Part shown: piece by piece, positions 1 through 55,573 of the stretch
How the letters are laid out: each line of letters begins with the position of its first letter
Position numbering within the stretch: position 1 is the stretch's first letter
DNA from: a virus
Taxonomy: Duplodnaviria; Caudoviricetes
DNA length: 55,573 nt
Direction: 5' to 3' (one strand)
IMG/VR virus record: IMGVR_UViG_3300018083_000009
Coordinates: 1 to 55,573 of that record
Notes under the pieces: model-generated
What the model was told of the DNA's origin: nothing
The model's input: only the letters and a program-made list of their open reading frames with translations
The model's database searches: none
Translations under genes and position numbers: made by a program

Positions 1-123
1 CGCGTGATCCAACAACCGCACTTGAAGTTGCAACGAAACAATACGTAGACGGAAAGGTTGGTGGCGTTGGTTATCTTCCGTTAACAGGTGGTAAATTAAC
101 TGGTCGTTTGAATGTCGATACTA
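1..123. repeat. 123-bp direct terminal overlap (identical to 55451-55573); circular assembly, unit genome ~55,450 bp
   Basis: Sequence 1-123 is identical to 55451-55573, and a reading frame continues through the join. Confidence 0.95.
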
Positions 124-1757
124 TTGCAGCAGTGGTATGGCCTATGGTATTTGAGGCTAATGGGGGACCGATTCCAGCATCAACTTTCGGAACCGCCATT
201 GGATTTAATGCAATCAATGGAGGTTGGGGTGCTGCGGACTTTGTAAACTTATATCCTTCCGCATATGGAAGTTTTCAATTTCATCAACTAACCGCTACCG
301 CTGGCGTGGTAAATACACTTGCAACGATTTATGCAACTGGCGTTATAGAAGTTACTTCAGCATTATTAAAACGTGATCCTACGACTGCACTTGAAGCAGC
401 AACCAAACAATATGCCGATACGAAATTATCTAAATCAGGTGGAGTTATTACTGGACCAACAACAATTCAAGGTGATCTTATTGTTTCTCCTGGGTCGTTA
501 TCGGTTACTTATGGCCTAACGTTTGGATTTAATGGTGCAGATTATTCCGCTGTCTATATGAATGCCAAGCCAAACACTAACCGAATTACATATTACCAGT
601 CAAATGGATCTACTCGTTGGCTTTATGGAACGGCTGCTGGGGCAGAGTCTGGCGGTAATGTAGGTTCTGATTTTTTTCTTTCCTCTTATACCGATGCTGG
701 AGCTAGTGGGGCAACAGCACTTTATTTTTCTCGCGCAACAGGTTTAGGATTCGTTGCTGGTGATCCTACCGCACCGATGGGTATCGCAACGAAACAATAT
801 GCCGATACAAAACTAAGTTTATCTGGTGGAACAGTTAATGGCAATTTAACTGTAACCGGATCTATTAATGCTTCTAGTGGAATAGTAAAAGCAATTTCCT
901 TAAATAATTGGGCATCTTTCGAATTATCAAAAAGTGCATCAGGACAACAAAATCAAATTCTCGCTTCTACAAATAATGTGTTACGTTGGATGGTTGCGCT
1001 AGGAGATACAACCGCTGAAACTGGTGCGAATGCTGGTTCTGATTTTGCCATTCATCGTTACGATGACGCAGGAAATTATCTTGGACGACCATTTTTTATT
1101 CAACGTTCTAATGGCTCAACTGTTATTGATGGCGGTTTAACTATTAATGGCTCAATCGTTGCGAATGGAATTGGTTTGAGTGGCACGACCAGTGTTTATC
1201 AGATGACAGCGGGAACCTTTTTAACAATATCCGGACAAACTGTTTTTAGTGCTTCTGCGAACATAATACTTAATGGTGGTGGAAGACCAACTTATAGTCA
1301 TGAATTTTATTGGGGCGCAACGAGACACATGATGATGGGTCAAGATAATAGTTTATATCTGGTTTATGGCACGGGATTGAAACCAGGCGGTGGCGCTTGG
1401 GCTGATAGTTCTGACAGCAGAATTAAAAACGTTACTGGTGATTACACTTTAGGATTGAATGAAATTTTAAATCTTAATCCGATACGATATACTTTTAAAG
1501 GTAACGATAAGCATGTCGCGGATCAACAGTTGTATCATCCTGATACGACTAAAGAATATATTGGTTTGTCCGCGCAAGAAGTAGAACCATACTTTCCCGA
1601 AATGGTTACGAGAAAGGAAGGGTTGATCGATGAAATACAGGTTGACGACTTGCGAGTCCTTGACCTATCTTCTTTACCGCTTGCATTGGTCAATGCGGTG
1701 AAAGAACTATACGCTCGTATAGTTACGATCGAAACACAACTTGCAACAAGGAGTTAA
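3..1757 (+). CDS. Tail fibre 1, C-terminal part (gene starts at 53305; ~1300 aa in total), with C-terminal peptidase S74-type intramolecular chaperone
   Basis: In frame with ATG 53305 across the circular join. Repeated DPT..AATKQY(V/A)D modules. C-terminal SDSRIKN...IGLSAQEV...LVNAVKEL is typical of S74 chaperone domains. Confidence 0.85.
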   Translation, partial: RDPTTALEVATKQYVDGKVGGVGYLPLTGGKLTGRLNVDTIAAVVWPMVFEANGGPIPASTFGTAIGFNAINGGWGAADFVNLYPSAYGSFQFHQLTATAGVVNTLATIYATGVIEVTSALLKRDPTTALEAATKQYADTKLSKSGGVITGPTTIQGDLIVSPGSLSVTYGLTFGFNGADYSAVYMNAKPNTNRITYYQSNGSTRWLYGTAAGAESGGNVGSDFFLSSYTDAGASGATALYFSRATGLGFVAGDPTAPMGIATKQYADTKLSLSGGTVNGNLTVTGSINASSGIVKAISLNNWASFELSKSASGQQNQILASTNNVLRWMVALGDTTAETGANAGSDFAIHRYDDAGNYLGRPFFIQRSNGSTVIDGGLTINGSIVANGIGLSGTTSVYQMTAGTFLTISGQTVFSASANIILNGGGRPTYSHEFYWGATRHMMMGQDNSLYLVYGTGLKPGGGAWADSSDSRIKNVTGDYTLGLNEILNLNPIRYTFKGNDKHVADQQLYHPDTTKEYIGLSAQEVEPYFPEMVTRKEGLIDEIQVDDLRVLDLSSLPLALVNAVKELYARIVTIETQLATRS

Positions 1758-1758
1758 C

Positions 1759-1956
1759 ATGGCTACGCTTAATGTTTCTATGCCGGAAGAAGAGTGGGTT
1801 AAAGTTCTTAACATGCTTGCAACGTTTCCGTTTAAGGATATCGCTTCAACAATGCAACAGATGCAACAGCAGTTGCAGATGCAAGTTGAACAAGCGAAAC
1901 AACAGCCTACAATGAAACAGCCCAATGGTGCCGAGGTTCATGCGCCAGGAGCGTAA
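1759..1956 (+). CDS. Small Gln-rich hypothetical protein between tail-fibre genes (possible fibre assembly factor)
   Basis: ATG 1759 preceded by AGGAG; position between two fibre genes. Confidence 0.55.
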   Translation: MATLNVSMPEEEWVKVLNMLATFPFKDIASTMQQMQQQLQMQVEQAKQQPTMKQPNGAEVHAPGA

Positions 1957-1961
1957 TTAAA

Positions 1962-4202
1962 ATGCCAAGTTCGATTGACATTACCAAACCGATATATGGC
2001 ACACCGACAACGCAATCAGTGCGTGATAATTTTCATATCGCGCGCGATGAAATAACTGATTTGCAAAATGTATCGACTGGTTTTGTCAATCGTTCTGGCG
2101 ACATAATGAGTGGTATGTTGACTCTCTTTGGTCCACCGGTGAATCAAAATGATGCAGCAACATTAGATTGGACGTTAAGACAACTTCATTCTTCAGTTAA
2201 TACATTAATATTTATCGGTGATTATGATGGCGCAAACAATATCATTTTGAGTTCGGGACAACCACAATTTGTAGTTGGACAACCATTACCTCCTGCTTCA
2301 CCTGTTACGAGTCAATATTATTTCGTAGTTAAATCAAGTCACGCACCTCCTGGCGTGGGGAACCAACCGGCAGAAGGAGTCACGCAAGGAACATTCTTGA
2401 TATCTAACGGAGTTGGTTGGATCAACTTCGCAATGACCGCAGCGGAAGTTATCGCGCAAACTGTTCCTGTTTCGCCAGCGATTCCAAACGTTCCGGGTGC
2501 AAACGTATATGATGCGCTTGCTAGTATTGGTCAGAACGCTCTATTCAAAACAGGTGGAACTTTAACCGGCGATTTAATTTTAAATCGTAACCCTGTTGTT
2601 CCAATGGGTGCGGCAACGAAACAGTATGTTGATGTAATGATCTTAGCTGGTGCTGGTATTGGCGAAGCGCCGAACTTGCCATGGTCTTATGCAAGACAAT
2701 TAGGTAACTGGACTAATACGCCAACGTTTAGCAAACTAAGTTTAACCAATAGCGCCAATACTCAATTCGTTATTAATTCGACTGATAGTTTTGCTAGTCA
2801 AATCATTGGAACTAAACTTGAAGTTAATCGTTGGGCTTTAGAACTAGGCGGAACATCTACTGGCGCAAACTTTAATATCTTTCGTTACAATGATGCTGGC
2901 GCATTATTAGATGGTGCACCAGTGCTTTCTATTGATCGTGCTACTGGTAATACAACGTTGCGACATCATTTATATATCGATCCGTTAATTTCTACCGAAG
3001 CACATCTTTACGGTCGTGGACCAAACAATCCGACCAATGCTTTATCCGATACGTTAAATATTTATTCCAGAAATGGAATAGTTAGTTCTGTTATCGGATT
3101 AAGAGGACCAACGTATACGCCTAATCCGAATGGCTTTGAAATCTATACTGGCGCAGCGAATATTAATTGGAAGTTTGATCAAGCCGGAAACTTAGTGACT
3201 CCGGGAAACATTTATATTCCCGAATCGAAAGCGGTTGTATTTTCTAACGATTCAACTATTGTTAAATCCGCTGGCAATTGGGTCTTTACTGGCAACCCTG
3301 ATTGGCGTTTTTGGTTTGAAGCTGGAACGGGAATTTGGCGTTGGGAGGGCTATCCGAATTTTGCATTGAAGATGCAAATTGATGGTAGCGGAATCCTATG
3401 GACGCTTGGACAAATTTCTGTTGGTGGCAACGGAGTCGCATATAGGGGATTTAGTAATAACGCACATGCTTTCGGTTGGAATGGAAACTTAAATTGTTAT
3501 GTTAACGGAACTTATATTGGTGACGCTGCTTTAACTAGTTGGGTTAATACTTATTTCGCAACTTATAGTTGGGTTAACGCAAACTTTCTTCTTTTATCAG
3601 GCGGAACGATTACTGGTGGGTTAACCGTTAATGGAAATCTTTATGGAGCAAATCTTTATGCTCGTGGTGGTAGTTCTGCTATAGCATCGGGTGGCAGTGG
3701 AGTCCTCATTCAATTTAATCCGGGATGGTATTGGGATTGGGCCGCTGCGTCTGGAACTTTAATTTGGATGAATGGTGATTATGGAATCTTTTGGGTTAAC
3801 CATGCAAATCTGTCGGCTTATAACAATTTAGGTTGGACTGGTGGGCGTGGCGCTTATCAGGATTTTTCTGATGAAAGGTCGAAACAAAATATCAGATCGA
3901 CCGAGATAGGTTTAACTGAAATATTACAATTGAAACCCATAAGTTTTAACCGGATGATTCCAAAGAAAGATGTTATGGTAATGAGTGAAAGAAATGAAAT
4001 TGGTTTCTCCGCTAATCAGGTTCAACAAATCATTCCGGAAGCGGTTGTTCCATTTGGCGCTATGGACTCTACTGGTAAAGATGATTTGGATAGTGAAAGT
4101 CCAATGCTTAGTTATGCAACGACTCCCATTGTTGCCGCACTGGTCAATGCGGTAAAAGAACTAAAAGCCGAAATAGAACTGTTGAAAGGAAGATCGTCAT
4201 GA
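1962..4202 (+). CDS. Tail fibre 2 with C-terminal S74-type chaperone
   Basis: N-terminus MPSSIDITKPIYGTPTTQSVRDNF is nearly identical to that of fibre 1; AATKQYVD module; SDERSK...IGFSANQV...LVNAVKEL C-terminus. Confidence 0.85.
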   Translation: MPSSIDITKPIYGTPTTQSVRDNFHIARDEITDLQNVSTGFVNRSGDIMSGMLTLFGPPVNQNDAATLDWTLRQLHSSVNTLIFIGDYDGANNIILSSGQPQFVVGQPLPPASPVTSQYYFVVKSSHAPPGVGNQPAEGVTQGTFLISNGVGWINFAMTAAEVIAQTVPVSPAIPNVPGANVYDALASIGQNALFKTGGTLTGDLILNRNPVVPMGAATKQYVDVMILAGAGIGEAPNLPWSYARQLGNWTNTPTFSKLSLTNSANTQFVINSTDSFASQIIGTKLEVNRWALELGGTSTGANFNIFRYNDAGALLDGAPVLSIDRATGNTTLRHHLYIDPLISTEAHLYGRGPNNPTNALSDTLNIYSRNGIVSSVIGLRGPTYTPNPNGFEIYTGAANINWKFDQAGNLVTPGNIYIPESKAVVFSNDSTIVKSAGNWVFTGNPDWRFWFEAGTGIWRWEGYPNFALKMQIDGSGILWTLGQISVGGNGVAYRGFSNNAHAFGWNGNLNCYVNGTYIGDAALTSWVNTYFATYSWVNANFLLLSGGTITGGLTVNGNLYGANLYARGGSSAIASGGSGVLIQFNPGWYWDWAAASGTLIWMNGDYGIFWVNHANLSAYNNLGWTGGRGAYQDFSDERSKQNIRSTEIGLTEILQLKPISFNRMIPKKDVMVMSERNEIGFSANQVQQIIPEAVVPFGAMDSTGKDDLDSESPMLSYATTPIVAALVNAVKELKAEIELLKGRSS

Positions 4203-4366
4203 CTGTTCTACTTATAATAATTCTGATCTTAATAATATTTGGTGGGGGATATGGTTTGCGATCCGGAACTATAACCCATTGGGGTGATCCAATAGGACTC
4301 ATTCTTCTTGTGTTATTGATCGTTGTTATCTTTAGTTTGGTTGGCTATCCTTATTTGTATCGTTAA
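4199..4366 (+). CDS. Small two-TM membrane protein (55 aa, DUF3309-like), not in ORF track
   Basis: Manual translation MTVLLIIILILIIFGGGYGLRSGTITHWGDPIGLILLVLLIVVIFSLVGYPYLYR; ATGA overlap with the upstream stop. Confidence 0.65.
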   Translation: MTVLLIIILILIIFGGGYGLRSGTITHWGDPIGLILLVLLIVVIFSLVGYPYLYR

Positions 4367-4370
4367 GAAC

Positions 4371-4550
4371 ATGCAAGAAAAATCAATCGTCTACTTCATC
4401 GTTGCTTATCTGGCGTGTTGGCTTGTCGATCTAATTATTATTGTCGCAAGAGGACCAGTTTTAATCGACCCCATTTTGAAACTAATTATTGTTTTGGTTT
4501 GTTTGATCGTCATACTGATCGGCTTAGGTAAAGCACGCTGGTTGCTCTAA
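4371..4550 (+). CDS. Small two-TM membrane protein (holin candidate)
   Basis: Two hydrophobic stretches and a basic C-terminus; likely start MQEKS at 4371. Confidence 0.55.
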   Translation: MQEKSIVYFIVAYLACWLVDLIIIVARGPVLIDPILKLIIVLVCLIVILIGLGKARWLL

Positions 4551-4565
4551 CAAAGGACAAAACAA

Positions 4566-5618
4566 ATGCCTTCATGGTTCGATCGTTTTGGTGAAGAATG
4601 GGCTACTACTGGTTTAACAGATGATCCGACTAATGCACAAGCAGATGCCGGTTGGGCTTACATTGGACAAGCGCCACCTACTGTTGAACAATTCAATTCG
4701 ATGTTTCAATGGTCGGATGACAAAGACAATTGGCTCTATGGTCAGATTGGTAACGTAATCGCATCGGCAAATATGTTGCCAGACCCACTTGATTTGACTC
4801 AGTTGCTGCGAGCAATTAATTCTAAGTTCAAAATTAAATTGACTGCGCCTTATACTATATGGGCTGATTCAATTAATGGTAACGATAGCAATTTGGTTCC
4901 TAATCAGGGAACACCATTTAGAACGATTCAGAAATCAATTGATTGGGCGCTAGAGAATATTGAACCAGCGCATCAATGGGTTTATATTCAATTGCAACCC
5001 GGAACATATGAACCGGCAGTTTTAAGTGTTAGTTGGAATGGTGGACTTTTAATTCAAGGTGATACGTTAAATCCTCGAAACTATTTAATTAAAAATACCA
5101 ATGGTGGAGCATTAACGGCAGCATATTCCGCATGGTTTGCCGTGCAAGGAGTTTCTATAGAAGCGATTGGTCCTGATGTTGATTATGAATCTAACGGCAG
5201 CGGACTCAATGGCATTAATGCCGGAATCATTATTTATAAAGATGTTGCTTTTGGTCCATGTTCGCAATCACAAATGGGTGCATGGTCAGCTGGTCAAGTT
5301 TATTCATGGGGACCTAATATCAATTATTCTATTTACGGAAACGCAAGAATGCATATGATGTCTTATGTTGGTGGTATTTGCACTAATGTAAGAACACACG
5401 TAACGATTACAAATAACCCAATATATAGCTTAGGTTTTTCTTGTTGCACCACTGCTGGTTATATTCAAGCATGGGGTTCAACTTATACCGGAACTACAAG
5501 GGGACCGCGTGCTTATGCCGCCGCGTATGGAATCCAAAATCTGGCCGGAGTTTCACCAGATGTATTGTTTCCTGGTGATGCGCCAGCGCAAACCTTTAGC
5601 GGTGGCCTTTATACTTAA
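4566..5618 (+). CDS. Third tail fibre/receptor-binding protein, possibly with a beta-helix C-terminal domain
   Basis: N-terminal GWAYIGQAPPTVEQFN..DLTQLLRAI resembles baseplate-attachment domains; GNDSN..TPFRTIQK..IQLQPGTY resembles the start of a pectin-lyase-like fold. Confidence 0.65.
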   Translation: MPSWFDRFGEEWATTGLTDDPTNAQADAGWAYIGQAPPTVEQFNSMFQWSDDKDNWLYGQIGNVIASANMLPDPLDLTQLLRAINSKFKIKLTAPYTIWADSINGNDSNLVPNQGTPFRTIQKSIDWALENIEPAHQWVYIQLQPGTYEPAVLSVSWNGGLLIQGDTLNPRNYLIKNTNGGALTAAYSAWFAVQGVSIEAIGPDVDYESNGSGLNGINAGIIIYKDVAFGPCSQSQMGAWSAGQVYSWGPNINYSIYGNARMHMMSYVGGICTNVRTHVTITNNPIYSLGFSCCTTAGYIQAWGSTYTGTTRGPRAYAAAYGIQNLAGVSPDVLFPGDAPAQTFSGGLYT

Positions 5619-5635
5619 CAACAGGAGCGAAACAA

Positions 5636-5953
5636 ATGGGTGAGTTCACTGATCAAATGCGACACAAGTCATCGTTACTGGTAGAGAAAGAAATTGAAGA
5701 TGCCAGAAAAGAAAATCGCCCATTCATTCCGGCTTTGGTATTAGCTATTGGAACGTCTGTTAATCAAGACAAATGGATTGGTGATGCATTGCAACAAGCG
5801 CAAGAGGACAAAGAAATAGCACTTGGCAGGAGACCGCCAAGAATAGTTGTGCAACCGAATCCAGCTGTTTCAATATGGCAATCGGTTTGGAAGACGGCGC
5901 ACATGAATAACAATAGGGAACTCGGGCCAGGAGACCTTAGTAAAAAGAAATGA
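5636..5953 (+). CDS. Hypothetical protein
   Basis: ORF with AGGAG RBS in the operon. Confidence 0.6.
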   Translation: MGEFTDQMRHKSSLLVEKEIEDARKENRPFIPALVLAIGTSVNQDKWIGDALQQAQEDKEIALGRRPPRIVVQPNPAVSIWQSVWKTAHMNNNRELGPGDLSKKK

Positions 5954-6189
5954 TTCTCCTGGCACTGATATTTATTTCGGGAGTTGAGTTTATTGAATTG
6001 CATGGTCCAGATGGACAGCGTGCATTTTTAAATCCGCGGGCGATCAGTAGTTTACGCGAGCCGGTCAATCCAGACTTAAAACATTTTGCTAAAAGCGTGC
6101 ATTGCGTTGTGGTGACTACCAACGGAAAGTTTATTGCGGTAGTGGAAACCTGCCAAGAGATTCGTGATACGCTTGGGAAGAAGCCGTGA
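5950..6189 (+). CDS. Hypothetical protein, last gene of the late operon
   Basis: ATGA overlap with the upstream gene; hydrophobic N-terminus. Confidence 0.55.
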   Translation: MILLALIFISGVEFIELHGPDGQRAFLNPRAISSLREPVNPDLKHFAKSVHCVVVTTNGKFIAVVETCQEIRDTLGKKP

Positions 6190-6284
6190 TCCTGGAAACG
6201 TTGCAACTTCAAACCAGAAATTAAATTTAACTTTTTTTGCTTTATGTCAAATTCAAAACGCATGACTTTTGCACAAAAGAAGAC

Positions 6285-6330
6285 AAAAAAATCCCGGTAG
6301 ACGCGCTGTGTCTGCGTTGGTCTACCGGGT
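6285..6330 (-). terminator. Intrinsic terminator ending the leftward early operon
   Basis: CCCGGTAGAC...GTCTACCGGG stem followed by a T-run on the minus strand; lies where the two operons converge. Confidence 0.7.
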
Positions 6331-6362
6331 TGGCGAGGGATTCCATTGTTCCTTTCTGGTAA

Positions 6363-7382
6363 CTATTCTTTGATCGTATAATGTGACCGATGCGAAACGA
6401 AAGCATTTCGCATTTCTTCAGTTGCATTCACTAATGTATCGCGAATGAAACTTTTCTCACCGGTCTGGTAATGACGCCAGTGACCGATCCGCATATGCGG
6501 AATCGGACTGGCATGATGACCGCCTTGCGAGTCTTTGTTCCGCTCCTGGCGACGTTGGATTGCGGTTACATAGCCGGAACTATCAACTCGCCTGTAAGGC
6601 GGTATGCGAGACTTGCCACGTTTCATGCGCGCCTTGTTTAGACTCTCTTTAACCGTAACAATTTGAGTCTCGACGCCGCGCGTATTTAGTATTGAAAGCG
6701 CAACCATTAACGGCTCCAAAACATTTGATGCCGCTAAATCCATCATGCGTTTTTCGTTCCATTCCATTTTGTCAAACGGATCTTTATCCTTTACGCTATA
6801 GAAACGCATTGCGAATGGAATGACATTCAAGGTAGCATTCCTATCTCGCAACGATTCTGTCGCGAGAAAAGAAATGCGATTGCCAACAGTTAAACAATTG
6901 CCAACCGATTCGAGTCTGGTTCCTTCAAGTTCAACCGCTTCGAAGTCGATACAAATACCGTCACCAGAATTTGGAAACGGATTTATAAGATACGCATTCG
7001 TTACGACTTTTCTCAGTTCCAGAGACGGATTCTTTTCATCGCTCCAACTATGCAAGAAAATATATGGAGTCCGAAACGGATGTGCCATTGCGCCTTCAGA
7101 ATAAAGACGACCAACACGATGCGAAGTTTGTTTAATCATATCGTTAGGCCAATGACCAAAGTCGATCATTTGCCCACGATTGATTGCTTCTCGTAACATT
7201 TCAGCCATATGATTCAATTCTTGACTCGTTGGCATATAGGAATGATCTAATCCCGGTCCAGATGTAAGAGCATTACGCTCCGATATTTCGCGGAGTCGTT
7301 CTGGAGTCAGTATGAGACTTTCACTTTCACCAACCTCGATTCCGAATTGATCGTTACCGAGTGGTATTACTACATCTTCCAT
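6363..7382 (-). CDS. Conserved-type phage hypothetical protein (C-terminal HASP.PH.R.GHWR motif)
   Basis: 339-aa ORF with strong RBS; His/Arg-rich motif seen in phage proteins of unknown function. Confidence 0.7.
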   Translation of the reverse strand: MEDVVIPLGNDQFGIEVGESESLILTPERLREISERNALTSGPGLDHSYMPTSQELNHMAEMLREAINRGQMIDFGHWPNDMIKQTSHRVGRLYSEGAMAHPFRTPYIFLHSWSDEKNPSLELRKVVTNAYLINPFPNSGDGICIDFEAVELEGTRLESVGNCLTVGNRISFLATESLRDRNATLNVIPFAMRFYSVKDKDPFDKMEWNEKRMMDLAASNVLEPLMVALSILNTRGVETQIVTVKESLNKARMKRGKSRIPPYRRVDSSGYVTAIQRRQERNKDSQGGHHASPIPHMRIGHWRHYQTGEKSFIRDTLVNATEEMRNAFVSHRSHYTIKE

Positions 7383-7467
7383 TATTCCATTCCTTTCAGT
7401 TTCAGTTTCAGTCTAGCGTTCTGCTAGTGAAATGAGTTTAAATTTAAACTCATTCCATTAAGAGAAG

Positions 7468-8010
7468 CTATTTACTTTCGAACTTATAATGACCAATCGG
7501 ATCGTCAACCGCCATGAACGTTAAGGATTCGTATCCATCGGCAGGCATTAACTGACAGTTATACACGTTACCATCGCGATACAATAACGCCTTCTTGGTT
7601 TGTGGTCTGATGACCCTTATCTCTTTAGTCATCGGCAGCACCAGCAATTGATTCGTTATTGTATCAAGATATGGTTGGGCTTTGGCAGGGTCAAAGATAA
7701 TTACGGTAAACGATACCGTTGCATCATCGTCTTGATATGGCGTTATCAAGATGCCACATTGTTTCGGTTGCCAATCATCTAAACCCCAACCCGCTTTCCA
7801 CATACATTGATATGTCGAACAGGCAACGGGTTTACTATGTTGGATACCGCAACGTTTATCAAGATATGCTGGACCGCGTAGATGCTTGCATTTCGCGCCG
7901 GTATATTTCTTTAATTCATCGATACCAAGCCAAACGCAACATGCGGTGCATGATCCACATTGACGATTCGTTACCTGTTCGAACGGAATCTGTTCGATAC
8001 GCTTTTCCAT
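7468..8010 (-). CDS. CxxCxxCC (YkgJ-like) Zn/Fe-S cluster protein
   Basis: RQCGSCTACC...C..L....C.I...KP.AC..YQC pattern. Confidence 0.7.
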   Translation of the reverse strand: MEKRIEQIPFEQVTNRQCGSCTACCVWLGIDELKKYTGAKCKHLRGPAYLDKRCGIQHSKPVACSTYQCMWKAGWGLDDWQPKQCGILITPYQDDDATVSFTVIIFDPAKAQPYLDTITNQLLVLPMTKEIRVIRPQTKKALLYRDGNVYNCQLMPADGYESLTFMAVDDPIGHYKFESK

Positions 8011-8097
8011 TGTCCTATCATTCCTTTCGTTTCGTTTCTAGAACGGTGTTCTAGTGAAACCTGGCGGATCACCCGCCAGGAGACATTAAGACAACGT

Positions 8098-8292
8098 TTA
8101 ATAACCCCAACCACGTTCGTCTGCATCAGCGCAACGATTACAGATTACGTAATCAGGTCGAAGTCTGACTTTTCTTTCACAACGTAAACATTTCTTCCAC
8201 ACAGAAGTTCGTTGCACTTCCTTATAGAACTCAACGTCCTCTTCCGATTCGATCTTGTAGTGGCCAAAGTTGTCATCATAGTAAGTTGGCAT
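8098..8292 (-). CDS. Small Zn-ribbon hypothetical protein
   Basis: CLRC...CNRC pairs; likely start MPTYY. Confidence 0.6.
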   Translation of the reverse strand: MPTYYDDNFGHYKIESEEDVEFYKEVQRTSVWKKCLRCERKVRLRPDYVICNRCADADERGWGY

Positions 8293-8293
8293 G

Positions 8294-8512
8294 TTATTCG
8301 CTCCTGTAACCATGAAGCTGTTGCACAATCTGTTTGATATGTTTGTTCATCGAATCCAAAACAAACTTTTCATTCGGTTGTCCAACCTTCATCAAATGGC
8401 GAACGACTAATAACTCGATAAGTTTTTGTTGCGTGACTGGATCGTATTTCTCCAACAAGAGACTCAATCGATCTAGAAACGGTAACAGTTCTTCGCCTAA
8501 CGTTACAGTCAT
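8294..8512 (-). CDS. Hypothetical protein
   Basis: ORF tightly packed in the early array. Confidence 0.55.
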   Translation of the reverse strand: MTVTLGEELLPFLDRLSLLLEKYDPVTQQKLIELLVVRHLMKVGQPNEKFVLDSMNKHIKQIVQQLHGYRSE

Positions 8513-8692
8513 TTAGTTACACCTTTTGATTCGTTGGCCCATTGTCGTTTTGTAACTTACGCAACGGATAATCTTTCCGTTATCATCGCGAATTACAGAA
8601 TGACGATAACCAAACGTATCGGTTCGACTCGTTTCGTTATAGGACCAAGCTACTCCTGGCGTCATCACCAGGAGAACCAGCAACCATTTCAT
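8513..8692 (-). CDS. Small secreted hypothetical protein
   Basis: Likely start MKWLLVLLVMTPGVAWS (signal-peptide-like) after an AAAGGA RBS. Confidence 0.55.
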   Translation of the reverse strand: MKWLLVLLVMTPGVAWSYNETSRTDTFGYRHSVIRDDNGKIIRCVSYKTTMGQRIKRCN

Positions 8693-8790
8693 TTCATTGT
8701 CCTTTACAGTTTGAAGTTTAGGCCCGAGACGCAACCTTGCGCTCGTGAAACTAGCTTGCAAGCAAGCTAGTTCCAAGAAAGCAACGTTAG

Positions 8791-9174
8791 TTATACGTTG
8801 TTGTCCTCTTGTTTCGAGTGCAATACAAAATAACGTGGCGAATCATACGCGACTTTTCCTTCCGACCTCAGAATGGATAGTCGTGATGATGCCGTTCCTA
8901 TCGGTAGTTCTGCTACCTTAGCAAGTTCCCTGCCGGTCAACCCATCTTTACCAGCTGCTTCTAACGCCAGCATTACTTGTTGGGTCGCAACAGAAGCAGA
9001 CCGTTTGCGTTTGTGCTTGTCAGGACCACGCGGTTTCATCATTGGCTTAGATGCTGGCATCTTAACCAACATTTCACCGTAGACTTCGTAACGAATTTGC
9101 AACCTTGCAATCTCTTGTAAGAGATGATCTCGTTGCTCATGTAACCATTTCACTAAAGCATCGTATTCCATCAC
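8791..9174 (-). CDS. Winged-helix DNA-binding protein
   Basis: N-terminal coiled coil, basic linker, GLTGRELAKVAELPIGTASSRLSILRSEGKV wHTH pattern. Confidence 0.7.
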   Translation of the reverse strand: MMEYDALVKWLHEQRDHLLQEIARLQIRYEVYGEMLVKMPASKPMMKPRGPDKHKRKRSASVATQQVMLALEAAGKDGLTGRELAKVAELPIGTASSRLSILRSEGKVAYDSPRYFVLHSKQEDNNV

Positions 9175-9344
9175 TCTGACTCCTCAATCGGTTCATCCGA
9201 CCAGTAGTTAGAGTCCTCAAAGATATCGGCACGATAACGGCTTTTCTTTTCGAGTTCGCATTCATCGCAAACGTAGGTGCAGAAAATTCCCCTTGCATCA
9301 TACAAGGGAAAACGGATCATTCCGCTTCCACAAATACACTCCAT
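9171..9344 (-). CDS. Small Cys-containing hypothetical protein (57 aa), not in ORF track
   Basis: Manual translation MECICGSG...CTYVCDEC...; preceded by the conserved GAAAGGAATGGAATAATG RBS. Confidence 0.65.
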   Translation of the reverse strand: MECICGSGMIRFPLYDARGIFCTYVCDECELEKKSRYRADIFEDSNYWSDEPIEESE

Positions 9345-9433
9345 TATTCCATTCCTTTCCAGTTCGATTCGGTTGTCTAACAGAACGGTCTGTTAGTAAA
9401 ATGAGTGTGAACACTCATTTCATTAATAGAACG

Positions 9434-9754
9434 TCAGTCGCGTCCATCCTTTAGCATTTGGATTCTCTCTTCAAGCAAAACGATTTGTTGCTTTAACACA
9501 GTTGAAATTTCGACTTGTTGTTTCCACAACATTTGAAACCGTTGCACGCCCAATAGAAGAGCGGCATCGTTTTCAATCGCTACACTAACGAATTGACTAA
9601 AAAGTTTTCGTTCCTTTTTAGTCCATCGTGGATTGCCAGTTTCTAATCTTTCGATTAGTTCAAACAGCCCGTCAACAAAATCATTCGTCTCGCTAGCTAA
9701 AAAATCAGCAAATTTGCTGATCCTTTTGTGACGTTCCGTTTCGTCATCCATCAT
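9434..9754 (-). CDS. Hypothetical protein
   Basis: ORF with the conserved RBS repeat. Confidence 0.65.
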   Translation of the reverse strand: MMDDETERHKRISKFADFLASETNDFVDGLFELIERLETGNPRWTKKERKLFSQFVSVAIENDAALLLGVQRFQMLWKQQVEISTVLKQQIVLLEERIQMLKDGRD

Positions 9755-9847
9755 TCCATTCCTTTCAAGTTCGTTTCACTTAGGCTCCAACTTGCGTTGG
9801 TGCTTGCTCCTGGCGAGTTACCGCCAGGAGCCTGCATAAAAGCAAGT

Positions 9848-10077
9848 TTATTTCATAGTATCAAGGATATTCAACGCTCGTTTTAATGCTTCCGTCCACT
9901 CAATGTTGCCATGACACAACCATTTCGTTTCAGAGTTAACACGAGGTTGGAAAACCCATGCGCCATCTTTTTGATACAGTATCGCATCGTCATAATCCTT
10001 TTCAGCATCATAACGATATTCAATCGAAAACAGCTTGTCTTCGACCTGAGATTGAACTTGCAACCACATTGGTTTAG
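9848..10077 (-). CDS. Hypothetical protein (start uncertain)
   Basis: ORF fills the gap between 10074 and the hairpin element at 9850. Confidence 0.5.
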
Positions 10078-10439
10078 CCTCCGAAATAGAACGACCGTGC
10101 ATAGGCTAGCAAAGCTTCCTCTTGACGATCTGTAAGAGAAACATTCTGCCAATGAGTAAACCAGTTCTGACACTGCAAGAATGCAGTTTCAGGTTTGTTA
10201 TGGTCATTCAAGTCACCAGTGATTTGCACAGCCGGTCCACCCGTTGTCAAAACGATACGATACTCCATGGGTGGAGTCGTGTCGCTATAACAATGCCAGT
10301 TGGAGCGAACTTCAATCGATAACGGATCAGGACGATTATCATCCACTTCCGATTGAGTCATGTTTCCAAACTCTAACGATTCAATCTCTACAGCCCACGC
10401 AAGAGCCATTTCGACTGCGTTATCTTTGTCATCCATCAT
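10074..10439 (-). CDS. Hypothetical protein (LTTGGPA motif)
   Basis: ORF with the conserved RBS repeat. Confidence 0.65.
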   Translation of the reverse strand: MMDDKDNAVEMALAWAVEIESLEFGNMTQSEVDDNRPDPLSIEVRSNWHCYSDTTPPMEYRIVLTTGGPAVQITGDLNDHNKPETAFLQCQNWFTHWQNVSLTDRQEEALLAYARSFYFGG

Positions 10440-10540
10440 TCCATTCCTTTACAGTTCAAACAGGTTAAGTCACGTTCCTTGATTCATTCCGAATCAAGAA
10501 GAGTGCAACATCATATGATGTTGCAATCCTATTGATTAGG

Positions 10541-10813
10541 CTAGTCGATCTTTACAACGTGAACACCTTCGCAACGATAGACAACTTCACCGTTTATTGT
10601 GAAGGTGTCACCATCTTTCAAATGCTCATTGGTCTGATAAAGGTCATACAAGCACTCATGCATACGTTCATTATTCTCTCGTATCAAATCCATGTCGCCG
10701 TCTTTATAACGAACGAACAATAAAACTTGCATGGACTTAGATGCGCCAGAATATTTTAATTCCGAAACATAATAGTAACCGTGCGAGTCTTGCTCTAGTT
10801 TATATTCCATCAT
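10541..10813 (-). CDS. Hypothetical protein
   Basis: ORF with the conserved RBS repeat. Confidence 0.65.
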   Translation of the reverse strand: MMEYKLEQDSHGYYYVSELKYSGASKSMQVLLFVRYKDGDMDLIRENNERMHECLYDLYQTNEHLKDGDTFTINGEVVYRCEGVHVVKID

Positions 10814-10894
10814 TCATTCCTTTACTGTTTCGAGACTCTAACCATCTAGGCTAGACTGTTACTCCTGGCATACCGCCAGGAGTAACCGTATAGG

Positions 10895-11570
10895 CTAGAA
10901 CTCAATCGTAATCGTTACGCTAGCATCACGAACCTTGATCGATCCGGATATTTTCGAAGTATCAACGTTCAACGCGTCGGCAATCAGGTTCCGCAGGTCG
11001 GAACCCTGGAAAGCTTTGCGGGCTGCTTTGCCGATAGGCTCTGCAATCGCCTCAGAGGCATCGCCAGAGGCTACAGGCTTGCCAGTTTTACGTAACCCCT
11101 TGCCCACGATCTTTGCCGCCACAGCATAGCTTGGAGCGGCCTTGTAGGATTGCCTCGCAATCGGGGTGAAGTCATACCGCCCGAGTCGGATTTGGGCATC
11201 GGTCAGAGTCGGAAAAAAGAAATGCGAGGTTTGCCGTTGAGCACGCCAAGCATTCCGTTTCGTCATCAGAACATAATGAGAAATGTTGAGAGAGGCTCCC
11301 ATCATGATTCCGTTGTTATCGGTAGCGTTACAATCCCGCACGATACCGATAAGAAACGCGGAATTGTGTGGCTCGGTTGCACCGTTAACCGTTGCGTTCT
11401 GGCAGCAAACGACATACTTGACGCTTTCCGCGCGAGTCAACTTGAACGGTAGCGCAGTCGTTACGACTCCGCTTTTGATGATTTGTTCTGGCGACTCGCC
11501 AGTGTAAACCATCATTACGGAACCGAGGTCGTTATTCATCTTTACCATTTGTTTCACTTTCATTTTCATC
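10895..11570 (-). CDS. Hypothetical protein (~220 aa; start uncertain)
   Basis: Long ORF; the true start is probably downstream of the hairpin at 11582-11650. Confidence 0.6.
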
Positions 11571-11647
11571 ACTAGATTGTGTCTGGCCACTTGATCGACT
11601 CCAGAAAGATGCAACATCGTATTGATGTTGCATCCTTATGTTTTCGA

Positions 11648-12031
11648 TTAGCCTTTGATTGCGTCACGTAAACGATCGTTGAATGCCAGGACTGCACTCA
11701 AATATTCCTCGTGCGAACTGACCGTTTCGGCAAGTTCTGCAAGATCGATACCGGATAGGCTAGAGTCCAGATCGTTAACTCTCGATTCGATTCCATCATG
11801 ATCGTCGATTTTGGAATCGATATCGTCAAGTCTGCCATCCATGTCGGCAATATCTGACTCCATGGATTGCATACGAACCAGAAGCGAATCGTTGGTATTC
11901 TCTAACGATTCGATCTTGTCCTGCATCATTCCGATAACGTCCCGGAGTTCCCGGATCGTTTGTTTCAGTTCTGGAAGCAAGTCCAGGGGACTCGTGCCAT
12001 CGAACCGAATGGTTACGTTTTCGAATTGCAT
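11648..12031 (-). CDS. Acidic coiled-coil hypothetical protein
   Basis: Heptad pattern; D/E-rich. Confidence 0.65.
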   Translation of the reverse strand: MQFENVTIRFDGTSPLDLLPELKQTIRELRDVIGMMQDKIESLENTNDSLLVRMQSMESDIADMDGRLDDIDSKIDDHDGIESRVNDLDSSLSGIDLAELAETVSSHEEYLSAVLAFNDRLRDAIKG

Positions 12032-12132
12032 TGTTCTACTTTCATTTCAGTTTCATTAGGTTAGTGTCTGGCCACATGATCGACTCCAGAAAACTGCAAC
12101 GTTGCAAGAACGTTGCAATTTTATGCTTTCGA

Positions 12133-12345
12133 TTAGCCTTTAGTCTTTAACCATTTACCATCAACTTGCTTCTGATATTGTTGGCCTTTACCAGCACCTA
12201 AACCAATGCCGAATTTTTTGTGACACTTAGGACACAAATTCGCCCACGGTCCAAACTTAGTGCGACCATCAATAAATGTCGTTGTGATAACGCATTTATT
12301 CAGATCACATTCGGTTGGTTCTAAACCAATCCAATACTTTTCCAT
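12133..12345 (-). CDS. Small Cys-containing phage hypothetical protein
   Basis: CDL..C...DGRTKFGPWANLCPKC...GLG.GKGQ pattern; conserved RBS. Confidence 0.65.
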   Translation of the reverse strand: MEKYWIGLEPTECDLNKCVITTTFIDGRTKFGPWANLCPKCHKKFGIGLGAGKGQQYQKQVDGKWLKTKG

Positions 12346-12443
12346 AGCTCACTTTCCTTTTCAGTTCGTTTCAGATTCCAAACCATTTTCATGTTTTGGT
12401 GCTTGCTCCTGGCCTACCGCCAGGAGCAATCATAAAAACACGA

Positions 12444-12677
12444 TTAAGCAATTACGTAACCGTTATTTTCACCTTCGCCTTTAAATTCGATTACGTCATT
12501 ATGTGTAATCGCATCGTGACCGCGGAATCCAATCATGACAGGGATTCGAAACTCGTTAGGCTTCCGAACCCATGTTATAGTGCGACCGTTACGACGCACC
12601 TTCCAAAATCTTCCGTTACGCATACGGACATACATTCTGTCAGCGTCAAGTGCTGACTCAATTTCATTAAGTTCCAT
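12444..12677 (-). CDS. Hypothetical protein
   Basis: ORF with the conserved RBS repeat. Confidence 0.65.
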   Translation of the reverse strand: MELNEIESALDADRMYVRMRNGRFWKVRRNGRTITWVRKPNEFRIPVMIGFRGHDAITHNDVIEFKGEGENNGYVIA

Positions 12678-12764
12678 AGCTCACTTTCCTTCAGTTCGTT
12701 TCAGTTATCAAACGCGATGTTGCGTTTGTAGAATGAGTGCTCGCACTCATTCCATAAAAGCAAC

Positions 12765-12998
12765 TTAACCCATATAGAGCAACGTTCCGTTTAACGTTCC
12801 GAAAACATTACTATACATTTCAGCCTCTTTCGGAGTCGCTTCCCGTTCCAAATTGGAAACGAGAATTTGTGCTTCCTTTTTCGTTATCCTAATCCAACGT
12901 TCCGACGTTCCGAAACGCGCTTGAATGTATACCACTTTGGCAACATTCAAAGCGCATTGCAAAGCGTCAACCGTTGTTAGATTATGATGACTCGACAT
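12765..12998 (-). CDS. Hypothetical protein
   Basis: ORF; likely start MSSHH after AAGGAA. Confidence 0.6.
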   Translation of the reverse strand: MSSHHNLTTVDALQCALNVAKVVYIQARFGTSERWIRITKKEAQILVSNLEREATPKEAEMYSNVFGTLNGTLLYMG

Positions 12999-13081
12999 TT
13001 TCACATTCCTTTTCATTTCGTTTCAGGTTCTAGCGTATGCTAGTAAATGCATCCCATGGGATGCATTCATTAGGATAAGCT

Positions 13082-13249
13082 TTAGACCATATCTTCGCGC
13101 ATTGTAAAAGTTACCTTCTGAGAATGATTCAACAATCTCAGAAGCTTGTTAGCCTCTTGCGAGGTGACAGGTTCATTGCAGTTGTTATACAGGCTGATTA
13201 AAGCCTGCTCTAGCAATGCGATTTGATATTGTGTCAACTTAGTTACCAT
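13082..13249 (-). CDS. First gene of the early array (55 aa), not in ORF track
   Basis: Manual translation MVTKLTQYQIALLEQALISLYNNCNEPVTSQEANKLLRLLNHSQKVTFTMREDMV; followed by a hairpin element. Confidence 0.6.
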   Translation of the reverse strand: MVTKLTQYQIALLEQALISLYNNCNEPVTSQEANKLLRLLNHSQKVTFTMREDMV

Positions 13250-13505
13250 TTCATTTCACTTTCATTACTAGGGTTATCACTCTGTATTTATCCGGGCTTG
13301 TGACCGGCATAGGCTACATTACAAGGCGACTCTTAAAGCTAAAGCTTTATCGCGTATTTACGCTAAAGAGTCGCATTGAACCTAGTTTCGAAACTGAAAG
13401 GAACAATGGAACCTTGCCAATGGTGAGCGCCAGGATTCGCTTTTATCTATTCTGGCGCTTGCACTCTATCCCTAGGGGATAGCCTAGCAAGGTTAGCTTA
13501 TTCGA

Positions 13506-13516
13506 TTGTCAAAGAG
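13506..13516 (-). promoter_or_regulatory. boxA-like antitermination site (CTCTTTGACAA)
   Basis: Close match to rrn boxA (GCTCTTTAACA) in the leader of the leftward operon. Confidence 0.55.
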
Positions 13517-13795
13517 TGGGACTCCGCTTTCCCCAAAAATTCGAAACGGTAACGACTCTTCGCGTTTTATGCTTGCGTTACCTAGCGTTTCAATTTGCCA
13601 CCGCATTGTGGGCTTGAGTCTTACCTTTGCCGGTAGATCAGTCGGTTAAACACTTAATCCATTGGAATCGTCGGCGCTGATTCGTAAGACTCGGATCGTT
13701 GGTCAGGCTAGTTAATCCAAGCCCATAACAGGCTCTAAATGGCGACTCATTGTTTAACCCTATGCGCCAAGCGCAAAGGTAAGTGGGGGAGCGGA

Positions 13796-13812
13796 TTCAG
13801 TTTTCAAAGATC
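13796..13812 (-). promoter_or_regulatory. boxA-like site (GATCTTTGAAAACTGAA) preceded by a boxB-like hairpin (13816-13854)
   Basis: Matches the rrn-leader form of boxA; hairpin AGGGAAGCCC/GGGCTTCCCT lies directly upstream on the minus strand. Confidence 0.6.
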
Positions 13813-13881
13813 AGAGGGAAGCCCGGTAGGCTAGGCTAGGCTCGGGGCTTCCCTTGTAGTCTAGTAGATAGTAGAAATTGT

Positions 13882-13920
13882 TATATAGGGATTAGTTTTC
13901 GAATTACAAGGGGTTATTTT
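13882..13920 (-). promoter_or_regulatory. Putative sigma70 early promoter (TTGTAA-16-TATATA) with upstream A-tract
   Basis: Minus strand reads AAAATAACCCCTTGTAATTCGAAAACTAATCCCTATATAAC. Confidence 0.5.
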
Positions 13921-14021
13921 ACTTAGAATGTCGATTTTCTTACTGTCAGCTTACTAAGGATTTACAAGGGTTTACTGCTAATACTGGCGAGTTCTCTTAT
14001 ATTTCCTTAGCAATGCCATGG

Positions 14022-14073
14022 TTTGACATAAGGCAAGATCCACCCCGCAGGGTAAGGCTTGCCTTATGTCAAA
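14022..14073. repeat. Perfect 16-bp inverted repeat TTTGACATAAGGCAAG / CTTGCCTTATGTCAAA
   Basis: Direct inspection. Confidence 0.8.
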
Positions 14074-14270
14074 ATTGCCTTTTGACAAGCTTCCCTGGCG
14101 AGCCGATAGGCTAGCCATGGCTCTAGAGCCATGGGACCATGGCCGTGGCGCGGCTCAGAGGCATCCCACAGGCCGCCTAGGCCGCTCCTGCTAGGGGGAT
14201 AGCAGGAGACTCCGTTTGGCCAGTTCTGATAAAAGTCAATTGGGACGAATCCCAATTGCGAGACACGATT

Positions 14271-14283
14271 TGCTCTTTGATAA
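14271..14283 (+). promoter_or_regulatory. boxA-like site (TGCTCTTTGATAA) for the rightward operon, preceded by hairpin 14237-14258
   Basis: Match to TGCTCTTTAACA with an upstream stem-loop. Confidence 0.45.
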
Positions 14284-14295
14284 TCTCATATGATC

Positions 14296-14356
14296 TAGCT
14301 GCTAGATAGCTGCTATCTTCTAGATAGCTGCTAGATAGCTGCTAGATAGCTGCTAG
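14296..14356. repeat. Five TAGCTGCTA palindromic units, mostly at an 11-bp period
   Basis: Copies start at 14296, 14307, 14325, 14336 and 14347. Confidence 0.85.
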
Positions 14357-14695
14357 CTTCCACTAGCTATCCGATAGCTACCGCTAGCAAGCAAAACGCA
14401 TGGCCGCTCGTTTACCATTCCGAAATGGGAACGATATTGATTGACCAATAGCTGGCATTCACTATTCCGAAAACGGAACGATGTTTGACATAGCTATGGC
14501 GTATGATGGTTCCAGACGCGGAACTGTGTTATCCATCCATAGAGTTGACCCTTTGCTCCTGGCGTTGGGACCAACGCTACCGCGATTCTATAATTTTTGC
14601 AAATATGCCGATTCAAGCTTGCGCCAATCCGCCAGGAGAGTAAGTTAGCTAGGCCGATGATTCGAATCGGTAACAAATCCCCATATAGGTAAGTT

Positions 14696-15502
14696 ATGTC
14701 AGATGACGTGCAAACTTTGCAACGGAGTCCGGATGATTCTGGCTCCGATGTGGCCGCAATGGAAAATGAAAACATTGCGGAGGAAACCACAAGAAAACGT
14801 CGCCGCTTCCGACCAGATGAAATCAGGCTCGCGAATAAATTCGTTTCACTCGCGGAACCGGGCACGCCAATTGAGTTTAGTGAACTCGAAACGGAACTGA
14901 AACGGGCTGTTTTACCTAACAGACAAACTCGTTTGGTTGACCGCGGAATCCTCGAAGTTGATTACGACGAGGAAACGGGATTGCTTAGGACGGTAACTGT
15001 TAATACCGAAATGCTTAAAGAGTATGAGTGGGATTTGATTCCGATTAAGGAACCAAAAGTTTCCGCTCGTGTAACGTTGAAAGGTGAACCACGGCAACGT
15101 AAACCGCGCAACATGCTTGCCGATCCGAAATATAAAATCAGCATGTTGGCGGAAAAGAATCCGAAACGTCCAGGCTCGCACTCGTGGTTTAATTGGGAAA
15201 ATTGTTATCACGATGGCGAATCAGTTCCGGATTACCTATCGCAAATGAATTATCCGCGTATGCTTATCACATCAAAAGGAACTTATTTTAACGGACCATC
15301 GACTCTGTTTATCGAACAAGATTTGAAGGCCGGTCATATTGGTATCTATGATTCAACGATGCCGACCACGCTAGATGATGGCAGCAAAAATCCTGCTATC
15401 TGGGTTAAGTTTGAAGACCTGAGTCGTATCATGGTTGACGACCCTGAGCCTGATGATGACGATCCCGAAAATGGCGAATCAGCCGAGACCCCAACAGAGT
15501 AA
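14696..15502 (+). CDS. Hypothetical protein, first gene of the rightward early/middle operon
   Basis: 268-aa ORF with basic patches and an acidic tail. Confidence 0.7.
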   Translation: MSDDVQTLQRSPDDSGSDVAAMENENIAEETTRKRRRFRPDEIRLANKFVSLAEPGTPIEFSELETELKRAVLPNRQTRLVDRGILEVDYDEETGLLRTVTVNTEMLKEYEWDLIPIKEPKVSARVTLKGEPRQRKPRNMLADPKYKISMLAEKNPKRPGSHSWFNWENCYHDGESVPDYLSQMNYPRMLITSKGTYFNGPSTLFIEQDLKAGHIGIYDSTMPTTLDDGSKNPAIWVKFEDLSRIMVDDPEPDDDDPENGESAETPTE

Positions 15503-15515
15503 CAAAATCAGGGGC

Positions 15516-15544
15516 TTGACGGTACCCCGCCAGGAGCGCATGAT
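15516..15544 (+). promoter_or_regulatory. Putative sigma70 promoter TTGACG-17-CATGAT with CGCCAGGAG in the spacer
   Basis: Direct inspection; an inverted motif copy follows at 15548-15556. Confidence 0.55.
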
Positions 15545-15644
15545 TGGCTCCTGGCGGTTGACCGCCAGATTATGTTACGCAAACGGACAGATTATTAAAT
15601 TTAACAATCCGTCCGTTTTCGCAACGATAATGTGAGGAAAATCA

Positions 15645-16910
15645 ATGACTTATGAGTTCCACCGCTATGCCAACATCTTTCCACTCATGCACGAGAACTC
15701 GAACGAGTTTCTCAACTTGAAAGATAGTCTAAAGCAAACCGGAATGATTGTTCCGGTGCTGTTATTTGGCGATAAGATTCTAGATGGTCGCAATCGTTAC
15801 CGATGCCATTTAGAAGATGAAACAATAGAGTTGAAAACAGAACAATTTAATGGCACCGACGAAGAAGCTTTAAATTATTCGTTGGCGTTGAATAACACAA
15901 GGCGGCACTTAGTAGAAGGTCAGCGGGCTTTAGCGGCAATCAGATTGTCAGAAGTTCAATCCGGAATGAAAACGATTGAAGGTCAAAAATGGGCGTCTGA
16001 AATATTTGGTGTAAGTCTGTCACTGGTTCGCATGGCGTTTGATATTACCAGATCGCATCATAGTGAAAAGAATCAATTACTTGAAATGATTGAATTAGAT
16101 GATATCGCAATTAGTGCGGCGCATAACATTCTAAAGAATTTACCGCCTGAGAAATGGGAACAGGCGGCGCTATCCGATAAGAATGCGAAACAATGGATCA
16201 AAGAAGTTAAGCGCAACGACAACGAACTTAAGTTTGCGAACAAAACAGTAGCGGCGAATCGGGCACTCGAAAACGATACGATGTTATATGGAGTTATTTA
16301 TATCGATCCACCATGGAGGTTCGAAGTTCGATCTGAGAATGGAATGGATCGCAGTGCTGAGAATCATTATCCAACCATGACTCTTGATGACATACGCGGA
16401 ATGAAAATTCCCGCTGCTGATGATTGTGTTATGTTCTTGTGGGCAACCGTGCCGCACTTAAATAACGCAATCGAAATATTGGAAGGTTGGGGCTTCACTT
16501 ATAAGTCAGCTTATTTCTGGCATAAAACGAAACCGGGCTTAGGGTATTGGTCCGCCAACACAATGGAAGTTTTGTTGCTAGGTGTGAAAGGTGAAATTCC
16601 TGCTCCACTACCGGAACAAAGAATGGATCAAGTCATTAAAGCAGAACAAGGTAAACACAGTGAGAAACCGGAGGTATTTGCCGATGGTATAACTAAGATG
16701 TTTCCTAACGTTGCTAAAGTAGATATGTTTGCACGTAAGCGGAGTCATAAGGGAGATAATTGGTATTACCATGGAAACGAAGTTGGAGAAGAGTCAGAGG
16801 AAACCACCGCAGAAACTAAAAATAGAAAACCCCGCAATGGTAACGGCAACGGAAGAAAGAAAGCCGCGGAAATCGAATCAAGCTCAGAACAAGAAGAAAC
16901 TCCCCAGTGA
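15645..16910 (+). CDS. ParB/Srx-like domain fused to an MT-A70-family N6-adenine methyltransferase
   Basis: N-terminal FP.M...L..SLK..G...PV....ILDGRNRYR...N..RRHL (ParB-like); C-terminal IYIDPPW...HYPTM..MFLWAT...HSEKPE..DMFAR (MT-A70). Confidence 0.85.
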   Translation: MTYEFHRYANIFPLMHENSNEFLNLKDSLKQTGMIVPVLLFGDKILDGRNRYRCHLEDETIELKTEQFNGTDEEALNYSLALNNTRRHLVEGQRALAAIRLSEVQSGMKTIEGQKWASEIFGVSLSLVRMAFDITRSHHSEKNQLLEMIELDDIAISAAHNILKNLPPEKWEQAALSDKNAKQWIKEVKRNDNELKFANKTVAANRALENDTMLYGVIYIDPPWRFEVRSENGMDRSAENHYPTMTLDDIRGMKIPAADDCVMFLWATVPHLNNAIEILEGWGFTYKSAYFWHKTKPGLGYWSANTMEVLLLGVKGEIPAPLPEQRMDQVIKAEQGKHSEKPEVFADGITKMFPNVAKVDMFARKRSHKGDNWYYHGNEVGEESEETTAETKNRKPRNGNGNGRKKAAEIESSSEQEETPQ

Positions 16911-17113
16911 CCTTACGAATGAGGAACGATGGTTATTGATGTTTCTTTATCCTAACGTATCGATTCAATGGGCGCGTGTATATGGTCCTTATGTTGATAA
17001 GATGTTTAAATATGGCTATATTGAATGGAAATATAAGGACGCTCGTGGTGCTTACTTCTCCACGATTCGATTGACTGATACAGGTAAAGAAAGATATGCA
17101 AAGGAAATGAAAT

Positions 17114-19903
17114 ATGAGGACGCAACTTAAGTGCCGTACCGAATACTCATTTCGTAATGCATACGGACCAATTGAATTAGTCTGTGATAGACTGCAACAA
17201 ACTGGTTGTCGAACCGCTGCTATCACAGATCGCAATTCAACGTTTGGTCATATCAACTGGTCAAAACATTGTAGGGTAAAAGGCATCAAACCAATCTTTG
17301 GTGTTGAACTGGCGTTCACTGACGATATAACATCAACTGCGAAACGACAAAATCTTTACTATATGAGTCTCCTGGCCAGGAGCAATGCTGGTTTGCGTGA
17401 AATTTATAGTTGTGTTGAAGAAGCAACTATAAACTTTCATCGCGTGCCACGACTCCCATTTAATAAGCTTGACGATCTTTCCTCAGATGTAATCATTTTA
17501 TCGGGCAACTCTGGTATCGGTATCTACAATAACCAGTTACCCAAACGAGTTATCATTGAACACCATCCAGCAACGAATCAAGCATTGATGGATAACGGTG
17601 ATTATAGTAGCGTTCCGGTATCAGATAACTATATGATCACACCAGACAATCGTGATGTATACGAAATACTAATGGGACGTAATGCATTCAATCGACCAAG
17701 TCCGATGCATATACTTACGAAAGAGGAACTGTTAATCCATTGTCCGCTAGCGGATTTTTCTTCATTGCAAATCATAGCGGAAGAGTGCAATGCTACAATC
17801 GAACAGGCAACAAACATCAAGACGTATCAGCAACAATCGTTGCTTGAAATGTGTGTTGAAGGTTCGAAACGAAGACGTATTCCGCTTATCGGAGACTACT
17901 TGTCACGATTGCATTATGAGTTAGGACTCATAAATAGCAAGGGTTATACCGACTATTTTGTTGTCATATCGGATATGGTTGTTTATGCAAAACAACATAT
18001 GTTGGTGGGGCCTGCTCGTGGCAGCTCTTGCGGTAGTCTTGTTTGTTACTTACTTGGCATCACTGATATTGATCCGATTCCGCATGGGTTAATTTTTGAA
18101 CGATTTATTGATGTAACGAGATACGATCTACCGGATATCGATATCGACTTCGCTGATAACAAACGCGAAATGGTTTTTGAATATTTAGAAGATAAATACG
18201 GTAGCGATAAGGTTGCAAGACTCGGGACTATATCACGGCATAAAGCACGTTCCGCAATCGGATTGACTGCTAAGGCACTCGGCATTCCAGATATAGAATC
18301 GGCACAAATCGCCGATATTGTTATCAAACGCAACGATGGTGATGAACGCTCAGACTATTGCGTTCTCGATACGTTTAGAGATACTGAAGCCGGTCAACAT
18401 TTCATTACGAAATATCCTAACATGATTCTGGCAGCGAAACTAGAAGCGCACGCTAACCATAGTTCAAGACATGCCGCCGGTGTTATTATTACCAATGATC
18501 CGATTAATCATTACATCGCACGTGATGCGAAAACCAACGCAGCACAAATAGATAAATACGATGCTGAAAAGATCAACTTAATGAAAGTTGATTTACTAGG
18601 TCTGCGGTGTTTAACTATTATAGCGGACTGTTTAGAAAGTATCGGGTGGAACTATGACCAACTCCTGGCGCATCCACTTGATGACGATGTAGCATTTAAG
18701 TTATTACGCAATAAACATTTCTGCGGTATATTTCAATTCGAAGGTCAAACATTACAGAACTTAACTCGCAACGTGCAGGTCGATCAGTTCACCGATATCG
18801 TTGCGTTAACAGCACTAGCAAGACCTGGACCATTGGTATCAGGATCGGCGCATGAGTGGTGCGCCAGGAGAATGAATCGCAAGCCGTTTGAATTGTTGCA
18901 TTCTATGATGGAGTCAATTACAAACGAAACGCATGGACTCATTATCTTTCAAGAACAAATGCTAAGGATCATTCGTGAAATAGGTGGAATGAATTGGGAA
19001 GATACAACTGCGTTACGAAAAGGAATGAGCAAGTCACTAGGGCTTGAATATTTCGAACGCTATTGGGAACGATTCTGTGAAGGTGCCGCCAAAAATGGAA
19101 TCAGTAATGTAACGGCGCGTTCCATTTGGGAAACAGTAAACAGCGCCGGTGGTTATGCATTCAACAAGAGTCATTCCGTTGCATATGCGATGTTAAGTTA
19201 TTGGTGTTGTGTATTGAAATCGCACTTCCCACTTGATTTCGCAATCGCAACGCTAAAGAACGTTGACGATCCGATGCATATAAAGCAATACTTGCGCGAA
19301 CTTGACCGCATGGGATTCAAGTTTAAGACGTATGACATGAAACTAAGTGAAAAAAATTGGAGTGTGCAGAACAATGTGATTATCGGTGGACTTATGAATG
19401 TTAAGGGAATCGGACCTAAGATGTCCGACAACATTATTGCTAAAAGAGATCGAGGAGAATCGTTAACCGATGCACAAGTAAAACGGTTAACGGAAGGTTC
19501 AACACCATATGATGACGTCTTTGAATCTCGAACTAAGTTTGCCGACCTGTTTGCTAATCCAAGTAAATACGGAATCGATTCTAAGTTGTGGAACTTAGTC
19601 GATATACCGGACGTGGAAGGATTTTATGTTTTCATTGCTAAGGTCAACGACTGGAAAGTTCGTTCCGCAAATGAAATGCAATATCTTATCAAAAGAAACC
19701 ATATACGAGTGCCGAATGATCGTTGGTTGAACTTGACCCTGGAAGATGATTCGGATATCATGTCGGGCACAGTTAACCGTGACAACTTTAATCGTTTCGG
19801 TCTACCACTTACGAAACGAAGTGCGTCTGACTGGTATTTGTTTAAAGGTTATATGCGAGGAACGAACCGGCGTATGTATATCGAAAAATGGAAATCCTTA
19901 TAA
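17114..19903 (+). CDS. dnaE: DNA polymerase III alpha subunit (family C)
   Basis: TEYS...AITD...KPIFGVE PHP-like domain; GPARGSSCGSLVCYLLGIT; FERF; PDIDID; RHAAG; KVDLLGL; YAFNKSHS. Confidence 0.95.
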   Translation: MRTQLKCRTEYSFRNAYGPIELVCDRLQQTGCRTAAITDRNSTFGHINWSKHCRVKGIKPIFGVELAFTDDITSTAKRQNLYYMSLLARSNAGLREIYSCVEEATINFHRVPRLPFNKLDDLSSDVIILSGNSGIGIYNNQLPKRVIIEHHPATNQALMDNGDYSSVPVSDNYMITPDNRDVYEILMGRNAFNRPSPMHILTKEELLIHCPLADFSSLQIIAEECNATIEQATNIKTYQQQSLLEMCVEGSKRRRIPLIGDYLSRLHYELGLINSKGYTDYFVVISDMVVYAKQHMLVGPARGSSCGSLVCYLLGITDIDPIPHGLIFERFIDVTRYDLPDIDIDFADNKREMVFEYLEDKYGSDKVARLGTISRHKARSAIGLTAKALGIPDIESAQIADIVIKRNDGDERSDYCVLDTFRDTEAGQHFITKYPNMILAAKLEAHANHSSRHAAGVIITNDPINHYIARDAKTNAAQIDKYDAEKINLMKVDLLGLRCLTIIADCLESIGWNYDQLLAHPLDDDVAFKLLRNKHFCGIFQFEGQTLQNLTRNVQVDQFTDIVALTALARPGPLVSGSAHEWCARRMNRKPFELLHSMMESITNETHGLIIFQEQMLRIIREIGGMNWEDTTALRKGMSKSLGLEYFERYWERFCEGAAKNGISNVTARSIWETVNSAGGYAFNKSHSVAYAMLSYWCCVLKSHFPLDFAIATLKNVDDPMHIKQYLRELDRMGFKFKTYDMKLSEKNWSVQNNVIIGGLMNVKGIGPKMSDNIIAKRDRGESLTDAQVKRLTEGSTPYDDVFESRTKFADLFANPSKYGIDSKLWNLVDIPDVEGFYVFIAKVNDWKVRSANEMQYLIKRNHIRVPNDRWLNLTLEDDSDIMSGTVNRDNFNRFGLPLTKRSASDWYLFKGYMRGTNRRMYIEKWKSL

Positions 19904-20235
19904 ATGCCAGAAAAATTTTTGTGGCACCCGTAAAATGTTACGATAGAGGAATAATTAATATGACAAGGAACGAGAAGTTAAGTTCGGTATTTAAGCACAT
20001 ATGGGATGCATTTCTTGATGGAACGGATTTAGATCAATTTGATTTGCAAACTATAATTGAACAGTGCGAACTAGCAACATGGAGGGAGGCAACAGAAAAT
20101 GATGTAACACTATCGCAAAGTGATCTAGAAGAGGGAGATATGATCCTATGCCTTAATGAAGATGGAAAGAAATCGATTCGTATCGCACACTTAACTAAGT
20201 TGAAAGCTAGTGCATGTTCAATGAACAAGAAATGA
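19888..20235 (+). CDS. Hypothetical protein (likely start ~19959)
   Basis: ORF in the operon; GAGGA RBS before MTRNE. Confidence 0.55.
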   Translation: MEILINARKIFVAPVKCYDRGIINMTRNEKLSSVFKHIWDAFLDGTDLDQFDLQTIIEQCELATWREATENDVTLSQSDLEEGDMILCLNEDGKKSIRIAHLTKLKASACSMNKK

Positions 20236-20585
20236 AATTCTTACGACTGGCACTTGATCCCGGCGCGCATGAAGGCGAAATTGATAATGCGATGGCGAAG
20301 CTAATTCAATCGTTACGAGTGAGACTAGCCAAGCCGGAAGATTTCGAAAGTGCAAAGTTTACTCCTGGCAAGGAAACTCCACGCCAGGAGCAAGCGAAAC
20401 AAACCAGTGGTGTTGATTGGGGTTCAACAACGTTTAATTTCGGCAAGATGAAAGGGAAACCAATACGAGATGCCGATCCCGGTTATTTGATGTGGTGTCG
20501 CGATTGGATTCGTTCTGGTGACGAAGACCTGGAAACTCGTTACGGAAACATAGCAAAGGCAATCGATAAATTCTTAGGAGAATGA
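20214..20585 (+). CDS. Hypothetical protein with a DUF3820/ExoX-C-like motif
   Basis: FNFGKMKGKPIRDADPGYLMW motif. Confidence 0.6.
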   Translation: MFNEQEMKFLRLALDPGAHEGEIDNAMAKLIQSLRVRLAKPEDFESAKFTPGKETPRQEQAKQTSGVDWGSTTFNFGKMKGKPIRDADPGYLMWCRDWIRSGDEDLETRYGNIAKAIDKFLGE

Positions 20586-20586
20586 A

Positions 20587-22035
20587 ATGCTAGAGAAAAC
20601 AGAGCTTATCTACACAACAGAACCGTATCAACATCAAAAGGAAGCACTCGAAGCCGCGTGGGATTTACCAGGGTTCGCTTACTTTCTAGAACAAGGAACC
20701 GGTAAATCAAAGATAGTTGTCGATGAAACGGTTAATCTTATCGAACGCGATATGATTAACTGCGTGGTCATTCTGGCACCGAACTTAGTTCACGTTAACT
20801 GGAAGGAACAATTCGAAACGCATGGTCCGAAGGACTGGAGCCTTTGGGCTATTCAAGTTTACAAAGCGCAACCAAACGATACTAAGAAGTTGCAACAGGA
20901 ACAACATACGCGGGAGATACTTCAATCCGGTCGCGTATTGGTTTTCTTGATGAACATCGAGTCACTCAGTCACGAGTATGCAACGAACTATTTGTTGCGA
21001 GTGTTACGAGCGAGTCGTAGAACTTATATGTGCATCGATGAGTCGCATAAGATCAAGACGCCAGGAGCAAAGAGAACAAAAGCCGCTATTAAACTTGGTG
21101 AACTCGCAAAGTATCGTCGTATCACTACCGGAACAGAAGCGGAAGAAGGTATACATAATTTATATTCTCAGATGAAATTTCTTGATTGGAGAATCATAGG
21201 CTACAGATTTTATACTCCATTTCGTAATATGTATTGCGTCATGGGTGGTTTCGAATCTCGACAAATCATTTCATATCAGAATCAAGATCAACTCGCGCAA
21301 AAGATCGCACCATATATATATCAGAAACGTAAGAAAGACTGCCTTGATCTACCAGAGAAATTATACATAAACCATCGTATTGAAATGACTCCGGAACAAG
21401 AGAAACTATATGACTCTTTAGAAGAAGAGTTACTGACCGAAATTGAAGAAGGAATTGTTATAGATACGACTCAAGTTTTGGCGCGAATGATTAAGTTGCA
21501 AGAGGTATTATGTGGTCATCTTCATTACGAAGGTAAAGTGAAAACAATTCCAAGTAACCGGGCTAAATATGTTTCTGAACTGGTGCAAGAGGATAACAAA
21601 ACTGTGGTGTTCTGCCGTTTTGTTATGGATGTAGAATTAGTCGTTTCGCAGTTAGCTATTGATGGCATCCGAGCAATTAGTATCACTGGCGAAACGGATA
21701 ACCGAATGGACTTGATCAACTCCTGGCGAAAAGACTCCGACCTGCGTGCGTTAGTGATGACTACCGCAACCGGTGGAACGGGCTTGACTCTCAATGAAGC
21801 CCATAATACGATCTTCTATAGCAACTCGTATAGCTCGACTGACAGGTTGCAAGCGGAAGACCGTAACCATCGAATCGGTCAATCCGAAAAGGTAACGTAT
21901 CACGATATAACAGTGAAAGGGAAAATCGACTCTATCATACTGAAATCGTTACGAAGTAAAGTTAACCTCGCGACCAAATTTCGTGAGGCAATCGAAATGA
22001 ACAAACTTAAAGAGATGCTAAGTGAGGACGAATAA
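20587..22035 (+). CDS. SNF2-family DEAD/H helicase
   Basis: EQGTGKS Walker A; DESH; TGT; GLTL..A; QAEDRNHRIGQ. Confidence 0.92.
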   Translation: MLEKTELIYTTEPYQHQKEALEAAWDLPGFAYFLEQGTGKSKIVVDETVNLIERDMINCVVILAPNLVHVNWKEQFETHGPKDWSLWAIQVYKAQPNDTKKLQQEQHTREILQSGRVLVFLMNIESLSHEYATNYLLRVLRASRRTYMCIDESHKIKTPGAKRTKAAIKLGELAKYRRITTGTEAEEGIHNLYSQMKFLDWRIIGYRFYTPFRNMYCVMGGFESRQIISYQNQDQLAQKIAPYIYQKRKKDCLDLPEKLYINHRIEMTPEQEKLYDSLEEELLTEIEEGIVIDTTQVLARMIKLQEVLCGHLHYEGKVKTIPSNRAKYVSELVQEDNKTVVFCRFVMDVELVVSQLAIDGIRAISITGETDNRMDLINSWRKDSDLRALVMTTATGGTGLTLNEAHNTIFYSNSYSSTDRLQAEDRNHRIGQSEKVTYHDITVKGKIDSIILKSLRSKVNLATKFREAIEMNKLKEMLSEDE

Positions 22036-22235
22036 TGGAAATGCAATGGTTCCATAATGCGCTTCGCATTATGATGAGCATCGATCGTCACGAGTTAGAA
22101 ACTAGTGGCATCACTCTGAGAAACGCAGAATGGTATAGCTTCAGATCGAATCCGTATGTCTGGTTCATTCGAGCCAATGATAATGATGCCGCTAAGATAT
22201 GGCAAATAATCGTTAACAGACAGCAAGGAAAGTAA
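22035..22235 (+). CDS. Hypothetical protein
   Basis: Coupled ORF in the operon. Confidence 0.5.
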   Translation: MEMQWFHNALRIMMSIDRHELETSGITLRNAEWYSFRSNPYVWFIRANDNDAAKIWQIIVNRQQGK

Positions 22236-22380
22236 ATGACAGAACAAGTCATAACATATGGCATCCAATTGGTGCGAGTCCGTGATGATGTTGTAGAGAG
22301 AATAATCACCGTCAATGGTTACGGACTCTTTACAGAAGCACTCGATGACATACTAGAAATGGCAGAAAAGGAAAAGTTCG

Positions 22381-22929
22381 ATGTCACAACAAAATGACCA
22401 GTTCATCGATACCACAGAAGAACAAGTTGATCTTAATTCGATTTCCAAACTTGGTATTGATTACGTTATGGCTCGTAACGAAATCATCAAACTTAAAAAC
22501 GAGCTTGAACGCCAGGAGAAACAGTTCAAACATCTTTCGGAAGTAGTCATTCCTGAAACGCTACAAAAAGCCAATATGCGGTCATTTAGTTTAACCAATG
22601 GTTTTAAGCTTGAAGTGAAACCATTTGTTGTGGTTACACTTCCAAAAGAGAATGCGGATATCGCAGACCAGTGGCTTGACGAAAACGGCCATTCCGGGAT
22701 GGTTAAACACCACTTAGATATTCACATTCCAAAAGGAACTTCACAGAAAGACATTGAAGATTTGAAACAAGTTCTTGACGGTTTAGTGTTTGAGTATTCC
22801 GACAATAAAACGATACACTATCAAACGCTCGCCCGTTGGGGTCGTGAAATGACTGAAGAAAATGAAACGATTCCAGAAGATATCTTTAAAGTGTTTAAGG
22901 GATTCAAAACCGAAATCAAAGGTGGATGA
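22381..22929 (+). CDS. Conserved phage replication-region hypothetical protein
   Basis: 182-aa ORF; coiled-coil N-terminus, IHYQTL..W motif. Confidence 0.65.
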   Translation: MSQQNDQFIDTTEEQVDLNSISKLGIDYVMARNEIIKLKNELERQEKQFKHLSEVVIPETLQKANMRSFSLTNGFKLEVKPFVVVTLPKENADIADQWLDENGHSGMVKHHLDIHIPKGTSQKDIEDLKQVLDGLVFEYSDNKTIHYQTLARWGREMTEENETIPEDIFKVFKGFKTEIKGG

Positions 22930-22930
22930 T

Positions 22931-23224
22931 ATGGAACAAGATAAAGTCGATGCAACAGTAAAAGAACTTGTCGATCAAGGACTCTTGATCGAAGCTGGTT
23001 GGCAAAGTTTAAAGTTAATATCAGTAGCGGATAATGCGCCACAGATACAAATAGACGAAATGCGTAATGCATTCTTTGCAGGCGCACAACATCTTTTCGC
23101 TTCCCTTATGGGGATACTTGATCCGGAAGCGGAAGTAACCGACAACGACATGAAGAGAATGGACAGCATTGCTGGTGAACTACAAAACTTCTATAATGAA
23201 TACGTCACAAGAAATTTAGGATAA
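22931..23224 (+). CDS. Hypothetical protein
   Basis: ORF (MRNAFFAGA motif); start MEQDK. Confidence 0.55.
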   Translation: MEQDKVDATVKELVDQGLLIEAGWQSLKLISVADNAPQIQIDEMRNAFFAGAQHLFASLMGILDPEAEVTDNDMKRMDSIAGELQNFYNEYVTRNLG

Positions 23225-23313
23225 AATGAAAATGATATTCATTACGGGTCCGCCGAAAAATTTATACCAGATTCTGAGAGTGTTAGAAATACTAACTATG
23301 AAAGATAAGTTAC

Positions 23314-24120
23314 ATGTCTGAAACTAAAAATGAAGTGATGAACATCAACGACATTTCCGAAGATGAGTTCATTGCTCAATCGGAAACAAATGTCGGCTTT
23401 AGCAAAGCCGAGTCGATCATTCCGTTCATTCGAATTCTGCAACCGTTATCACCGCAACTGCAAGTCACTCCTGGCGCTATGCCTGGAATGATCATGAACG
23501 TTGCAAATGGCCGGTTGTTTGATGGAAAGATCGGAGTCAACATCGTTCCGATTATGCCAATGTGGAACTATACCGAGTGGGTAACGAGAGAAGAGGGTGG
23601 TGGTTTCGTTCAAGATTGGGAACAAGACGAAGCCGGGTGGCAAGCTAAGTGTAACGATGACCAAAAGTATGCTTACAAGCCGATGACGAAAGATGGTCAC
23701 GTTATCGTAAAAGCTCGCCACTTTTTCATTCTGACCCTGTTAGAAGACGGTGGTTTTGATATCGCATTGTTGCCATTCACCGGCACTGGTCTTAAGGTCG
23801 CCCGGTCATGGTCAACAGCAATGTCCAACGCACCTAAAATTGCAACATCCAAAGGAATGATGGTTCCCGCTCATTTCTATTACGTATACAAATTGACCGT
23901 GGAGCATATCAAGAACGGGCAATACAATTGGTTTGAACCGCGTATCAAACTTCTTGTCGAGAACGATAAAGCCGTTTCCATCATGGATCGTCCTGATGGT
24001 AAGCTTATCTGGAAAGCGTGCATCGATTTCCGGGATAGTTTAAAAGCCGGAACGATGAAAGCCGCGTCACAAAGCAATGAAGCGGTCGCGCAAATTTCAG
24101 ATGATGGAGAGCGTTTCTAA
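23314..24120 (+). CDS. Putative ssDNA-binding/annealing protein
   Basis: Replication-module position, beta-rich core, acidic C-terminus ending in F, followed by a terminator. Function inferred. Confidence 0.45.
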   Translation: MSETKNEVMNINDISEDEFIAQSETNVGFSKAESIIPFIRILQPLSPQLQVTPGAMPGMIMNVANGRLFDGKIGVNIVPIMPMWNYTEWVTREEGGGFVQDWEQDEAGWQAKCNDDQKYAYKPMTKDGHVIVKARHFFILTLLEDGGFDIALLPFTGTGLKVARSWSTAMSNAPKIATSKGMMVPAHFYYVYKLTVEHIKNGQYNWFEPRIKLLVENDKAVSIMDRPDGKLIWKACIDFRDSLKAGTMKAASQSNEAVAQISDDGERF

Positions 24121-24127
24121 GTTGGCT

Positions 24128-24158
24128 AACCCGCCAGGAGTTCTCCTGGCGGGTTTTC
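24128..24158 (+). terminator. Intrinsic terminator built from two inverted CGCCAGGAG copies
   Basis: AACCCGCCAGGAG-TT-CTCCTGGCGGGTTTT. Confidence 0.8.
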
Positions 24159-24174
24159 CTTAAAGGGATGACAA

Positions 24175-24699
24175 ATGAACCAAACTCAGTTCGATACCGT
24201 TTTGATGACTATCACGCCTAGACTTAACAATATCGAAACGATGATGCATACAGTTCTAAAGAAACTAGATCAACTGTTATATGAAGAAGAAATAGTTCCA
24301 CAACAAGATGAAAAAACAAAACAACAAGATGAAAAAACAAAACAACAAGATACTAAACAAAAATTAAATGATCCGTTTGTTGATGATGATGAAGTCTATA
24401 CGAGAGGACAACGAGTTCCATACAACAAATTGGTTGGCGAACAAGTATATCAATTCCGTGATTTTCTTTCTCATATCAGAATGAATAGTTCTGAGTATTC
24501 AGAGAGGGAGGTTGATTACGCGAGTTTTGCGGACAAAAATTTCAGCGATATTAGATTGAGTGATAATGCGAAACGTATTTTGGAGAGTGCATATTTTAGA
24601 ACGTATAGAAGACAATGGCCATTCGCGTTTATAAAAGGTTATCTTCATAAACTTAACGATGAAAAGCGTTGGTCTTGGAGTGATGGAGAACGTGATTAA
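24175..24699 (+). CDS. Hypothetical protein with a short QQDEKTK tandem repeat
   Basis: ORF; 21-bp tandem repeat at 24301-24350. Confidence 0.6.
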   Translation: MNQTQFDTVLMTITPRLNNIETMMHTVLKKLDQLLYEEEIVPQQDEKTKQQDEKTKQQDTKQKLNDPFVDDDEVYTRGQRVPYNKLVGEQVYQFRDFLSHIRMNSSEYSEREVDYASFADKNFSDIRLSDNAKRILESAYFRTYRRQWPFAFIKGYLHKLNDEKRWSWSDGERD

Positions 24700-25175
24700 T
24701 GGAATACATTACACTTACAAAAGGATTTGTCGCGATAGTTGATGATGAAGATTATGATAAGGTTATAAAATATAATTGGTATGCTCAAACAACTATTAAT
24801 CGTCCAACATACGCGGTGCATGATACATGCACCGCGGGAAACCGATTGTTGTTCCTCCACAACCTTATCAATCCACCACCGAAAGGATATACAAATGATC
24901 ATATCGATAGAGACGGATTGAACTGTCAAAAATCGAATTTAAGATTCGCTACGTATTCACAACAAAATGCCAATCGAATGTTTCAAAAGAAACCATCTTC
25001 CGGATATCGTGGCGTATACAAGATAAAACGGCTATGGGTCGTTTATGTCAAACTTGATAAACGCAACATATATGGTGGTGGATACGAAGACGTAATAGAC
25101 GCCGCTAAAGCTTATGACAATCTTGCAACTAAATTGCGTGGTGATTTCGCCGTGCTAAATTTTCCGAAAGGGTAA
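24699..25175 (+). CDS. HNH-AP2 homing endonuclease
   Basis: LHNLI..DHIDRDGLNCQKSNLR..N (HNH) plus SGYRGV...AAKAYD..A..LRGDFA.LNF (AP2). Confidence 0.9.
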   Translation: MEYITLTKGFVAIVDDEDYDKVIKYNWYAQTTINRPTYAVHDTCTAGNRLLFLHNLINPPPKGYTNDHIDRDGLNCQKSNLRFATYSQQNANRMFQKKPSSGYRGVYKIKRLWVVYVKLDKRNIYGGGYEDVIDAAKAYDNLATKLRGDFAVLNFPKG

Positions 25176-25178
25176 CAA

Positions 25179-25391
25179 ATGAAATTTTTACCGGTTATCG
25201 TGTTGCTCTTATCAGCATGTGTCAGTCGCGAAACAACACTCGTGACTCAACAACGTGATACTGATCAGAAGTTGTATCAGTTGGAAAGTCTGCGGTTGCA
25301 ACGAGACATGTTGGAAACAGAACGATTGAAATTATGGGCTACGCCAAGTTCTTCAAGCTCCACAAGCTACATCAGAAGACGCACGCGATAA
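25179..25391 (+). CDS. Small lipoprotein
   Basis: MKFLPVIVLLLSAC signal with lipobox LSAC. Confidence 0.65.
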   Translation: MKFLPVIVLLLSACVSRETTLVTQQRDTDQKLYQLESLRLQRDMLETERLKLWATPSSSSSTSYIRRRTR

Positions 25392-25409
25392 TCATGAAAG
25401 GGTAACAAA

Positions 25410-25649
25410 ATGGATCTAGAACCGCAACATCGTAAAATTCTACAAGAGATTGAAACCATGCTGGCTAATTTTGCTGGCGAAATGACTGATATGAAAGAAT
25501 ATTATAGCGACCAGTTCGATGATCTTTCTGATGACGAAAAGGAAACCGCTGAAGGTGAATATCTTAGTAAACTTGTTGTTGATATGGAAGAACTTTGTGA
25601 TCGACTTGATTTAGCAATCATCGATGTTGAAGCATTGCTTGCTACGTAG
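25410..25649 (+). CDS. Acidic hypothetical protein
   Basis: ORF with GAAAGGG RBS. Confidence 0.6.
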   Translation: MDLEPQHRKILQEIETMLANFAGEMTDMKEYYSDQFDDLSDDEKETAEGEYLSKLVVDMEELCDRLDLAIIDVEALLAT

Positions 25650-25659
25650 GAGAAACAAT

Positions 25660-25872
25660 ATGGAACTACCAAAAGCCACACTTGAACTGGTTTGTGCAAC
25701 GTTTGATTCTTACTTGCGATCGACCAAACATACTGATTTATTTCGCGATGAAATCATTACATTGTTCGAACTATATATAAAGTGGATGGAGTCCGCTCCT
25801 GGCGGGGAATCCTCGCCAGGAGCGGTGGTGTTGCCGTTTGTGCGGAAAGGTGATGGTGACTACCCAGGATAG
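25660..25872 (+). CDS. Hypothetical protein
   Basis: Start MELPK after AGGAG. Confidence 0.5.
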   Translation: MELPKATLELVCATFDSYLRSTKHTDLFRDEIITLFELYIKWMESAPGGESSPGAVVLPFVRKGDGDYPG

Positions 25873-25973
25873 GCCAGACGCCGCGTAGCATAGGTCCAAG
25901 GCGCGGCACGAGGCATTCTGGGATCGGATGAAACCAAAAAAAATTACGCGGAACGAAACTCCGGGAACAAAAC

Positions 25974-26174
25974 ATGAACTATGATCCGGCTGGCGGTCAG
26001 AGACGCGATTTAGAATTGAAGTCATTTCGTTCTTTGTCGTTACTAAAAGATGTTCCGGCATGGTTACCACCACAAATCGCCATAGATCAGTGGTGGAAAG
26101 ATAATGGTTTGGAACATCTAAAAGCCAGGGTTGAACGTGCAGTTTCGTATGCAAAACAAAAGGCGGGGAAATGA
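25974..26174 (+). CDS. Hypothetical protein
   Basis: ORF overlapping the next gene (ATGA). Confidence 0.45.
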   Translation: MNYDPAGGQRRDLELKSFRSLSLLKDVPAWLPPQIAIDQWWKDNGLEHLKARVERAVSYAKQKAGK

Positions 26175-26716
26175 CAATTATAGTCTTTGACACGGAGACC
26201 ACGGGGCTTTTAGGTCCAATGGCAATGGGTGTTGAACTGCAACCACATTGTATCGAGTTCCATGGTATCAAGTTAAATTTGGAACTTGAAGTAATTGATA
26301 TGATGTCGTTTAGATGCAAGCCACCAGTGCCAATTAGTGAAGGTGCGATTCGTGTCAATGGCATAACGAATGAGATGCTTGTTAATGAAAAACCATTTGC
26401 TTATTTCTTTACTGGTTTAGCTGAGTTTTTTACTGGTTCGCTCCTGGCGGTAGGCCACAACATCATGTTTGATAAAATGATTTTATGGTATGAATTGGTT
26501 CGTCTCAATATGACATTAAGTTTTCCGTGGCCCATGGGATCGATATGCACCGCTGAAACGTGTTCGAAACAATTGGGTTATCGTCAAACCTTAACAGATA
26601 TGCATGAACGCTTGTTTGGCACTGGTTTCACTGGCGCGCATACCGCATCAGGTGATTGCGCTATTACAATGAAATGTTTTGTTGAGTTTGTGCGACGTGG
26701 AGTCATTACGTTGTGA
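26171..26716 (+). CDS. DEDDh 3'-5' exonuclease (DnaQ/epsilon-like)
   Basis: FDTETTG, GHNIMFD and AHTASGD motifs. Confidence 0.9.
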   Translation: MTIIVFDTETTGLLGPMAMGVELQPHCIEFHGIKLNLELEVIDMMSFRCKPPVPISEGAIRVNGITNEMLVNEKPFAYFFTGLAEFFTGSLLAVGHNIMFDKMILWYELVRLNMTLSFPWPMGSICTAETCSKQLGYRQTLTDMHERLFGTGFTGAHTASGDCAITMKCFVEFVRRGVITL

Positions 26717-27411
26717 GATATATGGGCGGAAAACATGATTTTGCCAATGAATTAGCCGAAATTATTGGTTCCGGAGATGTATTGATTGAACCGTTCATAG
26801 GTGGTGGAGCAATGACCGCTGCGCTTGCTCCATCGTTTCGAAGTGTTTATGCTTATGATAATCATATCGATTTAGTTTTGATGTGGCAAGCATTGCTTGA
26901 GGGTTGGATGCCACCGAACAAAATTTCGCGTGAAGAATATTATTCATTGAAGAAACAAAACAATAGTGCGTTGCGTGGATTTGTAGGATTTAGTTGCGCT
27001 TTCGGATCAACTTGGTTTGGCTCATATGCTTTTGATGATAAAGGTGGACGAAATTTTGCTGATGAAGCGAAACGAATGTTAATGACGCAAATTAAACAGA
27101 TGAAAAATGTCGTTGTTGACTTGGAAGATTATCGTAACCTAGTTATACCGCCAGGAGTAACGATTTACGCCGATCCACCTTATGGCGGAACAAAAGGTTA
27201 TAGAAACCCACTCGAAACGAATGATTTTAATAGTCGTGAGTTCTGGAAGATTGCTGATCTTTGGGCAGATAGTGGAGCAACCGTTTTTGTTTCAGAATTT
27301 AATGCTCCTGGCGGGTGGACTTTAGTTTGGGAAAAGGAACGATATGAAAGAGCGCAAAGAACGCTAACCGTTCGAAACAAAGTTGTTGAACGTTTATATT
27401 GTAAGGGATAA
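26713..27411 (+). CDS. Dam-like (D12 class) DNA N6-adenine methyltransferase, copy 1
   Basis: YMGGK, EPFIGGG and YADPPY motifs. Confidence 0.9.
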   Translation: MRYMGGKHDFANELAEIIGSGDVLIEPFIGGGAMTAALAPSFRSVYAYDNHIDLVLMWQALLEGWMPPNKISREEYYSLKKQNNSALRGFVGFSCAFGSTWFGSYAFDDKGGRNFADEAKRMLMTQIKQMKNVVVDLEDYRNLVIPPGVTIYADPPYGGTKGYRNPLETNDFNSREFWKIADLWADSGATVFVSEFNAPGGWTLVWEKERYERAQRTLTVRNKVVERLYCKG

Positions 27412-27414
27412 GTT

Positions 27415-28104
27415 ATGAAATACATGGGCGGCAAAGCCAAGATCGCAAGCAAGCTAGCCGAAATTATTGGTTCTGGTGATGTATTGATTGAGCCATTCAT
27501 GGGTGGTGGTTCAATGACAGCCGCACTCGCGCCATCTTTTAACAAGGTATTTGCTTATGATATCCACATCGATTTGGTTCTGATGTGGCAAGCACTCCTG
27601 GCAGGGTGGGAGCCGCCTAGTAACGTTTCGCGTGAGGAATATTACAAATTGAAGTTCGATACGAACAGCGCATTAAGAGGATTCGCCGGGTTTGCTTGTG
27701 CTTTTGGTGGTGACTGGTTTCAAGGTTATGCATACAATACGATAAGAGCAAACTATGCACTTGAAGCTAAGAACTTGTTACGCAAGAAACTAAGGACGAT
27801 GAAAAATGTCGTTGTAGACCTGGAAGATTATCGGAACCTAGTTATACCGCCAGGAGCGGTTGTTTATGCTGATCCGCCTTATGGTGGAACACAAGGTTTC
27901 AAGACCGAATTGAATGGTGGCGAGTTCAATAGTAACGAGTTCTGGAATATTGCTTCCGGGTGGGCAACTAATGGTGCAACGGTGTTCGTTTCCGAATCAA
28001 ATGCTCCTGGCGATTGGGATTTGATCTGGGAAATGGAACGATCAAGAGGGTTACGAGGTAAGAACGATACACCTGTTGTTGAACGTCTATACTGCAAAGG
28101 ATGA
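27415..28104 (+). CDS. Dam-like (D12 class) DNA N6-adenine methyltransferase, copy 2
   Basis: YMGGK, EPFMGGG and YADPPY motifs; clear paralogue of the upstream gene. Confidence 0.9.
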   Translation: MKYMGGKAKIASKLAEIIGSGDVLIEPFMGGGSMTAALAPSFNKVFAYDIHIDLVLMWQALLAGWEPPSNVSREEYYKLKFDTNSALRGFAGFACAFGGDWFQGYAYNTIRANYALEAKNLLRKKLRTMKNVVVDLEDYRNLVIPPGAVVYADPPYGGTQGFKTELNGGEFNSNEFWNIASGWATNGATVFVSESNAPGDWDLIWEMERSRGLRGKNDTPVVERLYCKG

Positions 28105-28272
28105 TATGATGTTGCAAGACTATGAGGAAAAAAGAATCGTTATGTTAGAGAAACAAGTTGAAATCTTGATCGATTGCGTTTCAACTCTTGTTTTTCATTT
28201 GCAAGGAATGGGTGATAATCCGACACTGGAACGAATTATTGATAAACTCATTGAAGCGGAAAAATTATACGC

Positions 28273-28536
28273 TCATACCGAGTAAATTTTGTTGCTAATC
28301 TGTTTCCAATTGGAACATGCAACTAATCCTTTCTGGGTTAGTTGCATCGTTTCATCATCGATAAGTTTATAGTATGCTGCCAGTTCACACGCGATACGAA
28401 AGGTCTGGTAAACTTGCTCGCCAAACTCGTTGCTGATTTGTTTAGGACTCGTTGGGATGCCGTTATCTTGATAATGCTTAACTAAGCATATCGACCATAG
28501 TATCCATAACGTATCAATTGGGTTGTTGCGTGGCAT
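28273..28536 (-). CDS. Lone antisense-oriented small protein, possibly winged-helix
   Basis: Own promoter TTGACA-17-CACAAT (28580-28552, minus strand); LID....LTQKG wing-like motif. Confidence 0.5.
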   Translation of the reverse strand: MPRNNPIDTLWILWSICLVKHYQDNGIPTSPKQISNEFGEQVYQTFRIACELAAYYKLIDDETMQLTQKGLVACSNWKQISNKIYSV

Positions 28537-28696
28537 GTGCGAATGTCATCAATTGTGAGATTTGGCCTTGCATATGTCAAGTGGATGACGGTAGGCTGAA
28601 GAAAATCCCCTCCTGGCGTTTCTGACACGCCAGGAGGGTAAGATTTAGCATCGGGGGCAGATACTAAAACAACCGCCAACTTCACTGGAGTAAAGC

Positions 28697-29701
28697 ATGG
28701 CCGACTACATATACGATACGTCAACGGATTATGCAAGCGATAATTTCGTTACGGTCGCTCAGACCGCTGACGGTAAATTGTTGACCAAACGAAACTATGT
28801 TGGTCATCAAGTTAGTTATGACCGGGCGTTTAAATACAATTTCTTTGAGGTGCCTATCGGTTCGCTTGACGAACTATATATGCTTTGCATTCGTATGCTA
28901 GACAAACCACGATGTTGTTTCGTCCGCGCAAGAATCAAAGATATGAATAATCGTTTCAATGTTCGACGATTATATAAAGACCCAGAAGATTCTACTTTAA
29001 TTCTGGAACCATGTAATTGGTTTGCTTTGGATATCGATTGGGAACATCCTAGTTCTGGCGATTTACTTGAAGACTCTTCAACAATTCTCCTGGCGTTACC
29101 ACCTTGCTTTAGAGGGGTGGAATATTTCGTTGTCGCATCAGCATCATATGGTTACAAACCTGGAATAAGAATGCGAATGTTCTTTTGGTCCAGAGGTGTT
29201 GTTAACAATACAGATTTAAAACGATTATTGCATGGCTACGAAAGGATCGCTGATCCGGCCATATTTAATCCGATCCAACCTATTTACACAGCAAAACCAA
29301 TTTATGTTGAGAGTAATGATCCGATAGAGAAACGAATTGCATGGTATACACCATTCGGAATCTTTGCTTACGGAGTCGAAATATCAGCGGAAAACAAGAG
29401 TTACGTTGGTGCACCAGAGATTCGTTACACAAAGAAATCGGCAGAAAACTTCTTACAAAAGAAACTGCTTGATATCGCAGACCTAACGATTGGTGATCGG
29501 CATAACGGTTTGGTTCATGCCGGTTACTTTCTAGGGAAACTAGTTGGTCAAGGTCATTTCGAACGCGAAGAAATCATCGAACTCATGTTCGATGCGTGTT
29601 CGTATTGGAATGGTAGACGCAGCACTGCGAAAGATCGTGAAACCATTACGTTTGCGGTAGATCGCGGAATCGATGCCATGTATAAGGGGGAAATAGAATG
29701 A
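28697..29701 (+). CDS. Putative primase (prim-pol-like) protein
   Basis: ALDID motif, SAS.G...RMRMFFW, D.AIF...QPIYTA; C-terminal G.RHN.L; directly upstream of a VirE-like ATPase. Confidence 0.65.
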   Translation: MADYIYDTSTDYASDNFVTVAQTADGKLLTKRNYVGHQVSYDRAFKYNFFEVPIGSLDELYMLCIRMLDKPRCCFVRARIKDMNNRFNVRRLYKDPEDSTLILEPCNWFALDIDWEHPSSGDLLEDSSTILLALPPCFRGVEYFVVASASYGYKPGIRMRMFFWSRGVVNNTDLKRLLHGYERIADPAIFNPIQPIYTAKPIYVESNDPIEKRIAWYTPFGIFAYGVEISAENKSYVGAPEIRYTKKSAENFLQKKLLDIADLTIGDRHNGLVHAGYFLGKLVGQGHFEREEIIELMFDACSYWNGRRSTAKDRETITFAVDRGIDAMYKGEIE

Positions 29702-31338
29702 ATCCGGAACTGCAACAACTTATTGATGCGTTAAAAGAACTTACAAGTGATATCGAAAGGAAGCAATGGTTTAGTAAACGAAAGGAACTTTTCATTCCGC
29801 TCCTGGCGGATGTTTGGGAAAACAATAGACAAGAATGTGAAACAATAATCGAAGATATTATTGACAGCTTTCCGAAAGGAAAAATGAGACATAGAAAAGA
29901 TATCGTAACGTTTATCAAGATGGAGGTTGCAAGAAGAGTAAAAGATCGTAACAAAGATCATTTTACAGAAGAAGTTAAATTCGAACCCGATGCACAAGGT
30001 AACGTAAGAGCAACGATTGAAAATATGACGATGGTGTTTCTAAAGAGCAAACATATGAAACTAGAAAAAGATGATTTTACAGGTTCGCAACAATATGCCG
30101 TATTCGGTGAGCACAAGTTACCATGGCTCAATTCTAGTTCTGGACTTGAAATGAAATATCACGTTGAACATGCTGAGAAAGGTGTTAAGTCGATACAATA
30201 CGTAAATGCAATGGGTGGTTACGAACTCGCAGCGGTTAAGAATTATATGCAACAATTTTTCAAGACTGAAACGAATTGGCGAATGCTTAAAGAGTCTATA
30301 GTTAATGCAGCACAACAAAATGTTACCAACATGTATCAAGATTTCTTTCGTTACGGTTTACCAGAGTGGGATGGAATTAGCCGACTGGATTTTCTACATC
30401 GTCACGCTGGCGTTAAGAATAAAAAGTGGGCAATTATAGTTGCAAAAACAATACTCCTGGCGATGATGGCGCGTTGCTTCGAACCGGGATATGATTATCG
30501 CGGTATCGTAATATTTGAGGGGAAACAAAATATTGGTAAGAGTCGATTGTGTTTAACGTTCTGTTTTCATCCCGATTTCTTTACTCAATTTACCTTCGAT
30601 AAGAATCATAACGAATATGAAGTGAGTCGAAGGTTAGCTGGTAAAGCTGTTGTTGAATTTCCTGACATGGGCGGAATAAAAAGTCGAGAGACTGACTATA
30701 TCAAACAGTTTTTTACCGCAACGAAAGATTCCAATCGTAAGATGCATCAAGATGTTGTTGATAATGTGAAACGTATGTGGGTGCCGATCATTACAACTAA
30801 CTCTTCAGAACCATATCTTAACGATCAAACTGGTAACAGTCGATACATGCCAGTTTATTGTGATATCGATAAAATTGATATTGAAGCAATACAAGCAGAA
30901 ATGCCAATGCTCCTGGCAGAAGCCTTTGCCATGTGGAATGCCGGACAAACGCCTAGACTATCAGATGAAGAAATTCAATTACAAAACGAAATGTTGAAAC
31001 CACGAGAGATCGTTTCGGATTATTATTATTGGTTGCTACCGATACTTAAATTACATCAGAAAGAGTTTGTTAGGACTGAGGAACATTGGGACGATGGTGC
31101 AACGTTGGATAAAATACTCGATTGGGCTTCGGATCAAGATTGGTGTCATTCGAAACCACGTCATTACCATAAGCCAAGAATTAAAACGATCCTAAAGAAT
31201 TATTTTAATATTGAAAAGATTGTTAGAACTAAGAGAATTGATAAGGAGCCGGTATCGACACATAAATTTCGTTATGTTGGTGATATAGATTTCGAAACGT
31301 TTCTGTTTGGCATGGGTGATTATTCCGATGACTTGTGA
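29698..31338 (+). CDS. VirE/VapE-family P-loop ATPase (helicase)
   Basis: WDG.SRL, ARCFEPG, EGKQNIGKS Walker A, TTN..YL.D.TGNSRY.P. Confidence 0.88.
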   Translation: MNPELQQLIDALKELTSDIERKQWFSKRKELFIPLLADVWENNRQECETIIEDIIDSFPKGKMRHRKDIVTFIKMEVARRVKDRNKDHFTEEVKFEPDAQGNVRATIENMTMVFLKSKHMKLEKDDFTGSQQYAVFGEHKLPWLNSSSGLEMKYHVEHAEKGVKSIQYVNAMGGYELAAVKNYMQQFFKTETNWRMLKESIVNAAQQNVTNMYQDFFRYGLPEWDGISRLDFLHRHAGVKNKKWAIIVAKTILLAMMARCFEPGYDYRGIVIFEGKQNIGKSRLCLTFCFHPDFFTQFTFDKNHNEYEVSRRLAGKAVVEFPDMGGIKSRETDYIKQFFTATKDSNRKMHQDVVDNVKRMWVPIITTNSSEPYLNDQTGNSRYMPVYCDIDKIDIEAIQAEMPMLLAEAFAMWNAGQTPRLSDEEIQLQNEMLKPREIVSDYYYWLLPILKLHQKEFVRTEEHWDDGATLDKILDWASDQDWCHSKPRHYHKPRIKTILKNYFNIEKIVRTKRIDKEPVSTHKFRYVGDIDFETFLFGMGDYSDDL

Positions 31339-31531
31339 CTCCACTTAATTTGTTACGTGAGGTAATCGCTCGCAAGCGCTTGAAATTGCTGAATAAACGA
31401 TCGAGTGATTACCTGACTCCACTAAATTTCATATAAAACTTCATTAGAGTCACGTTAAATAGGTGATTTTTTTTTTTCTATATGTAGGTCGACCCAGAAA
31501 ACAGAGGTAATCGGTATAATCAGTGGAGTCA
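31336..31531. repeat. Iteron-like direct and inverted repeats; putative replication origin
   Basis: TGACTCCACT at 31336 and 31414, inverted at 31522; AGGTAATC at 31360 and 31505, inverted at 31407; AT-rich core with a T-run; directly after primase/helicase. Confidence 0.5.
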
Positions 31532-31648
31532 GTGTGATCCCGCCAGGAGCATTTTTATAATCCGCATACGCAACGTTTTTTCTGATTGACAGGCCAGGAG
31601 CGAATATGCCATGGATGTGACACGATGCCGCCAGGAGTAAGTTTCGGA

Positions 31649-32089
31649 ATGATAGCGATATCGGAACAAGAACTTGGCAACAGACTTAATCACGTAAGTT
31701 TATATCCGTTATTGGTTCCGAACAATCATTCACAAGCGGGGTGGCCAGATCGTTTCATACAATTGCCTGGAAGTAAAATCATCGCATGTGAATTGAAAGT
31801 CGTTTCACTAGTAAAGGATCATTGGTTTAATCTAACGGAGTTAAGGCAAACACAAGCAGCATGGCTTGCACAATGGCAACGAAGAGGGGGAATGTGTTTC
31901 GTTTTGGTTGGTCTTAATAGCGGAACTAATTTTGTTGGATATGCTACAGTAATACAAACGAAATGGAATGATTGGCTACAAGCTAATTGCAATAAATACA
32001 ATCTTAATACTAGTTTGGTTCATTGGGATATTGATGCGGTTATAGAATGGATTGATTATACTTTCGTAAAGGAGTCAACCGATGCCTGA
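31649..32089 (+). CDS. PD-(D/E)XK nuclease (VRR-NUC/resolvase-like)
   Basis: GWPDRF...ACELK...LR.TQ..W....GG motif. Confidence 0.75.
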   Translation: MIAISEQELGNRLNHVSLYPLLVPNNHSQAGWPDRFIQLPGSKIIACELKVVSLVKDHWFNLTELRQTQAAWLAQWQRRGGMCFVLVGLNSGTNFVGYATVIQTKWNDWLQANCNKYNLNTSLVHWDIDAVIEWIDYTFVKESTDA

Positions 32090-32393
32090 TGGTTTTGAAC
32101 CGCAAAGAGAACTAGAAAGAATTATTACGGCACGTGATCTTATTATGGAGTGCCGGCGTAATCCACTAGAAATAATTTCTTTCGTTCGTGAAATATATCG
32201 TAACCCTGAGAACCACCCTGATACCAGACTCCGCGCAATGAAAATGGAACTTGATCGTGGCTACGGTGAAACAATCAAACAAGTGAATCTAAACATGGAT
32301 GATCGTATGCCAGGAGTACAACGAGTCATCACGCTGCCATCAAACGGTCGCGACTCCATGGTCGAAGGACCGGTCATCGATGCCGATGTGTGA
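32082..32393 (+). CDS. Putative terminase small subunit
   Basis: Position before TerL; RLRA..ELDRGYG and C-terminal LP.NGRD motif. Confidence 0.55.
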   Translation: MPDGFEPQRELERIITARDLIMECRRNPLEIISFVREIYRNPENHPDTRLRAMKMELDRGYGETIKQVNLNMDDRMPGVQRVITLPSNGRDSMVEGPVIDADV

Positions 32394-32504
32394 TTATTTC
32401 GAAGCCGTACGAAAAGTTAAATTTAATTTTCTGTCCGCTGTCGCAATGAAAGGGGTCTGAAAATCCTCGATTCTGCCTACACTGTTGGGGTCGATCAAAT
32501 TGCC

Positions 32505-33860
32505 ATGGGACCGCAACCCGGACCTCAGGTGCAATTTCTTTCGACTAATGCGGATATCGCGATATATGGTGGTGCTGCTGGTGGTGGGAAAACATACGGA
32601 CTCCTTTTAGAAGCGGCGCGACATATCGATAATCCTAATTACGGTGCCGTGATATTTCGTAGGGAAGCCGTGCAAATAACCAGCGAAGGTGGTTTGCTCG
32701 ACACATCATATTCATTGTATAACGAAATTGATGGCCGACTTAAAATGTCACCGCACTACCAATGGAGATTCGAGAGTGGTGCAACCATTACATTCTCGCA
32801 TCTACATAACAAAGATGACGTTAACGATTGGCAAGGGAGTCAAATACCGTTAATTGGTTATGATGAATTAACGCATTTCACCGAATGGCAGTTCTGGTAT
32901 ATGCTGAGTCGTAATCGTTCCATGTGCGGAGTTAAACCATACATACGCGCAACATGCAATCCCGACGCTGATAGTTGGGTCGCTTCATTAGTGGAATGGT
33001 ATATAAACCCAGATACCGGTTATCCGATACCAGAACGAAGTGGTATCGTCCGTTACTTCATTCGTGTCGATAACAGATTGCATTGGAGCAGTTCCCGCCA
33101 GGAGCTAATGCAAGATTTTCCTGGCATGAGTCCTAAGTCATTTACATTCATTCCGGCAACGTTAGAAGATAACGTTGCACTAAATCAACAAGACCCAGAC
33201 TACCGGTCAAACCTGCTAGCACTTAATCGTGTTGAACGCGAAAGGTTGTTGCATGGTAACTGGAAAGTTAAACCGGAATCAGGCTCTTACTTTCCTTCCA
33301 TTAATATAACGATTATACCAGCTGTTCCCACTGATGTTAAATCATGGGTTCGTCGTTGGGATTTAGCAGCAACTGAACCAAATGAAACGAATCCAAGTCC
33401 TTCTGCTACCGCATCAGTGTTGATGGGTAAACGCAATGATGGTCGGATAGTAATTGCCGATGCAATCAATATCAGAAAGAACGCTAATGTAGTCCGTGAA
33501 ACGATCAAAGCCGTTGCGACTCAGGATCGAGCAAACTATTCTAGAGTCAAAACGATTATACCGCAAGACCCTGGCCAAGCAGGTAAGGACCAATCGTCAT
33601 CTTTGATACGACACCTTAATGGTTACAATATCAAATCGATAAGGGAGACCGGACCAAAGAAAACAAGAGCGGAACCATTGTCGGCGCAATGGCAAGCGGG
33701 AAACGTTGAGATTGTGGAAGGACCATGGAATCGTCAATACTTACTCGAAATGAGTGCATTCCCTAGCACTGACCACGATGATTACGTAGATGCATCAAGT
33801 GGTGCATACTTAGAATGTATCAGCAACGATTATAATAAGTGGTTGGCATTAGCATCATGA
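32505..33860 (+). CDS. terL: Terminase large subunit
   Basis: PQPGPQ, YGGAAGGGKT Walker A, YDELTHF Walker B, ATCNP, RRWDLAAT, HDDYVDA nuclease. Confidence 0.95.
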   Translation: MGPQPGPQVQFLSTNADIAIYGGAAGGGKTYGLLLEAARHIDNPNYGAVIFRREAVQITSEGGLLDTSYSLYNEIDGRLKMSPHYQWRFESGATITFSHLHNKDDVNDWQGSQIPLIGYDELTHFTEWQFWYMLSRNRSMCGVKPYIRATCNPDADSWVASLVEWYINPDTGYPIPERSGIVRYFIRVDNRLHWSSSRQELMQDFPGMSPKSFTFIPATLEDNVALNQQDPDYRSNLLALNRVERERLLHGNWKVKPESGSYFPSINITIIPAVPTDVKSWVRRWDLAATEPNETNPSPSATASVLMGKRNDGRIVIADAINIRKNANVVRETIKAVATQDRANYSRVKTIIPQDPGQAGKDQSSSLIRHLNGYNIKSIRETGPKKTRAEPLSAQWQAGNVEIVEGPWNRQYLLEMSAFPSTDHDDYVDASSGAYLECISNDYNKWLALAS

Positions 33861-35260
33861 ACGCAATCAATTCAATCAAGCAACGATTCGACGGCTTCTT
33901 GAATGTGCTTCAAGGACTAGGGTCAACACCCATTCCGAATCGGCATCGATTGAGTGGGTTGTATTCTGGTTTAGATCTTTGCGAATTGTATATGAATAAC
34001 GGACTTGCTCAAAAGATCATTGACAGACCATCAGATGATGCGACTCAGAAAGGAGTCGAAATAGATGGCGATGAAGAACGCTTAATGATGGATGAATACG
34101 ATAGACTTCAAGTGTTAGCTAAAGTTGCGAATGCGTTACGTTGGTCGCGCCTTATGGGTGGTTCGGTTATCTTGCTTATTGCAAAGGATGGTAAAGACCT
34201 TAATGAACCGCTTGATCTTAACAACTTAGATACGATTGAGGAACTAAGAGTTTACGACGTATCAACGATAAGACCTACTGACAAATACTATGAAAATGTA
34301 AACGATCCGACTACGTATGGAAAGATGGAATATTACGAGCTGTTACCGCCAGGAGTGGCGTCGGTAGAAGTTCATGAATCTCGACTTATCTTAATGGGTG
34401 GCGAACCGATTCCAACTCGTTATATGTTTGCACAAACAAGCATTGCTCGACTGCCATGGGTAGGTCGTTCTGTTTTAGAATCGTGCTCACAAGATATCAT
34501 CCGTTATCAACAAGGACTAGAATGGTCACTTAAGTTGCTAGAGCGTAAGCAACAAGCCGTTTACAATATGGACGGACTTGGTGAAATGTTCGCAGCCGGT
34601 GACGATGGGATAGTGCAACGAAGAATCAACTTAGTAGATACGGTGCGCGGCAATTTAAATACGGTGGTTGTAGATAAGAACGATACGTATGCAATACAAA
34701 GTGCTAGCATGGACGGAATCGATACGACAATCAAAGCATATCAAGTTGCGCTTTCTGCAAGCAGCAATATGCCACTTATGATTCTGTTTGGTGAACAAGC
34801 AAGCGGACTTGCTAATACTGGTGCAGGTAATCTAGAATCTTATTACGGTATGGTATCGCATATTCAGAACGTTATTGCTAGACCAGTATTAGAGAAGCTT
34901 ACATCTATTCTCTGGGTGCAACGAAGCCTATCAGGTAAGATACCAGATAAATGGAAGATCGAGTTTAATCCGTTATGGATTGCTACTGATCTTGAAATTG
35001 CACAAACGAAACAAGCGGAGACCGCAGCTAATTCTACAGAAGCAACAATGCTTGTTTCGCTTATGGAAAGTTCAATCCTGAGTCCGGAAGAGGTTCGACA
35101 AATCATTGTTGATCGTTACAATGATTACGACTTTACACCTGATCTACCGGAACAGTTTGAAAACGTTTCATATGCGAACGATGTTGATCCGGCCTTAATG
35201 GATGCTCCGACTGATCCTGATACGCCAGGAGTAAAGAGAAAGCTTGTTGAAACGAAATGA
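33857..35260 (+). CDS. Portal protein (DUF1073-type)
   Basis: LY..NGLAQKIID.P, WSRL.GG, P..ILFG....GL..TG, W.IEFNPLW; synteny after TerL. Confidence 0.88.
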   Translation: MNAINSIKQRFDGFLNVLQGLGSTPIPNRHRLSGLYSGLDLCELYMNNGLAQKIIDRPSDDATQKGVEIDGDEERLMMDEYDRLQVLAKVANALRWSRLMGGSVILLIAKDGKDLNEPLDLNNLDTIEELRVYDVSTIRPTDKYYENVNDPTTYGKMEYYELLPPGVASVEVHESRLILMGGEPIPTRYMFAQTSIARLPWVGRSVLESCSQDIIRYQQGLEWSLKLLERKQQAVYNMDGLGEMFAAGDDGIVQRRINLVDTVRGNLNTVVVDKNDTYAIQSASMDGIDTTIKAYQVALSASSNMPLMILFGEQASGLANTGAGNLESYYGMVSHIQNVIARPVLEKLTSILWVQRSLSGKIPDKWKIEFNPLWIATDLEIAQTKQAETAANSTEATMLVSLMESSILSPEEVRQIIVDRYNDYDFTPDLPEQFENVSYANDVDPALMDAPTDPDTPGVKRKLVETK

Positions 35261-36117
35261 AACATAAACGCAAACCAATTAAGCCGATGAAATATCCGCA
35301 GACTCATGATGCGTCTTATCGTAGGACTTTACTGCGACTTAGCAATGAATTGAAATTGTCTTTGAAACGTAACTTAGCACCGATAGTTCCTGATATGGTT
35401 GCGGAAGTAACTAGTCATCTAGATCACCCAGAAGGAAAGATGATTCGTTACGATGCATGGCAAGATGATTTGCGGAGAGAGTTCGCTAAGATCGCAAGAG
35501 AAATGGTTACACCAACGACCAAAGCGATTCGTGATATGCTAATTCTGGGTCCGAAAATAAATAACTTCAACAAAGAAGAATGGACTAAATTAGTTCGTTC
35601 TCAATACGGAGTGAATCCTACCAGCGAAGATCCAAAACGTTTTGATCATCTAATGAAAGTATGGGCTGAAAACAACGCTCGACTTATCAAAGATATTCCG
35701 CATAAGACAATGGATCAAATCAAAAACACAACGATTGAAACATTGCAGTCAGGCCGTAACGTAGAAGACATGACCGATAGAATTTATGATATCATGTCAG
35801 AACGAACAGACGTTACAGATTCGCGTGCGAGGCTGATTGCAAGAGATCAAGTCTCGAAACTAAATGGTGCATTTACGCAACAAAGACAACGTGACATTGG
35901 AGTCGAAAGTTACATCTGGCGAACGGTTGGTGATGAACGAGTTCGTGACACTCACGAATCAGTTGATGGTGAAACGTTTACTTGGGATAAGCCACCAAGT
36001 GAAACGGATGATAACCATCCCGGTGAAGACTATCAATGTCGTTGTTGGGCCGAACCAATATTGCCGGAAGAAGTTGCTTTTAATGCTTCATTGCTAGATG
36101 AAATGGAAGATGCATAA
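35257..36117 (+). CDS. Minor head protein (SPP1 gp7/Mu F-like)
   Basis: RARLIARDQ, Y.WRTVGDERVR..H, HPGEDYQCRC. Confidence 0.92.
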   Translation: MKHKRKPIKPMKYPQTHDASYRRTLLRLSNELKLSLKRNLAPIVPDMVAEVTSHLDHPEGKMIRYDAWQDDLRREFAKIAREMVTPTTKAIRDMLILGPKINNFNKEEWTKLVRSQYGVNPTSEDPKRFDHLMKVWAENNARLIKDIPHKTMDQIKNTTIETLQSGRNVEDMTDRIYDIMSERTDVTDSRARLIARDQVSKLNGAFTQQRQRDIGVESYIWRTVGDERVRDTHESVDGETFTWDKPPSETDDNHPGEDYQCRCWAEPILPEEVAFNASLLDEMEDA

Positions 36118-37190
36118 TGGTAACGAGATATGATATCATCGAGCTGAAAGCGGAAAAGACCGCTGATGGTTGGATTAGAGATAAACCGATCGTTACAAGA
36201 TCGGGTATATTTACATATCGTGATGCTAAAGGCAAAACGGTTAAAGAGTTTCGACCAGAGAACGAAGTGTTTTCTGATGATAGCATGTCTAGTTTGCGCG
36301 GCATACCTATAACAATGGGTCATAAAGGAATCGTTAAATCAGATTCTGATTTTGATATCATTGGCTCGATAGTTTCACAAGGTGAACGACAAGACGATAA
36401 TGTTCTTGCCGAATTAGTTATTCACAAGACTTCTAAGATCGGTAACAAGCGGGAGTTATCTTGTGGTTACACTTGCGATATAGATGACACTCCGGGAGAA
36501 TGGAAAGGGGAGCGGTATGACAGCATTCAAAAGAATGTAAAATATAACCACATTGCGATTGTCGATAAAGGTCGTGCCGGTAACGCAAGGTTACGACTTG
36601 ACCACGATGATTCCGCAAGCTTTCCTTTTGATTCTATAGAGGACAACACAATGCCAGACCCTACCGTTAAACTCGTTACGATCCGACTCGACGAACTTGA
36701 ATATCAAGCTTCGCCCGAAGTTTGTATTGCTTACAAAAAGGCAATGAATGATATTGTCGACTTGAAAAAACGGTTTGACGCTCTCGAAGCAGAACGTGAT
36801 AGTTTCAAAACGAAAGTATCAGAAGCTGATGCTAAAATCGCTGCGGTCAAATCTACCGCCAGGAGCGAAATTAAAGCACGGCTTGATCTTGAGTCCGTTG
36901 CTGGAACGAACAAAGTTAAGTTCGATGAGGAAACGACAGATCGTGCCATCAAGGAAGCGGTCCTTACGAAACTAAATCCATCGATTAAGTTCGATGGTAA
37001 ATCGGATGATTATGTGGACTCCGCTTTCGATATCGCAATGTCATATGAGTCTGATAAGAACAAGAAAGTTTCTCATCAGAAACATAGCGTTGATAAGCGA
37101 AATGATTCGGAAACGGATTATCGACCGGCTGCTATTTCCGGACGTGAAACAATGCTCCGTAGAATGCGCGGCGAAAAGGTCGATGCATAA
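36117..37190 (+). CDS. DUF2213 head maturation protease/scaffold
   Basis: GIPITMGH, RELSCGY, NHIAIVDKGRAG; coiled-coil C-terminus. Confidence 0.88.
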   Translation: MVTRYDIIELKAEKTADGWIRDKPIVTRSGIFTYRDAKGKTVKEFRPENEVFSDDSMSSLRGIPITMGHKGIVKSDSDFDIIGSIVSQGERQDDNVLAELVIHKTSKIGNKRELSCGYTCDIDDTPGEWKGERYDSIQKNVKYNHIAIVDKGRAGNARLRLDHDDSASFPFDSIEDNTMPDPTVKLVTIRLDELEYQASPEVCIAYKKAMNDIVDLKKRFDALEAERDSFKTKVSEADAKIAAVKSTARSEIKARLDLESVAGTNKVKFDEETTDRAIKEAVLTKLNPSIKFDGKSDDYVDSAFDIAMSYESDKNKKVSHQKHSVDKRNDSETDYRPAAISGRETMLRRMRGEKVDA

Positions 37191-37211
37191 TCCAAACGAT
37201 AGGAGTTTGAA

Positions 37212-37760
37212 ATGAGTGGTCGCGTAACACTAATGGAAGGCGACGCGGGGACTCCTCGCGATGTCGTAATTAATCCACTTGCCGCACCTGCTAATCCTTA
37301 TGGTCTTTACCTTCAACCGGCGTTTGCTGGAATGAAGGGTGACTCAATGGATGATAACGTTGATACCTTCGCAGCAAATGCGGTAATTGGTTTCGGACTC
37401 GTAGTTAGTCGAACCGTTGCCGCAGCGAAAACAATTGTTGCTGGTGGAGCAATTCCTGTTGGCGTTTCATTGCATGATCATATCATCGGATCACGCAATA
37501 GTTATATTCAATACGATGCTGTTTCGGTTATGAACCGTGGTAAAGTATGGTGCCAAGTCGGAACGGATACCGCCAATATTGTTGATGGCGCTTATGTTGC
37601 TTACGAAACTGCAACAGGTAAAGTGGTGTTTACTCCTACAGGAAACACCGTATTGCCGAAAGCAATTTTCCGCAGTGTGCCAATTGCGGTTTATGATATC
37701 ACTTACACAACGACAACTAACATTGCGTTGGTTGAACTGCACTATGGACTGTCGGTGTAA
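37212..37760 (+). CDS. Head decoration/cement protein
   Basis: Position between DUF2213 and the capsid gene; IGFG..V, VSVMNRGKVW. Confidence 0.75.
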   Translation: MSGRVTLMEGDAGTPRDVVINPLAAPANPYGLYLQPAFAGMKGDSMDDNVDTFAANAVIGFGLVVSRTVAAAKTIVAGGAIPVGVSLHDHIIGSRNSYIQYDAVSVMNRGKVWCQVGTDTANIVDGAYVAYETATGKVVFTPTGNTVLPKAIFRSVPIAVYDITYTTTTNIALVELHYGLSV

Positions 37761-37784
37761 CAACTAAACGCAGGAGTAACGATT

Positions 37785-38780
37785 ATGCCGCCTTTTGATA
37801 ATGGACCACAAAATCACGAACGTTACGATGAAGGATGGGCCGCGCATCTAGCTGATGTATCAACACGTTTGTTTCGTGAAGATGCTTTTGGCGATCCTTT
37901 GCATATGGGTATTTGGCTAGCTCGTAATCTCGACTACGTAACGAGTAAAGTTTACGTTCGTTTGCTTCCAGCAATCAATGCTGATCGACTTGTTCCTGAT
38001 GATACAAGCATTCCGGAATGGATTGAGACCGTAACAACGACTCAGTTTGATTCCGTTGGCATGGCAAAAGTAATCGCGAACTATGCTGATGACTTGCCGA
38101 GAGTCGATGTTCGCGGTGCGGAAAAGATGGTGCAGGTTAAGACCATCGGTGATAGTTACGGTTATAACGTAAACGAACTTCGTGCCAGTCGCGCAACAGG
38201 TGTTGGTCTTGACCAACGTAAAGCTGACTCCGCCAGGAGAGCAATCGAACTTAAGGTTGCACAAATCAAACTAACTGGCGATGCTGATTACGGATTGTAT
38301 GGATTGTTCACACATCCAAACATTCCGGAAGTGGTTCTTCCGGTTCTGGGAGACTGGACTGGACTTACTGGCGATCAAATCTATACTAACTTGCTTGCCA
38401 TTGTTGGATCATATCAGACTCAAAACAAAGGAGTCCATGTAGCGAACTTTCTTGAACTCGCACCGAAAGCATATTTCGCTGCGTCAACTAAGTTCATTAC
38501 TGGACCATCACCAACGACCCCGCTTGCATTGTTTAACCAGAACTTTCCGGCTATCACAGTCGAAATGATTTGGGAACTGCAAGGTGCTAGTTCTGCTGGT
38601 AAAGATATCGCATTGTTGTATGAGCGGAATGTTGATAACATTTCGCATCTGTACGTCATGCCGTTTACGCAACTACCTCCGGAAGCGCGCAATCTAGAAA
38701 TTGTCGTTGACTGCATGGCACGTTCTGGTGGCGTTCAAGTCTTCTATCCACTTTCGTTGCTTAAGGCGTTGACAACTTAG
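37785..38780 (+). CDS. Major capsid protein (DUF2184-type)
   Basis: YADDLPRVD, YGYNVNELRA, GLYGLF.HPN motifs; size and synteny. Confidence 0.9.
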   Translation: MPPFDNGPQNHERYDEGWAAHLADVSTRLFREDAFGDPLHMGIWLARNLDYVTSKVYVRLLPAINADRLVPDDTSIPEWIETVTTTQFDSVGMAKVIANYADDLPRVDVRGAEKMVQVKTIGDSYGYNVNELRASRATGVGLDQRKADSARRAIELKVAQIKLTGDADYGLYGLFTHPNIPEVVLPVLGDWTGLTGDQIYTNLLAIVGSYQTQNKGVHVANFLELAPKAYFAASTKFITGPSPTTPLALFNQNFPAITVEMIWELQGASSAGKDIALLYERNVDNISHLYVMPFTQLPPEARNLEIVVDCMARSGGVQVFYPLSLLKALTT

Positions 38781-38790
38781 GAGGCAAACA

Positions 38791-39015
38791 ATGACACTAA
38801 TCGTTAACAAAACAGCACGAGCTATCATCATTGGTGGCGTAGGTCTGACTCCTAACGTTCCAACTGAAATTGATCCATCTTTACTTGATAACGATAGAGT
38901 AAAGGAATTGATGGAGTCTGGTGAACTTGCAGAATCAGATGGATCGACTCCGCAACCTTCTGATCCGGCAACGACAACCCAACCAGAAGTTAAAGAAACC
39001 ACACCGAAACCCTGA
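38791..39015 (+). CDS. Small head-region protein
   Basis: GGAGG RBS; follows the capsid gene. Confidence 0.65.
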   Translation: MTLIVNKTARAIIIGGVGLTPNVPTEIDPSLLDNDRVKELMESGELAESDGSTPQPSDPATTTQPEVKETTPKP

Positions 39016-39035
39016 TTAAGTATGGAGTAACAACG

Positions 39036-39479
39036 ATGCCGTTTGGTTTCTTTGTAGAAGTTGATCGTGGTCACCCTGGCAATGAATTGCCAGGTAGCGG
39101 TCATATTGATAATTCGTTGCCTCCTGGCGTGCCACCGCTAGGTAGCACTTTGCCAATTCCACCACCTGGGATTTGGCCACCACCTTCGTTTGGACATCCG
39201 ATCGTTCCGATTGGTCCTGACAATACTTTGCCAGTTCAGCCCGGAACAATCTGGCCACCTCCTGGTGCACCGAATCGACCAGGGAATGAATTGCCCGGTC
39301 AGCCTAGCACGCCAGATAATTCGTTGCCTTCTAGTAAATTCTGGGTCGTTGCTGGAATCCCTGGTGTTGGTTGGCGTTATGTTTGTGTCGATCCTTCACT
39401 GACTGTTGGTAACGCATTGCCAACAACACCGGCAAGACCAGGACAAGCATTGCCACCGACTGCCGCACCCAAAACGTAA
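39036..39479 (+). CDS. Proline-rich repeat protein
   Basis: PGNELPG, DN(S/T)LP and IWPPP repeats; GGAG RBS. Confidence 0.7.
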   Translation: MPFGFFVEVDRGHPGNELPGSGHIDNSLPPGVPPLGSTLPIPPPGIWPPPSFGHPIVPIGPDNTLPVQPGTIWPPPGAPNRPGNELPGQPSTPDNSLPSSKFWVVAGIPGVGWRYVCVDPSLTVGNALPTTPARPGQALPPTAAPKT

Positions 39480-39489
39480 GGGAAACGAA

Positions 39490-40230
39490 ATGCTTAAATA
39501 CGCACTGGCAACGGTGTCACTCCTGGCGCTCTATGCGCCAGGAGCAAATGCGGATATCATTTCGACTTTGGGATATACCGCTAATGCAAACACTTCCGCA
39601 CTTAGTTTGATTGCAGTTCCACCACCAGGAAATCAACCACTCAACACACCTTGTTTGATTTGCGGAACGAGTCAACCGCAACAACCGGCAAACTTTGGTT
39701 ACAATAATTACCAGCAGTCTGGTAATCAAACGTTGTTTAGTGATTTCTCTACTGCTGCGACTGGCAATCAAAGTCTTGGAACGGATGTGGAAGGAACGCC
39801 ATATCTCGTTTCGTTTCTGCGAGCATTCTTGCTTAGTCAACTTGACTTGAATGGTCGTCTCGATGTCGGTATTGATGTTAATACCGGAACGGGTCAAGGA
39901 CCGGAAGTGTTGCAACGTTTTGTTGTAGTTGATGTCGTAAACAAAACGATACTCGCAGACTACAATCCGGTTGGTGGAACACCGTTGCCAACAGCTAACA
40001 ATGGCACTGGTTTTCCTGACTACATATTGAGTGGATTTAATATCGACCGTAACGATCTTTCACCAAACTCACAAATCGAGTTTTATGCAAGATGGTCGAA
40101 TGCTAGTGACGGTGCTGAATCGTTCTTTCTAGTTCCGGTTCCGGGACAACAGGATGTGCCAGAACCAATGAGTCTTGCACTTATGGGTATGGGTCTTCTC
40201 GGACTTGGAATGATTCGTCGTAAGGCATAA
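39490..40230 (+). CDS. PEP-CTERM sorting-domain surface protein
   Basis: Signal peptide MLKYALATVSLLALYAPGANA; C-terminal VPEPMSLALMGMGLLGLGMIRRKA. Confidence 0.9.
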   Translation: MLKYALATVSLLALYAPGANADIISTLGYTANANTSALSLIAVPPPGNQPLNTPCLICGTSQPQQPANFGYNNYQQSGNQTLFSDFSTAATGNQSLGTDVEGTPYLVSFLRAFLLSQLDLNGRLDVGIDVNTGTGQGPEVLQRFVVVDVVNKTILADYNPVGGTPLPTANNGTGFPDYILSGFNIDRNDLSPNSQIEFYARWSNASDGAESFFLVPVPGQQDVPEPMSLALMGMGLLGLGMIRRKA

Positions 40231-40237
40231 CATTACG

Positions 40238-40756
40238 ATGGTCGAAGCAATAAACTTACCTGCACCTGTAGGATTGCCACCACACTATGATCAAGTGGTT
40301 GCAATCCTACAACTATTCTTTCCACAGTTCTTTGACCCTGACTCTCCACAGTTTGTTCCACCTGATACAATGAATCTACTCATTGCGATTGCGGAAGAAG
40401 CTAGACCGTGGTGTCTATCGGAAGATCGTCAGAATTTTGCACAAGCTATGTATACAGCTTATTTAGTTGGAGTGCGAAACGATACAAGTTCCGGTGAGTC
40501 ATCCATTCCGGTATCAGGGCCAATTACCTCTGAGAAAGAAGGTGATATTCAAGTTACATATGCATCTAGTTCAAGTGGTTCCACTAAGGTATCGGATCGA
40601 CCATCATCCGATCCATGGGATGCGTGGAACAGACTCTATACTCGTTGCAGTCGAGGAGCGATCTTGACTCGCTATGGTGATCCAATGAAAAGCGCAAACG
40701 ACTTGACAACGATTCTTTACATTCGCGCGTATAACGTTTGGTATCCGATATGGTAA
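40238..40756 (+). CDS. Head-tail adaptor (DUF4054-like)
   Basis: FPQF, ITSEKEGDIQVTY; synteny. Confidence 0.7.
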   Translation: MVEAINLPAPVGLPPHYDQVVAILQLFFPQFFDPDSPQFVPPDTMNLLIAIAEEARPWCLSEDRQNFAQAMYTAYLVGVRNDTSSGESSIPVSGPITSEKEGDIQVTYASSSSGSTKVSDRPSSDPWDAWNRLYTRCSRGAILTRYGDPMKSANDLTTILYIRAYNVWYPIW

Positions 40757-41286
40757 CGGTAATCGATAGAGACTTAGGATATAAACGAATCTTCAAAGAT
40801 ATAAAAGATCTTGACGGTAAAGGAGTCAAGGTCGGAATAATGGGTGGCGAGTCTGTTGATGGGGTTGCAATAGTTGATTATGCGGTATGGAATGAGTTCG
40901 GAACCAAAACAATTCCGGCTAGACCGTTTATGCAACATACCGCAGATTTGCACGCAGACGAAACGATTCAATACTCAGGATTTCTTATTGGCAGAATGAT
41001 CGATGGCGCAATTAAACCGGACAAGTTACTTAAGAATCTAGGGGAATTTTATGTTAAGCGAATGAAGATGGTCGTTCGCAATGCGAAAGAATGGGCACAA
41101 GAAAACGCTGATTCTACTATCGCCCGTAAAGGTTCTAGTTCACCACTGATTGATATTGGTCGTATGGTTAACGCAATTGATTATGAAGTAACGAGTGGTG
41201 GAAAAACTGGTGGTTCCGTTGGTGGAATAACTAAAGCAGTTGGCGCACTTGGAAAAGTTGCCGGTAGATTTGCTGGTTTAAGATAG
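40750..41286 (+). CDS. Neck/tail-completion protein
   Basis: VKVGI, NEFGT..IPARPF, NA.STI.RKGSS.PLID.G. Confidence 0.8.
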   Translation: MVTVIDRDLGYKRIFKDIKDLDGKGVKVGIMGGESVDGVAIVDYAVWNEFGTKTIPARPFMQHTADLHADETIQYSGFLIGRMIDGAIKPDKLLKNLGEFYVKRMKMVVRNAKEWAQENADSTIARKGSSSPLIDIGRMVNAIDYEVTSGGKTGGSVGGITKAVGALGKVAGRFAGLR

Positions 41287-41295
41287 GAAACAATC

Positions 41296-41571
41296 ATGTC
41301 GCAAACGAATACAATGCCTCCGATGCCGCGCACTGGACCGGAATGTGGTAACGATCCTGCAATGTGTCGAATCACAAACGGTTCGCATGTGCAAGATCCG
41401 ATCATCGATTGGGCTCCGGAATATGACGGAACCGGAAAGATGACTAACAGCGACCCGAATACTTTCATTCGCACAATTGTTTGTTCCGCTTGTGGTGGTG
41501 AATGGGAAGATACAACGGCTCCCGGCAGTCCTCCCGCCAGGAGAACTGTTACGGAACCTAATACTTTATAA
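41296..41571 (+). CDS. Small Cys-containing hypothetical protein
   Basis: C....C and CSAC motifs; AGGA RBS. Confidence 0.6.
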   Translation: MSQTNTMPPMPRTGPECGNDPAMCRITNGSHVQDPIIDWAPEYDGTGKMTNSDPNTFIRTIVCSACGGEWEDTTAPGSPPARRTVTEPNTL

Positions 41572-41984
41572 TGGCAACTTCGTTTCGAATGCCGTTTCAA
41601 ATTCTGCGCCGTGACATAGGCTATTGGGTAAACGGCGTTTATAAAATGAGTGACCAAGCTGGAACAATTCAAACCATTATGGCAACGGTTCAAGTTCCAA
41701 GCGAGCGTGACAAAACAAGTATCGATGCGACCCCGTATGGAAGACGGGCTGCACGCTACATAAAAATTTATACCGACACCAGATTGAATAGCGTCAATCA
41801 AGAGATTGAAGGTATGCGCCAAACTTACGCTGGCGATATATTTTATTACGATAACTCACAGTATTTGGTATTCGGCGAATCAGACTTCACCATGTTAGGC
41901 CGGTCGCGTAATACAAAGGTTTCGCACTGGCGCTATTATGCTTGTGAAACAATAGAAGGTTTTGTTTCGGAAACGGCTCCATGA
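41571..41984 (+). CDS. Head-closure protein
   Basis: G.WVNG.Y, IKIYT; synteny. Confidence 0.7.
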   Translation: MATSFRMPFQILRRDIGYWVNGVYKMSDQAGTIQTIMATVQVPSERDKTSIDATPYGRRAARYIKIYTDTRLNSVNQEIEGMRQTYAGDIFYYDNSQYLVFGESDFTMLGRSRNTKVSHWRYYACETIEGFVSETAP

Positions 41985-42547
41985 TCGACAAGCTTTGGAC
42001 ACTTCTCGATTATGTAATGAATCATGCAAACAATAAAAATGTGCCGATCATATGGTCATATCAAAACGCTGCAAGAATAAAGAAGCCATATATCGTTCTC
42101 GATTATACAACGAATGATTTGCCGAACTTCGATATTCAAGATCAATACGTTGATGAAAGTGGAATCAGGATTCTTTCCTCCTGGCGTAGAGTTGTTGCAG
42201 ACGTGCAATTTTACGATGCAAAAGATTCGATGCAACTAGCGAACTTTATGGCCATGGCTTTAGCAACTGAAGTATCGTTGCTAAAACAATGTGAACTTGA
42301 TTGCTCTATCGGAAATAGATTGTTCTTTCAGCGTATACCTGCATTGCTTAATAATTCACAATATGAAGATCGGGCAATCTATCAGTTTGATTTTTACTAT
42401 ACCGAATTGTTTAAAGAAGACGTTGGCTTTATTGCAACTGTAATCGTTGAAGGAAACTATACCGGAAGCCTAACCGATGTAAAATGCACCGAAACGATAT
42501 CTGTTCCGTATCCATCACATCCCATCGTCATCCCGCCAGGAGAATGA
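41981..42547 (+). CDS. Tail terminator/neck protein
   Basis: IIWSYQNA...KPYI; synteny before the sheath. Confidence 0.7.
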   Translation: MIDKLWTLLDYVMNHANNKNVPIIWSYQNAARIKKPYIVLDYTTNDLPNFDIQDQYVDESGIRILSSWRRVVADVQFYDAKDSMQLANFMAMALATEVSLLKQCELDCSIGNRLFFQRIPALLNNSQYEDRAIYQFDFYYTELFKEDVGFIATVIVEGNYTGSLTDVKCTETISVPYPSHPIVIPPGE

Positions 42548-42550
42548 TTT

Positions 42551-42832
42551 ATGGCTGGTAAACGTCGAACAGCTTGCGATATATTGATGAATCCTCGTAA
42601 GAAAGATAGGTCGCGTGGAAGGCAACGAACTTCAATCGACCCTAAAATGATGTTGGTGGCTTGCCGAAAACTTGCGGCTGATTTGCGAGCTGAGTCCACT
42701 GCTGGTTGGCCACCGGTTAAATTACGTGATGGAAACAGCATAAGTCGTGCCGATGCTGCCATATCGATGGACCAACAAGGGGATAGGTGGGAGTTGGAAA
42801 CAACACCATTGTTAGCAAAAGCCAACACTTAA
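42551..42832 (+). CDS. Hypothetical basic protein
   Basis: ORF fills the gap; AGGAG RBS supplied by a motif copy. Confidence 0.5.
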   Translation: MAGKRRTACDILMNPRKKDRSRGRQRTSIDPKMMLVACRKLAADLRAESTAGWPPVKLRDGNSISRADAAISMDQQGDRWELETTPLLAKANT

Positions 42833-42848
42833 AATAGGAGTATGTCAC

Positions 42849-43991
42849 TTGGCGAATATCGATAGAATCGTTAAGGTATCTATTCAGCTTCGAACTGCTG
42901 GAATAACGGCAATCAACTTTAATGACTTGCTTTTGTTTGGTCCGTTTACTATTCCGGCACCAGCAACAGCGAAAGTTTTTATCATTACTGATCCGGATGA
43001 ATTGGTTGAGTCTTATGGCGTGCTTGTCGATGACCCAATGTATAAAGCGGCGCAGGTATTCTTTAGTCAGATACCACATCCGCCACGACTGTTTATCGGT
43101 CATGACAATAATGCCGCAGACGTAACGACTGATCTCATTGCGATTAATGATGAGAACTCGGATTGGTATGGTATCTGTGACGTTTTGCATGATGGAACAA
43201 GAGCCGTTGACATTGCGGAATGGGTTGAAGCGCACGAGAAAATTTTCGTTACAGTCTTGAATGATGCTGGTGATATTTCCGCACCTGCAACAGATACAAC
43301 TTCCGTTGCCCATTTGCTTATGCAAGGTAATTTCTTCCGCACCGCATGGTGGTGGAATCCTAGCTTAGAAGAGTTTCCAGATGTTGCGATTGCAGCTAAA
43401 TCGTTCACCAAATATCCTGGCCAGGAGACATGGGCTAATCAACGTTTATCAGCTGTAATGTCTACTTTCCTAAGTGAAACGATTGCACAAAACATCTTTG
43501 CTAAGAATGGAAACACTTTCGAACCGTTCCGTAATATCAGTATTACTCAGAATGGCAAGACTTCTGGCGGTGAATGGATCGATGTGATTCGTTTCCGTGA
43601 TTGGTTGTGTGAAGAAATTAAAGTTCGCATCTTTCAACAAATGGTCGATAACCGTATTCCATATACTGATCCCGGTATCGCAATCATTCGTTCGAGATTG
43701 CAACAAGCGCTAGACTTTGGTGTTAAACGCGGAGGCATCGCGCCACCGGAAGTTGATATCGAAGGTAACTATGTTCCGAGTTACGTTATTGAAGTTCCGC
43801 TTTCTATGACAATCTCGCCTAATGATAAAGCGAATCGAATCTTGCGAGACGTTTACTTTACGGCACGACTCGCTGGCGCGATTCACGTTGTCGAAATACA
43901 AGGAACTCTCACTTATGATAACCTTGCAGTAAGCGCGAGTTCTTCTAGTCCTACAGGTGGAATGACTCGTAACGTTTCTGTAGCAGCATAG
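42849..43991 (+). CDS. Tail sheath protein (DUF3383-type), TTG start
   Basis: ANIDRIV.V.I, YKAA..FFSQ.P.P, G.WIDVIR..DWL, RIPYTD.GI, ARLAGAIH.V.I.G. Confidence 0.92.
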   Translation: MANIDRIVKVSIQLRTAGITAINFNDLLLFGPFTIPAPATAKVFIITDPDELVESYGVLVDDPMYKAAQVFFSQIPHPPRLFIGHDNNAADVTTDLIAINDENSDWYGICDVLHDGTRAVDIAEWVEAHEKIFVTVLNDAGDISAPATDTTSVAHLLMQGNFFRTAWWWNPSLEEFPDVAIAAKSFTKYPGQETWANQRLSAVMSTFLSETIAQNIFAKNGNTFEPFRNISITQNGKTSGGEWIDVIRFRDWLCEEIKVRIFQQMVDNRIPYTDPGIAIIRSRLQQALDFGVKRGGIAPPEVDIEGNYVPSYVIEVPLSMTISPNDKANRILRDVYFTARLAGAIHVVEIQGTLTYDNLAVSASSSSPTGGMTRNVSVAA

Positions 43992-44003
43992 GAGGTAAAA
44001 TAA

Positions 44004-44447
44004 ATGGCTGGTATTCGCACTTATAATTCTGGACGCGTAACAGTGACTTTTAATGGTTTCAATATCACTGGTTTCGCTGATGGAACTTTCATCAACGTTA
44101 CGCAACAGAACGATGGTATAACGACTCAAGTTGGTGCTGATGGTGAATTGGCTAGAGCCATTAATACTGATCGTCGTTGCACTGTTACCGTTACGCTCCA
44201 ACAAACTTCACCAGCTAACGATTTCCTTTCGACCATGTATAGTGTTGATTCGTTAACGTGCGGTGGTCGTATCGGTCCTATATTAATTCAAGATTTGTGT
44301 GGCGATACAATGTTTGCCGCGAGTGACGCATGGATCGTTAAGCCCGCTGATATTGAGTTCGGTAAAGAAGTGTCTACGCGCGCGTGGCAAATTCATACTG
44401 GTGCTCCTGCAATTTATACTGTTGGTGGAAACGCAATTAGTAATTAA
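44004..44447 (+). CDS. Tail tube protein (DUF3277-type)
   Basis: ITGFADGTFI, VGADGE, TLQQTSPAN..LS. Confidence 0.9.
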   Translation: MAGIRTYNSGRVTVTFNGFNITGFADGTFINVTQQNDGITTQVGADGELARAINTDRRCTVTVTLQQTSPANDFLSTMYSVDSLTCGGRIGPILIQDLCGDTMFAASDAWIVKPADIEFGKEVSTRAWQIHTGAPAIYTVGGNAISN

Positions 44448-44455
44448 GGATTAAC

Positions 44456-44908
44456 ATGGCTCAGACAAGACATGAATTTATATTGGAGAATGGCAACAAG
44501 TTTTACATTCGAAAATATGATCCGTTTCTGGCACTAAGAATATTGGGAGAAGTTCAAAAGAAATTTTTGGTTGCGGTAACATCATTAATGGAAGCGCAAG
44601 ATGCAACATTAAGTCAAGAAGATAAGGAAAGGAACCTATTCAAAGCAATCGATCACATTTCTAAAAGTCTTGATGGCGACTCTATTGTTTCACTTGTCAA
44701 ACAAGTTCTAAACTCTGAGTTCATTTCGGTGTCGATTGAAGGTGAACCGCCAGAGAAGCTTGATGAAGGAATGCTTAATCGATCTACCGATAATTTATTC
44801 GATGTCGTATCAATTGTATTTGAAGTTTTAAAGGTTAACTATACGGAACTTTTTACGCGCGGGCGAACCCTTATTGGACAGGGAACGCCCCAAGAGGCGA
44901 TTCATTAG
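44456..44908 (+). CDS. Tail assembly chaperone
   Basis: Position between tail tube and tape measure. Confidence 0.75.
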   Translation: MAQTRHEFILENGNKFYIRKYDPFLALRILGEVQKKFLVAVTSLMEAQDATLSQEDKERNLFKAIDHISKSLDGDSIVSLVKQVLNSEFISVSIEGEPPEKLDEGMLNRSTDNLFDVVSIVFEVLKVNYTELFTRGRTLIGQGTPQEAIH

Positions 44909-45096
44909 GTGTTCTGCGTGAAGATTTCTTAGAAGAATTAATTATCTGGCGACCGATACTAGAAGGTTTAGTTTCAATTATGGAAGTTAAATCAGGTGAC
45001 GTTGATATTATTGACTTGATGAAACTAAATGCTTTGCTTGATATGAAAGCCGCAATGGAAAAGCGGGAAGCGGATAGAGTTAACAAGGGAAACTAG
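44839..45096 (+). CDS. -1 frame extension of the tail assembly chaperone (putative programmed frameshift)
   Basis: The -1 frame is open from 44839 to 45096 (..IWRPILEG..EVKSG..IIDLMKLNALLDM..) with no early ATG; candidate slip site CTT TTT at 44849-44854. Confidence 0.6.
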   Translation, partial: LYGTFYARANPYWTGNAPRGDSLGVLREDFLEELIIWRPILEGLVSIMEVKSGDVDIIDLMKLNALLDMKAAMEKREADRVNKGN

Positions 45097-45097
45097 T

Positions 45098-46993
45098 TTG
45101 GCAATTGTTCGCGAACTCATTACAGTATTAGGAACGGCGGTTGATACAACCGGTTTCAAACAATATGAAACCGGTATTGCACGAATCAAGGCTTTAGCAC
45201 TTAGTGTTGGCGCGGCATTTGGAATTGCTTTCGGCGCTGAAAAGATTATTGAGTTTGCCGATGGATTAGTTACGGCTGGTAAAGAAATTAATCGTTTACA
45301 CGCACAATTGAATATTATTGGTCGGCCATTTGACGATCTCGATGCATCACAAAAACGAATCTATGAAACCGCTCAATTGTTAGGCACTGAATACAAACAA
45401 GTTTTTAGCACCTTTAAAGATTTCTATAACGAAATGAGGGATACAAATATCCCAATTGAAAAAATTGAAAAGACCACTGAGAACATTTTTAAATCGTTAC
45501 AGATTGGTAAAGCAAATAGAGAAGAGACTGAAAGGGTTCTAGAATTATTTGATCGATCATTTAAACGCGGTGGAATGCGTTCCGTTGGCGTTGGAATGTT
45601 AAGTGATATCGCACCCAAAATATTTGATCAACTGAAACTATTTTATAAGACCGATGAAGATGGTTTGCGCGCTATGGCTAAAGCGGGAGATTTAACCGCT
45701 GAAAAAATCATTGCAGCATTGGGAACAATTCCTCCGGAAATAGAAAAGGAATGGGAGAAAGTTCCGCAGAAACTAGATAAACAATTCACCAAAATACATA
45801 ACGATTTAACTTTAGCAACTGCTGCGATTTATAAACTAACTGATGCATCGATATTCCTTGGACGAATACTTTGGTTTGTTTGGGTAACGTTCCGTAATTC
45901 AATTCTTTCGGTAGTGAAAGAATTAGGCGGACTTAAATCTACTGTTGAACTTTTAGGAATCGCACTAGCAGTTGCGCTTGGTCCTTGGCTTATTGGAACG
46001 TTGTCAACCGTGGTTGGATTGACACTTGCATGGGCCGCAGCAAACGCATTGTTACTTGGTAAATGGATTTTAATTGCTGGTGCTGTTGCTGGCGTTGCAA
46101 TTGCGATACAAGATTTAGTTTATTGGATTCAAGGTAAGGACAGTTTAATTGGTTCTTGGGTCGGATCATTTGATGACCTTGCGGAAAACTTTAAGAAGCT
46201 TGATATTTTCTCAGGCTTTAGATTATTTGATGCAGCAACGAAAGGGAATTGGGACGAGTTCAGAAAAGAATGGGACATATTCAAAACGAATCTTCCAGCT
46301 GAAGTTTTAGCTATCACAGCTACGATTGCACTTATTGGTGGTGCATTTGTAACAATTGGTCCGATCATCGCGGGTGTGCTTAAAGGAATCATTGAAGGAT
46401 TGTTTAAAACTAAAGTCGCTGCGGTAGCAGCGGAAACGGCAATTAAAGGTGTTGGTGGTGCAGGCACTGCTGCGGTAGGTGGTGCTGCTGCCGCAACGAC
46501 TCCAAAGAGTGGAGCATTTAGCAATCTTCTAGGTTTCTTTGCTACACTATTACCATTGTTTTTGACTGGGTCGGCTGGTGGTGAAGATCCTGTATCTAGT
46601 GAACAGAAAAATCAAGAGTATATTCAAAATAGAAAAACGAATGGACCCGATATTATAGATCGTTATATCGGAGGACTTATCGATTTATATAATTTACCAA
46701 GTAAATTTGGAGAGCGCATGTGGCTTGGTCCAGAATCGTTACGAACTCCATCAGTCGTTCCGAATGTATCGCCAGGAGCATTTAATCCGTTAGCTGGACC
46801 GCGAGTCCAGCACACAGAAATTAATCCATCACTAGTTCAAAACAATAGTATCAGAGTAGAAACGCTTCTTGATTCCGCACAAATTGGTTCGGCGATTCAA
46901 AGTCAAATGAATGTCTATGGGGAGCAACTAATCAGTGGAATTTCTAGACAGATTAATACAGCGGGACCACGTGCGGAACAACCCACACAGTGA
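45098..46993 (+). CDS. Tape measure protein (TTG start)
   Basis: AIVRELIT.LG N-terminus, Ala/Gly-rich helical body with TM-like segments; synteny. Confidence 0.85.
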   Translation: MAIVRELITVLGTAVDTTGFKQYETGIARIKALALSVGAAFGIAFGAEKIIEFADGLVTAGKEINRLHAQLNIIGRPFDDLDASQKRIYETAQLLGTEYKQVFSTFKDFYNEMRDTNIPIEKIEKTTENIFKSLQIGKANREETERVLELFDRSFKRGGMRSVGVGMLSDIAPKIFDQLKLFYKTDEDGLRAMAKAGDLTAEKIIAALGTIPPEIEKEWEKVPQKLDKQFTKIHNDLTLATAAIYKLTDASIFLGRILWFVWVTFRNSILSVVKELGGLKSTVELLGIALAVALGPWLIGTLSTVVGLTLAWAAANALLLGKWILIAGAVAGVAIAIQDLVYWIQGKDSLIGSWVGSFDDLAENFKKLDIFSGFRLFDAATKGNWDEFRKEWDIFKTNLPAEVLAITATIALIGGAFVTIGPIIAGVLKGIIEGLFKTKVAAVAAETAIKGVGGAGTAAVGGAAAATTPKSGAFSNLLGFFATLLPLFLTGSAGGEDPVSSEQKNQEYIQNRKTNGPDIIDRYIGGLIDLYNLPSKFGERMWLGPESLRTPSVVPNVSPGAFNPLAGPRVQHTEINPSLVQNNSIRVETLLDSAQIGSAIQSQMNVYGEQLISGISRQINTAGPRAEQPTQ

Positions 46994-47082
46994 ATATTTT
47001 TGTATCAGACATGGAATGTATTATAAGACTTATAACTGTCTATCTTGTATCCAAGAGAAAACAATTCTTTGTGAGAAACTAA

Positions 47083-47799
47083 ATGAGCGGAATAATAAGC
47101 AGTATCGGAAGTAGTCTTAGCAACGTTACTGGTAGCGGCTTGCTTTCGATGTTCTTTCATATTGGCCAAAGTAAGTTGGGGTATTTAAGTCTTGATATTC
47201 TCGTATCGGAAAGTTTAGAACTTCCCAGTGAAGTAACAAAATATCCGGTTGAAGATGGTGATGAAGATGTATCAGATCATATCACGGCTGGTAATGAAGA
47301 ACTTTCAATCAATGGTGCGATAGCGTCAGGTTCCGCATTCGGAATTGAGTTCGGTATTCTTTGCTATTCTAAAATGATCGATGCGGTCGATCAACTAAGG
47401 AAGATGCATAAGGAAAGAAAAACATTTACCGTTGTAACTGGTCTCGGTAAGTATGAAGAAATGGCTTTTACAAAGCTGTCGCTTGATCGAAACAATAGTC
47501 CGCAGACTGGTGGCCAATGGTTAACTATTAATGCTACGCTGCGTAAGATCAGAAAGGTTTCACTTAAACAAGCTGACTTACCGCCAGATCAAGTTAGTGG
47601 TGATTCTGGCGGTGGAAGTGGAAGTGAGAACGTTAAAGGAAAGTCGGGCGCTACAGGTAAGAAAATTGGTCAAGAAACTACTGATTATGATCCAAGTAAA
47701 AAGAGTTATGCTAAATACAAAGCCGAAACAAAATTGCCATGGGCCGTTGGACCACAACCTTATAAACCACCAGCAGTTCCGAAGATGGAATTAAAATAA
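47083..47799 (+). CDS. Baseplate/tail-tube initiator (Dit-like)
   Basis: VTKYPVEDG...SDHI, V.TGL..Y..M motifs. Confidence 0.8.
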   Translation: MSGIISSIGSSLSNVTGSGLLSMFFHIGQSKLGYLSLDILVSESLELPSEVTKYPVEDGDEDVSDHITAGNEELSINGAIASGSAFGIEFGILCYSKMIDAVDQLRKMHKERKTFTVVTGLGKYEEMAFTKLSLDRNNSPQTGGQWLTINATLRKIRKVSLKQADLPPDQVSGDSGGGSGSENVKGKSGATGKKIGQETTDYDPSKKSYAKYKAETKLPWAVGPQPYKPPAVPKMELK

Positions 47800-48137
47800 T
47801 GTTTACTATTGTTGTTGCAGACTTAAATAGTCAAGCAATTGAATCTACGCTTGATGATATTTTATTTTATCTTGTTCTGGATTGGAATCAATCTGGTGGT
47901 TATTGGACAATGGGGATTCGTAACTCTGGTTACCAAACAGTTATTGATCGTATATCATTATCAGTTAATTATCCGTTGACGAAACAATTCAAATATTCGG
48001 ATATGCCGCCAGGAGAGTTGATCGTTGAAACATTTGATTTCAGAAGTGGACCAATTCCAAGAGATGGATTTGCTTCTGGCAAATATTTTCTTAACTATTA
48101 TACAGAGCAAGATGTGAGAATCGCTAATGCTGTTTGA
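47799..48137 (+). CDS. Small baseplate protein
   Basis: L.WNQ..GYWTM.I; synteny. Confidence 0.7.
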   Translation: MFTIVVADLNSQAIESTLDDILFYLVLDWNQSGGYWTMGIRNSGYQTVIDRISLSVNYPLTKQFKYSDMPPGELIVETFDFRSGPIPRDGFASGKYFLNYYTEQDVRIANAV

Positions 48138-49305
48138 TAGAGTATATCGTTTATTAGTTGGAAAGAAAGGCGATGCTAAAGGAATCGAAATAACAGACTT
48201 GCGTATTGAGTTCGATATCGAAAAGAGCGCGAAGAAAAATCCGAACAAAGGTTCAATCAAGATATATAATTTAGCTAAAGCAACGAGAACAGAACTAGAG
48301 AAACCAGGAACTCGTTGCGTTTTATATGCGGGTTATAAAGATCAAGATGGGCCACAACTTATCTTTAACGGAGATGTAACATTTGCCTGGACTCAATTTA
48401 AGTTACCGGATGTTATTACAGAACTGGAACTTGGTGACGGTGCATCAGAAATACGCGACACGACTATATCGGTTGGCTATGATAAAGGTGTCAAATCGAA
48501 ACAGATACTTCAAGATGCGGCAAAGAAAATGGATACCCCGTTAGTTGTCCCAAGTAACTTAGCAGAACGAGTTTGGGAGCATGGCGTATCTTTCTTTGGT
48601 CCGGTTAGAACTTTACTCGATAAGGTTACGAAAGGATCGAACTCTGAGTGGTCGATACAGAACGGCAACCTTCAAGTGATTGAGAAAGGAATGGTAACGA
48701 CTAGACAAGGAATTGTTTTGTCCGCTGACTCTGGTTTAATTGGTTCTCCGGAACGAGAACGTGCATCTAAAGATGGTGCTTCAAGTAAGGAAACCAGTAA
48801 GGCGAGTGCAACGAATACAGCTAAAGGTGGCTCGCCTAAAGGACCAGCAACATCGTTACCGACTCCACCTATTCCACCTGTAGCGAGTAGACCGCCATTT
48901 GATGCAAGTGGTGGAACTCCTGTAATGAGAAAGACCGACAATGATAATGACGAAGATGAAACAGAAGATCGTGAAGGCGGAGATAAAATTAAATCATCGG
49001 AACCAGCAAAAGGAATCGATGGTTGGAAAGTTAAGACGTTGCTTATGCCAACGCTAAATCCCGGTGATAGAGTGAAGCTAGAAAGTCGTTCTGTTAAAGG
49101 TATATTTCGCATTCAAGAGTTAAAACACAAAGGTGATAACTGGCAAGGTGATTGGCAAACTGAAATGAAACTAATTGATCCAGCTGCACCAATCTCCGAT
49201 GAAAGTAAATCGGCTAAGAGTTCTAAAGGTGGCCATGCGAAACGAGGTGATGTTGAGAAGCCAGTTGTTCGTAAGTATCTCACTGAAGAAGAGATAAGTA
49301 GTTAG
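48127..49305 (+). CDS. Baseplate hub protein with a low-complexity insertion
   Basis: LRIEFDI.K, IKIYNL, L.AGY, WSIQNG, GLIGSP, LL.P.L.PG, HKGD. Confidence 0.82.
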   Translation: MLFDRVYRLLVGKKGDAKGIEITDLRIEFDIEKSAKKNPNKGSIKIYNLAKATRTELEKPGTRCVLYAGYKDQDGPQLIFNGDVTFAWTQFKLPDVITELELGDGASEIRDTTISVGYDKGVKSKQILQDAAKKMDTPLVVPSNLAERVWEHGVSFFGPVRTLLDKVTKGSNSEWSIQNGNLQVIEKGMVTTRQGIVLSADSGLIGSPERERASKDGASSKETSKASATNTAKGGSPKGPATSLPTPPIPPVASRPPFDASGGTPVMRKTDNDNDEDETEDREGGDKIKSSEPAKGIDGWKVKTLLMPTLNPGDRVKLESRSVKGIFRIQELKHKGDNWQGDWQTEMKLIDPAAPISDESKSAKSSKGGHAKRGDVEKPVVRKYLTEEEISS

Positions 49306-49314
49306 GATAAAACA

Positions 49315-50013
49315 ATGTTTACTTCGCTTGTTGAATCGATACAGTTGATGATTGAATCATCGTTGTCTGATATCAACACCAATGCGCCAGGAGAAATTGT
49401 TTCATATAATGCCGCAACGAATCGTGCGGTAGTTAAACTATCAACGCCAAAGAAACTAGATAATGGTGAAGTATTAGAGCCACCTAAGATCGTTGAGGTT
49501 CCGGTTGTATTTAATGCATCGGGTGGTGGTAATGCATCGTTTACATTCCCACTTAAACCGGGTGATCCAGTAACGTTATCGTTTCAGCAACGATCAATGG
49601 AAGGTTATCTAAAAGGAAGTAAAGATGCGCCGGATGATCCTAGACAATTTGACCTTTCTGATTGCGTGGCTATTCCTGGCGGCGGCCATACTGGCACTGT
49701 TGGTCATTCTGATAACGTAGTATTAAAATTTGGTGGCGCTAACGTGACTCTTAAACCAGATGGAACAATTATATTTGGTAACAGTATTGGTAGCATGACA
49801 ATTGATCCTGGCGGTAATATTCGTTTGAAAGGTTCCTCGATTCATGTTGATGCTGGTGGGCAACAATTTGATTTAATGAGTGCTGGTGGTCAAATGAAAC
49901 TTAAGGGAAACTCAATTGATGTTGAAGCTGGCGGAAAGAACTTTAATTTGGAACACCATCAACATCTAAATACCATGCCGGGAGTTGGACTATCGGGAGA
50001 ACCGAATCCATGA
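49315..50013 (+). CDS. Baseplate spike (Gp138-like)
   Basis: VPV.F, TFPLKPGD, R.FDLSD..AIPG; C-terminal HQH metal site. Confidence 0.85.
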   Translation: MFTSLVESIQLMIESSLSDINTNAPGEIVSYNAATNRAVVKLSTPKKLDNGEVLEPPKIVEVPVVFNASGGGNASFTFPLKPGDPVTLSFQQRSMEGYLKGSKDAPDDPRQFDLSDCVAIPGGGHTGTVGHSDNVVLKFGGANVTLKPDGTIIFGNSIGSMTIDPGGNIRLKGSSIHVDAGGQQFDLMSAGGQMKLKGNSIDVEAGGKNFNLEHHQHLNTMPGVGLSGEPNP

Positions 50014-50450
50014 ACTTTGATATCGCACTAAATCGAATAACTCATGATCTGGAATTTCATTCTGCACGCGATTATAAGTTGCCGATACCGTCAAACATAA
50101 CCAGTGCAGACGTAAACAAGTTTCGCATATGGGCAATTGATGGTGCTGATAAAGTAGCGCAACAAATTAAAATAAACCTTCTATCGTTTCTAGGAGAATG
50201 GTTTCTCGATGTACGATATGGAGTTCCTTACCTTGAAGAAATACTCGTTAAGAACCCTCGCCTTGCTAGCGTTGAAACTATTTTGCGGAACCATATTGGG
50301 AGCGTTCCTGACGTTGTTCGTATTGATTTCTTTGGTATGGATTGGAGTCGTAAGGATCGTTCGTTACGTGTGGAATTTGCCTGCGAAACTACTTACGGTC
50401 CTATTCGCGAAAGCGTAAAATTGGAGGTGACACCTTATGTCAGAGGTTAA
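50010..50450 (+). CDS. Baseplate wedge/sheath initiator
   Basis: VAQQIKI.L..FLGEWFLD..GVPY. Confidence 0.85.
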   Translation: MNFDIALNRITHDLEFHSARDYKLPIPSNITSADVNKFRIWAIDGADKVAQQIKINLLSFLGEWFLDVRYGVPYLEEILVKNPRLASVETILRNHIGSVPDVVRIDFFGMDWSRKDRSLRVEFACETTYGPIRESVKLEVTPYVRG

Positions 50451-50613
50451 AGAGTTCTTTGCATATGGGCAATGGTGGGATAAAGAAGTGATCGAAGCTT
50501 CTGTTCCTTACACTCCTAGAATGAGTCTGGCACCAGCCCCTACTTTAGAAAACTATGAAGATCAACAAATGAATTTGTTTCGTAGAATGGAGGTTCTAAG
50601 TTATGTCGGGTAG
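50437..50613 (+). CDS. Small hypothetical protein (58 aa), not in ORF track
   Basis: GGAGG RBS; MSEVKEFFAYGQWW...; fills the gap before baseplate J. Confidence 0.5.
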   Translation: MSEVKEFFAYGQWWDKEVIEASVPYTPRMSLAPAPTLENYEDQQMNLFRRMEVLSYVG

Positions 50614-52084
50614 TCTGAATCCACTTGATTACGGAGTCTTACCGAGTGGATTTAGTCGGATGCGTATGCCGGAAATTCGACAGTCGATTATTGATTCGCT
50701 TACGCAATCGCTTGGCATCACTTTAGAAACGAGACCAGATTCCATCACGGGACAATTCATCGATGTATTCGCAGAACGAGAAGCCACTATGTGGGAACTT
50801 GCGGAAGCGGTTTATTTTGCTATGTATCCTATCTCTGCAACTGGTATTAATCTTGACCATTCTGTTTCTTTTGCTGGTGTTATAAGATTGTTCGCTGAGA
50901 AATCAACAGCATGGTGTGCTTGTTACGGAGTTGAAGGAACAGTTATTCCTGCTGGCAGTATCGTTCGTTCGCAAAACAGTCAAGATAACTTCTTGCTTGA
51001 TGCCACTATTACGATATCAAGACAGTTTACAATCGATACAACGGTGTATGTTAATACCGCAGTTGCTGGCCAGGAGTATTGGATCAGAGTCAACCAATCG
51101 ATTTATCGTTACGTTGCGGTAGCAAATGATTCAACTCTTATCATCGCGCAACATCTTGCGACGCAACTCCTGGCGAGTGGGTTGCAGGTTTCAATTGATG
51201 CTAATTATATTCGAATTTACGGTATCGAATCTATCTCATATGCGCTACAACTATCAGCCGATATCTTGATATTCAAGATTAGTTCCATCGGTAACTTTAC
51301 TTGTGAAGTTTATGGACCTGTTGATATTACCACGCATTCGATTAATCAAATCGTTTCGACTCTAGATGGTTGGGATGCGGTAGATAATTTAGTTGATGGA
51401 CACCTTGGTCGTAATCTGGAAACGGATGATGAATTGCGATTGCGTTATGATACCGGAGTGTTTCGTTTAGGTGCGGCAACATTGGAATCAATTAGAGCCA
51501 ACCTACAACAAAACATAACTGGAATAATTAGTGTTGAAGTTTATGAAAATATCGAAGACGTAACTGATGTTGACGGTAGACCACCACACTCAATTGAAGT
51601 CATTGCGTATGGTGGTGATCCACAAGATATCGCCGATCAAATATATTTAGTTAAGGCCGCTGGCATCGATACGTTTGGATCGTTGCAAGTTATGGTTACT
51701 GGAAGTTCTGGTTATCAACATGAAATTAATTTCAATAGACCAACACCGATTTATATCTGGGTTGAAGTTGACGTAACGTTATATAATGAAGAACAGTTTC
51801 CAGATGGCGGTATACCGCAAATTCAACTGATCGTAACGAACACTGGCAACGACTTTGGGATCGGCAAAGATGTTATACCGCAACGGTTCTTTGGTCCTAT
51901 TTACTCTAATGTTGCTGGTATTTCTAATCTGGTTATTCGCGTTGCCAAAACGACTGACCCTAATATCGTCCCCACAGTCGGTGACTTTAGTGAAGCAATC
52001 ATTCCCATTGCGGCACGAGAACTATCTCAATTCGATGTAACAAAAGTTGCAGTTGCAATCTTTGATGCAAGGCGCGGTCGATGA
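50603..52084 (+). CDS. Baseplate J-like protein
   Basis: ATG.NLD, G...ETDDELRLR, VYEN....D..GRPPHSIE, KAAGI.TFG. Confidence 0.9.
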   Translation: MSGSLNPLDYGVLPSGFSRMRMPEIRQSIIDSLTQSLGITLETRPDSITGQFIDVFAEREATMWELAEAVYFAMYPISATGINLDHSVSFAGVIRLFAEKSTAWCACYGVEGTVIPAGSIVRSQNSQDNFLLDATITISRQFTIDTTVYVNTAVAGQEYWIRVNQSIYRYVAVANDSTLIIAQHLATQLLASGLQVSIDANYIRIYGIESISYALQLSADILIFKISSIGNFTCEVYGPVDITTHSINQIVSTLDGWDAVDNLVDGHLGRNLETDDELRLRYDTGVFRLGAATLESIRANLQQNITGIISVEVYENIEDVTDVDGRPPHSIEVIAYGGDPQDIADQIYLVKAAGIDTFGSLQVMVTGSSGYQHEINFNRPTPIYIWVEVDVTLYNEEQFPDGGIPQIQLIVTNTGNDFGIGKDVIPQRFFGPIYSNVAGISNLVIRVAKTTDPNIVPTVGDFSEAIIPIAARELSQFDVTKVAVAIFDARRGR

Positions 52085-52893
52085 ACGAACTAACTAATAT
52101 CGATCTTGAAATATTAGAGCCGCTGGACTTTCCGCATGATCATGCGGAAGTCGCATGGTCGCATTTTCTTGCACAGCATGTTGGTAAGAAAAATACAGAA
52201 GCTTTCGTAAGATCGTTTTATCCTCCGATCAATATTCTTGATAAAGCATTAAATGATTTGTATACGTTACGTTGGTTGGATACTGCGGAAGGTGTTCAAC
52301 TAGATGGTATCGGATCGATCGTTGGTATAACGAGATCAGTTGCCAACTCAGTTTACTTACCGTTCTTTGGTTTCGCTTCACAAATAAGTGGACGTAGTTT
52401 TGGTGTCGCAAGGATGCGTCACAAACGCGAGCCATATGCACAAAGCACCATTCTTGGTGATACCGAATATCGAGCCATAATCTACTTGAAGATTTATCTT
52501 AATAACGGACATGGAACAGCAGAAGAATTAGTCCGCGCATTCAACACCTCTCTTAATGTAACGAGAACAAGAGTCGATGATGCTGGCAATGCCAATGCCA
52601 GAGTCTATATTAATGACTTCATTATGGACAACGATCCGCGTTCACAACTATTGGAGTTCATGATTCCTCGCGCTGCTGGCGTTAAGTTGTGGCCGCATTA
52701 TTATAATGCTGATTTTGTATTTGGTTTCTCAAATCAGAATATGGGTTATTACGGCTTTGATATCGGCATCCTCGCCAGGAGACCTGGAAGTAATATACCT
52801 CCGATTAATGTTACCATGTCGATATGGGACAGAGGCGAATCAATCTACGATAGCGGCAACTCTATCTGGGATCAGCGAGGTATTCCGGGATGA
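52081..52893 (+). CDS. Baseplate wedge protein (DUF2612-type)
   Basis: LDTAEGVQLD.IG.IVG..R, FFGF, IPRAAGV. Confidence 0.85.
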   Translation: MNELTNIDLEILEPLDFPHDHAEVAWSHFLAQHVGKKNTEAFVRSFYPPINILDKALNDLYTLRWLDTAEGVQLDGIGSIVGITRSVANSVYLPFFGFASQISGRSFGVARMRHKREPYAQSTILGDTEYRAIIYLKIYLNNGHGTAEELVRAFNTSLNVTRTRVDDAGNANARVYINDFIMDNDPRSQLLEFMIPRAAGVKLWPHYYNADFVFGFSNQNMGYYGFDIGILARRPGSNIPPINVTMSIWDRGESIYDSGNSIWDQRGIPG

Positions 52894-53321
52894 ATAATTT
52901 TGAAAGAAATTTTATTCCTGAACCGAACTCGGGTTGTTTCTTATGGATAGGAACTATTATTCCTAAAGGTTATGGTCATTTTAAATGTGATGGTAAAACG
53001 TTTCGAGCGCATAGATATTCATGGGAATTAGAAAATGGAAAAATCCCTGATGGACTACATGTTCTTCATCGTTGCGATATTAGATCGTGTGTTAATGTAG
53101 ATCATTTATTTCTTGGAACGAATGCGGATAATATGGCGGATAGAGGTAGAAAAGGAAGAACTCAAAACATTGGAATTAAAAATACTATTAAAACGCATTG
53201 TCCTAAAGGTCATTTGTATGACGAAAAGAATACTTATTTTAGACCGAATGGAAGTCGAAAATGTAGAACTTGTAACGCCATATCTATGAAAGAAAGGTTC
53301 TATAATGCCATCTCTCATTGA
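52890..53321 (+). CDS. HNH homing endonuclease
   Basis: GC..W.G, AHRYSW, VLHRCD...CVN.DHL.LGT..DN; second Zn site THCPKGH..CRTC. Confidence 0.9.
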   Translation: MNNFERNFIPEPNSGCFLWIGTIIPKGYGHFKCDGKTFRAHRYSWELENGKIPDGLHVLHRCDIRSCVNVDHLFLGTNADNMADRGRKGRTQNIGIKNTIKTHCPKGHLYDEKNTYFRPNGSRKCRTCNAISMKERFYNAISH

Positions 53322-55573
53322 CTTTTCGAAACCAGTTTATGGAACGCCAACGACACAAAGCGTTCGCGATAATTTTCAAATCGCACAAAATGAAATAACG
53401 TCGCTACAACAACTAATTTCAACCGGTCCATTCTTGCCACTTAACGGTGGAATAATGACCGGCAAATTAGAGTTGTGGCGTGATCCTGTTGCCAATCATG
53501 AAGCGGCAACGAAACAATACGTTGATGCAATAGCATTCGCCGGTGGAGGGATGCCGGATGCTCCGAAAAATGGTTTCTATTACGTAAGGGGTGGTGGCGA
53601 AACTACGTTAGCGACTGAGAATGAATGGATCATTGATCCGATCTTTAACTCTATGAAGATATGGGATGCCAACAGAGTATTAATGTTTGGTTTGCATTAT
53701 GATGCGACATTTAATTATTATGAATTTGGAATGAATAATAGTTTCTTCCGTTTTGGAAGAACAAGTAATGTTCTTGAATTATTTATTAATAGTATTGGTG
53801 TTGCTGGTTATAGTTCTAGTGCAATAACATTTAATAGTAAAGTTCTTCCTAGTAACGGAATTAGTTTTGGATCATTAACTTCAACGTCGCCAACCGATTT
53901 TTCTAAACATATTGAATTTTACACTAATTTTGCTGGTATGTCAATTACTGGTGGAAGGTTAAATTTAAATTGTAATGGTTCGATGGTGTTTCTTTCTGGT
54001 GGCGTCGATCTGGCATTTTTTGATCTTTCTCAGGGAGGATTAATTTTTAATAGTGGAGCTACTATTAAGTTATCACAAGATCCAACTACTGGACTCCATG
54101 CAGCAACGAAACAATACGTTGACTCGGTTCGTAGTTTAGTTACTGGATCGTATCTTCCGCTTGTTGGTGGAGCCTTAACTGGTAATTTGTTTTTAAATCA
54201 AACTAATTCTGAAGCAATGTTGACGCTTAATGAGTCTACCGCTAACGGTTTTGCTCGCATAAGATATCAAACTGCAACTCTTCGATGGGTTGCAGGTATA
54301 ACTCTTGGAACAGGTAATTTTAGTATTGGTGATGAAGTTGCTGGAGCTTATAGAATTGAAATGGATGCGGTTGGAAATATTGGTCTTAATGGGTCAGTAT
54401 CTTTACTGAATAATCCTACTGCACCACTTCATGCAGCAACGAAACAATATGTCGATACGAAAGCGGGACAATATCTTCCGCTTACGGGTGGCACAGTTAA
54501 CGGACAAGTTTTTATCGGTCAAGTTCCAAATTATTTCTTAGGTATCACAGGTGGTGGTTCAACGACTCCAGGTTTTATTTCGTTTCACGATAATGCTGGA
54601 AACAGAATTGGTTACGTTGGTTATGGTTTGACAAATCGTTTAGTATTGGCATCTGAGGGTGGTTATACAGGTTGGAATGTAACTGGCGAATTTGTTATCA
54701 ATGGTTATTTAAATGCTGGTGGTGGTGCAATTCTTCAAGGTAATGTTACACTTACGCAAGATCCAACTTCAGCTTTAGCTGTTGCAACGAAACAATACGT
54801 AGACGGAAAGATTGGTGGCGCAGGTTATCTTCCGCTTACTGGTGGAAATTTAACTGGACCATTAGGGATTTTAGTCAATGATGGAGTGCTCGGTCTGTTA
54901 GTTACTGGAGCAACTAAAGGTATTCGTTTCACTGGTAATTCAAACAATTTTTCAATAGAGGGTGTTGATAACACTGGAGTCGGTTCGTATCAACCGCTTC
55001 ACATTGGTGGATCAACTGTTTCGTTTACCGCTCCAACTATATTTAATAGTTCTTTGTCAATAGCAACTGGGCAACCATTGTTTCTTGGACAAGAGCCAAC
55101 AACAGCCGCTCATGCTGTAACGAAAACATATGCCGATACGAAACTAAGTTTGACTGGTGGAAGCTTAAATGGAGACTTAGGAGTTCTTCATTGGATTAAT
55201 ATTGGAAACGGAACTGTAAGGTCTGGACTAAATATCAATATGCTTTCTGCTTCTAGTGGCGGCATATCGTTTCTTTCAAACAATTCTAATCGTTGGATGG
55301 TGGCTCTAGATGCTTATCCGGAAAGCGGTCTTAATGATGGTGGAAACTTAGCTTTTTATGTTTATAACAATGACGGATCGTTTGGAGGAACGCCATTTGG
55401 AATTTCTCGTTTCGATAAGAAAATGTATTCGGAAGCAACGTTGCAAGTTGCGCGTGATCCAACAACCGCACTTGAAGTTGCAACGAAACAATACGTAGAC
55501 GGAAAGGTTGGTGGCGTTGGTTATCTTCCGTTAACAGGTGGTAAATTAACTGGTCGTTTGAATGTCGATACTA
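53305..55573 (+). CDS. Tail fibre 1, N-terminal part (continues across the join to 1757); missing from ORF track
   Basis: ATG 53305 gives MPSLIDFSKPVYGTPTTQSVRDNFQIAQNEIT; in frame with 108-1757 on the circle; repeated ATKQYVD modules. Confidence 0.85.
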   Translation, partial: MPSLIDFSKPVYGTPTTQSVRDNFQIAQNEITSLQQLISTGPFLPLNGGIMTGKLELWRDPVANHEAATKQYVDAIAFAGGGMPDAPKNGFYYVRGGGETTLATENEWIIDPIFNSMKIWDANRVLMFGLHYDATFNYYEFGMNNSFFRFGRTSNVLELFINSIGVAGYSSSAITFNSKVLPSNGISFGSLTSTSPTDFSKHIEFYTNFAGMSITGGRLNLNCNGSMVFLSGGVDLAFFDLSQGGLIFNSGATIKLSQDPTTGLHAATKQYVDSVRSLVTGSYLPLVGGALTGNLFLNQTNSEAMLTLNESTANGFARIRYQTATLRWVAGITLGTGNFSIGDEVAGAYRIEMDAVGNIGLNGSVSLLNNPTAPLHAATKQYVDTKAGQYLPLTGGTVNGQVFIGQVPNYFLGITGGGSTTPGFISFHDNAGNRIGYVGYGLTNRLVLASEGGYTGWNVTGEFVINGYLNAGGGAILQGNVTLTQDPTSALAVATKQYVDGKIGGAGYLPLTGGNLTGPLGILVNDGVLGLLVTGATKGIRFTGNSNNFSIEGVDNTGVGSYQPLHIGGSTVSFTAPTIFNSSLSIATGQPLFLGQEPTTAAHAVTKTYADTKLSLTGGSLNGDLGVLHWINIGNGTVRSGLNINMLSASSGGISFLSNNSNRWMVALDAYPESGLNDGGNLAFYVYNNDGSFGGTPFGISRFDKKMYSEATLQVARDPTTALEVATKQYVDGKVGGVGYLPLTGGKLTGRLNVDT

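What the first reader, a model, noticed from the sequence alone, without database searches (positions are those of the whole stretch)
1943..52781. Genome-wide non-palindromic 9-mer CGCCAGGAG at ~1 per kb, written into genes in all six codon registers
Seen: about 52 exact copies (about 65 for the core GCCAGGAG; manual count). At uniform base composition about 0.4 exact 9-mers are expected on both strands, and fewer in this AT-rich genome. The motif lies inside conserved genes in every register: RQE (22510, 33096), xPG (27149, 34347, 48007), AR(R/S) (18862, 36857, 38231), LLA (18662, 26441, 29800, 30454), xPG from the reverse form (23468, 27305) and SWR (21720, 42178). It also forms inverted pairs, including a terminator (24132/24143) and an overlapping palindrome (17369-17382). 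It is nearly absent from the tail-fibre block and the HNH genes. Known: singletons in CDS plus inverted pairs in terminators at this density is the pattern of Neisseria/Haemophilus DNA uptake sequences, and dispersed phage sites also include mycobacteriophage stoperators and Chi. This sequence matches none of those I know. It contains a CCWGG (Dcm/EcoRII) core. Inference: a DNA-level self tag read by a phage or host protein (genome coating/protection, methylation target, recombination or uptake signal), possibly an undescribed system.
Basis: partly seen in the sequence, partly recalled or inferred. Interest (0 to 1): 0.92.

Follow-up and report, generated by a model that had tools for sequence, protein, structure and literature searches.

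The report
Phage family hoarding a polar Chi-like motif
An uncultured phage and its relatives carry about one copy per kilobase of a short DNA word, pointed in opposite directions on either side of the DNA-packaging genes, which looks most like the recombination signal (Chi) of their unknown host, stockpiled to tame the host's DNA-end-chewing enzyme.

Summary
The window holds 52 exact CGCCAGGAG copies and 65 copies of the core GCCAGGAG; about 0.1 and 0.4 are expected. A codon-preserving shuffle does not explain this: 44 copies lie in ORFs against a shuffle mean of 2.0. The window is a complete uncultured phage record. Five complete relatives (TerL 72-76% identical) carry 29-46 copies each, and 37 of 38 family loci carry the word. 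First-reader notes e1-6315781 and e1-6337282 show the scan saw this motif before on other DNA.

The new fact is polarity. Single copies switch strand about 1.1 kb upstream of the terminase gene, regardless of transcription direction. The reverse complement CTCCTGGCG(C/G) shares 7 of 8 bases with Pseudomonas Chi GCTGGCGC and with the candidate Chi GCTGGCGG. It lies on the strand that a RecBCD-type enzyme would read when entering a DNA end at that point.

Rec-less lambdoid phages are already known to hoard host Chi (PMC12315714). I read this as a new variant of that behaviour: non-lambdoid, two-armed, with a new word (confidence 0.6). The host, the termini and any enzyme response are all untested. 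Uptake-sequence, methylation and operator readings fit poorly.

The parts
1943..52781 (.). Dispersed motif set: 52 exact CGCCAGGAG and 65 GCCAGGAG, on both strands, about 1 per 0.85 kb.
   Evidence: codon-preserving null.
30918..31541 (.). 'Point 0', the interval where single copies switch strand. The last minus-strand 8-mer ends at 30917 and the first plus-strand copy starts at 31541. The interval covers the VapE 3' end and the 31338-31586 spacer upstream of the terminase genes. I infer that the packaging cut, and so the DNA ends, lie here.
   Evidence: One search shows a conserved TTGAAAT(C/T)G(C/T)T-like element and a T-run in this spacer.
31541..52781 (+). Right arm (packaging, head and tail genes). 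Single copies are almost all CGCCAGGAG on the top strand, so the Chi-like strand CTCCTGGCG is on the bottom strand. That orientation is active for an enzyme entering at point 0 and moving right.
   Evidence: (first 10 kb: 9 plus, 1 minus).
21305..30917 (-). Left arm (the 10 kb before point 0, end of the replication module; genes on +). Single copies are mostly CTCCTGGC(G) on the top strand. That orientation is active for an enzyme entering at point 0 and moving left, and it runs against the direction of transcription.
   Evidence: (last 10 kb: 3 plus, 10 minus).
33096..33104 (+). Deeply conserved copy inside TerL (codons R198 Q199 E200). It is present at the same place in all five complete relatives and in most family loci.
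24132..24151 (.). Inverted pair forming a perfect GC-rich hairpin followed by a T-run, so terminator-like. It is one of 11 inverted pairs; the others are at 5926-5963, 9807-9830, 10862-10882, 12406-12426, 15528-15556, 17369-17382, 20362-20390, 25796-25822, 28610-28636 and 39520-39544.
31586..33860 (+). Packaging genes: a small ORF at 31586-32089, an ORF at 32082-32393, and the large terminase at 32505-33860.
14696..15502 (+). Protein of no known family with matches in all six genomes: over most of its length in G001/G002 (36-38%) and over about 110-120 residues in G003-G005 (30-32%). Its N-terminal half weakly resembles winged-helix (MarR-like) DNA binders. It is the only candidate phage-encoded reader examined.
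   Evidence: model with pLDDT 70; best Foldseek E-value 0.04 (weak).
26713..28104 (+). Two tandem D12-class adenine methylase genes found in this genome only. Each carries the motif at equivalent places (27149/27848 and 27305/28004).
52782..55573 (.). Largest motif-free stretch. It continues to 1942 across the record ends and includes a roughly 2-kb ORF-poor region and the first tail-fibre gene.

Best explanation
The word is a Chi-type site. Read as 5'-CTCCTGGCG-3', it is the sequence at which the host's DNA-end-processing helicase-nuclease (RecBCD-like, possibly AddAB-like) stops degrading DNA and starts loading RecA. This phage family has stockpiled it.

Proposed mechanism. Only steps 1 and 2 are shown.
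1. The word is kept at about 1 per kb by selection on number, not on place.
2. Near the packaging site, single copies are oriented so that the Chi-like strand has its 3' end toward that site on both sides.
3. The linear virion or packaging-cut DNA has its ends at that site (inferred).
4. An enzyme entering either end meets a correctly oriented site within about 1 kb. It is switched from destruction to recombination, which protects the genome and feeds recombination-dependent replication or concatemer formation (inferred).
5. The phage needs this because it has no recombinase and no RecBCD inhibitor of its own (partly tested).

Inverted pairs give one active site for each direction and double as hairpins.
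For: 1. Enrichment survives a codon-preserving null, and the word is the top octamer. Chi is likewise the top octamer in phages LLS, P1 and MD8.

2. The motif is conserved across deep divergence. G001-G005 (TerL 72-76%, MCP 64-68%, portal 49-57% identical) hold 46, 29, 45, 40 and 36 copies, and the reversed word occurs 0 times. Of 38 IMG/VR loci with TerL at least 63% identical, 37 hold the 8-mer. The 42 loci with TerL at most 55% identical hold 0-4 copies each.

3. Sites turn over. Only 10/25, 8/25, 5/26, 5/25 and 4/23 alignable sites of the window are kept in G001-G005.

4. Polarity. In the 38 loci, single copies are 12 plus to 103 minus from -9 to -3 kb of the TerL start, and 155 plus to 21 minus from -1 to +6 kb. 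The switch falls at about -1.3 to -1.0 kb. In the six complete genomes the counts of 'active' to 'inactive' copies, by 5-kb distance from that point, are 50/4, 32/16, 25/16, 29/18, 30/16 and 7/4. The window alone gives 32/11, p=0.002. The flip happens inside co-directionally transcribed genes.

5. Likeness to known Chi. CTCCTGGCGC is the main 10-mer in the relatives (19-32 copies) and contains CTGGCGC, 7 of the 8 bases of Pseudomonas Chi. The window prefers CTCCTGGCGG (24 of 52), which matches 7 of 8 bases of the candidate Chi GCTGGCGG. The Chi-like strand is the one that is 'active' for entry at point 0, by the rule quoted.

6. The left arm matches the published right-end, top-strand arrangement of LLS and MD8 when the terminase genes are placed at the left.

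7. No RecT, ERF, lambda Gam or YqaJ was found in 0 of 5 genomes searched in six frames. No recombinase appeared among the 30 ORFs scanned against PHROGs, nor in the Pfam scan of 20 ORFs.

8. Concerted change of the word. Locus L201 has 0 GCCAGGAG but 7 CCCAGGAG, with the same strand flip. GCCAGTAG is co-used and polar in L211, L191 and L194.

9. Specificity is sharp. One-mismatch variants occur 0-2 times each, except at position 1 (G 7, T 6).
Against: - The host is unknown, so identity with a host Chi is untested.
- No bacterial genome rich in the word was found. The inverted-pair scan of genome contigs gave 120 stretches; 118 held the pair alone or with one further copy and two (L022, L102) held four copies, none near phage density.
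- 368 genomes of one class and 401 evenly drawn genomes of the class of G379 exceeded the reversed-word control by about 12-fold or less where the word was frequent.
- The best-looking candidate, G399, has 61% GC, and the word ranks 1474th among octamers in a 179-kb sample.
- The physical DNA ends were not determined. The record is a circular-looking assembly with a 123-bp overlap.
- Density is roughly even along the genome, not clustered at the ends as in LLS and MD8. Only the orientation bias is concentrated there.
- Two-armed polarity has no precedent in the lambdoid cases I read.
- The most conserved core, CTCCTGGC, extends 5' of the Chi-like part, and its fourth base C sits where known Chi octamers have their first G.
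- I judged the likeness after seeing the word. My rough estimate of a chance 7-mer match to a known Chi is about 0.006; this is my own arithmetic, not a tool result.
- Pseudomonas phage POR1, a distant relative by capsid and baseplate, does not hoard Pseudomonas Chi (6 top, 4 bottom in 50 kb).
- Only four recombination or inhibitor families were searched. Rad52/Sak, Sak4, UvsX, Abc2 and gp5.9 were not.
Confidence: 0.6

Rival explanations
1. A phage-autonomous polar signal. The word is read by a conserved phage protein that tracks along DNA. It could be a long primase or initiation recognition site on the lagging-strand template of forks leaving an origin at point 0. It could instead be a KOPS-like guide for a phage translocase (SNF2 ATPase or terminase) toward or away from the packaging site.
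For: Point 0 lies directly after the origin-binding-like and VapE primase-helicase genes in all six genomes, so an origin there is as plausible as a packaging site. With an origin at point 0, CGCCAGGAG lies on the lagging-strand template of both forks (my own geometry). Spacing of about 1 per kb resembles Okazaki spacing. PolIII alpha, SNF2, VapE and p14696 are found in all six genomes. p14696 has a weak winged-helix likeness. The concerted change of the word in L201 fits a phage reader as well as it fits a host reader.
Against: Orientation bias is 93% within 5 kb of point 0 but only about 62-67% further out; replication-linked signals should hold along the whole arm. No precedent was found for a 9-base primase site or a phage KOPS. 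That rests on my recall, and I ran no dedicated literature search. This reading leaves the likeness to Chi octamers on the matching strand unexplained. It also leaves unexplained the match to the published arrangement of Chi-hoarding phages.
Confidence: 0.2
2. A DNA uptake sequence or other 'self' tag shared with a naturally competent host, as in Neisseria or Haemophilus.
For: Density of about 1 per kb, use in all reading frames, and 11 inverted pairs of which one is terminator-like. These resemble DUS/USS as I recall them.
Against: There is strong polarity about one point, which uptake sequences are not known to show (recalled). No bacterial genome in those searched carries the word at such density. 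Only 1 of 11 pairs has a T-run. A virulent-looking phage has no evident need to be taken up.
Confidence: 0.04
3. A target of DNA modification, or of a repressor-type binder (stoperator-like), encoded by the phage: a methylation or protection site or an operator.
For: The word contains CCWGG. The window encodes three methyltransferases. Some copies sit in intergenic hairpins near gene starts. A winged-helix-like protein has matches in all six genomes.
Against: The D12 methylases occur in the window only, and MT-A70 in 3 of 6 motif-bearing genomes. Neither methylation nor operator binding explains a strand flip that ignores transcription direction. Most copies lie inside genes in all registers. 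Targets of restriction or modification are usually avoided by phages, not hoarded (established knowledge).
Confidence: 0.05

Closest known systems
Chi hoarding by phages that lack a recombination module: E. coli phage LLS, P. aeruginosa phage MD8 and relatives, and phage P1 (Zheng et al., Genome Res 2025, PMC12315714, abstract, introduction and sections 6, 15, 18 plus passages read; Bobay et al. 2013, PMC3784561, seen in the search listing only)
   Same: The word is the commonest octamer of the genome. Its density is far above chance (LLS 1 per 1.86 kb, P1 1 per 1.9 kb, MD8 32 copies; here 1 per 0.85-1.1 kb). It has a strong orientation bias relative to a DNA end beside the terminase genes. 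No recombinase or RecBCD inhibitor was found. [quoted passage not shown]
   Different: This is not a lambdoid phage. It has PolIII alpha, SNF2 and VapE replication genes and a baseplate-J type tail. The bias is two-armed, whereas the lambdoids are one-stranded with the left end thought to be covered by terminase. Density is even rather than end-clustered. The word is a new 8-9-mer, the host is unknown, and nothing has been tested at the bench.
Proteobacterial Chi octamers: E. coli GCTGGTGG, P. syringae GCTGGCGC (PMC5959072, passages read), candidate GCTGGCGG (PMC8022716, sections 10 and 16 read)
   Same: The shared core is CTGGCG followed by C or G, a 7 of 8 match to either octamer. All are non-palindromic, with sharp single-base specificity.
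   Different: The best-kept part here is CTCCTGGC, which has three extra 5' bases and a C where known Chi octamers have their first G. No enzyme has been shown to read it.
Neisseria DUS and Pasteurellaceae USS
   Same: Density of about 1 per kb, use in coding DNA in all frames, and inverted pairs.
   Different: These are host-wide signals without polarity about a point (recalled). Here the word is polar and was found enriched only in phage contigs.
FtsK-orienting polar sequences (KOPS) and SpoIIIE recognition sequences
   Same: Skewed 8-mers whose orientation flips at a defined chromosomal point.
   Different: Those are chromosomal, G-rich, and converge on dif (recalled). No FtsK-like reader or dif-like site was examined here.
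Stoperators of cluster A mycobacteriophages
   Same: Dozens of asymmetric sites spread through a genome of about 52 kb.
   Different: Stoperators follow the direction of transcription and lie mostly between genes (recalled). Here the flip ignores transcription, and 44 of 52 copies lie in ORFs.

Membership tests
Chi sites hoarded by a phage | The word is far over-represented and is the commonest octamer of the phage genome. | tested here: met
   the same holds in G001 and G003-G005; in G002 it is second to the overlapping word CGCCAGGA.
Chi sites hoarded by a phage | Orientation is biased so that the site is met from its 3' side by an enzyme entering at a genome end. | tested here: inconclusive
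   The bias about a point 1.1 kb upstream of TerL is very strong and has the right sense for the Chi-like strand. That this point is a physical end is inferred, not shown.
Chi sites hoarded by a phage | The word equals the Chi of the host. | not testable with these tools
769 bacterial genomes were screened without a clear candidate.
Chi sites hoarded by a phage | The phage lacks its own recombination module and RecBCD inhibitor. | tested here: inconclusive
   RecT, ERF, Gam and YqaJ: 0 of 5 genomes. No recombinase among the 30 ORFs scanned against PHROGs, nor in the Pfam scan of 20 ORFs. Other families and many small early ORFs of unknown function remain.
Chi sites hoarded by a phage | RecBCD or AddAB nuclease is attenuated, or recombination stimulated, at the site in one orientation. 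| not testable with these tools
   Needs a bench assay.
DNA uptake sequence (DUS/USS) | The same word occurs at about 1 per kb throughout the host chromosome. | tested here: inconclusive
   Not found in the genomes searched, but the host was not identified.
DNA uptake sequence (DUS/USS) | No orientation bias about a single point. | tested here: not met
Stoperator or operator sites | Orientation follows the direction of transcription, and sites lie mainly between genes. | tested here: not met
   The flip occurs within plus-strand genes, and 44 of 52 copies lie in ORFs.
Methyltransferase or R-M target | A cognate methyltransferase is present wherever the motif is kept. | tested here: not met
   D12 in the window only; MT-A70 in 3 of 6 genomes at E<1e-5.
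KOPS/SRS-type translocase guide | A polar 8-mer whose skew flips at a defined site and which is read by an FtsK/SpoIIIE-type motor. | tested here: inconclusive
   Polarity and flip are met. No reader was identified.

The most novel reading that the evidence does not exclude
The word is not the host's Chi. It is a phage-owned polar guidance code, read by a conserved phage protein: the VapE/primase pair, the SNF2 motor, the terminase, or the winged-helix-like p14696. It would orient replication priming or DNA translocation relative to the packaging/origin point, and it co-evolves with its reader, as the switch to CCCAGGAG in one lineage suggests. That would be a KOPS-like or long-primase-site system in a virus, which I have not seen described.
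Probability: 0.2. Interest if true: 0.85.

Novelty: new variant of a known kind. Interest (0 to 1): 0.62.

Why it matters
If this reading holds, three things follow.

1. Chi hoarding, known from lambdoid phages of enterics and a pseudomonad and from P1, extends to an unrelated family of uncultured soil and sediment phages. In this family it takes a mirror-image, two-ended form, which implies that both genome ends are exposed to the host nuclease.

2. The phage genomes report the Chi sequence of a host lineage that nobody has cultured or assayed. Chi is unknown for most bacteria (PMC8022716), so hoarded polar words in phage genomes could become a general way to read host Chi sequences, and a new host-prediction signal.

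3. The lineage in which every copy reads CCCAGGAG gives a natural experiment on how Chi specificity shifts.

Tried and rejected
Host search
- The inverted-pair scan of genome contigs found 120 stretches.
- Pattern counts in five bacterial genomes, in 368 genomes of the class of G006 and in 401 evenly drawn genomes of the class of G379 gave no clear enrichment.
- The five best ratios were re-counted with the 8-mer. G399 was sampled over 179 kb and found ordinary: 61% GC, with the word ranked 1474th.
- The reversed-word control proved a poor null in GC-rich genomes.
- A PEP-CTERM protein homologue search, cluster look-up and Atlas look-up gave no host name.
- tblastn of the tail fibre and baseplate protein gave only distant hits to phages of Gammaproteobacteria and others.
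- No tRNA was found.
- No RNA holder is listed among the sequencing runs. Read laying was not used, because only contigs are kept for the holders.

Close relatives among isolated phages
- None were found.

Other lines
- A literature search for the word itself found nothing relevant.
- I looked for analogous polar words in the 28 more distant TerL relatives of at least about 8.9 kb. GCCTCGG/CCTCGGCC looked polar but is explained by sense-strand codons. CTGCTCC in L222 and ACGGCTACGG in L221 lie on one side only. All were rejected as analogues.
- Pseudomonas phage POR1 does not hoard Pseudomonas Chi.
- Alignment of the point-0 spacer gave only a short conserved element and no clear cos-like symmetry.
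- The p14696 model (pLDDT 70) has only weak MarR-like matches. This does not identify a reader.
- GC and AT skew follow transcription and do not flip at point 0.
- Supplementary tables of PMC12315714 and PMC8022716 (Chi counts per phage, de novo motif lists) were closed and were not asked for. They may list related words.
Full report
WHAT IS THERE

The window is a whole virus record. It has a 123-bp terminal direct repeat, so its unique length is 55450 bp. GC content is 42%. It holds 52 exact CGCCAGGAG, 30 on + and 22 on -, and 65 copies of the core GCCAGGAG. Dinucleotide shuffles give 0.12 and 0.38. The word is the commonest 8-mer and 9-mer of the genome.

Shuffling synonymous codons within each of 86 greedy ORFs leaves a mean of 2.0 and a maximum of 7 over 300 shuffles. 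The observed count in ORFs is 44. All six registers are used.

Single-base variants are almost absent, at 0-2 each. The exception is the first position, with G 7 times and T 6 times. So the read unit is GCCAGGAG with a preferred C before it.

Eleven inverted pairs hold 22 of the 65 copies. They form strong hairpins, but only the pair at 24133/24143 is followed by a T-run. Motif-free stretches are 52774->1944, 2347-5926 and 43420-46771.

THE GENOME

It is a tailed phage. The gene layout is:
- Packaging and structural genes: large terminase 32505-33860, portal, Mu-F-like protein, capsid 37785-38780, tape measure 45098-46993, baseplate-J-like protein 50603-52084, and tail fibres 108-4202.
- A minus-strand block of small early genes at 6-13.3 kb.
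- A plus-strand replication block: MT-A70 methylase, PolIII alpha, SNF2 ATPase, HNH, two D12 methylases, an origin-binding-like protein and VapE.

A PEP-CTERM protein sits in the head module (TIGR02595, 22 bits against a cut-off of 16). Genes have Shine-Dalgarno-type sites. I infer a Gram-negative host with an exosortase.

The stretch is held by freshwater-sediment metagenome runs and in part by soil and sediment runs. No close isolate was found.

THE MOTIF BELONGS TO A PHAGE FAMILY

A scan of IMG/VR for the inverted pair found contigs of 52-53 kb with many copies. Five near-complete relatives hold 46, 29, 45, 40 and 36 exact copies, and none of the reversed word. They are only about 66-68% identical in DNA over 10.7-15.3 kb. 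Protein identities are 72-76% for TerL, 64-68% for the capsid protein and 49-57% for the portal.

Of 80 TerL-related loci, 37 of the 38 with TerL at least 63% identical hold the 8-mer, at up to 1.5 per kb. The 42 loci with TerL at most 55% identical hold 0-4 copies each.

Places are mostly not conserved. Only 10/25, 8/25, 5/26, 5/25 and 4/23 alignable sites of the window are kept in G001-G005. A few are deeply kept, such as the copy in TerL codons 198-200. So selection, or a drive, keeps the number of sites rather than their places.

First-reader notes show that the scan saw the same word in other genomes of this family.

POLARITY

A first-reader note on this genome suggested a strand flip near 31.4 kb. 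I tested it. I rotated all six complete genomes to start 1.2 kb upstream of TerL. Single copies, meaning those with no inverted partner within 45 bases, are then plus just after that point and minus just before it.

In the 38 family loci:
- From -9 to -3 kb of the TerL start: 12 plus and 103 minus.
- From -1 to +6 kb: 155 plus and 21 minus.
- The switch falls between about -1.3 and -1.0 kb.

These loci are not independent. Some are near-identical contigs, and five are pieces of G001-G005.

In the six complete genomes, the share of copies pointing the 'active' way is 50 of 54 within 5 kb of the point. It is about 62-67% further out. The window alone gives 32 against 11 (p=0.002), with 9 plus and 1 minus in its first 10 kb against 3 plus and 10 minus in its last 10 kb.

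The flip occurs between genes that are all transcribed rightward, so it is not a codon or transcription effect. In the window it falls between 30918 and 31541. This is the end of VapE and the spacer before the small ORFs that precede the terminase gene. The same gene order holds in all six genomes.

WHAT IT RESEMBLES

The reverse complement is CTCCTGGCG. The relatives extend it mostly to CTCCTGGCGC (19-32 copies). The window extends it mostly to CTCCTGGCGG (24 of 52). These contain CTGGCGC and CTGGCGG, which are:
- 7 of the 8 bases of the biochemically defined Pseudomonas syringae Chi, GCTGGCGC (PMC5959072, passages).
- 7 of the 8 bases of the candidate enterobacterial Chi, GCTGGCGG (PMC8022716, section 10).

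Zheng et al. (PMC12315714; abstract, introduction, sections 6, 15, 18 and passages) report that lambdoid phages without a recombination module hoard host Chi:
- LLS has 23 sites, 20 in the active orientation.
- MD8 has 32, all on one strand.
- P1 has 50.
- Chi is the commonest octamer of these phages.
- Sites lie mostly toward the right end when the terminase genes are drawn at the left.
- Chi is active when it is on the strand whose 3' end is at the entry end.

Applying that rule here, the Chi-like strand is on top to the left of point 0 and on the bottom to its right. That is the active sense for an enzyme entering a double-strand end at point 0 in either direction. If point 0 were instead a replication origin with an E. 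coli-like arrangement, the Chi-like strand would be expected on the other strand (my reasoning).

The family also lacks RecT, ERF, lambda Gam and YqaJ (0 of 5 genomes). No recombinase appeared among the 30 ORFs scanned against PHROGs, nor in the Pfam scan of 20 ORFs.

One lineage, L201, has replaced every copy by CCCAGGAG: 7 copies, none of the usual word, and the same flip. Another lineage co-uses GCCAGTAG, with 5 of 5 minus on the left arm. That is the behaviour expected of a word tied to a reader whose specificity differs between hosts or lineages.

BEST READING

It is a Chi-type site of the unknown host's RecBCD- or AddAB-like enzyme. The phage family stockpiles it and arranges it so that both genome ends are covered. 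I put this at 0.6.

Shown:
- Enrichment, family-wide conservation and turnover of places.
- Sharp specificity and polarity about a point next to the packaging genes.
- Likeness to Chi on the fitting strand.
- Absence of four recombination or inhibitor families.

Inferred:
- That point 0 is a physical end.
- That a host enzyme reads the word.
- That this protects the DNA and promotes recombination.

AGAINST THE BEST READING

- The host was not found. The pair scan of bacterial genomes gave 120 stretches, 118 with the pair alone or one further copy and two (L022, L102) with four copies, none near phage density.
- 368 genomes of one class and 401 evenly drawn genomes of another showed no more than about 12-fold excess over the reversed word where the word was frequent.
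- The best-looking genome, G399, proved ordinary.
- Density is even along the genome rather than clustered at the ends.
- Two-armed polarity is not reported in what I read.
- The best-conserved core extends beyond the Chi-like part.
- POR1, a distant relative with a known host Chi, does not hoard it.

RIVALS

1. A phage-owned polar code for priming or translocation, with an origin at point 0 (0.2). The geometry fits, and conserved phage proteins exist, including the weakly winged-helix-like p14696. But the bias fades with distance, and the Chi likeness would be a coincidence.
2. An uptake sequence (0.04). Polarity and the lack of any rich bacterial genome speak against it.
3. A methylation target or operator (0.05). 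The methylases are not conserved with the motif, and polarity ignores transcription.
4. The remaining 0.11 is for something I have not thought of.

NOVELTY

The kind is known: Chi hoarding by Rec-less phages, in print since 2013 and shown experimentally in 2025. New here are the phage family, the word, the density (about twice that of LLS), the mirror-image arrangement and the concerted change of the word in one lineage. I therefore call it a new variant of a known kind. Membership is not proven, because the host-Chi and enzyme features could not be tested.

Noticed in passing
window 53321-55331, and 1-123 = 55451-55573: A stretch of about 2 kb has no ORF of 60 aa or more (the longest is about 50 aa). 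It holds internal repeats that resemble the first 100 bases of the record (84% over 98 bases, and others). The record ends are a 123-bp direct repeat, typical of a circular-looking assembly.
   Followed up: partly
window, dispersed (word GCAACGAAACAATA(C), 7 copies): A second repeated word of 13-14 bases occurs 7 times. It may be a promoter or regulatory box of the early genes. Its positions were not mapped.
   Followed up: no
G003 and G004 (loci L173-L178), also L190, L192, L208, L215, L226: The palindrome CGTATATACG occurs 12-14 times per 11-21 kb locus, and CGTATATAC 25-26 times per genome, in one sub-lineage only. It looks like an operator or promoter element.
   Followed up: no
window 39406-40230 (+): A PEP-CTERM sorting-signal protein sits inside the head module. 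It has 279 homologues at E<=0.001, the closest (69-86% identical) mostly on contigs of 41-55 kb. An exosortase substrate carried by a phage is unusual and hints at the host type.
   Followed up: partly
window 26713-27411 and 27415-28104 (+): Two tandem D12-class adenine methylase genes are absent from the five relatives. Each carries the motif at equivalent places (27149/27848 and 27305/28004), which suggests a duplication after the sites arose.
   Followed up: partly
window 31338-31586 and the same spacer in G001-G004: A conserved element like TTGAAAT(C/T)G(C/T)T, followed by a T-run, lies in the spacer where polarity flips. It is a candidate packaging, origin or late-promoter element.
   Followed up: partly
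L221 (left of TerL) and L222 (left of TerL): Two more distant relatives carry other dense repeats on one side of the terminase only. L221 has ACGGCTACGG 16 times and GAGCGAGCCA 15 times. L222 has CTGCTCC 16 times in 3.9 kb. They look like arrays or iterons, not polar two-armed words.
   Followed up: partly
window, whole: CCWGG outside the motif is somewhat rare: 39 sites against about 62 expected from base composition.
   Followed up: no
L201, offset 591-599 of TerL: At the deeply conserved TerL site the variant lineage reads CCCCAGGAG. In the same frame this would change the otherwise invariant Arg198 codon, so the DNA word may have been kept at the cost of the protein. Not checked by alignment.
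   Followed up: no

Follow-up and report, generated by a model that had tools for sequence, protein, structure and literature searches.

Genome organization and the early operon

The stretch of DNA analyzed in this study (the window, 55.6 kb) is the whole and complete genome of a phage, for which the cultured-phage collection gave no match when searched with the window DNA. Seventeen small genes on the minus strand constitute its early operon. None of these 17 genes matched a Pfam family above the curated cut-off; 14 of the 17 proteins were without a family match at the thresholds used, the other three gave weak or unannotated matches, and any of them may be a dedicated nuclease. A canonical intrinsic terminator closes the operon 3' of the 339-aa gene, and a second canonical hairpin-plus-U terminator of the phage is found at 24128-24160. 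Within the operon, single genes or tightly coupled blocks of two to three genes are bounded by twelve elements (E1 to E12), each of which comprises an apical stem, its continuation into an extended hairpin, and a second, competing hairpin (H2).

6363..13249, minus strand: early operon, 17 small genes (ORF list and Pfam scan)
6288..6335, minus strand: canonical intrinsic terminator, 10-bp GC-rich stem and seven U (read from the sequence)
13274..13325, minus strand: Twister-P1-like self-cleaving ribozyme candidate (Rfam RF03160, 51.3 bits, E 2.3e-9, 9-kb scan)
13029..13086, minus strand: E1, extended hairpin 13086-13029 (23 bp), apical stem 13067-13046, H2 13043-13030
12709..12764, minus strand: E2, extended hairpin 12764-12719 (19 bp), apical stem 12752-12731, H2 12728-12709
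12378..12443, minus strand: E3, extended hairpin 12443-12389 (22 bp), apical stem 12429-12403 (CTCCTGGC family), H2 12399-12378
12067..12133, minus strand: E4, extended hairpin 12133-12079 (21 bp), apical stem 12117-12095 (TGCAAC family), H2 12090-12067 (weak, no better than shuffles)
11582..11652, minus strand: E5, extended hairpin 11652-11589 (24 bp), apical stem 11634-11608, H2 11605-11582
10837..10899, minus strand: E6, extended hairpin 10899-10845 (22 bp), apical stem 10886-10858 (CTCCTGGC family), H2 10855-10837
10476..10540, minus strand: E7, extended hairpin 10540-10489 (21 bp), apical stem 10525-10504, H2 10500-10476
9784..9848, minus strand: E8, extended hairpin 9848-9789 (23 bp), apical stem 9831-9806 (CTCCTGGC family), H2 9803-9784
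9377..9439, minus strand: E9, extended hairpin 9439-9379 (24 bp), apical stem 9420-9399 (AATGAGT family), H2 9396-9377
8725..8791, minus strand: E10, extended hairpin 8791-8729 (26 bp), apical stem 8772-8749, H2 8745-8725
8038..8098, minus strand: E11, extended hairpin 8098-8042 (20 bp), apical stem 8080-8060 (8 bp), H2 8054-8038
7408..7470, minus strand: E12, extended hairpin 7470-7414 (24 bp), apical stem 7454-7431 (AATGAGT family), H2 core 7427-7413 in the fold 7430-7408

Structure of the intercistronic elements

An earlier, sequence-only reading of this DNA had described twelve two-state hairpins of one architecture, and all twelve were present at the sites claimed, on the minus strand. 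Perfect hairpins of at least 9 bp number 23 in the whole genome, against 0-3 per shuffle in 10 shuffles; the array holds 11 of the 23, and the stem of the remaining element is 8 bp. The apical stems alone contribute -8 to -21 kcal/mol and fall into the exchangeable families that had been proposed (AATGAGT type 3, TGCAAC type 3, CTCCTGGC type 4, and two singletons); E5 is related in sequence to E4. When the 20-nt flanks were folded onto the apical stem, with the 5' flank shuffled 300 times per element as control, an imperfect extended hairpin of 19-26 bp (state A) was obtained in 12/12 elements. The gain from the lower stem was -8.2 to -18.4 kcal/mol (mean -12.5) with a mean z of -2.5, and 0 to 46 of the 300 shuffles, depending on the element, were equally good. 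In every element its outermost pair is offset by -3 to +3 nt from the first nucleotide of the upstream stop codon, as expected from the claim that the hairpin starts there. The lower stems have about 27 single-base interruptions spaced 3-5 nt apart, and the unpaired C residues reported for the 3' arm account for 22 of these (U.C 13, A.C 6, C.C 3).

H2 shares 4-10 nt with the 3' arm of the lower stem in 12/12 elements, but its fold is statistically weaker (mean z -1.55 for H2 alone), and in E4 it is no better than shuffles; the strongest H2, of 8-10 bp, belongs to E7. The first unpaired residue of the 3' arm is a C, 10-15 nt off the loop, in 8/12 elements; in most of those eight this C is base 1 or 2 of H2 as read from the folds, E7 being less clear. 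An RBS and ATG follow the hairpins as described, the start codon lying 23-36 nt past the end of H2 (with 12998 taken as the start codon after E1), and the leaders between H2 and the RBS are A/G-rich and U-poor.

The covariation set included eight of the twelve elements, E4-E7 being left out since their flanks could not be aligned. Compensatory changes were present in 17 of 21 pairs, in agreement with the view that structure is kept over sequence, and 87.3% of cells were paired in comparison to 63.7% in shuffles (0/500 as high) and 35-42% with the partner slid. Nearly no unpaired residue is conserved across the twelve elements save single C residues, and no Rfam family was matched by them in narrow scans (E up to 10). 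Modules of the same architecture and of unrelated sequence, ten in number, were also found in L006, a relative with a 72% identical polymerase (20-26 bp, mean z -3.4, 4-11 shared nt). In view of the shuffle controls, the compensatory changes and these L006 modules, the structure of the elements is real and selected. State A was stabler on the sense strand in only 6/12 window elements and in 0/10 L006 elements, because an A.C mismatch in the sense RNA becomes G.U on the antisense strand; the strand test thus gives sense RNA no advantage, whereas the count of G.U versus A.C in the window elements (16 vs 7) points the opposite way.

Ribozymes and modules in the same slot of related phages

The Twister-P1-like candidate lies in the leader, 24 nt 5' of the first early start codon (13249). 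Its score of 51.3 bits is below the gathering score of 67.2, P3 is absent and P1 is weak. The remaining 12 of the 13 modules of the window are without a known ribozyme. In L006, a type III hammerhead with a complete core occupies the position of this candidate. L053 has seven hammerhead-form motifs, five of which are directly 3' of a CTCCTGGCG-type hairpin, and at its 7596 junction a hairpin of the CTCCTGGCG family stands alone, with neither ribozyme nor H2. L054 has a twister-P5 above the Rfam gathering score as well as type III and type I hammerheads. Upstream of the gene that follows E12 in the window, L053 carries a hammerhead module, and L054, L087, L089 and L092 carry hairpin modules that are free of a ribozyme. 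The intergenic slot is therefore probably a cleavage slot, judged from the ribozymes in the window leader, L006, L053 and L054. The activity of the hammerhead-form motifs is putative, and the 10.1-11.1 pair is U.U in 11 of 16 of them, a pair that was rejected in the published screens as described in PMC3088659.

No lower stem is seen in hairpins with a hammerhead behind them (n=10), the mean gain being -5.3 kcal/mol at a z of +0.33. The helix is extended to about two turns in the ribozyme-free modules only, and the ribozymes follow a short hairpin. The module geometry varies across the clade, because in type C, the widespread ribozyme-free module of the relatives, the first bulge is 7 bp below the loop and the competing pairing is weaker (mean z -1.6). 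Narrow scans (E up to 10) of an L006 element and of the type C module within L054 gave no Rfam match. The refolding logic of the modules is also present in a genuine ribozyme, the type I hammerhead of L054, where the partner of the 3' strand of stem I is repeated further downstream and this second copy can pair with the 3' strand instead.

Proposed processing of the early mRNA

The twelve elements most likely mark the cuts of a long early mRNA into single-gene pieces, since the same slot holds self-cutting ribozymes in related phages. We assign a probability of roughly one half to the reading that the mRNA is processed at these elements by a double-strand-specific nuclease, host RNase III being the probable enzyme; no RNase III encoded by the phage turned up in the set of scanned proteins. 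We infer the cleavage itself, the enzyme, the position of the cut and the protective role of the hairpin in the following model. The elements would punctuate a single early mRNA of about 7 kb made by the host polymerase. In state A, the sequence from the upstream stop codon pairs with nucleotides 3' of the perfect apical stem to give a helix of 19-26 bp, broken every 3-5 bp by single mismatches, mostly a C on the 3' arm, whereas in state B the 3' arm of the lower stem pairs with the next 5-10 nt to form H2. A double-strand-specific endonuclease, most likely host RNase III, would bind state A and cut the 3' arm where the helix is first interrupted, at a distance of 11-14 bp from the loop. The apical stem would stay on the upstream mRNA as a 3' hairpin that blocks 3' exonucleases; after the cut, the weak mismatched lower stem would dissociate, and the released 3' arm would refold into H2, the first base of which would be the formerly unpaired C. 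The downstream mRNA would then carry a flush 5' hairpin, a U-poor unstructured leader and the RBS.

The earlier proposal of programmed processing into single-gene mRNAs is consistent with the ribozyme context, the RNase III geometry and the covariation, and the cleavage in it is presumed. RNase III substrates span about two helical turns (Pertzev and Nicholson 2006, PMC1540722), and the same source describes that internal loops limit the enzyme to a cut in one strand which leaves a protective 3' hairpin, that the minimum distance from cut to loop is 11 bp, and that a U.C pair adjoins the scissile bond in T7 R1.1. The module geometry fits these published rules, which are those of the E. coli enzyme and may not be those of the host's; U.C is the commonest interruption in the lower stems of the window. 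The unbroken apical helix is at least 11 bp in 10/12 elements. In E7 and E11 it runs for 8-9 bp before the first interruption, and this was counted against the RNase III model. Also counted against it were the H2 of E4, which does not exceed shuffles, the strand test and the non-uniform geometry in the clade.

Alternative explanations

The modules may instead remain uncut and serve as passive insulators or stabilisers, with ribosome termination toggling the two states and decoupling or tuning the translation of neighbours, which we regard as rather unlikely. The apical hairpin would halt 3' exonucleases entering after random cuts, and the structured spacer would shield the untranslated gap from Rho and RNase E. 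The A/G-rich, U-poor leaders and the lone CTCCTGGCG-family hairpin of L053, with no ribozyme and no H2, agree with this, and the 5' arm lies within 3 nt of the stop in 12/12 elements, so that a terminating ribosome must open it. A ribosome-triggered switch, as was suggested earlier, is geometrically possible because the 5' arm begins at the stop codon, but the RBS is hidden in neither state, and pairing between the 5' arm and the RBS was not above chance in the elements. Moreover, a barrier requires neither a mismatched lower stem reaching two turns nor an H2 starting at the first unpaired C, and the self-cleaving ribozymes that occupy the same slot in relatives have cleavage as their sole known activity.

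Twister-sister, pistol and hatchet were discovered through guilt-by-association, and the two-state modules of the window, L006 and type C may by the same logic represent one or more new classes of self-cleaving ribozyme. The neighbourhood is rich in twister and hammerhead in the same slot, the narrow scans gave no Rfam match, the flanks are strongly conserved within a genome while the apical stems vary, and unpaired residues recur. Known small ribozymes, however, require a conserved unpaired core or a pseudoknot, whereas the twelve window elements have nearly no conserved unpaired residue but single C residues, and their architecture is common to at least three unrelated sequence families. Most motifs near ribozyme-associated genes, as described in PMC11061315, were not proved to be ribozymes, and a new ribozyme class is improbable here.

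At the DNA level, the elements, as hairpins or as mere repeats, could be recombination sites that shuffle early-gene cassettes in the manner of attC or T4 PeSL. The early arrays are mosaic: the genes shared with L006 occur in the order 2, 5, 15, 3, 8-9, 7, 11, 14, 17, distant relatives share just 1-4 of the 17 genes, and the module-bounded two-gene block 8-9 is intact in both the window and L006. Modules are also homogenised in one genome and different among genomes, and sense RNA was not favoured in the strand test. The cassette-exchange idea of the earlier reading is weak, as the scanned proteins included neither an integrase nor another recombinase, and several breakpoints, among them those upstream of gene 15 and around gene 11, coincide with tight gene junctions that have no element. 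Two features belong to RNA, the fixed register to the stop codon and the RBS and the sense orientation of the ribozymes in the slot, and the attC R' consensus fits 1/12 elements by eye. Cassette exchange as the primary role is highly improbable; gene shuffling by homologous recombination between the repeats may occur as a by-product.

That the elements are terminators or attenuators grading operon transcription is hardly credible, because the operon end has a canonical hairpin with a U-run, as does 24128-24160, while 11/12 elements lack the U-run, and no U follows H2 either, although the hairpins are strong, the three-segment alternative pairing resembles an attenuator and one element (E7) was flagged as terminator-like by the sense-strand scan.

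Comparison with known systems

The modules resemble T7-type RNase III sites and phage ribozyme arrays. The T7 early RNase III signals (R0.3 to R1.3, with R1.1 as the model substrate) sit between the cistrons of a host-transcribed early polycistronic mRNA. The window elements are likewise intercistronic in an early polycistronic mRNA, for which host transcription is proposed here, and like the T7 signals they fold into irregular hairpins, some two helical turns long, that are interrupted near their midpoint; U.C, which is found at the scissile bond of R1.1, is frequent in them, and one cut on the 3' side would leave a protective 3' hairpin, as in T7-type sites. Unlike the T7 sites, to which they have no sequence relationship, the interruptions are periodic 1x1 mismatches instead of one asymmetric internal loop, the array has 12 sites of predicted cleavage in 6 kb, and the 3' arm has the sequence to form a second, alternative hairpin; we know of no such refolding arm described for T7 sites.

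Clustered hammerheads flank single prophage genes and were proposed to give gene-length mRNAs (Perreault et al. 2011, PMC3088659), and twister, hammerhead and pistol are associated with phage genes (PMC4604425, PMC6765202). Clear cases of such arrays are the relatives L053 (the seven hammerhead-form motifs) and L054 (twister-P5 with type I and III hammerheads). The window similarly has an element between each gene or short block of a long phage transcript, and a twister-like leader, but in 12/13 of its modules a two-state hairpin replaces the ribozyme; no description of a ribozyme-free substitute was found in the portions of the phage-ribozyme literature retrieved by term. RAGATH motifs are also structured RNAs of unexplained function in ribozyme-rich, phage-like neighbourhoods, three having been shown to be ribozymes and the other 33 being of unknown function according to PMC11061315, but no Rfam RAGATH match was obtained for the window, L006 or L054 type C modules in narrow scans (E up to 10). 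With integron attC sites and T4-type PeSL the elements share their place as repeats at cassette boundaries just after stop codons, in mosaic arrays, with structure kept over sequence. They differ from attC in having mismatches instead of extrahelical bases, no R-box consensus by eye and no accompanying integrase, and the promoter half of PeSL is missing, because none of the six sigma-70-like promoter matches on the sense strand lies inside an element.

If the proposed processing is true, the modules and a host enzyme would together do the job that is done in related phages by self-acting hammerhead and twister modules.

Early operon and its genomic setting

With its 55,573 bp and direct terminal repeats, the window is a complete virus record; it codes for a family A DNA polymerase, helicases, a primase-helicase, a terminase, a portal and a major head protein, together with myovirus tail and baseplate proteins. 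Among about 55 of its proteins scanned with Pfam and PHROGs, there was no RNA polymerase, RNase III or integrase. The early region has no DNA match in the cultured-phage collection, and the best protein matches to cultured phages are of 37-39% identity. On the plus strand, 26713-28104 and 15645-16910 hold two adjacent genes for D12-class N6-adenine DNA methyltransferases and a third methyltransferase-like gene beside the polymerase. A 274-aa protein coded among the structural genes (39406-40230, plus strand) has a C-terminal PEP-CTERM motif (Pfam PF07589, E 3e-5). This motif is an exosortase sorting signal, and its presence would point towards a Gram-negative host that has an exosortase system.

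The early genes run from 13249 to 6363, all on the minus strand, and are preceded by a 1.4-kb repeat-filled non-coding stretch. The latter (13250-14700) separates the divergent early (minus) and replication (plus) genes, carries tandem 11-nt CTAG-containing units at about 14290-14400 along with many GC-rich inverted repeats and sigma-70-like sites, and is probably a promoter, operator or origin region. At the other end, the operon closes with a canonical hairpin followed by seven U, the single terminator of this strand-uniform array. None of the 17 early proteins reached the curated cut-off of any Pfam family, and an unrecognised phage nuclease may be among them. Three features of the operon are used below.

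Features of the early operon in the window
13274-13325, minus strand: candidate twister-P1-like self-cleaving ribozyme in the leader (Rfam 51.3 bits, E 2e-9, below the gathering score)
8098-8292, minus strand: CxxC zinc-ribbon early protein of 64 aa, with 52-71% identity in very diverse phage contigs
6363-7382, minus strand: last early gene, 339 aa, coding for the early protein best conserved in the clade (39-49% identity in six relatives)

The 339-aa protein has no Pfam family, and a Foldseek search of its AlphaFold model (pLDDT 65.7, pTM 0.71) against the PDB returned nothing at E <= 0.001. Used as a query for related prophages in bacterial genomes, it found none. When the 64-aa protein served as bait, 40 loci were obtained (L010-L049), in which hairpin arrays were absent except on the contig of L006, a relative described below; this gene therefore travels independently of the modules.

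The twister-like candidate lies 24 nt before the first early start codon, lacks P3 and has a weak P1. The window has no motif of type III hammerhead form, and a narrow Rfam scan of the twelve intergenic elements (1281 nt, E up to 10) returned nothing beyond noise resembling miRNA precursors, and no known ribozyme. The RAGATH covariance models of Rfam had no match on these elements either. Only narrow scans are counted here as negatives, because long ones miss small ribozymes: a 7.6-kb scan overlooked the hammerhead of L006 that a 141-nt scan detected. The 'CUGAAAC' in the window leaders can be speculated to be a hammerhead relic.

Structure of the intergenic elements

The twelve elements (E1-E12, 13086 down to 7408) are present where the sequence-only reading had placed them and agree with its description, each placed after a stop codon and ahead of the following ribosome-binding site in a single array. 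The genome has 23 perfect hairpins of at least 9 bp as compared to 0-3 in each of ten shuffles; 11 of these are inside the array and the stem of the twelfth element is of 8 bp. When the 20 nt 5' of the apical stem were allowed to pair only with the 20 nt 3' of it, an extended helix of 19-26 bp was obtained in all twelve elements (state A), with a gain of 8-18 kcal/mol over the apical stem alone and a mean z of -2.5 for the lower stem (300 shuffles of the 5' flank per element). The hairpin had been proposed to start at the upstream stop codon, and the outermost pair is indeed at most 3 nt from the first base of that codon in every element. The uninterrupted apical helix measures, from E1 to E12 in order, 11, 11, 11, 14, 14, 12, 9, 11, 11, 13, 8 and 13 bp, so that the first interruption falls 11-14 bp below the loop in ten elements and 8-9 bp below it in two (E7 and E11).

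Below this point the lower stem is interrupted every 3-5 bp by single 1x1 mismatches. An unpaired C on the 3' arm, as claimed earlier, is found in 22 of about 27 interruptions (U.C 13, A.C 6, C.C 3). The same 3' arm has 4-10 nt in common with the small downstream hairpin (state B, here H2) in all twelve elements, thus the two pairings exclude each other and the proposed two-state nature holds. On the further claim that refolding begins at the unpaired C, eight elements have a C, 10-15 nt from the loop, as the first residue of the 3' arm left unpaired, and in most of these eight it is read as base 1 or 2 of H2. From E1 to E12, the first unpaired 3'-arm residue is at about 13043, 12728, 12402, 12091, 11606, 10857, 10503, 9805, 9396, 8746, 8059 and 7428. 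H2 ends 23-36 nt before the start codon and is the weaker half of the evidence, with a mean z of -1.55 and with the H2 of E4 no better than chance.

Covariation, which the sequence-only reading had put forward as one check, was found in an alignment of eight elements, E4-E7 being omitted as their flanks do not align. Changes on both sides were seen in 17 of the 21 pairs, and 87.3% of the cells were paired; shuffles gave 63.7%, none of 500 reaching the observed value, and sliding the partners gave 35-42%. Strand asymmetry gave no support for a sense RNA, as the sense strand has the more stable state A for 6 of 12 elements of the window and 0 of 10 modules of L006. With 16 G.U pairs to 7 A.C mismatches, the tally for the window leans away from the sense strand; the A.C and C.C mismatches may be explicable by the need of those C residues to pair in H2. 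A role of the 5' arm as an anti-RBS was rejected, as its duplex energies with the ribosome-binding region are not above those of shuffles (mean z -0.34, with E11 as the one exception).

The CTCCTGGCG/CGCCAGGAG hairpin motif also recurs outside the array on the plus strand (24128-24160, 28608-28638 and 39520-39544). One of these copies has its arms swapped and carries a U-run, and is likely a terminator; another, lacking a U-run, precedes a gene for 334 aa, and the third is within the signal-peptide-like start of a coding region.

Modules of the related phages

Besides L006, a clade of phage contigs with comparable arrays was gathered, with the conserved last protein of the array as bait and then with the shared ribosome-binding motif as a DNA pattern. 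In L006, an IMG/VR contig whose polymerase is 72% identical, the same array is found with 10 modules which are unrelated in sequence to those of the window and identical in plan. Each consists of the stop codon, a lower stem (z -3.4) interrupted by A.C, C.C and G.A mismatches, a variable apical stem and an H2 of 7 bp having 4-11 nt in common with the lower stem. Since the plan is repeated with unrelated sequence, an accident of one genome is ruled out. The leader of L006, at the place of the twister-like candidate of the window, holds a type III hammerhead with every core nucleotide (Rfam 36.4 bits in the 141-nt scan).

Another relative, L053, has seven motifs of type III hammerhead form within 4.6 kb (4380-8970, plus strand). 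Five of them are directly behind a hairpin of the CTCCTGGCG type, the family that also supplies four apical stems of the window, and one of the other two is in the leader. Their stems I and III covary, stem I is closed by a conserved GUGU loop, and five of the seven have U.U as their 10.1-11.1 pair. Across all loci 16 distinct motifs of this form were found with G.C (3), G.U (2) or U.U (11) at 10.1-11.1, so most of them are core-adjacent variants and are regarded as candidate ribozymes. In L054, type I and type III hammerheads, a twister-P5 and a type C module, the commonest ribozyme-free hairpin of the relatives, are mixed in one array (1-2750, plus strand).

Features of the L054 array
30-84, plus strand: type III hammerhead
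463-521, plus strand: twister-P5, above the Rfam gathering score, with a CTCCTGGCG-type hairpin as its P1
about 858-943, plus strand: type I hammerhead, the CUGAUGA core of which includes the upstream stop codon
about 1435-1500 and 2095-2170, plus strand: two structured spacers of another kind
2626-2690, plus strand: type C hairpin module

Downstream of the type I hammerhead lies a second copy of its stem I partner, making the same kind of refold possible, and this hammerhead alone gave a match, a weak one, to RAGATH-1-hammerhead. Type C is known from 15 distinct copies (L076, L077, L084, L087, L089, L090, L092 and L054). Directly behind the stop codon it forms a bulged hairpin of 18 bp, adjoined by a hairpin of 5-8 bp; the copies show compensatory changes, and the outer pairing competes with the small hairpin (mean z -1.6). 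The 5' arm contains the heptamer GGAAUGG, the same as the ribosome-binding site of the clade, so that, judged by sequence, pairing of the 3' arm with the RBS is conceivable too. In geometry, type C is unlike the window modules, of which the AATGAGT-type elements look like type C derivatives.

Before the conserved last gene, the module of L053 is a hammerhead, and that of the window, L006, L054, L087, L089 and L092 is a ribozyme-free hairpin. Where a hammerhead lies behind the hairpin (n = 10), the lower stem is not significant, with a mean gain of -5.3 kcal/mol and a z of +0.33. A length of about two helical turns is reached by the hairpin only in modules that lack a ribozyme, as in the window (z -2.5) and L006 (z -3.4).

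Proposed processing of the early transcript

Substrates of E. coli RNase III are described as having typically two helical turns (about 20-22 bp), possibly as stacked helices, and internal loops or bulges as able to confine the enzyme to one phosphodiester, the remaining 3' hairpin guarding against 3'-5' exonucleases (Pertzev and Nicholson 2006, PMC1540722). The same source gives 11 bp as the shortest well-reactive helix between the cut and the tetraloop, and places a U.C pair next to the scissile bond in the natural T7 R1.1 site. Like the T7-type signals, the window elements lie between the cistrons of a polycistronic mRNA, all twelve have the two-turn helix (19-26 bp), and U.C, the pair beside the scissile bond of R1.1, is also their commonest interruption, although these rules are those of E. 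coli and may not be those of the host of the window.

From the window geometry and the published RNase III rules, we propose that the cut in state A would fall at the first interruption, on the 3' arm. Dissociation of the mismatched lower stem would follow, and the released 3' arm would fold into H2, in which the formerly unpaired C pairs with G. The upstream RNA would thereby end in a flush hairpin and the downstream RNA would start with one. Twister-P5 cuts immediately 3' of its P1 and the type III hammerhead immediately 5' of its stem I hairpin; by analogy, the ribozyme modules would give the same end result as the proposed cut. Of the earlier suggestion that the array is processed into single-gene mRNAs, the structural part and the setting are borne out by the elements themselves and by the ribozymes in the same slot of the relatives, and the cleavage part is drawn from structure and context. 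Processing is a plausible and the preferred reading, held at about even odds.

As a minority explanation it is reasonable that the modules are passive insulators, switched between their states by the terminating ribosome, but this explains neither the ribozymes in the slot of the relatives nor the restriction of the two-turn helix to modules without a ribozyme. That the modules are themselves a new self-cleaving ribozyme is possible at slim odds, as no unpaired nucleotides are conserved across the three unrelated sequence families. DNA-level cassette exchange, which the sequence-only reading had suggested as a possible second role, is quite unlikely as the main function: gene order is mosaic among the relatives, but breakpoints occur also where the module is absent and no recombinase was found among the approximately 55 proteins scanned, which leaves the idea weak. 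Genes may still be shuffled secondarily when the repeats recombine.

Intrinsic terminators had been excluded earlier and this was upheld, since U-runs are missing from the elements, a sense-strand terminator scan flagged only one of the twelve, and canonical terminators occur elsewhere in the genome, with a true one at the operon end. Integron attC sites have an integron integrase in the vicinity and R''/L'' and L'/R' boxes with a GTTRRRY core; this core, judged by eye, fits one of the twelve elements, no tyrosine recombinase is among the proteins scanned, and the interruptions are 1x1 mismatches rather than extrahelical bases, so attC was rejected. T4-type PeSL elements, in which a stem-loop is combined with an early promoter, were likewise rejected, as none of the six sense-strand promoter-like sites is inside an element (12 such sites on both strands vs 17 expected).

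Implications for phage ribozymes

Clusters of hammerheads flanking single prophage genes have been reported and proposed to cut long phage transcripts into gene-length mRNAs (PMC3088659, 2011), and twister, hammerhead and pistol ribozymes are associated with phage genes (PMC4604425, PMC6765202). The review PMC6765202 treats the role of many small self-cleaving ribozymes in bacteria and phages as an open question, and unexplained RNA motifs of ribozyme-type neighbourhoods are catalogued as RAGATH (PMC11061315). No description of ribozyme-free two-state hairpins replacing ribozymes in the same slot was met in the parts of this literature searched, the supplementary motif sets of which may hold one, or motifs like type C.

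A far-reaching and, in our estimate, improbable proposal is that the early operons of the clade are built with interchangeable RNA 'punctuation cassettes' for one slot, namely hammerhead I and III, twister P1 and P5 and at least three ribozyme-free two-state designs, all of which would leave a 3' hairpin upstream and a structured 5' end downstream. In its boldest form the window type, the L006 type and type C would self-cleave, with the refold from lower stem to H2 as a product-release switch, and the modules would be a new ribozyme class; in the less bold form they would be enzyme-dependent equivalents of ribozymes.

The clade amounts to a natural swap experiment, in which the same slot has a hammerhead or twister in one phage and a ribozyme-free hairpin in another, the latter being of RNase III-substrate size and built so as to rearrange into a 5' hairpin. 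Cleavage of the hairpin modules, if it occurs, would reveal what the ribozymes do in these arrays: they would cut the long early mRNA into end-protected units, the cutter being the RNA itself or a host enzyme. For synthetic operons, the modules would further offer ready-made insulators of small size in which product release is built in. The less bold form, if true, would be a direct demonstration of the purpose of phage ribozymes, and the system gives real experimental leverage on that purpose.
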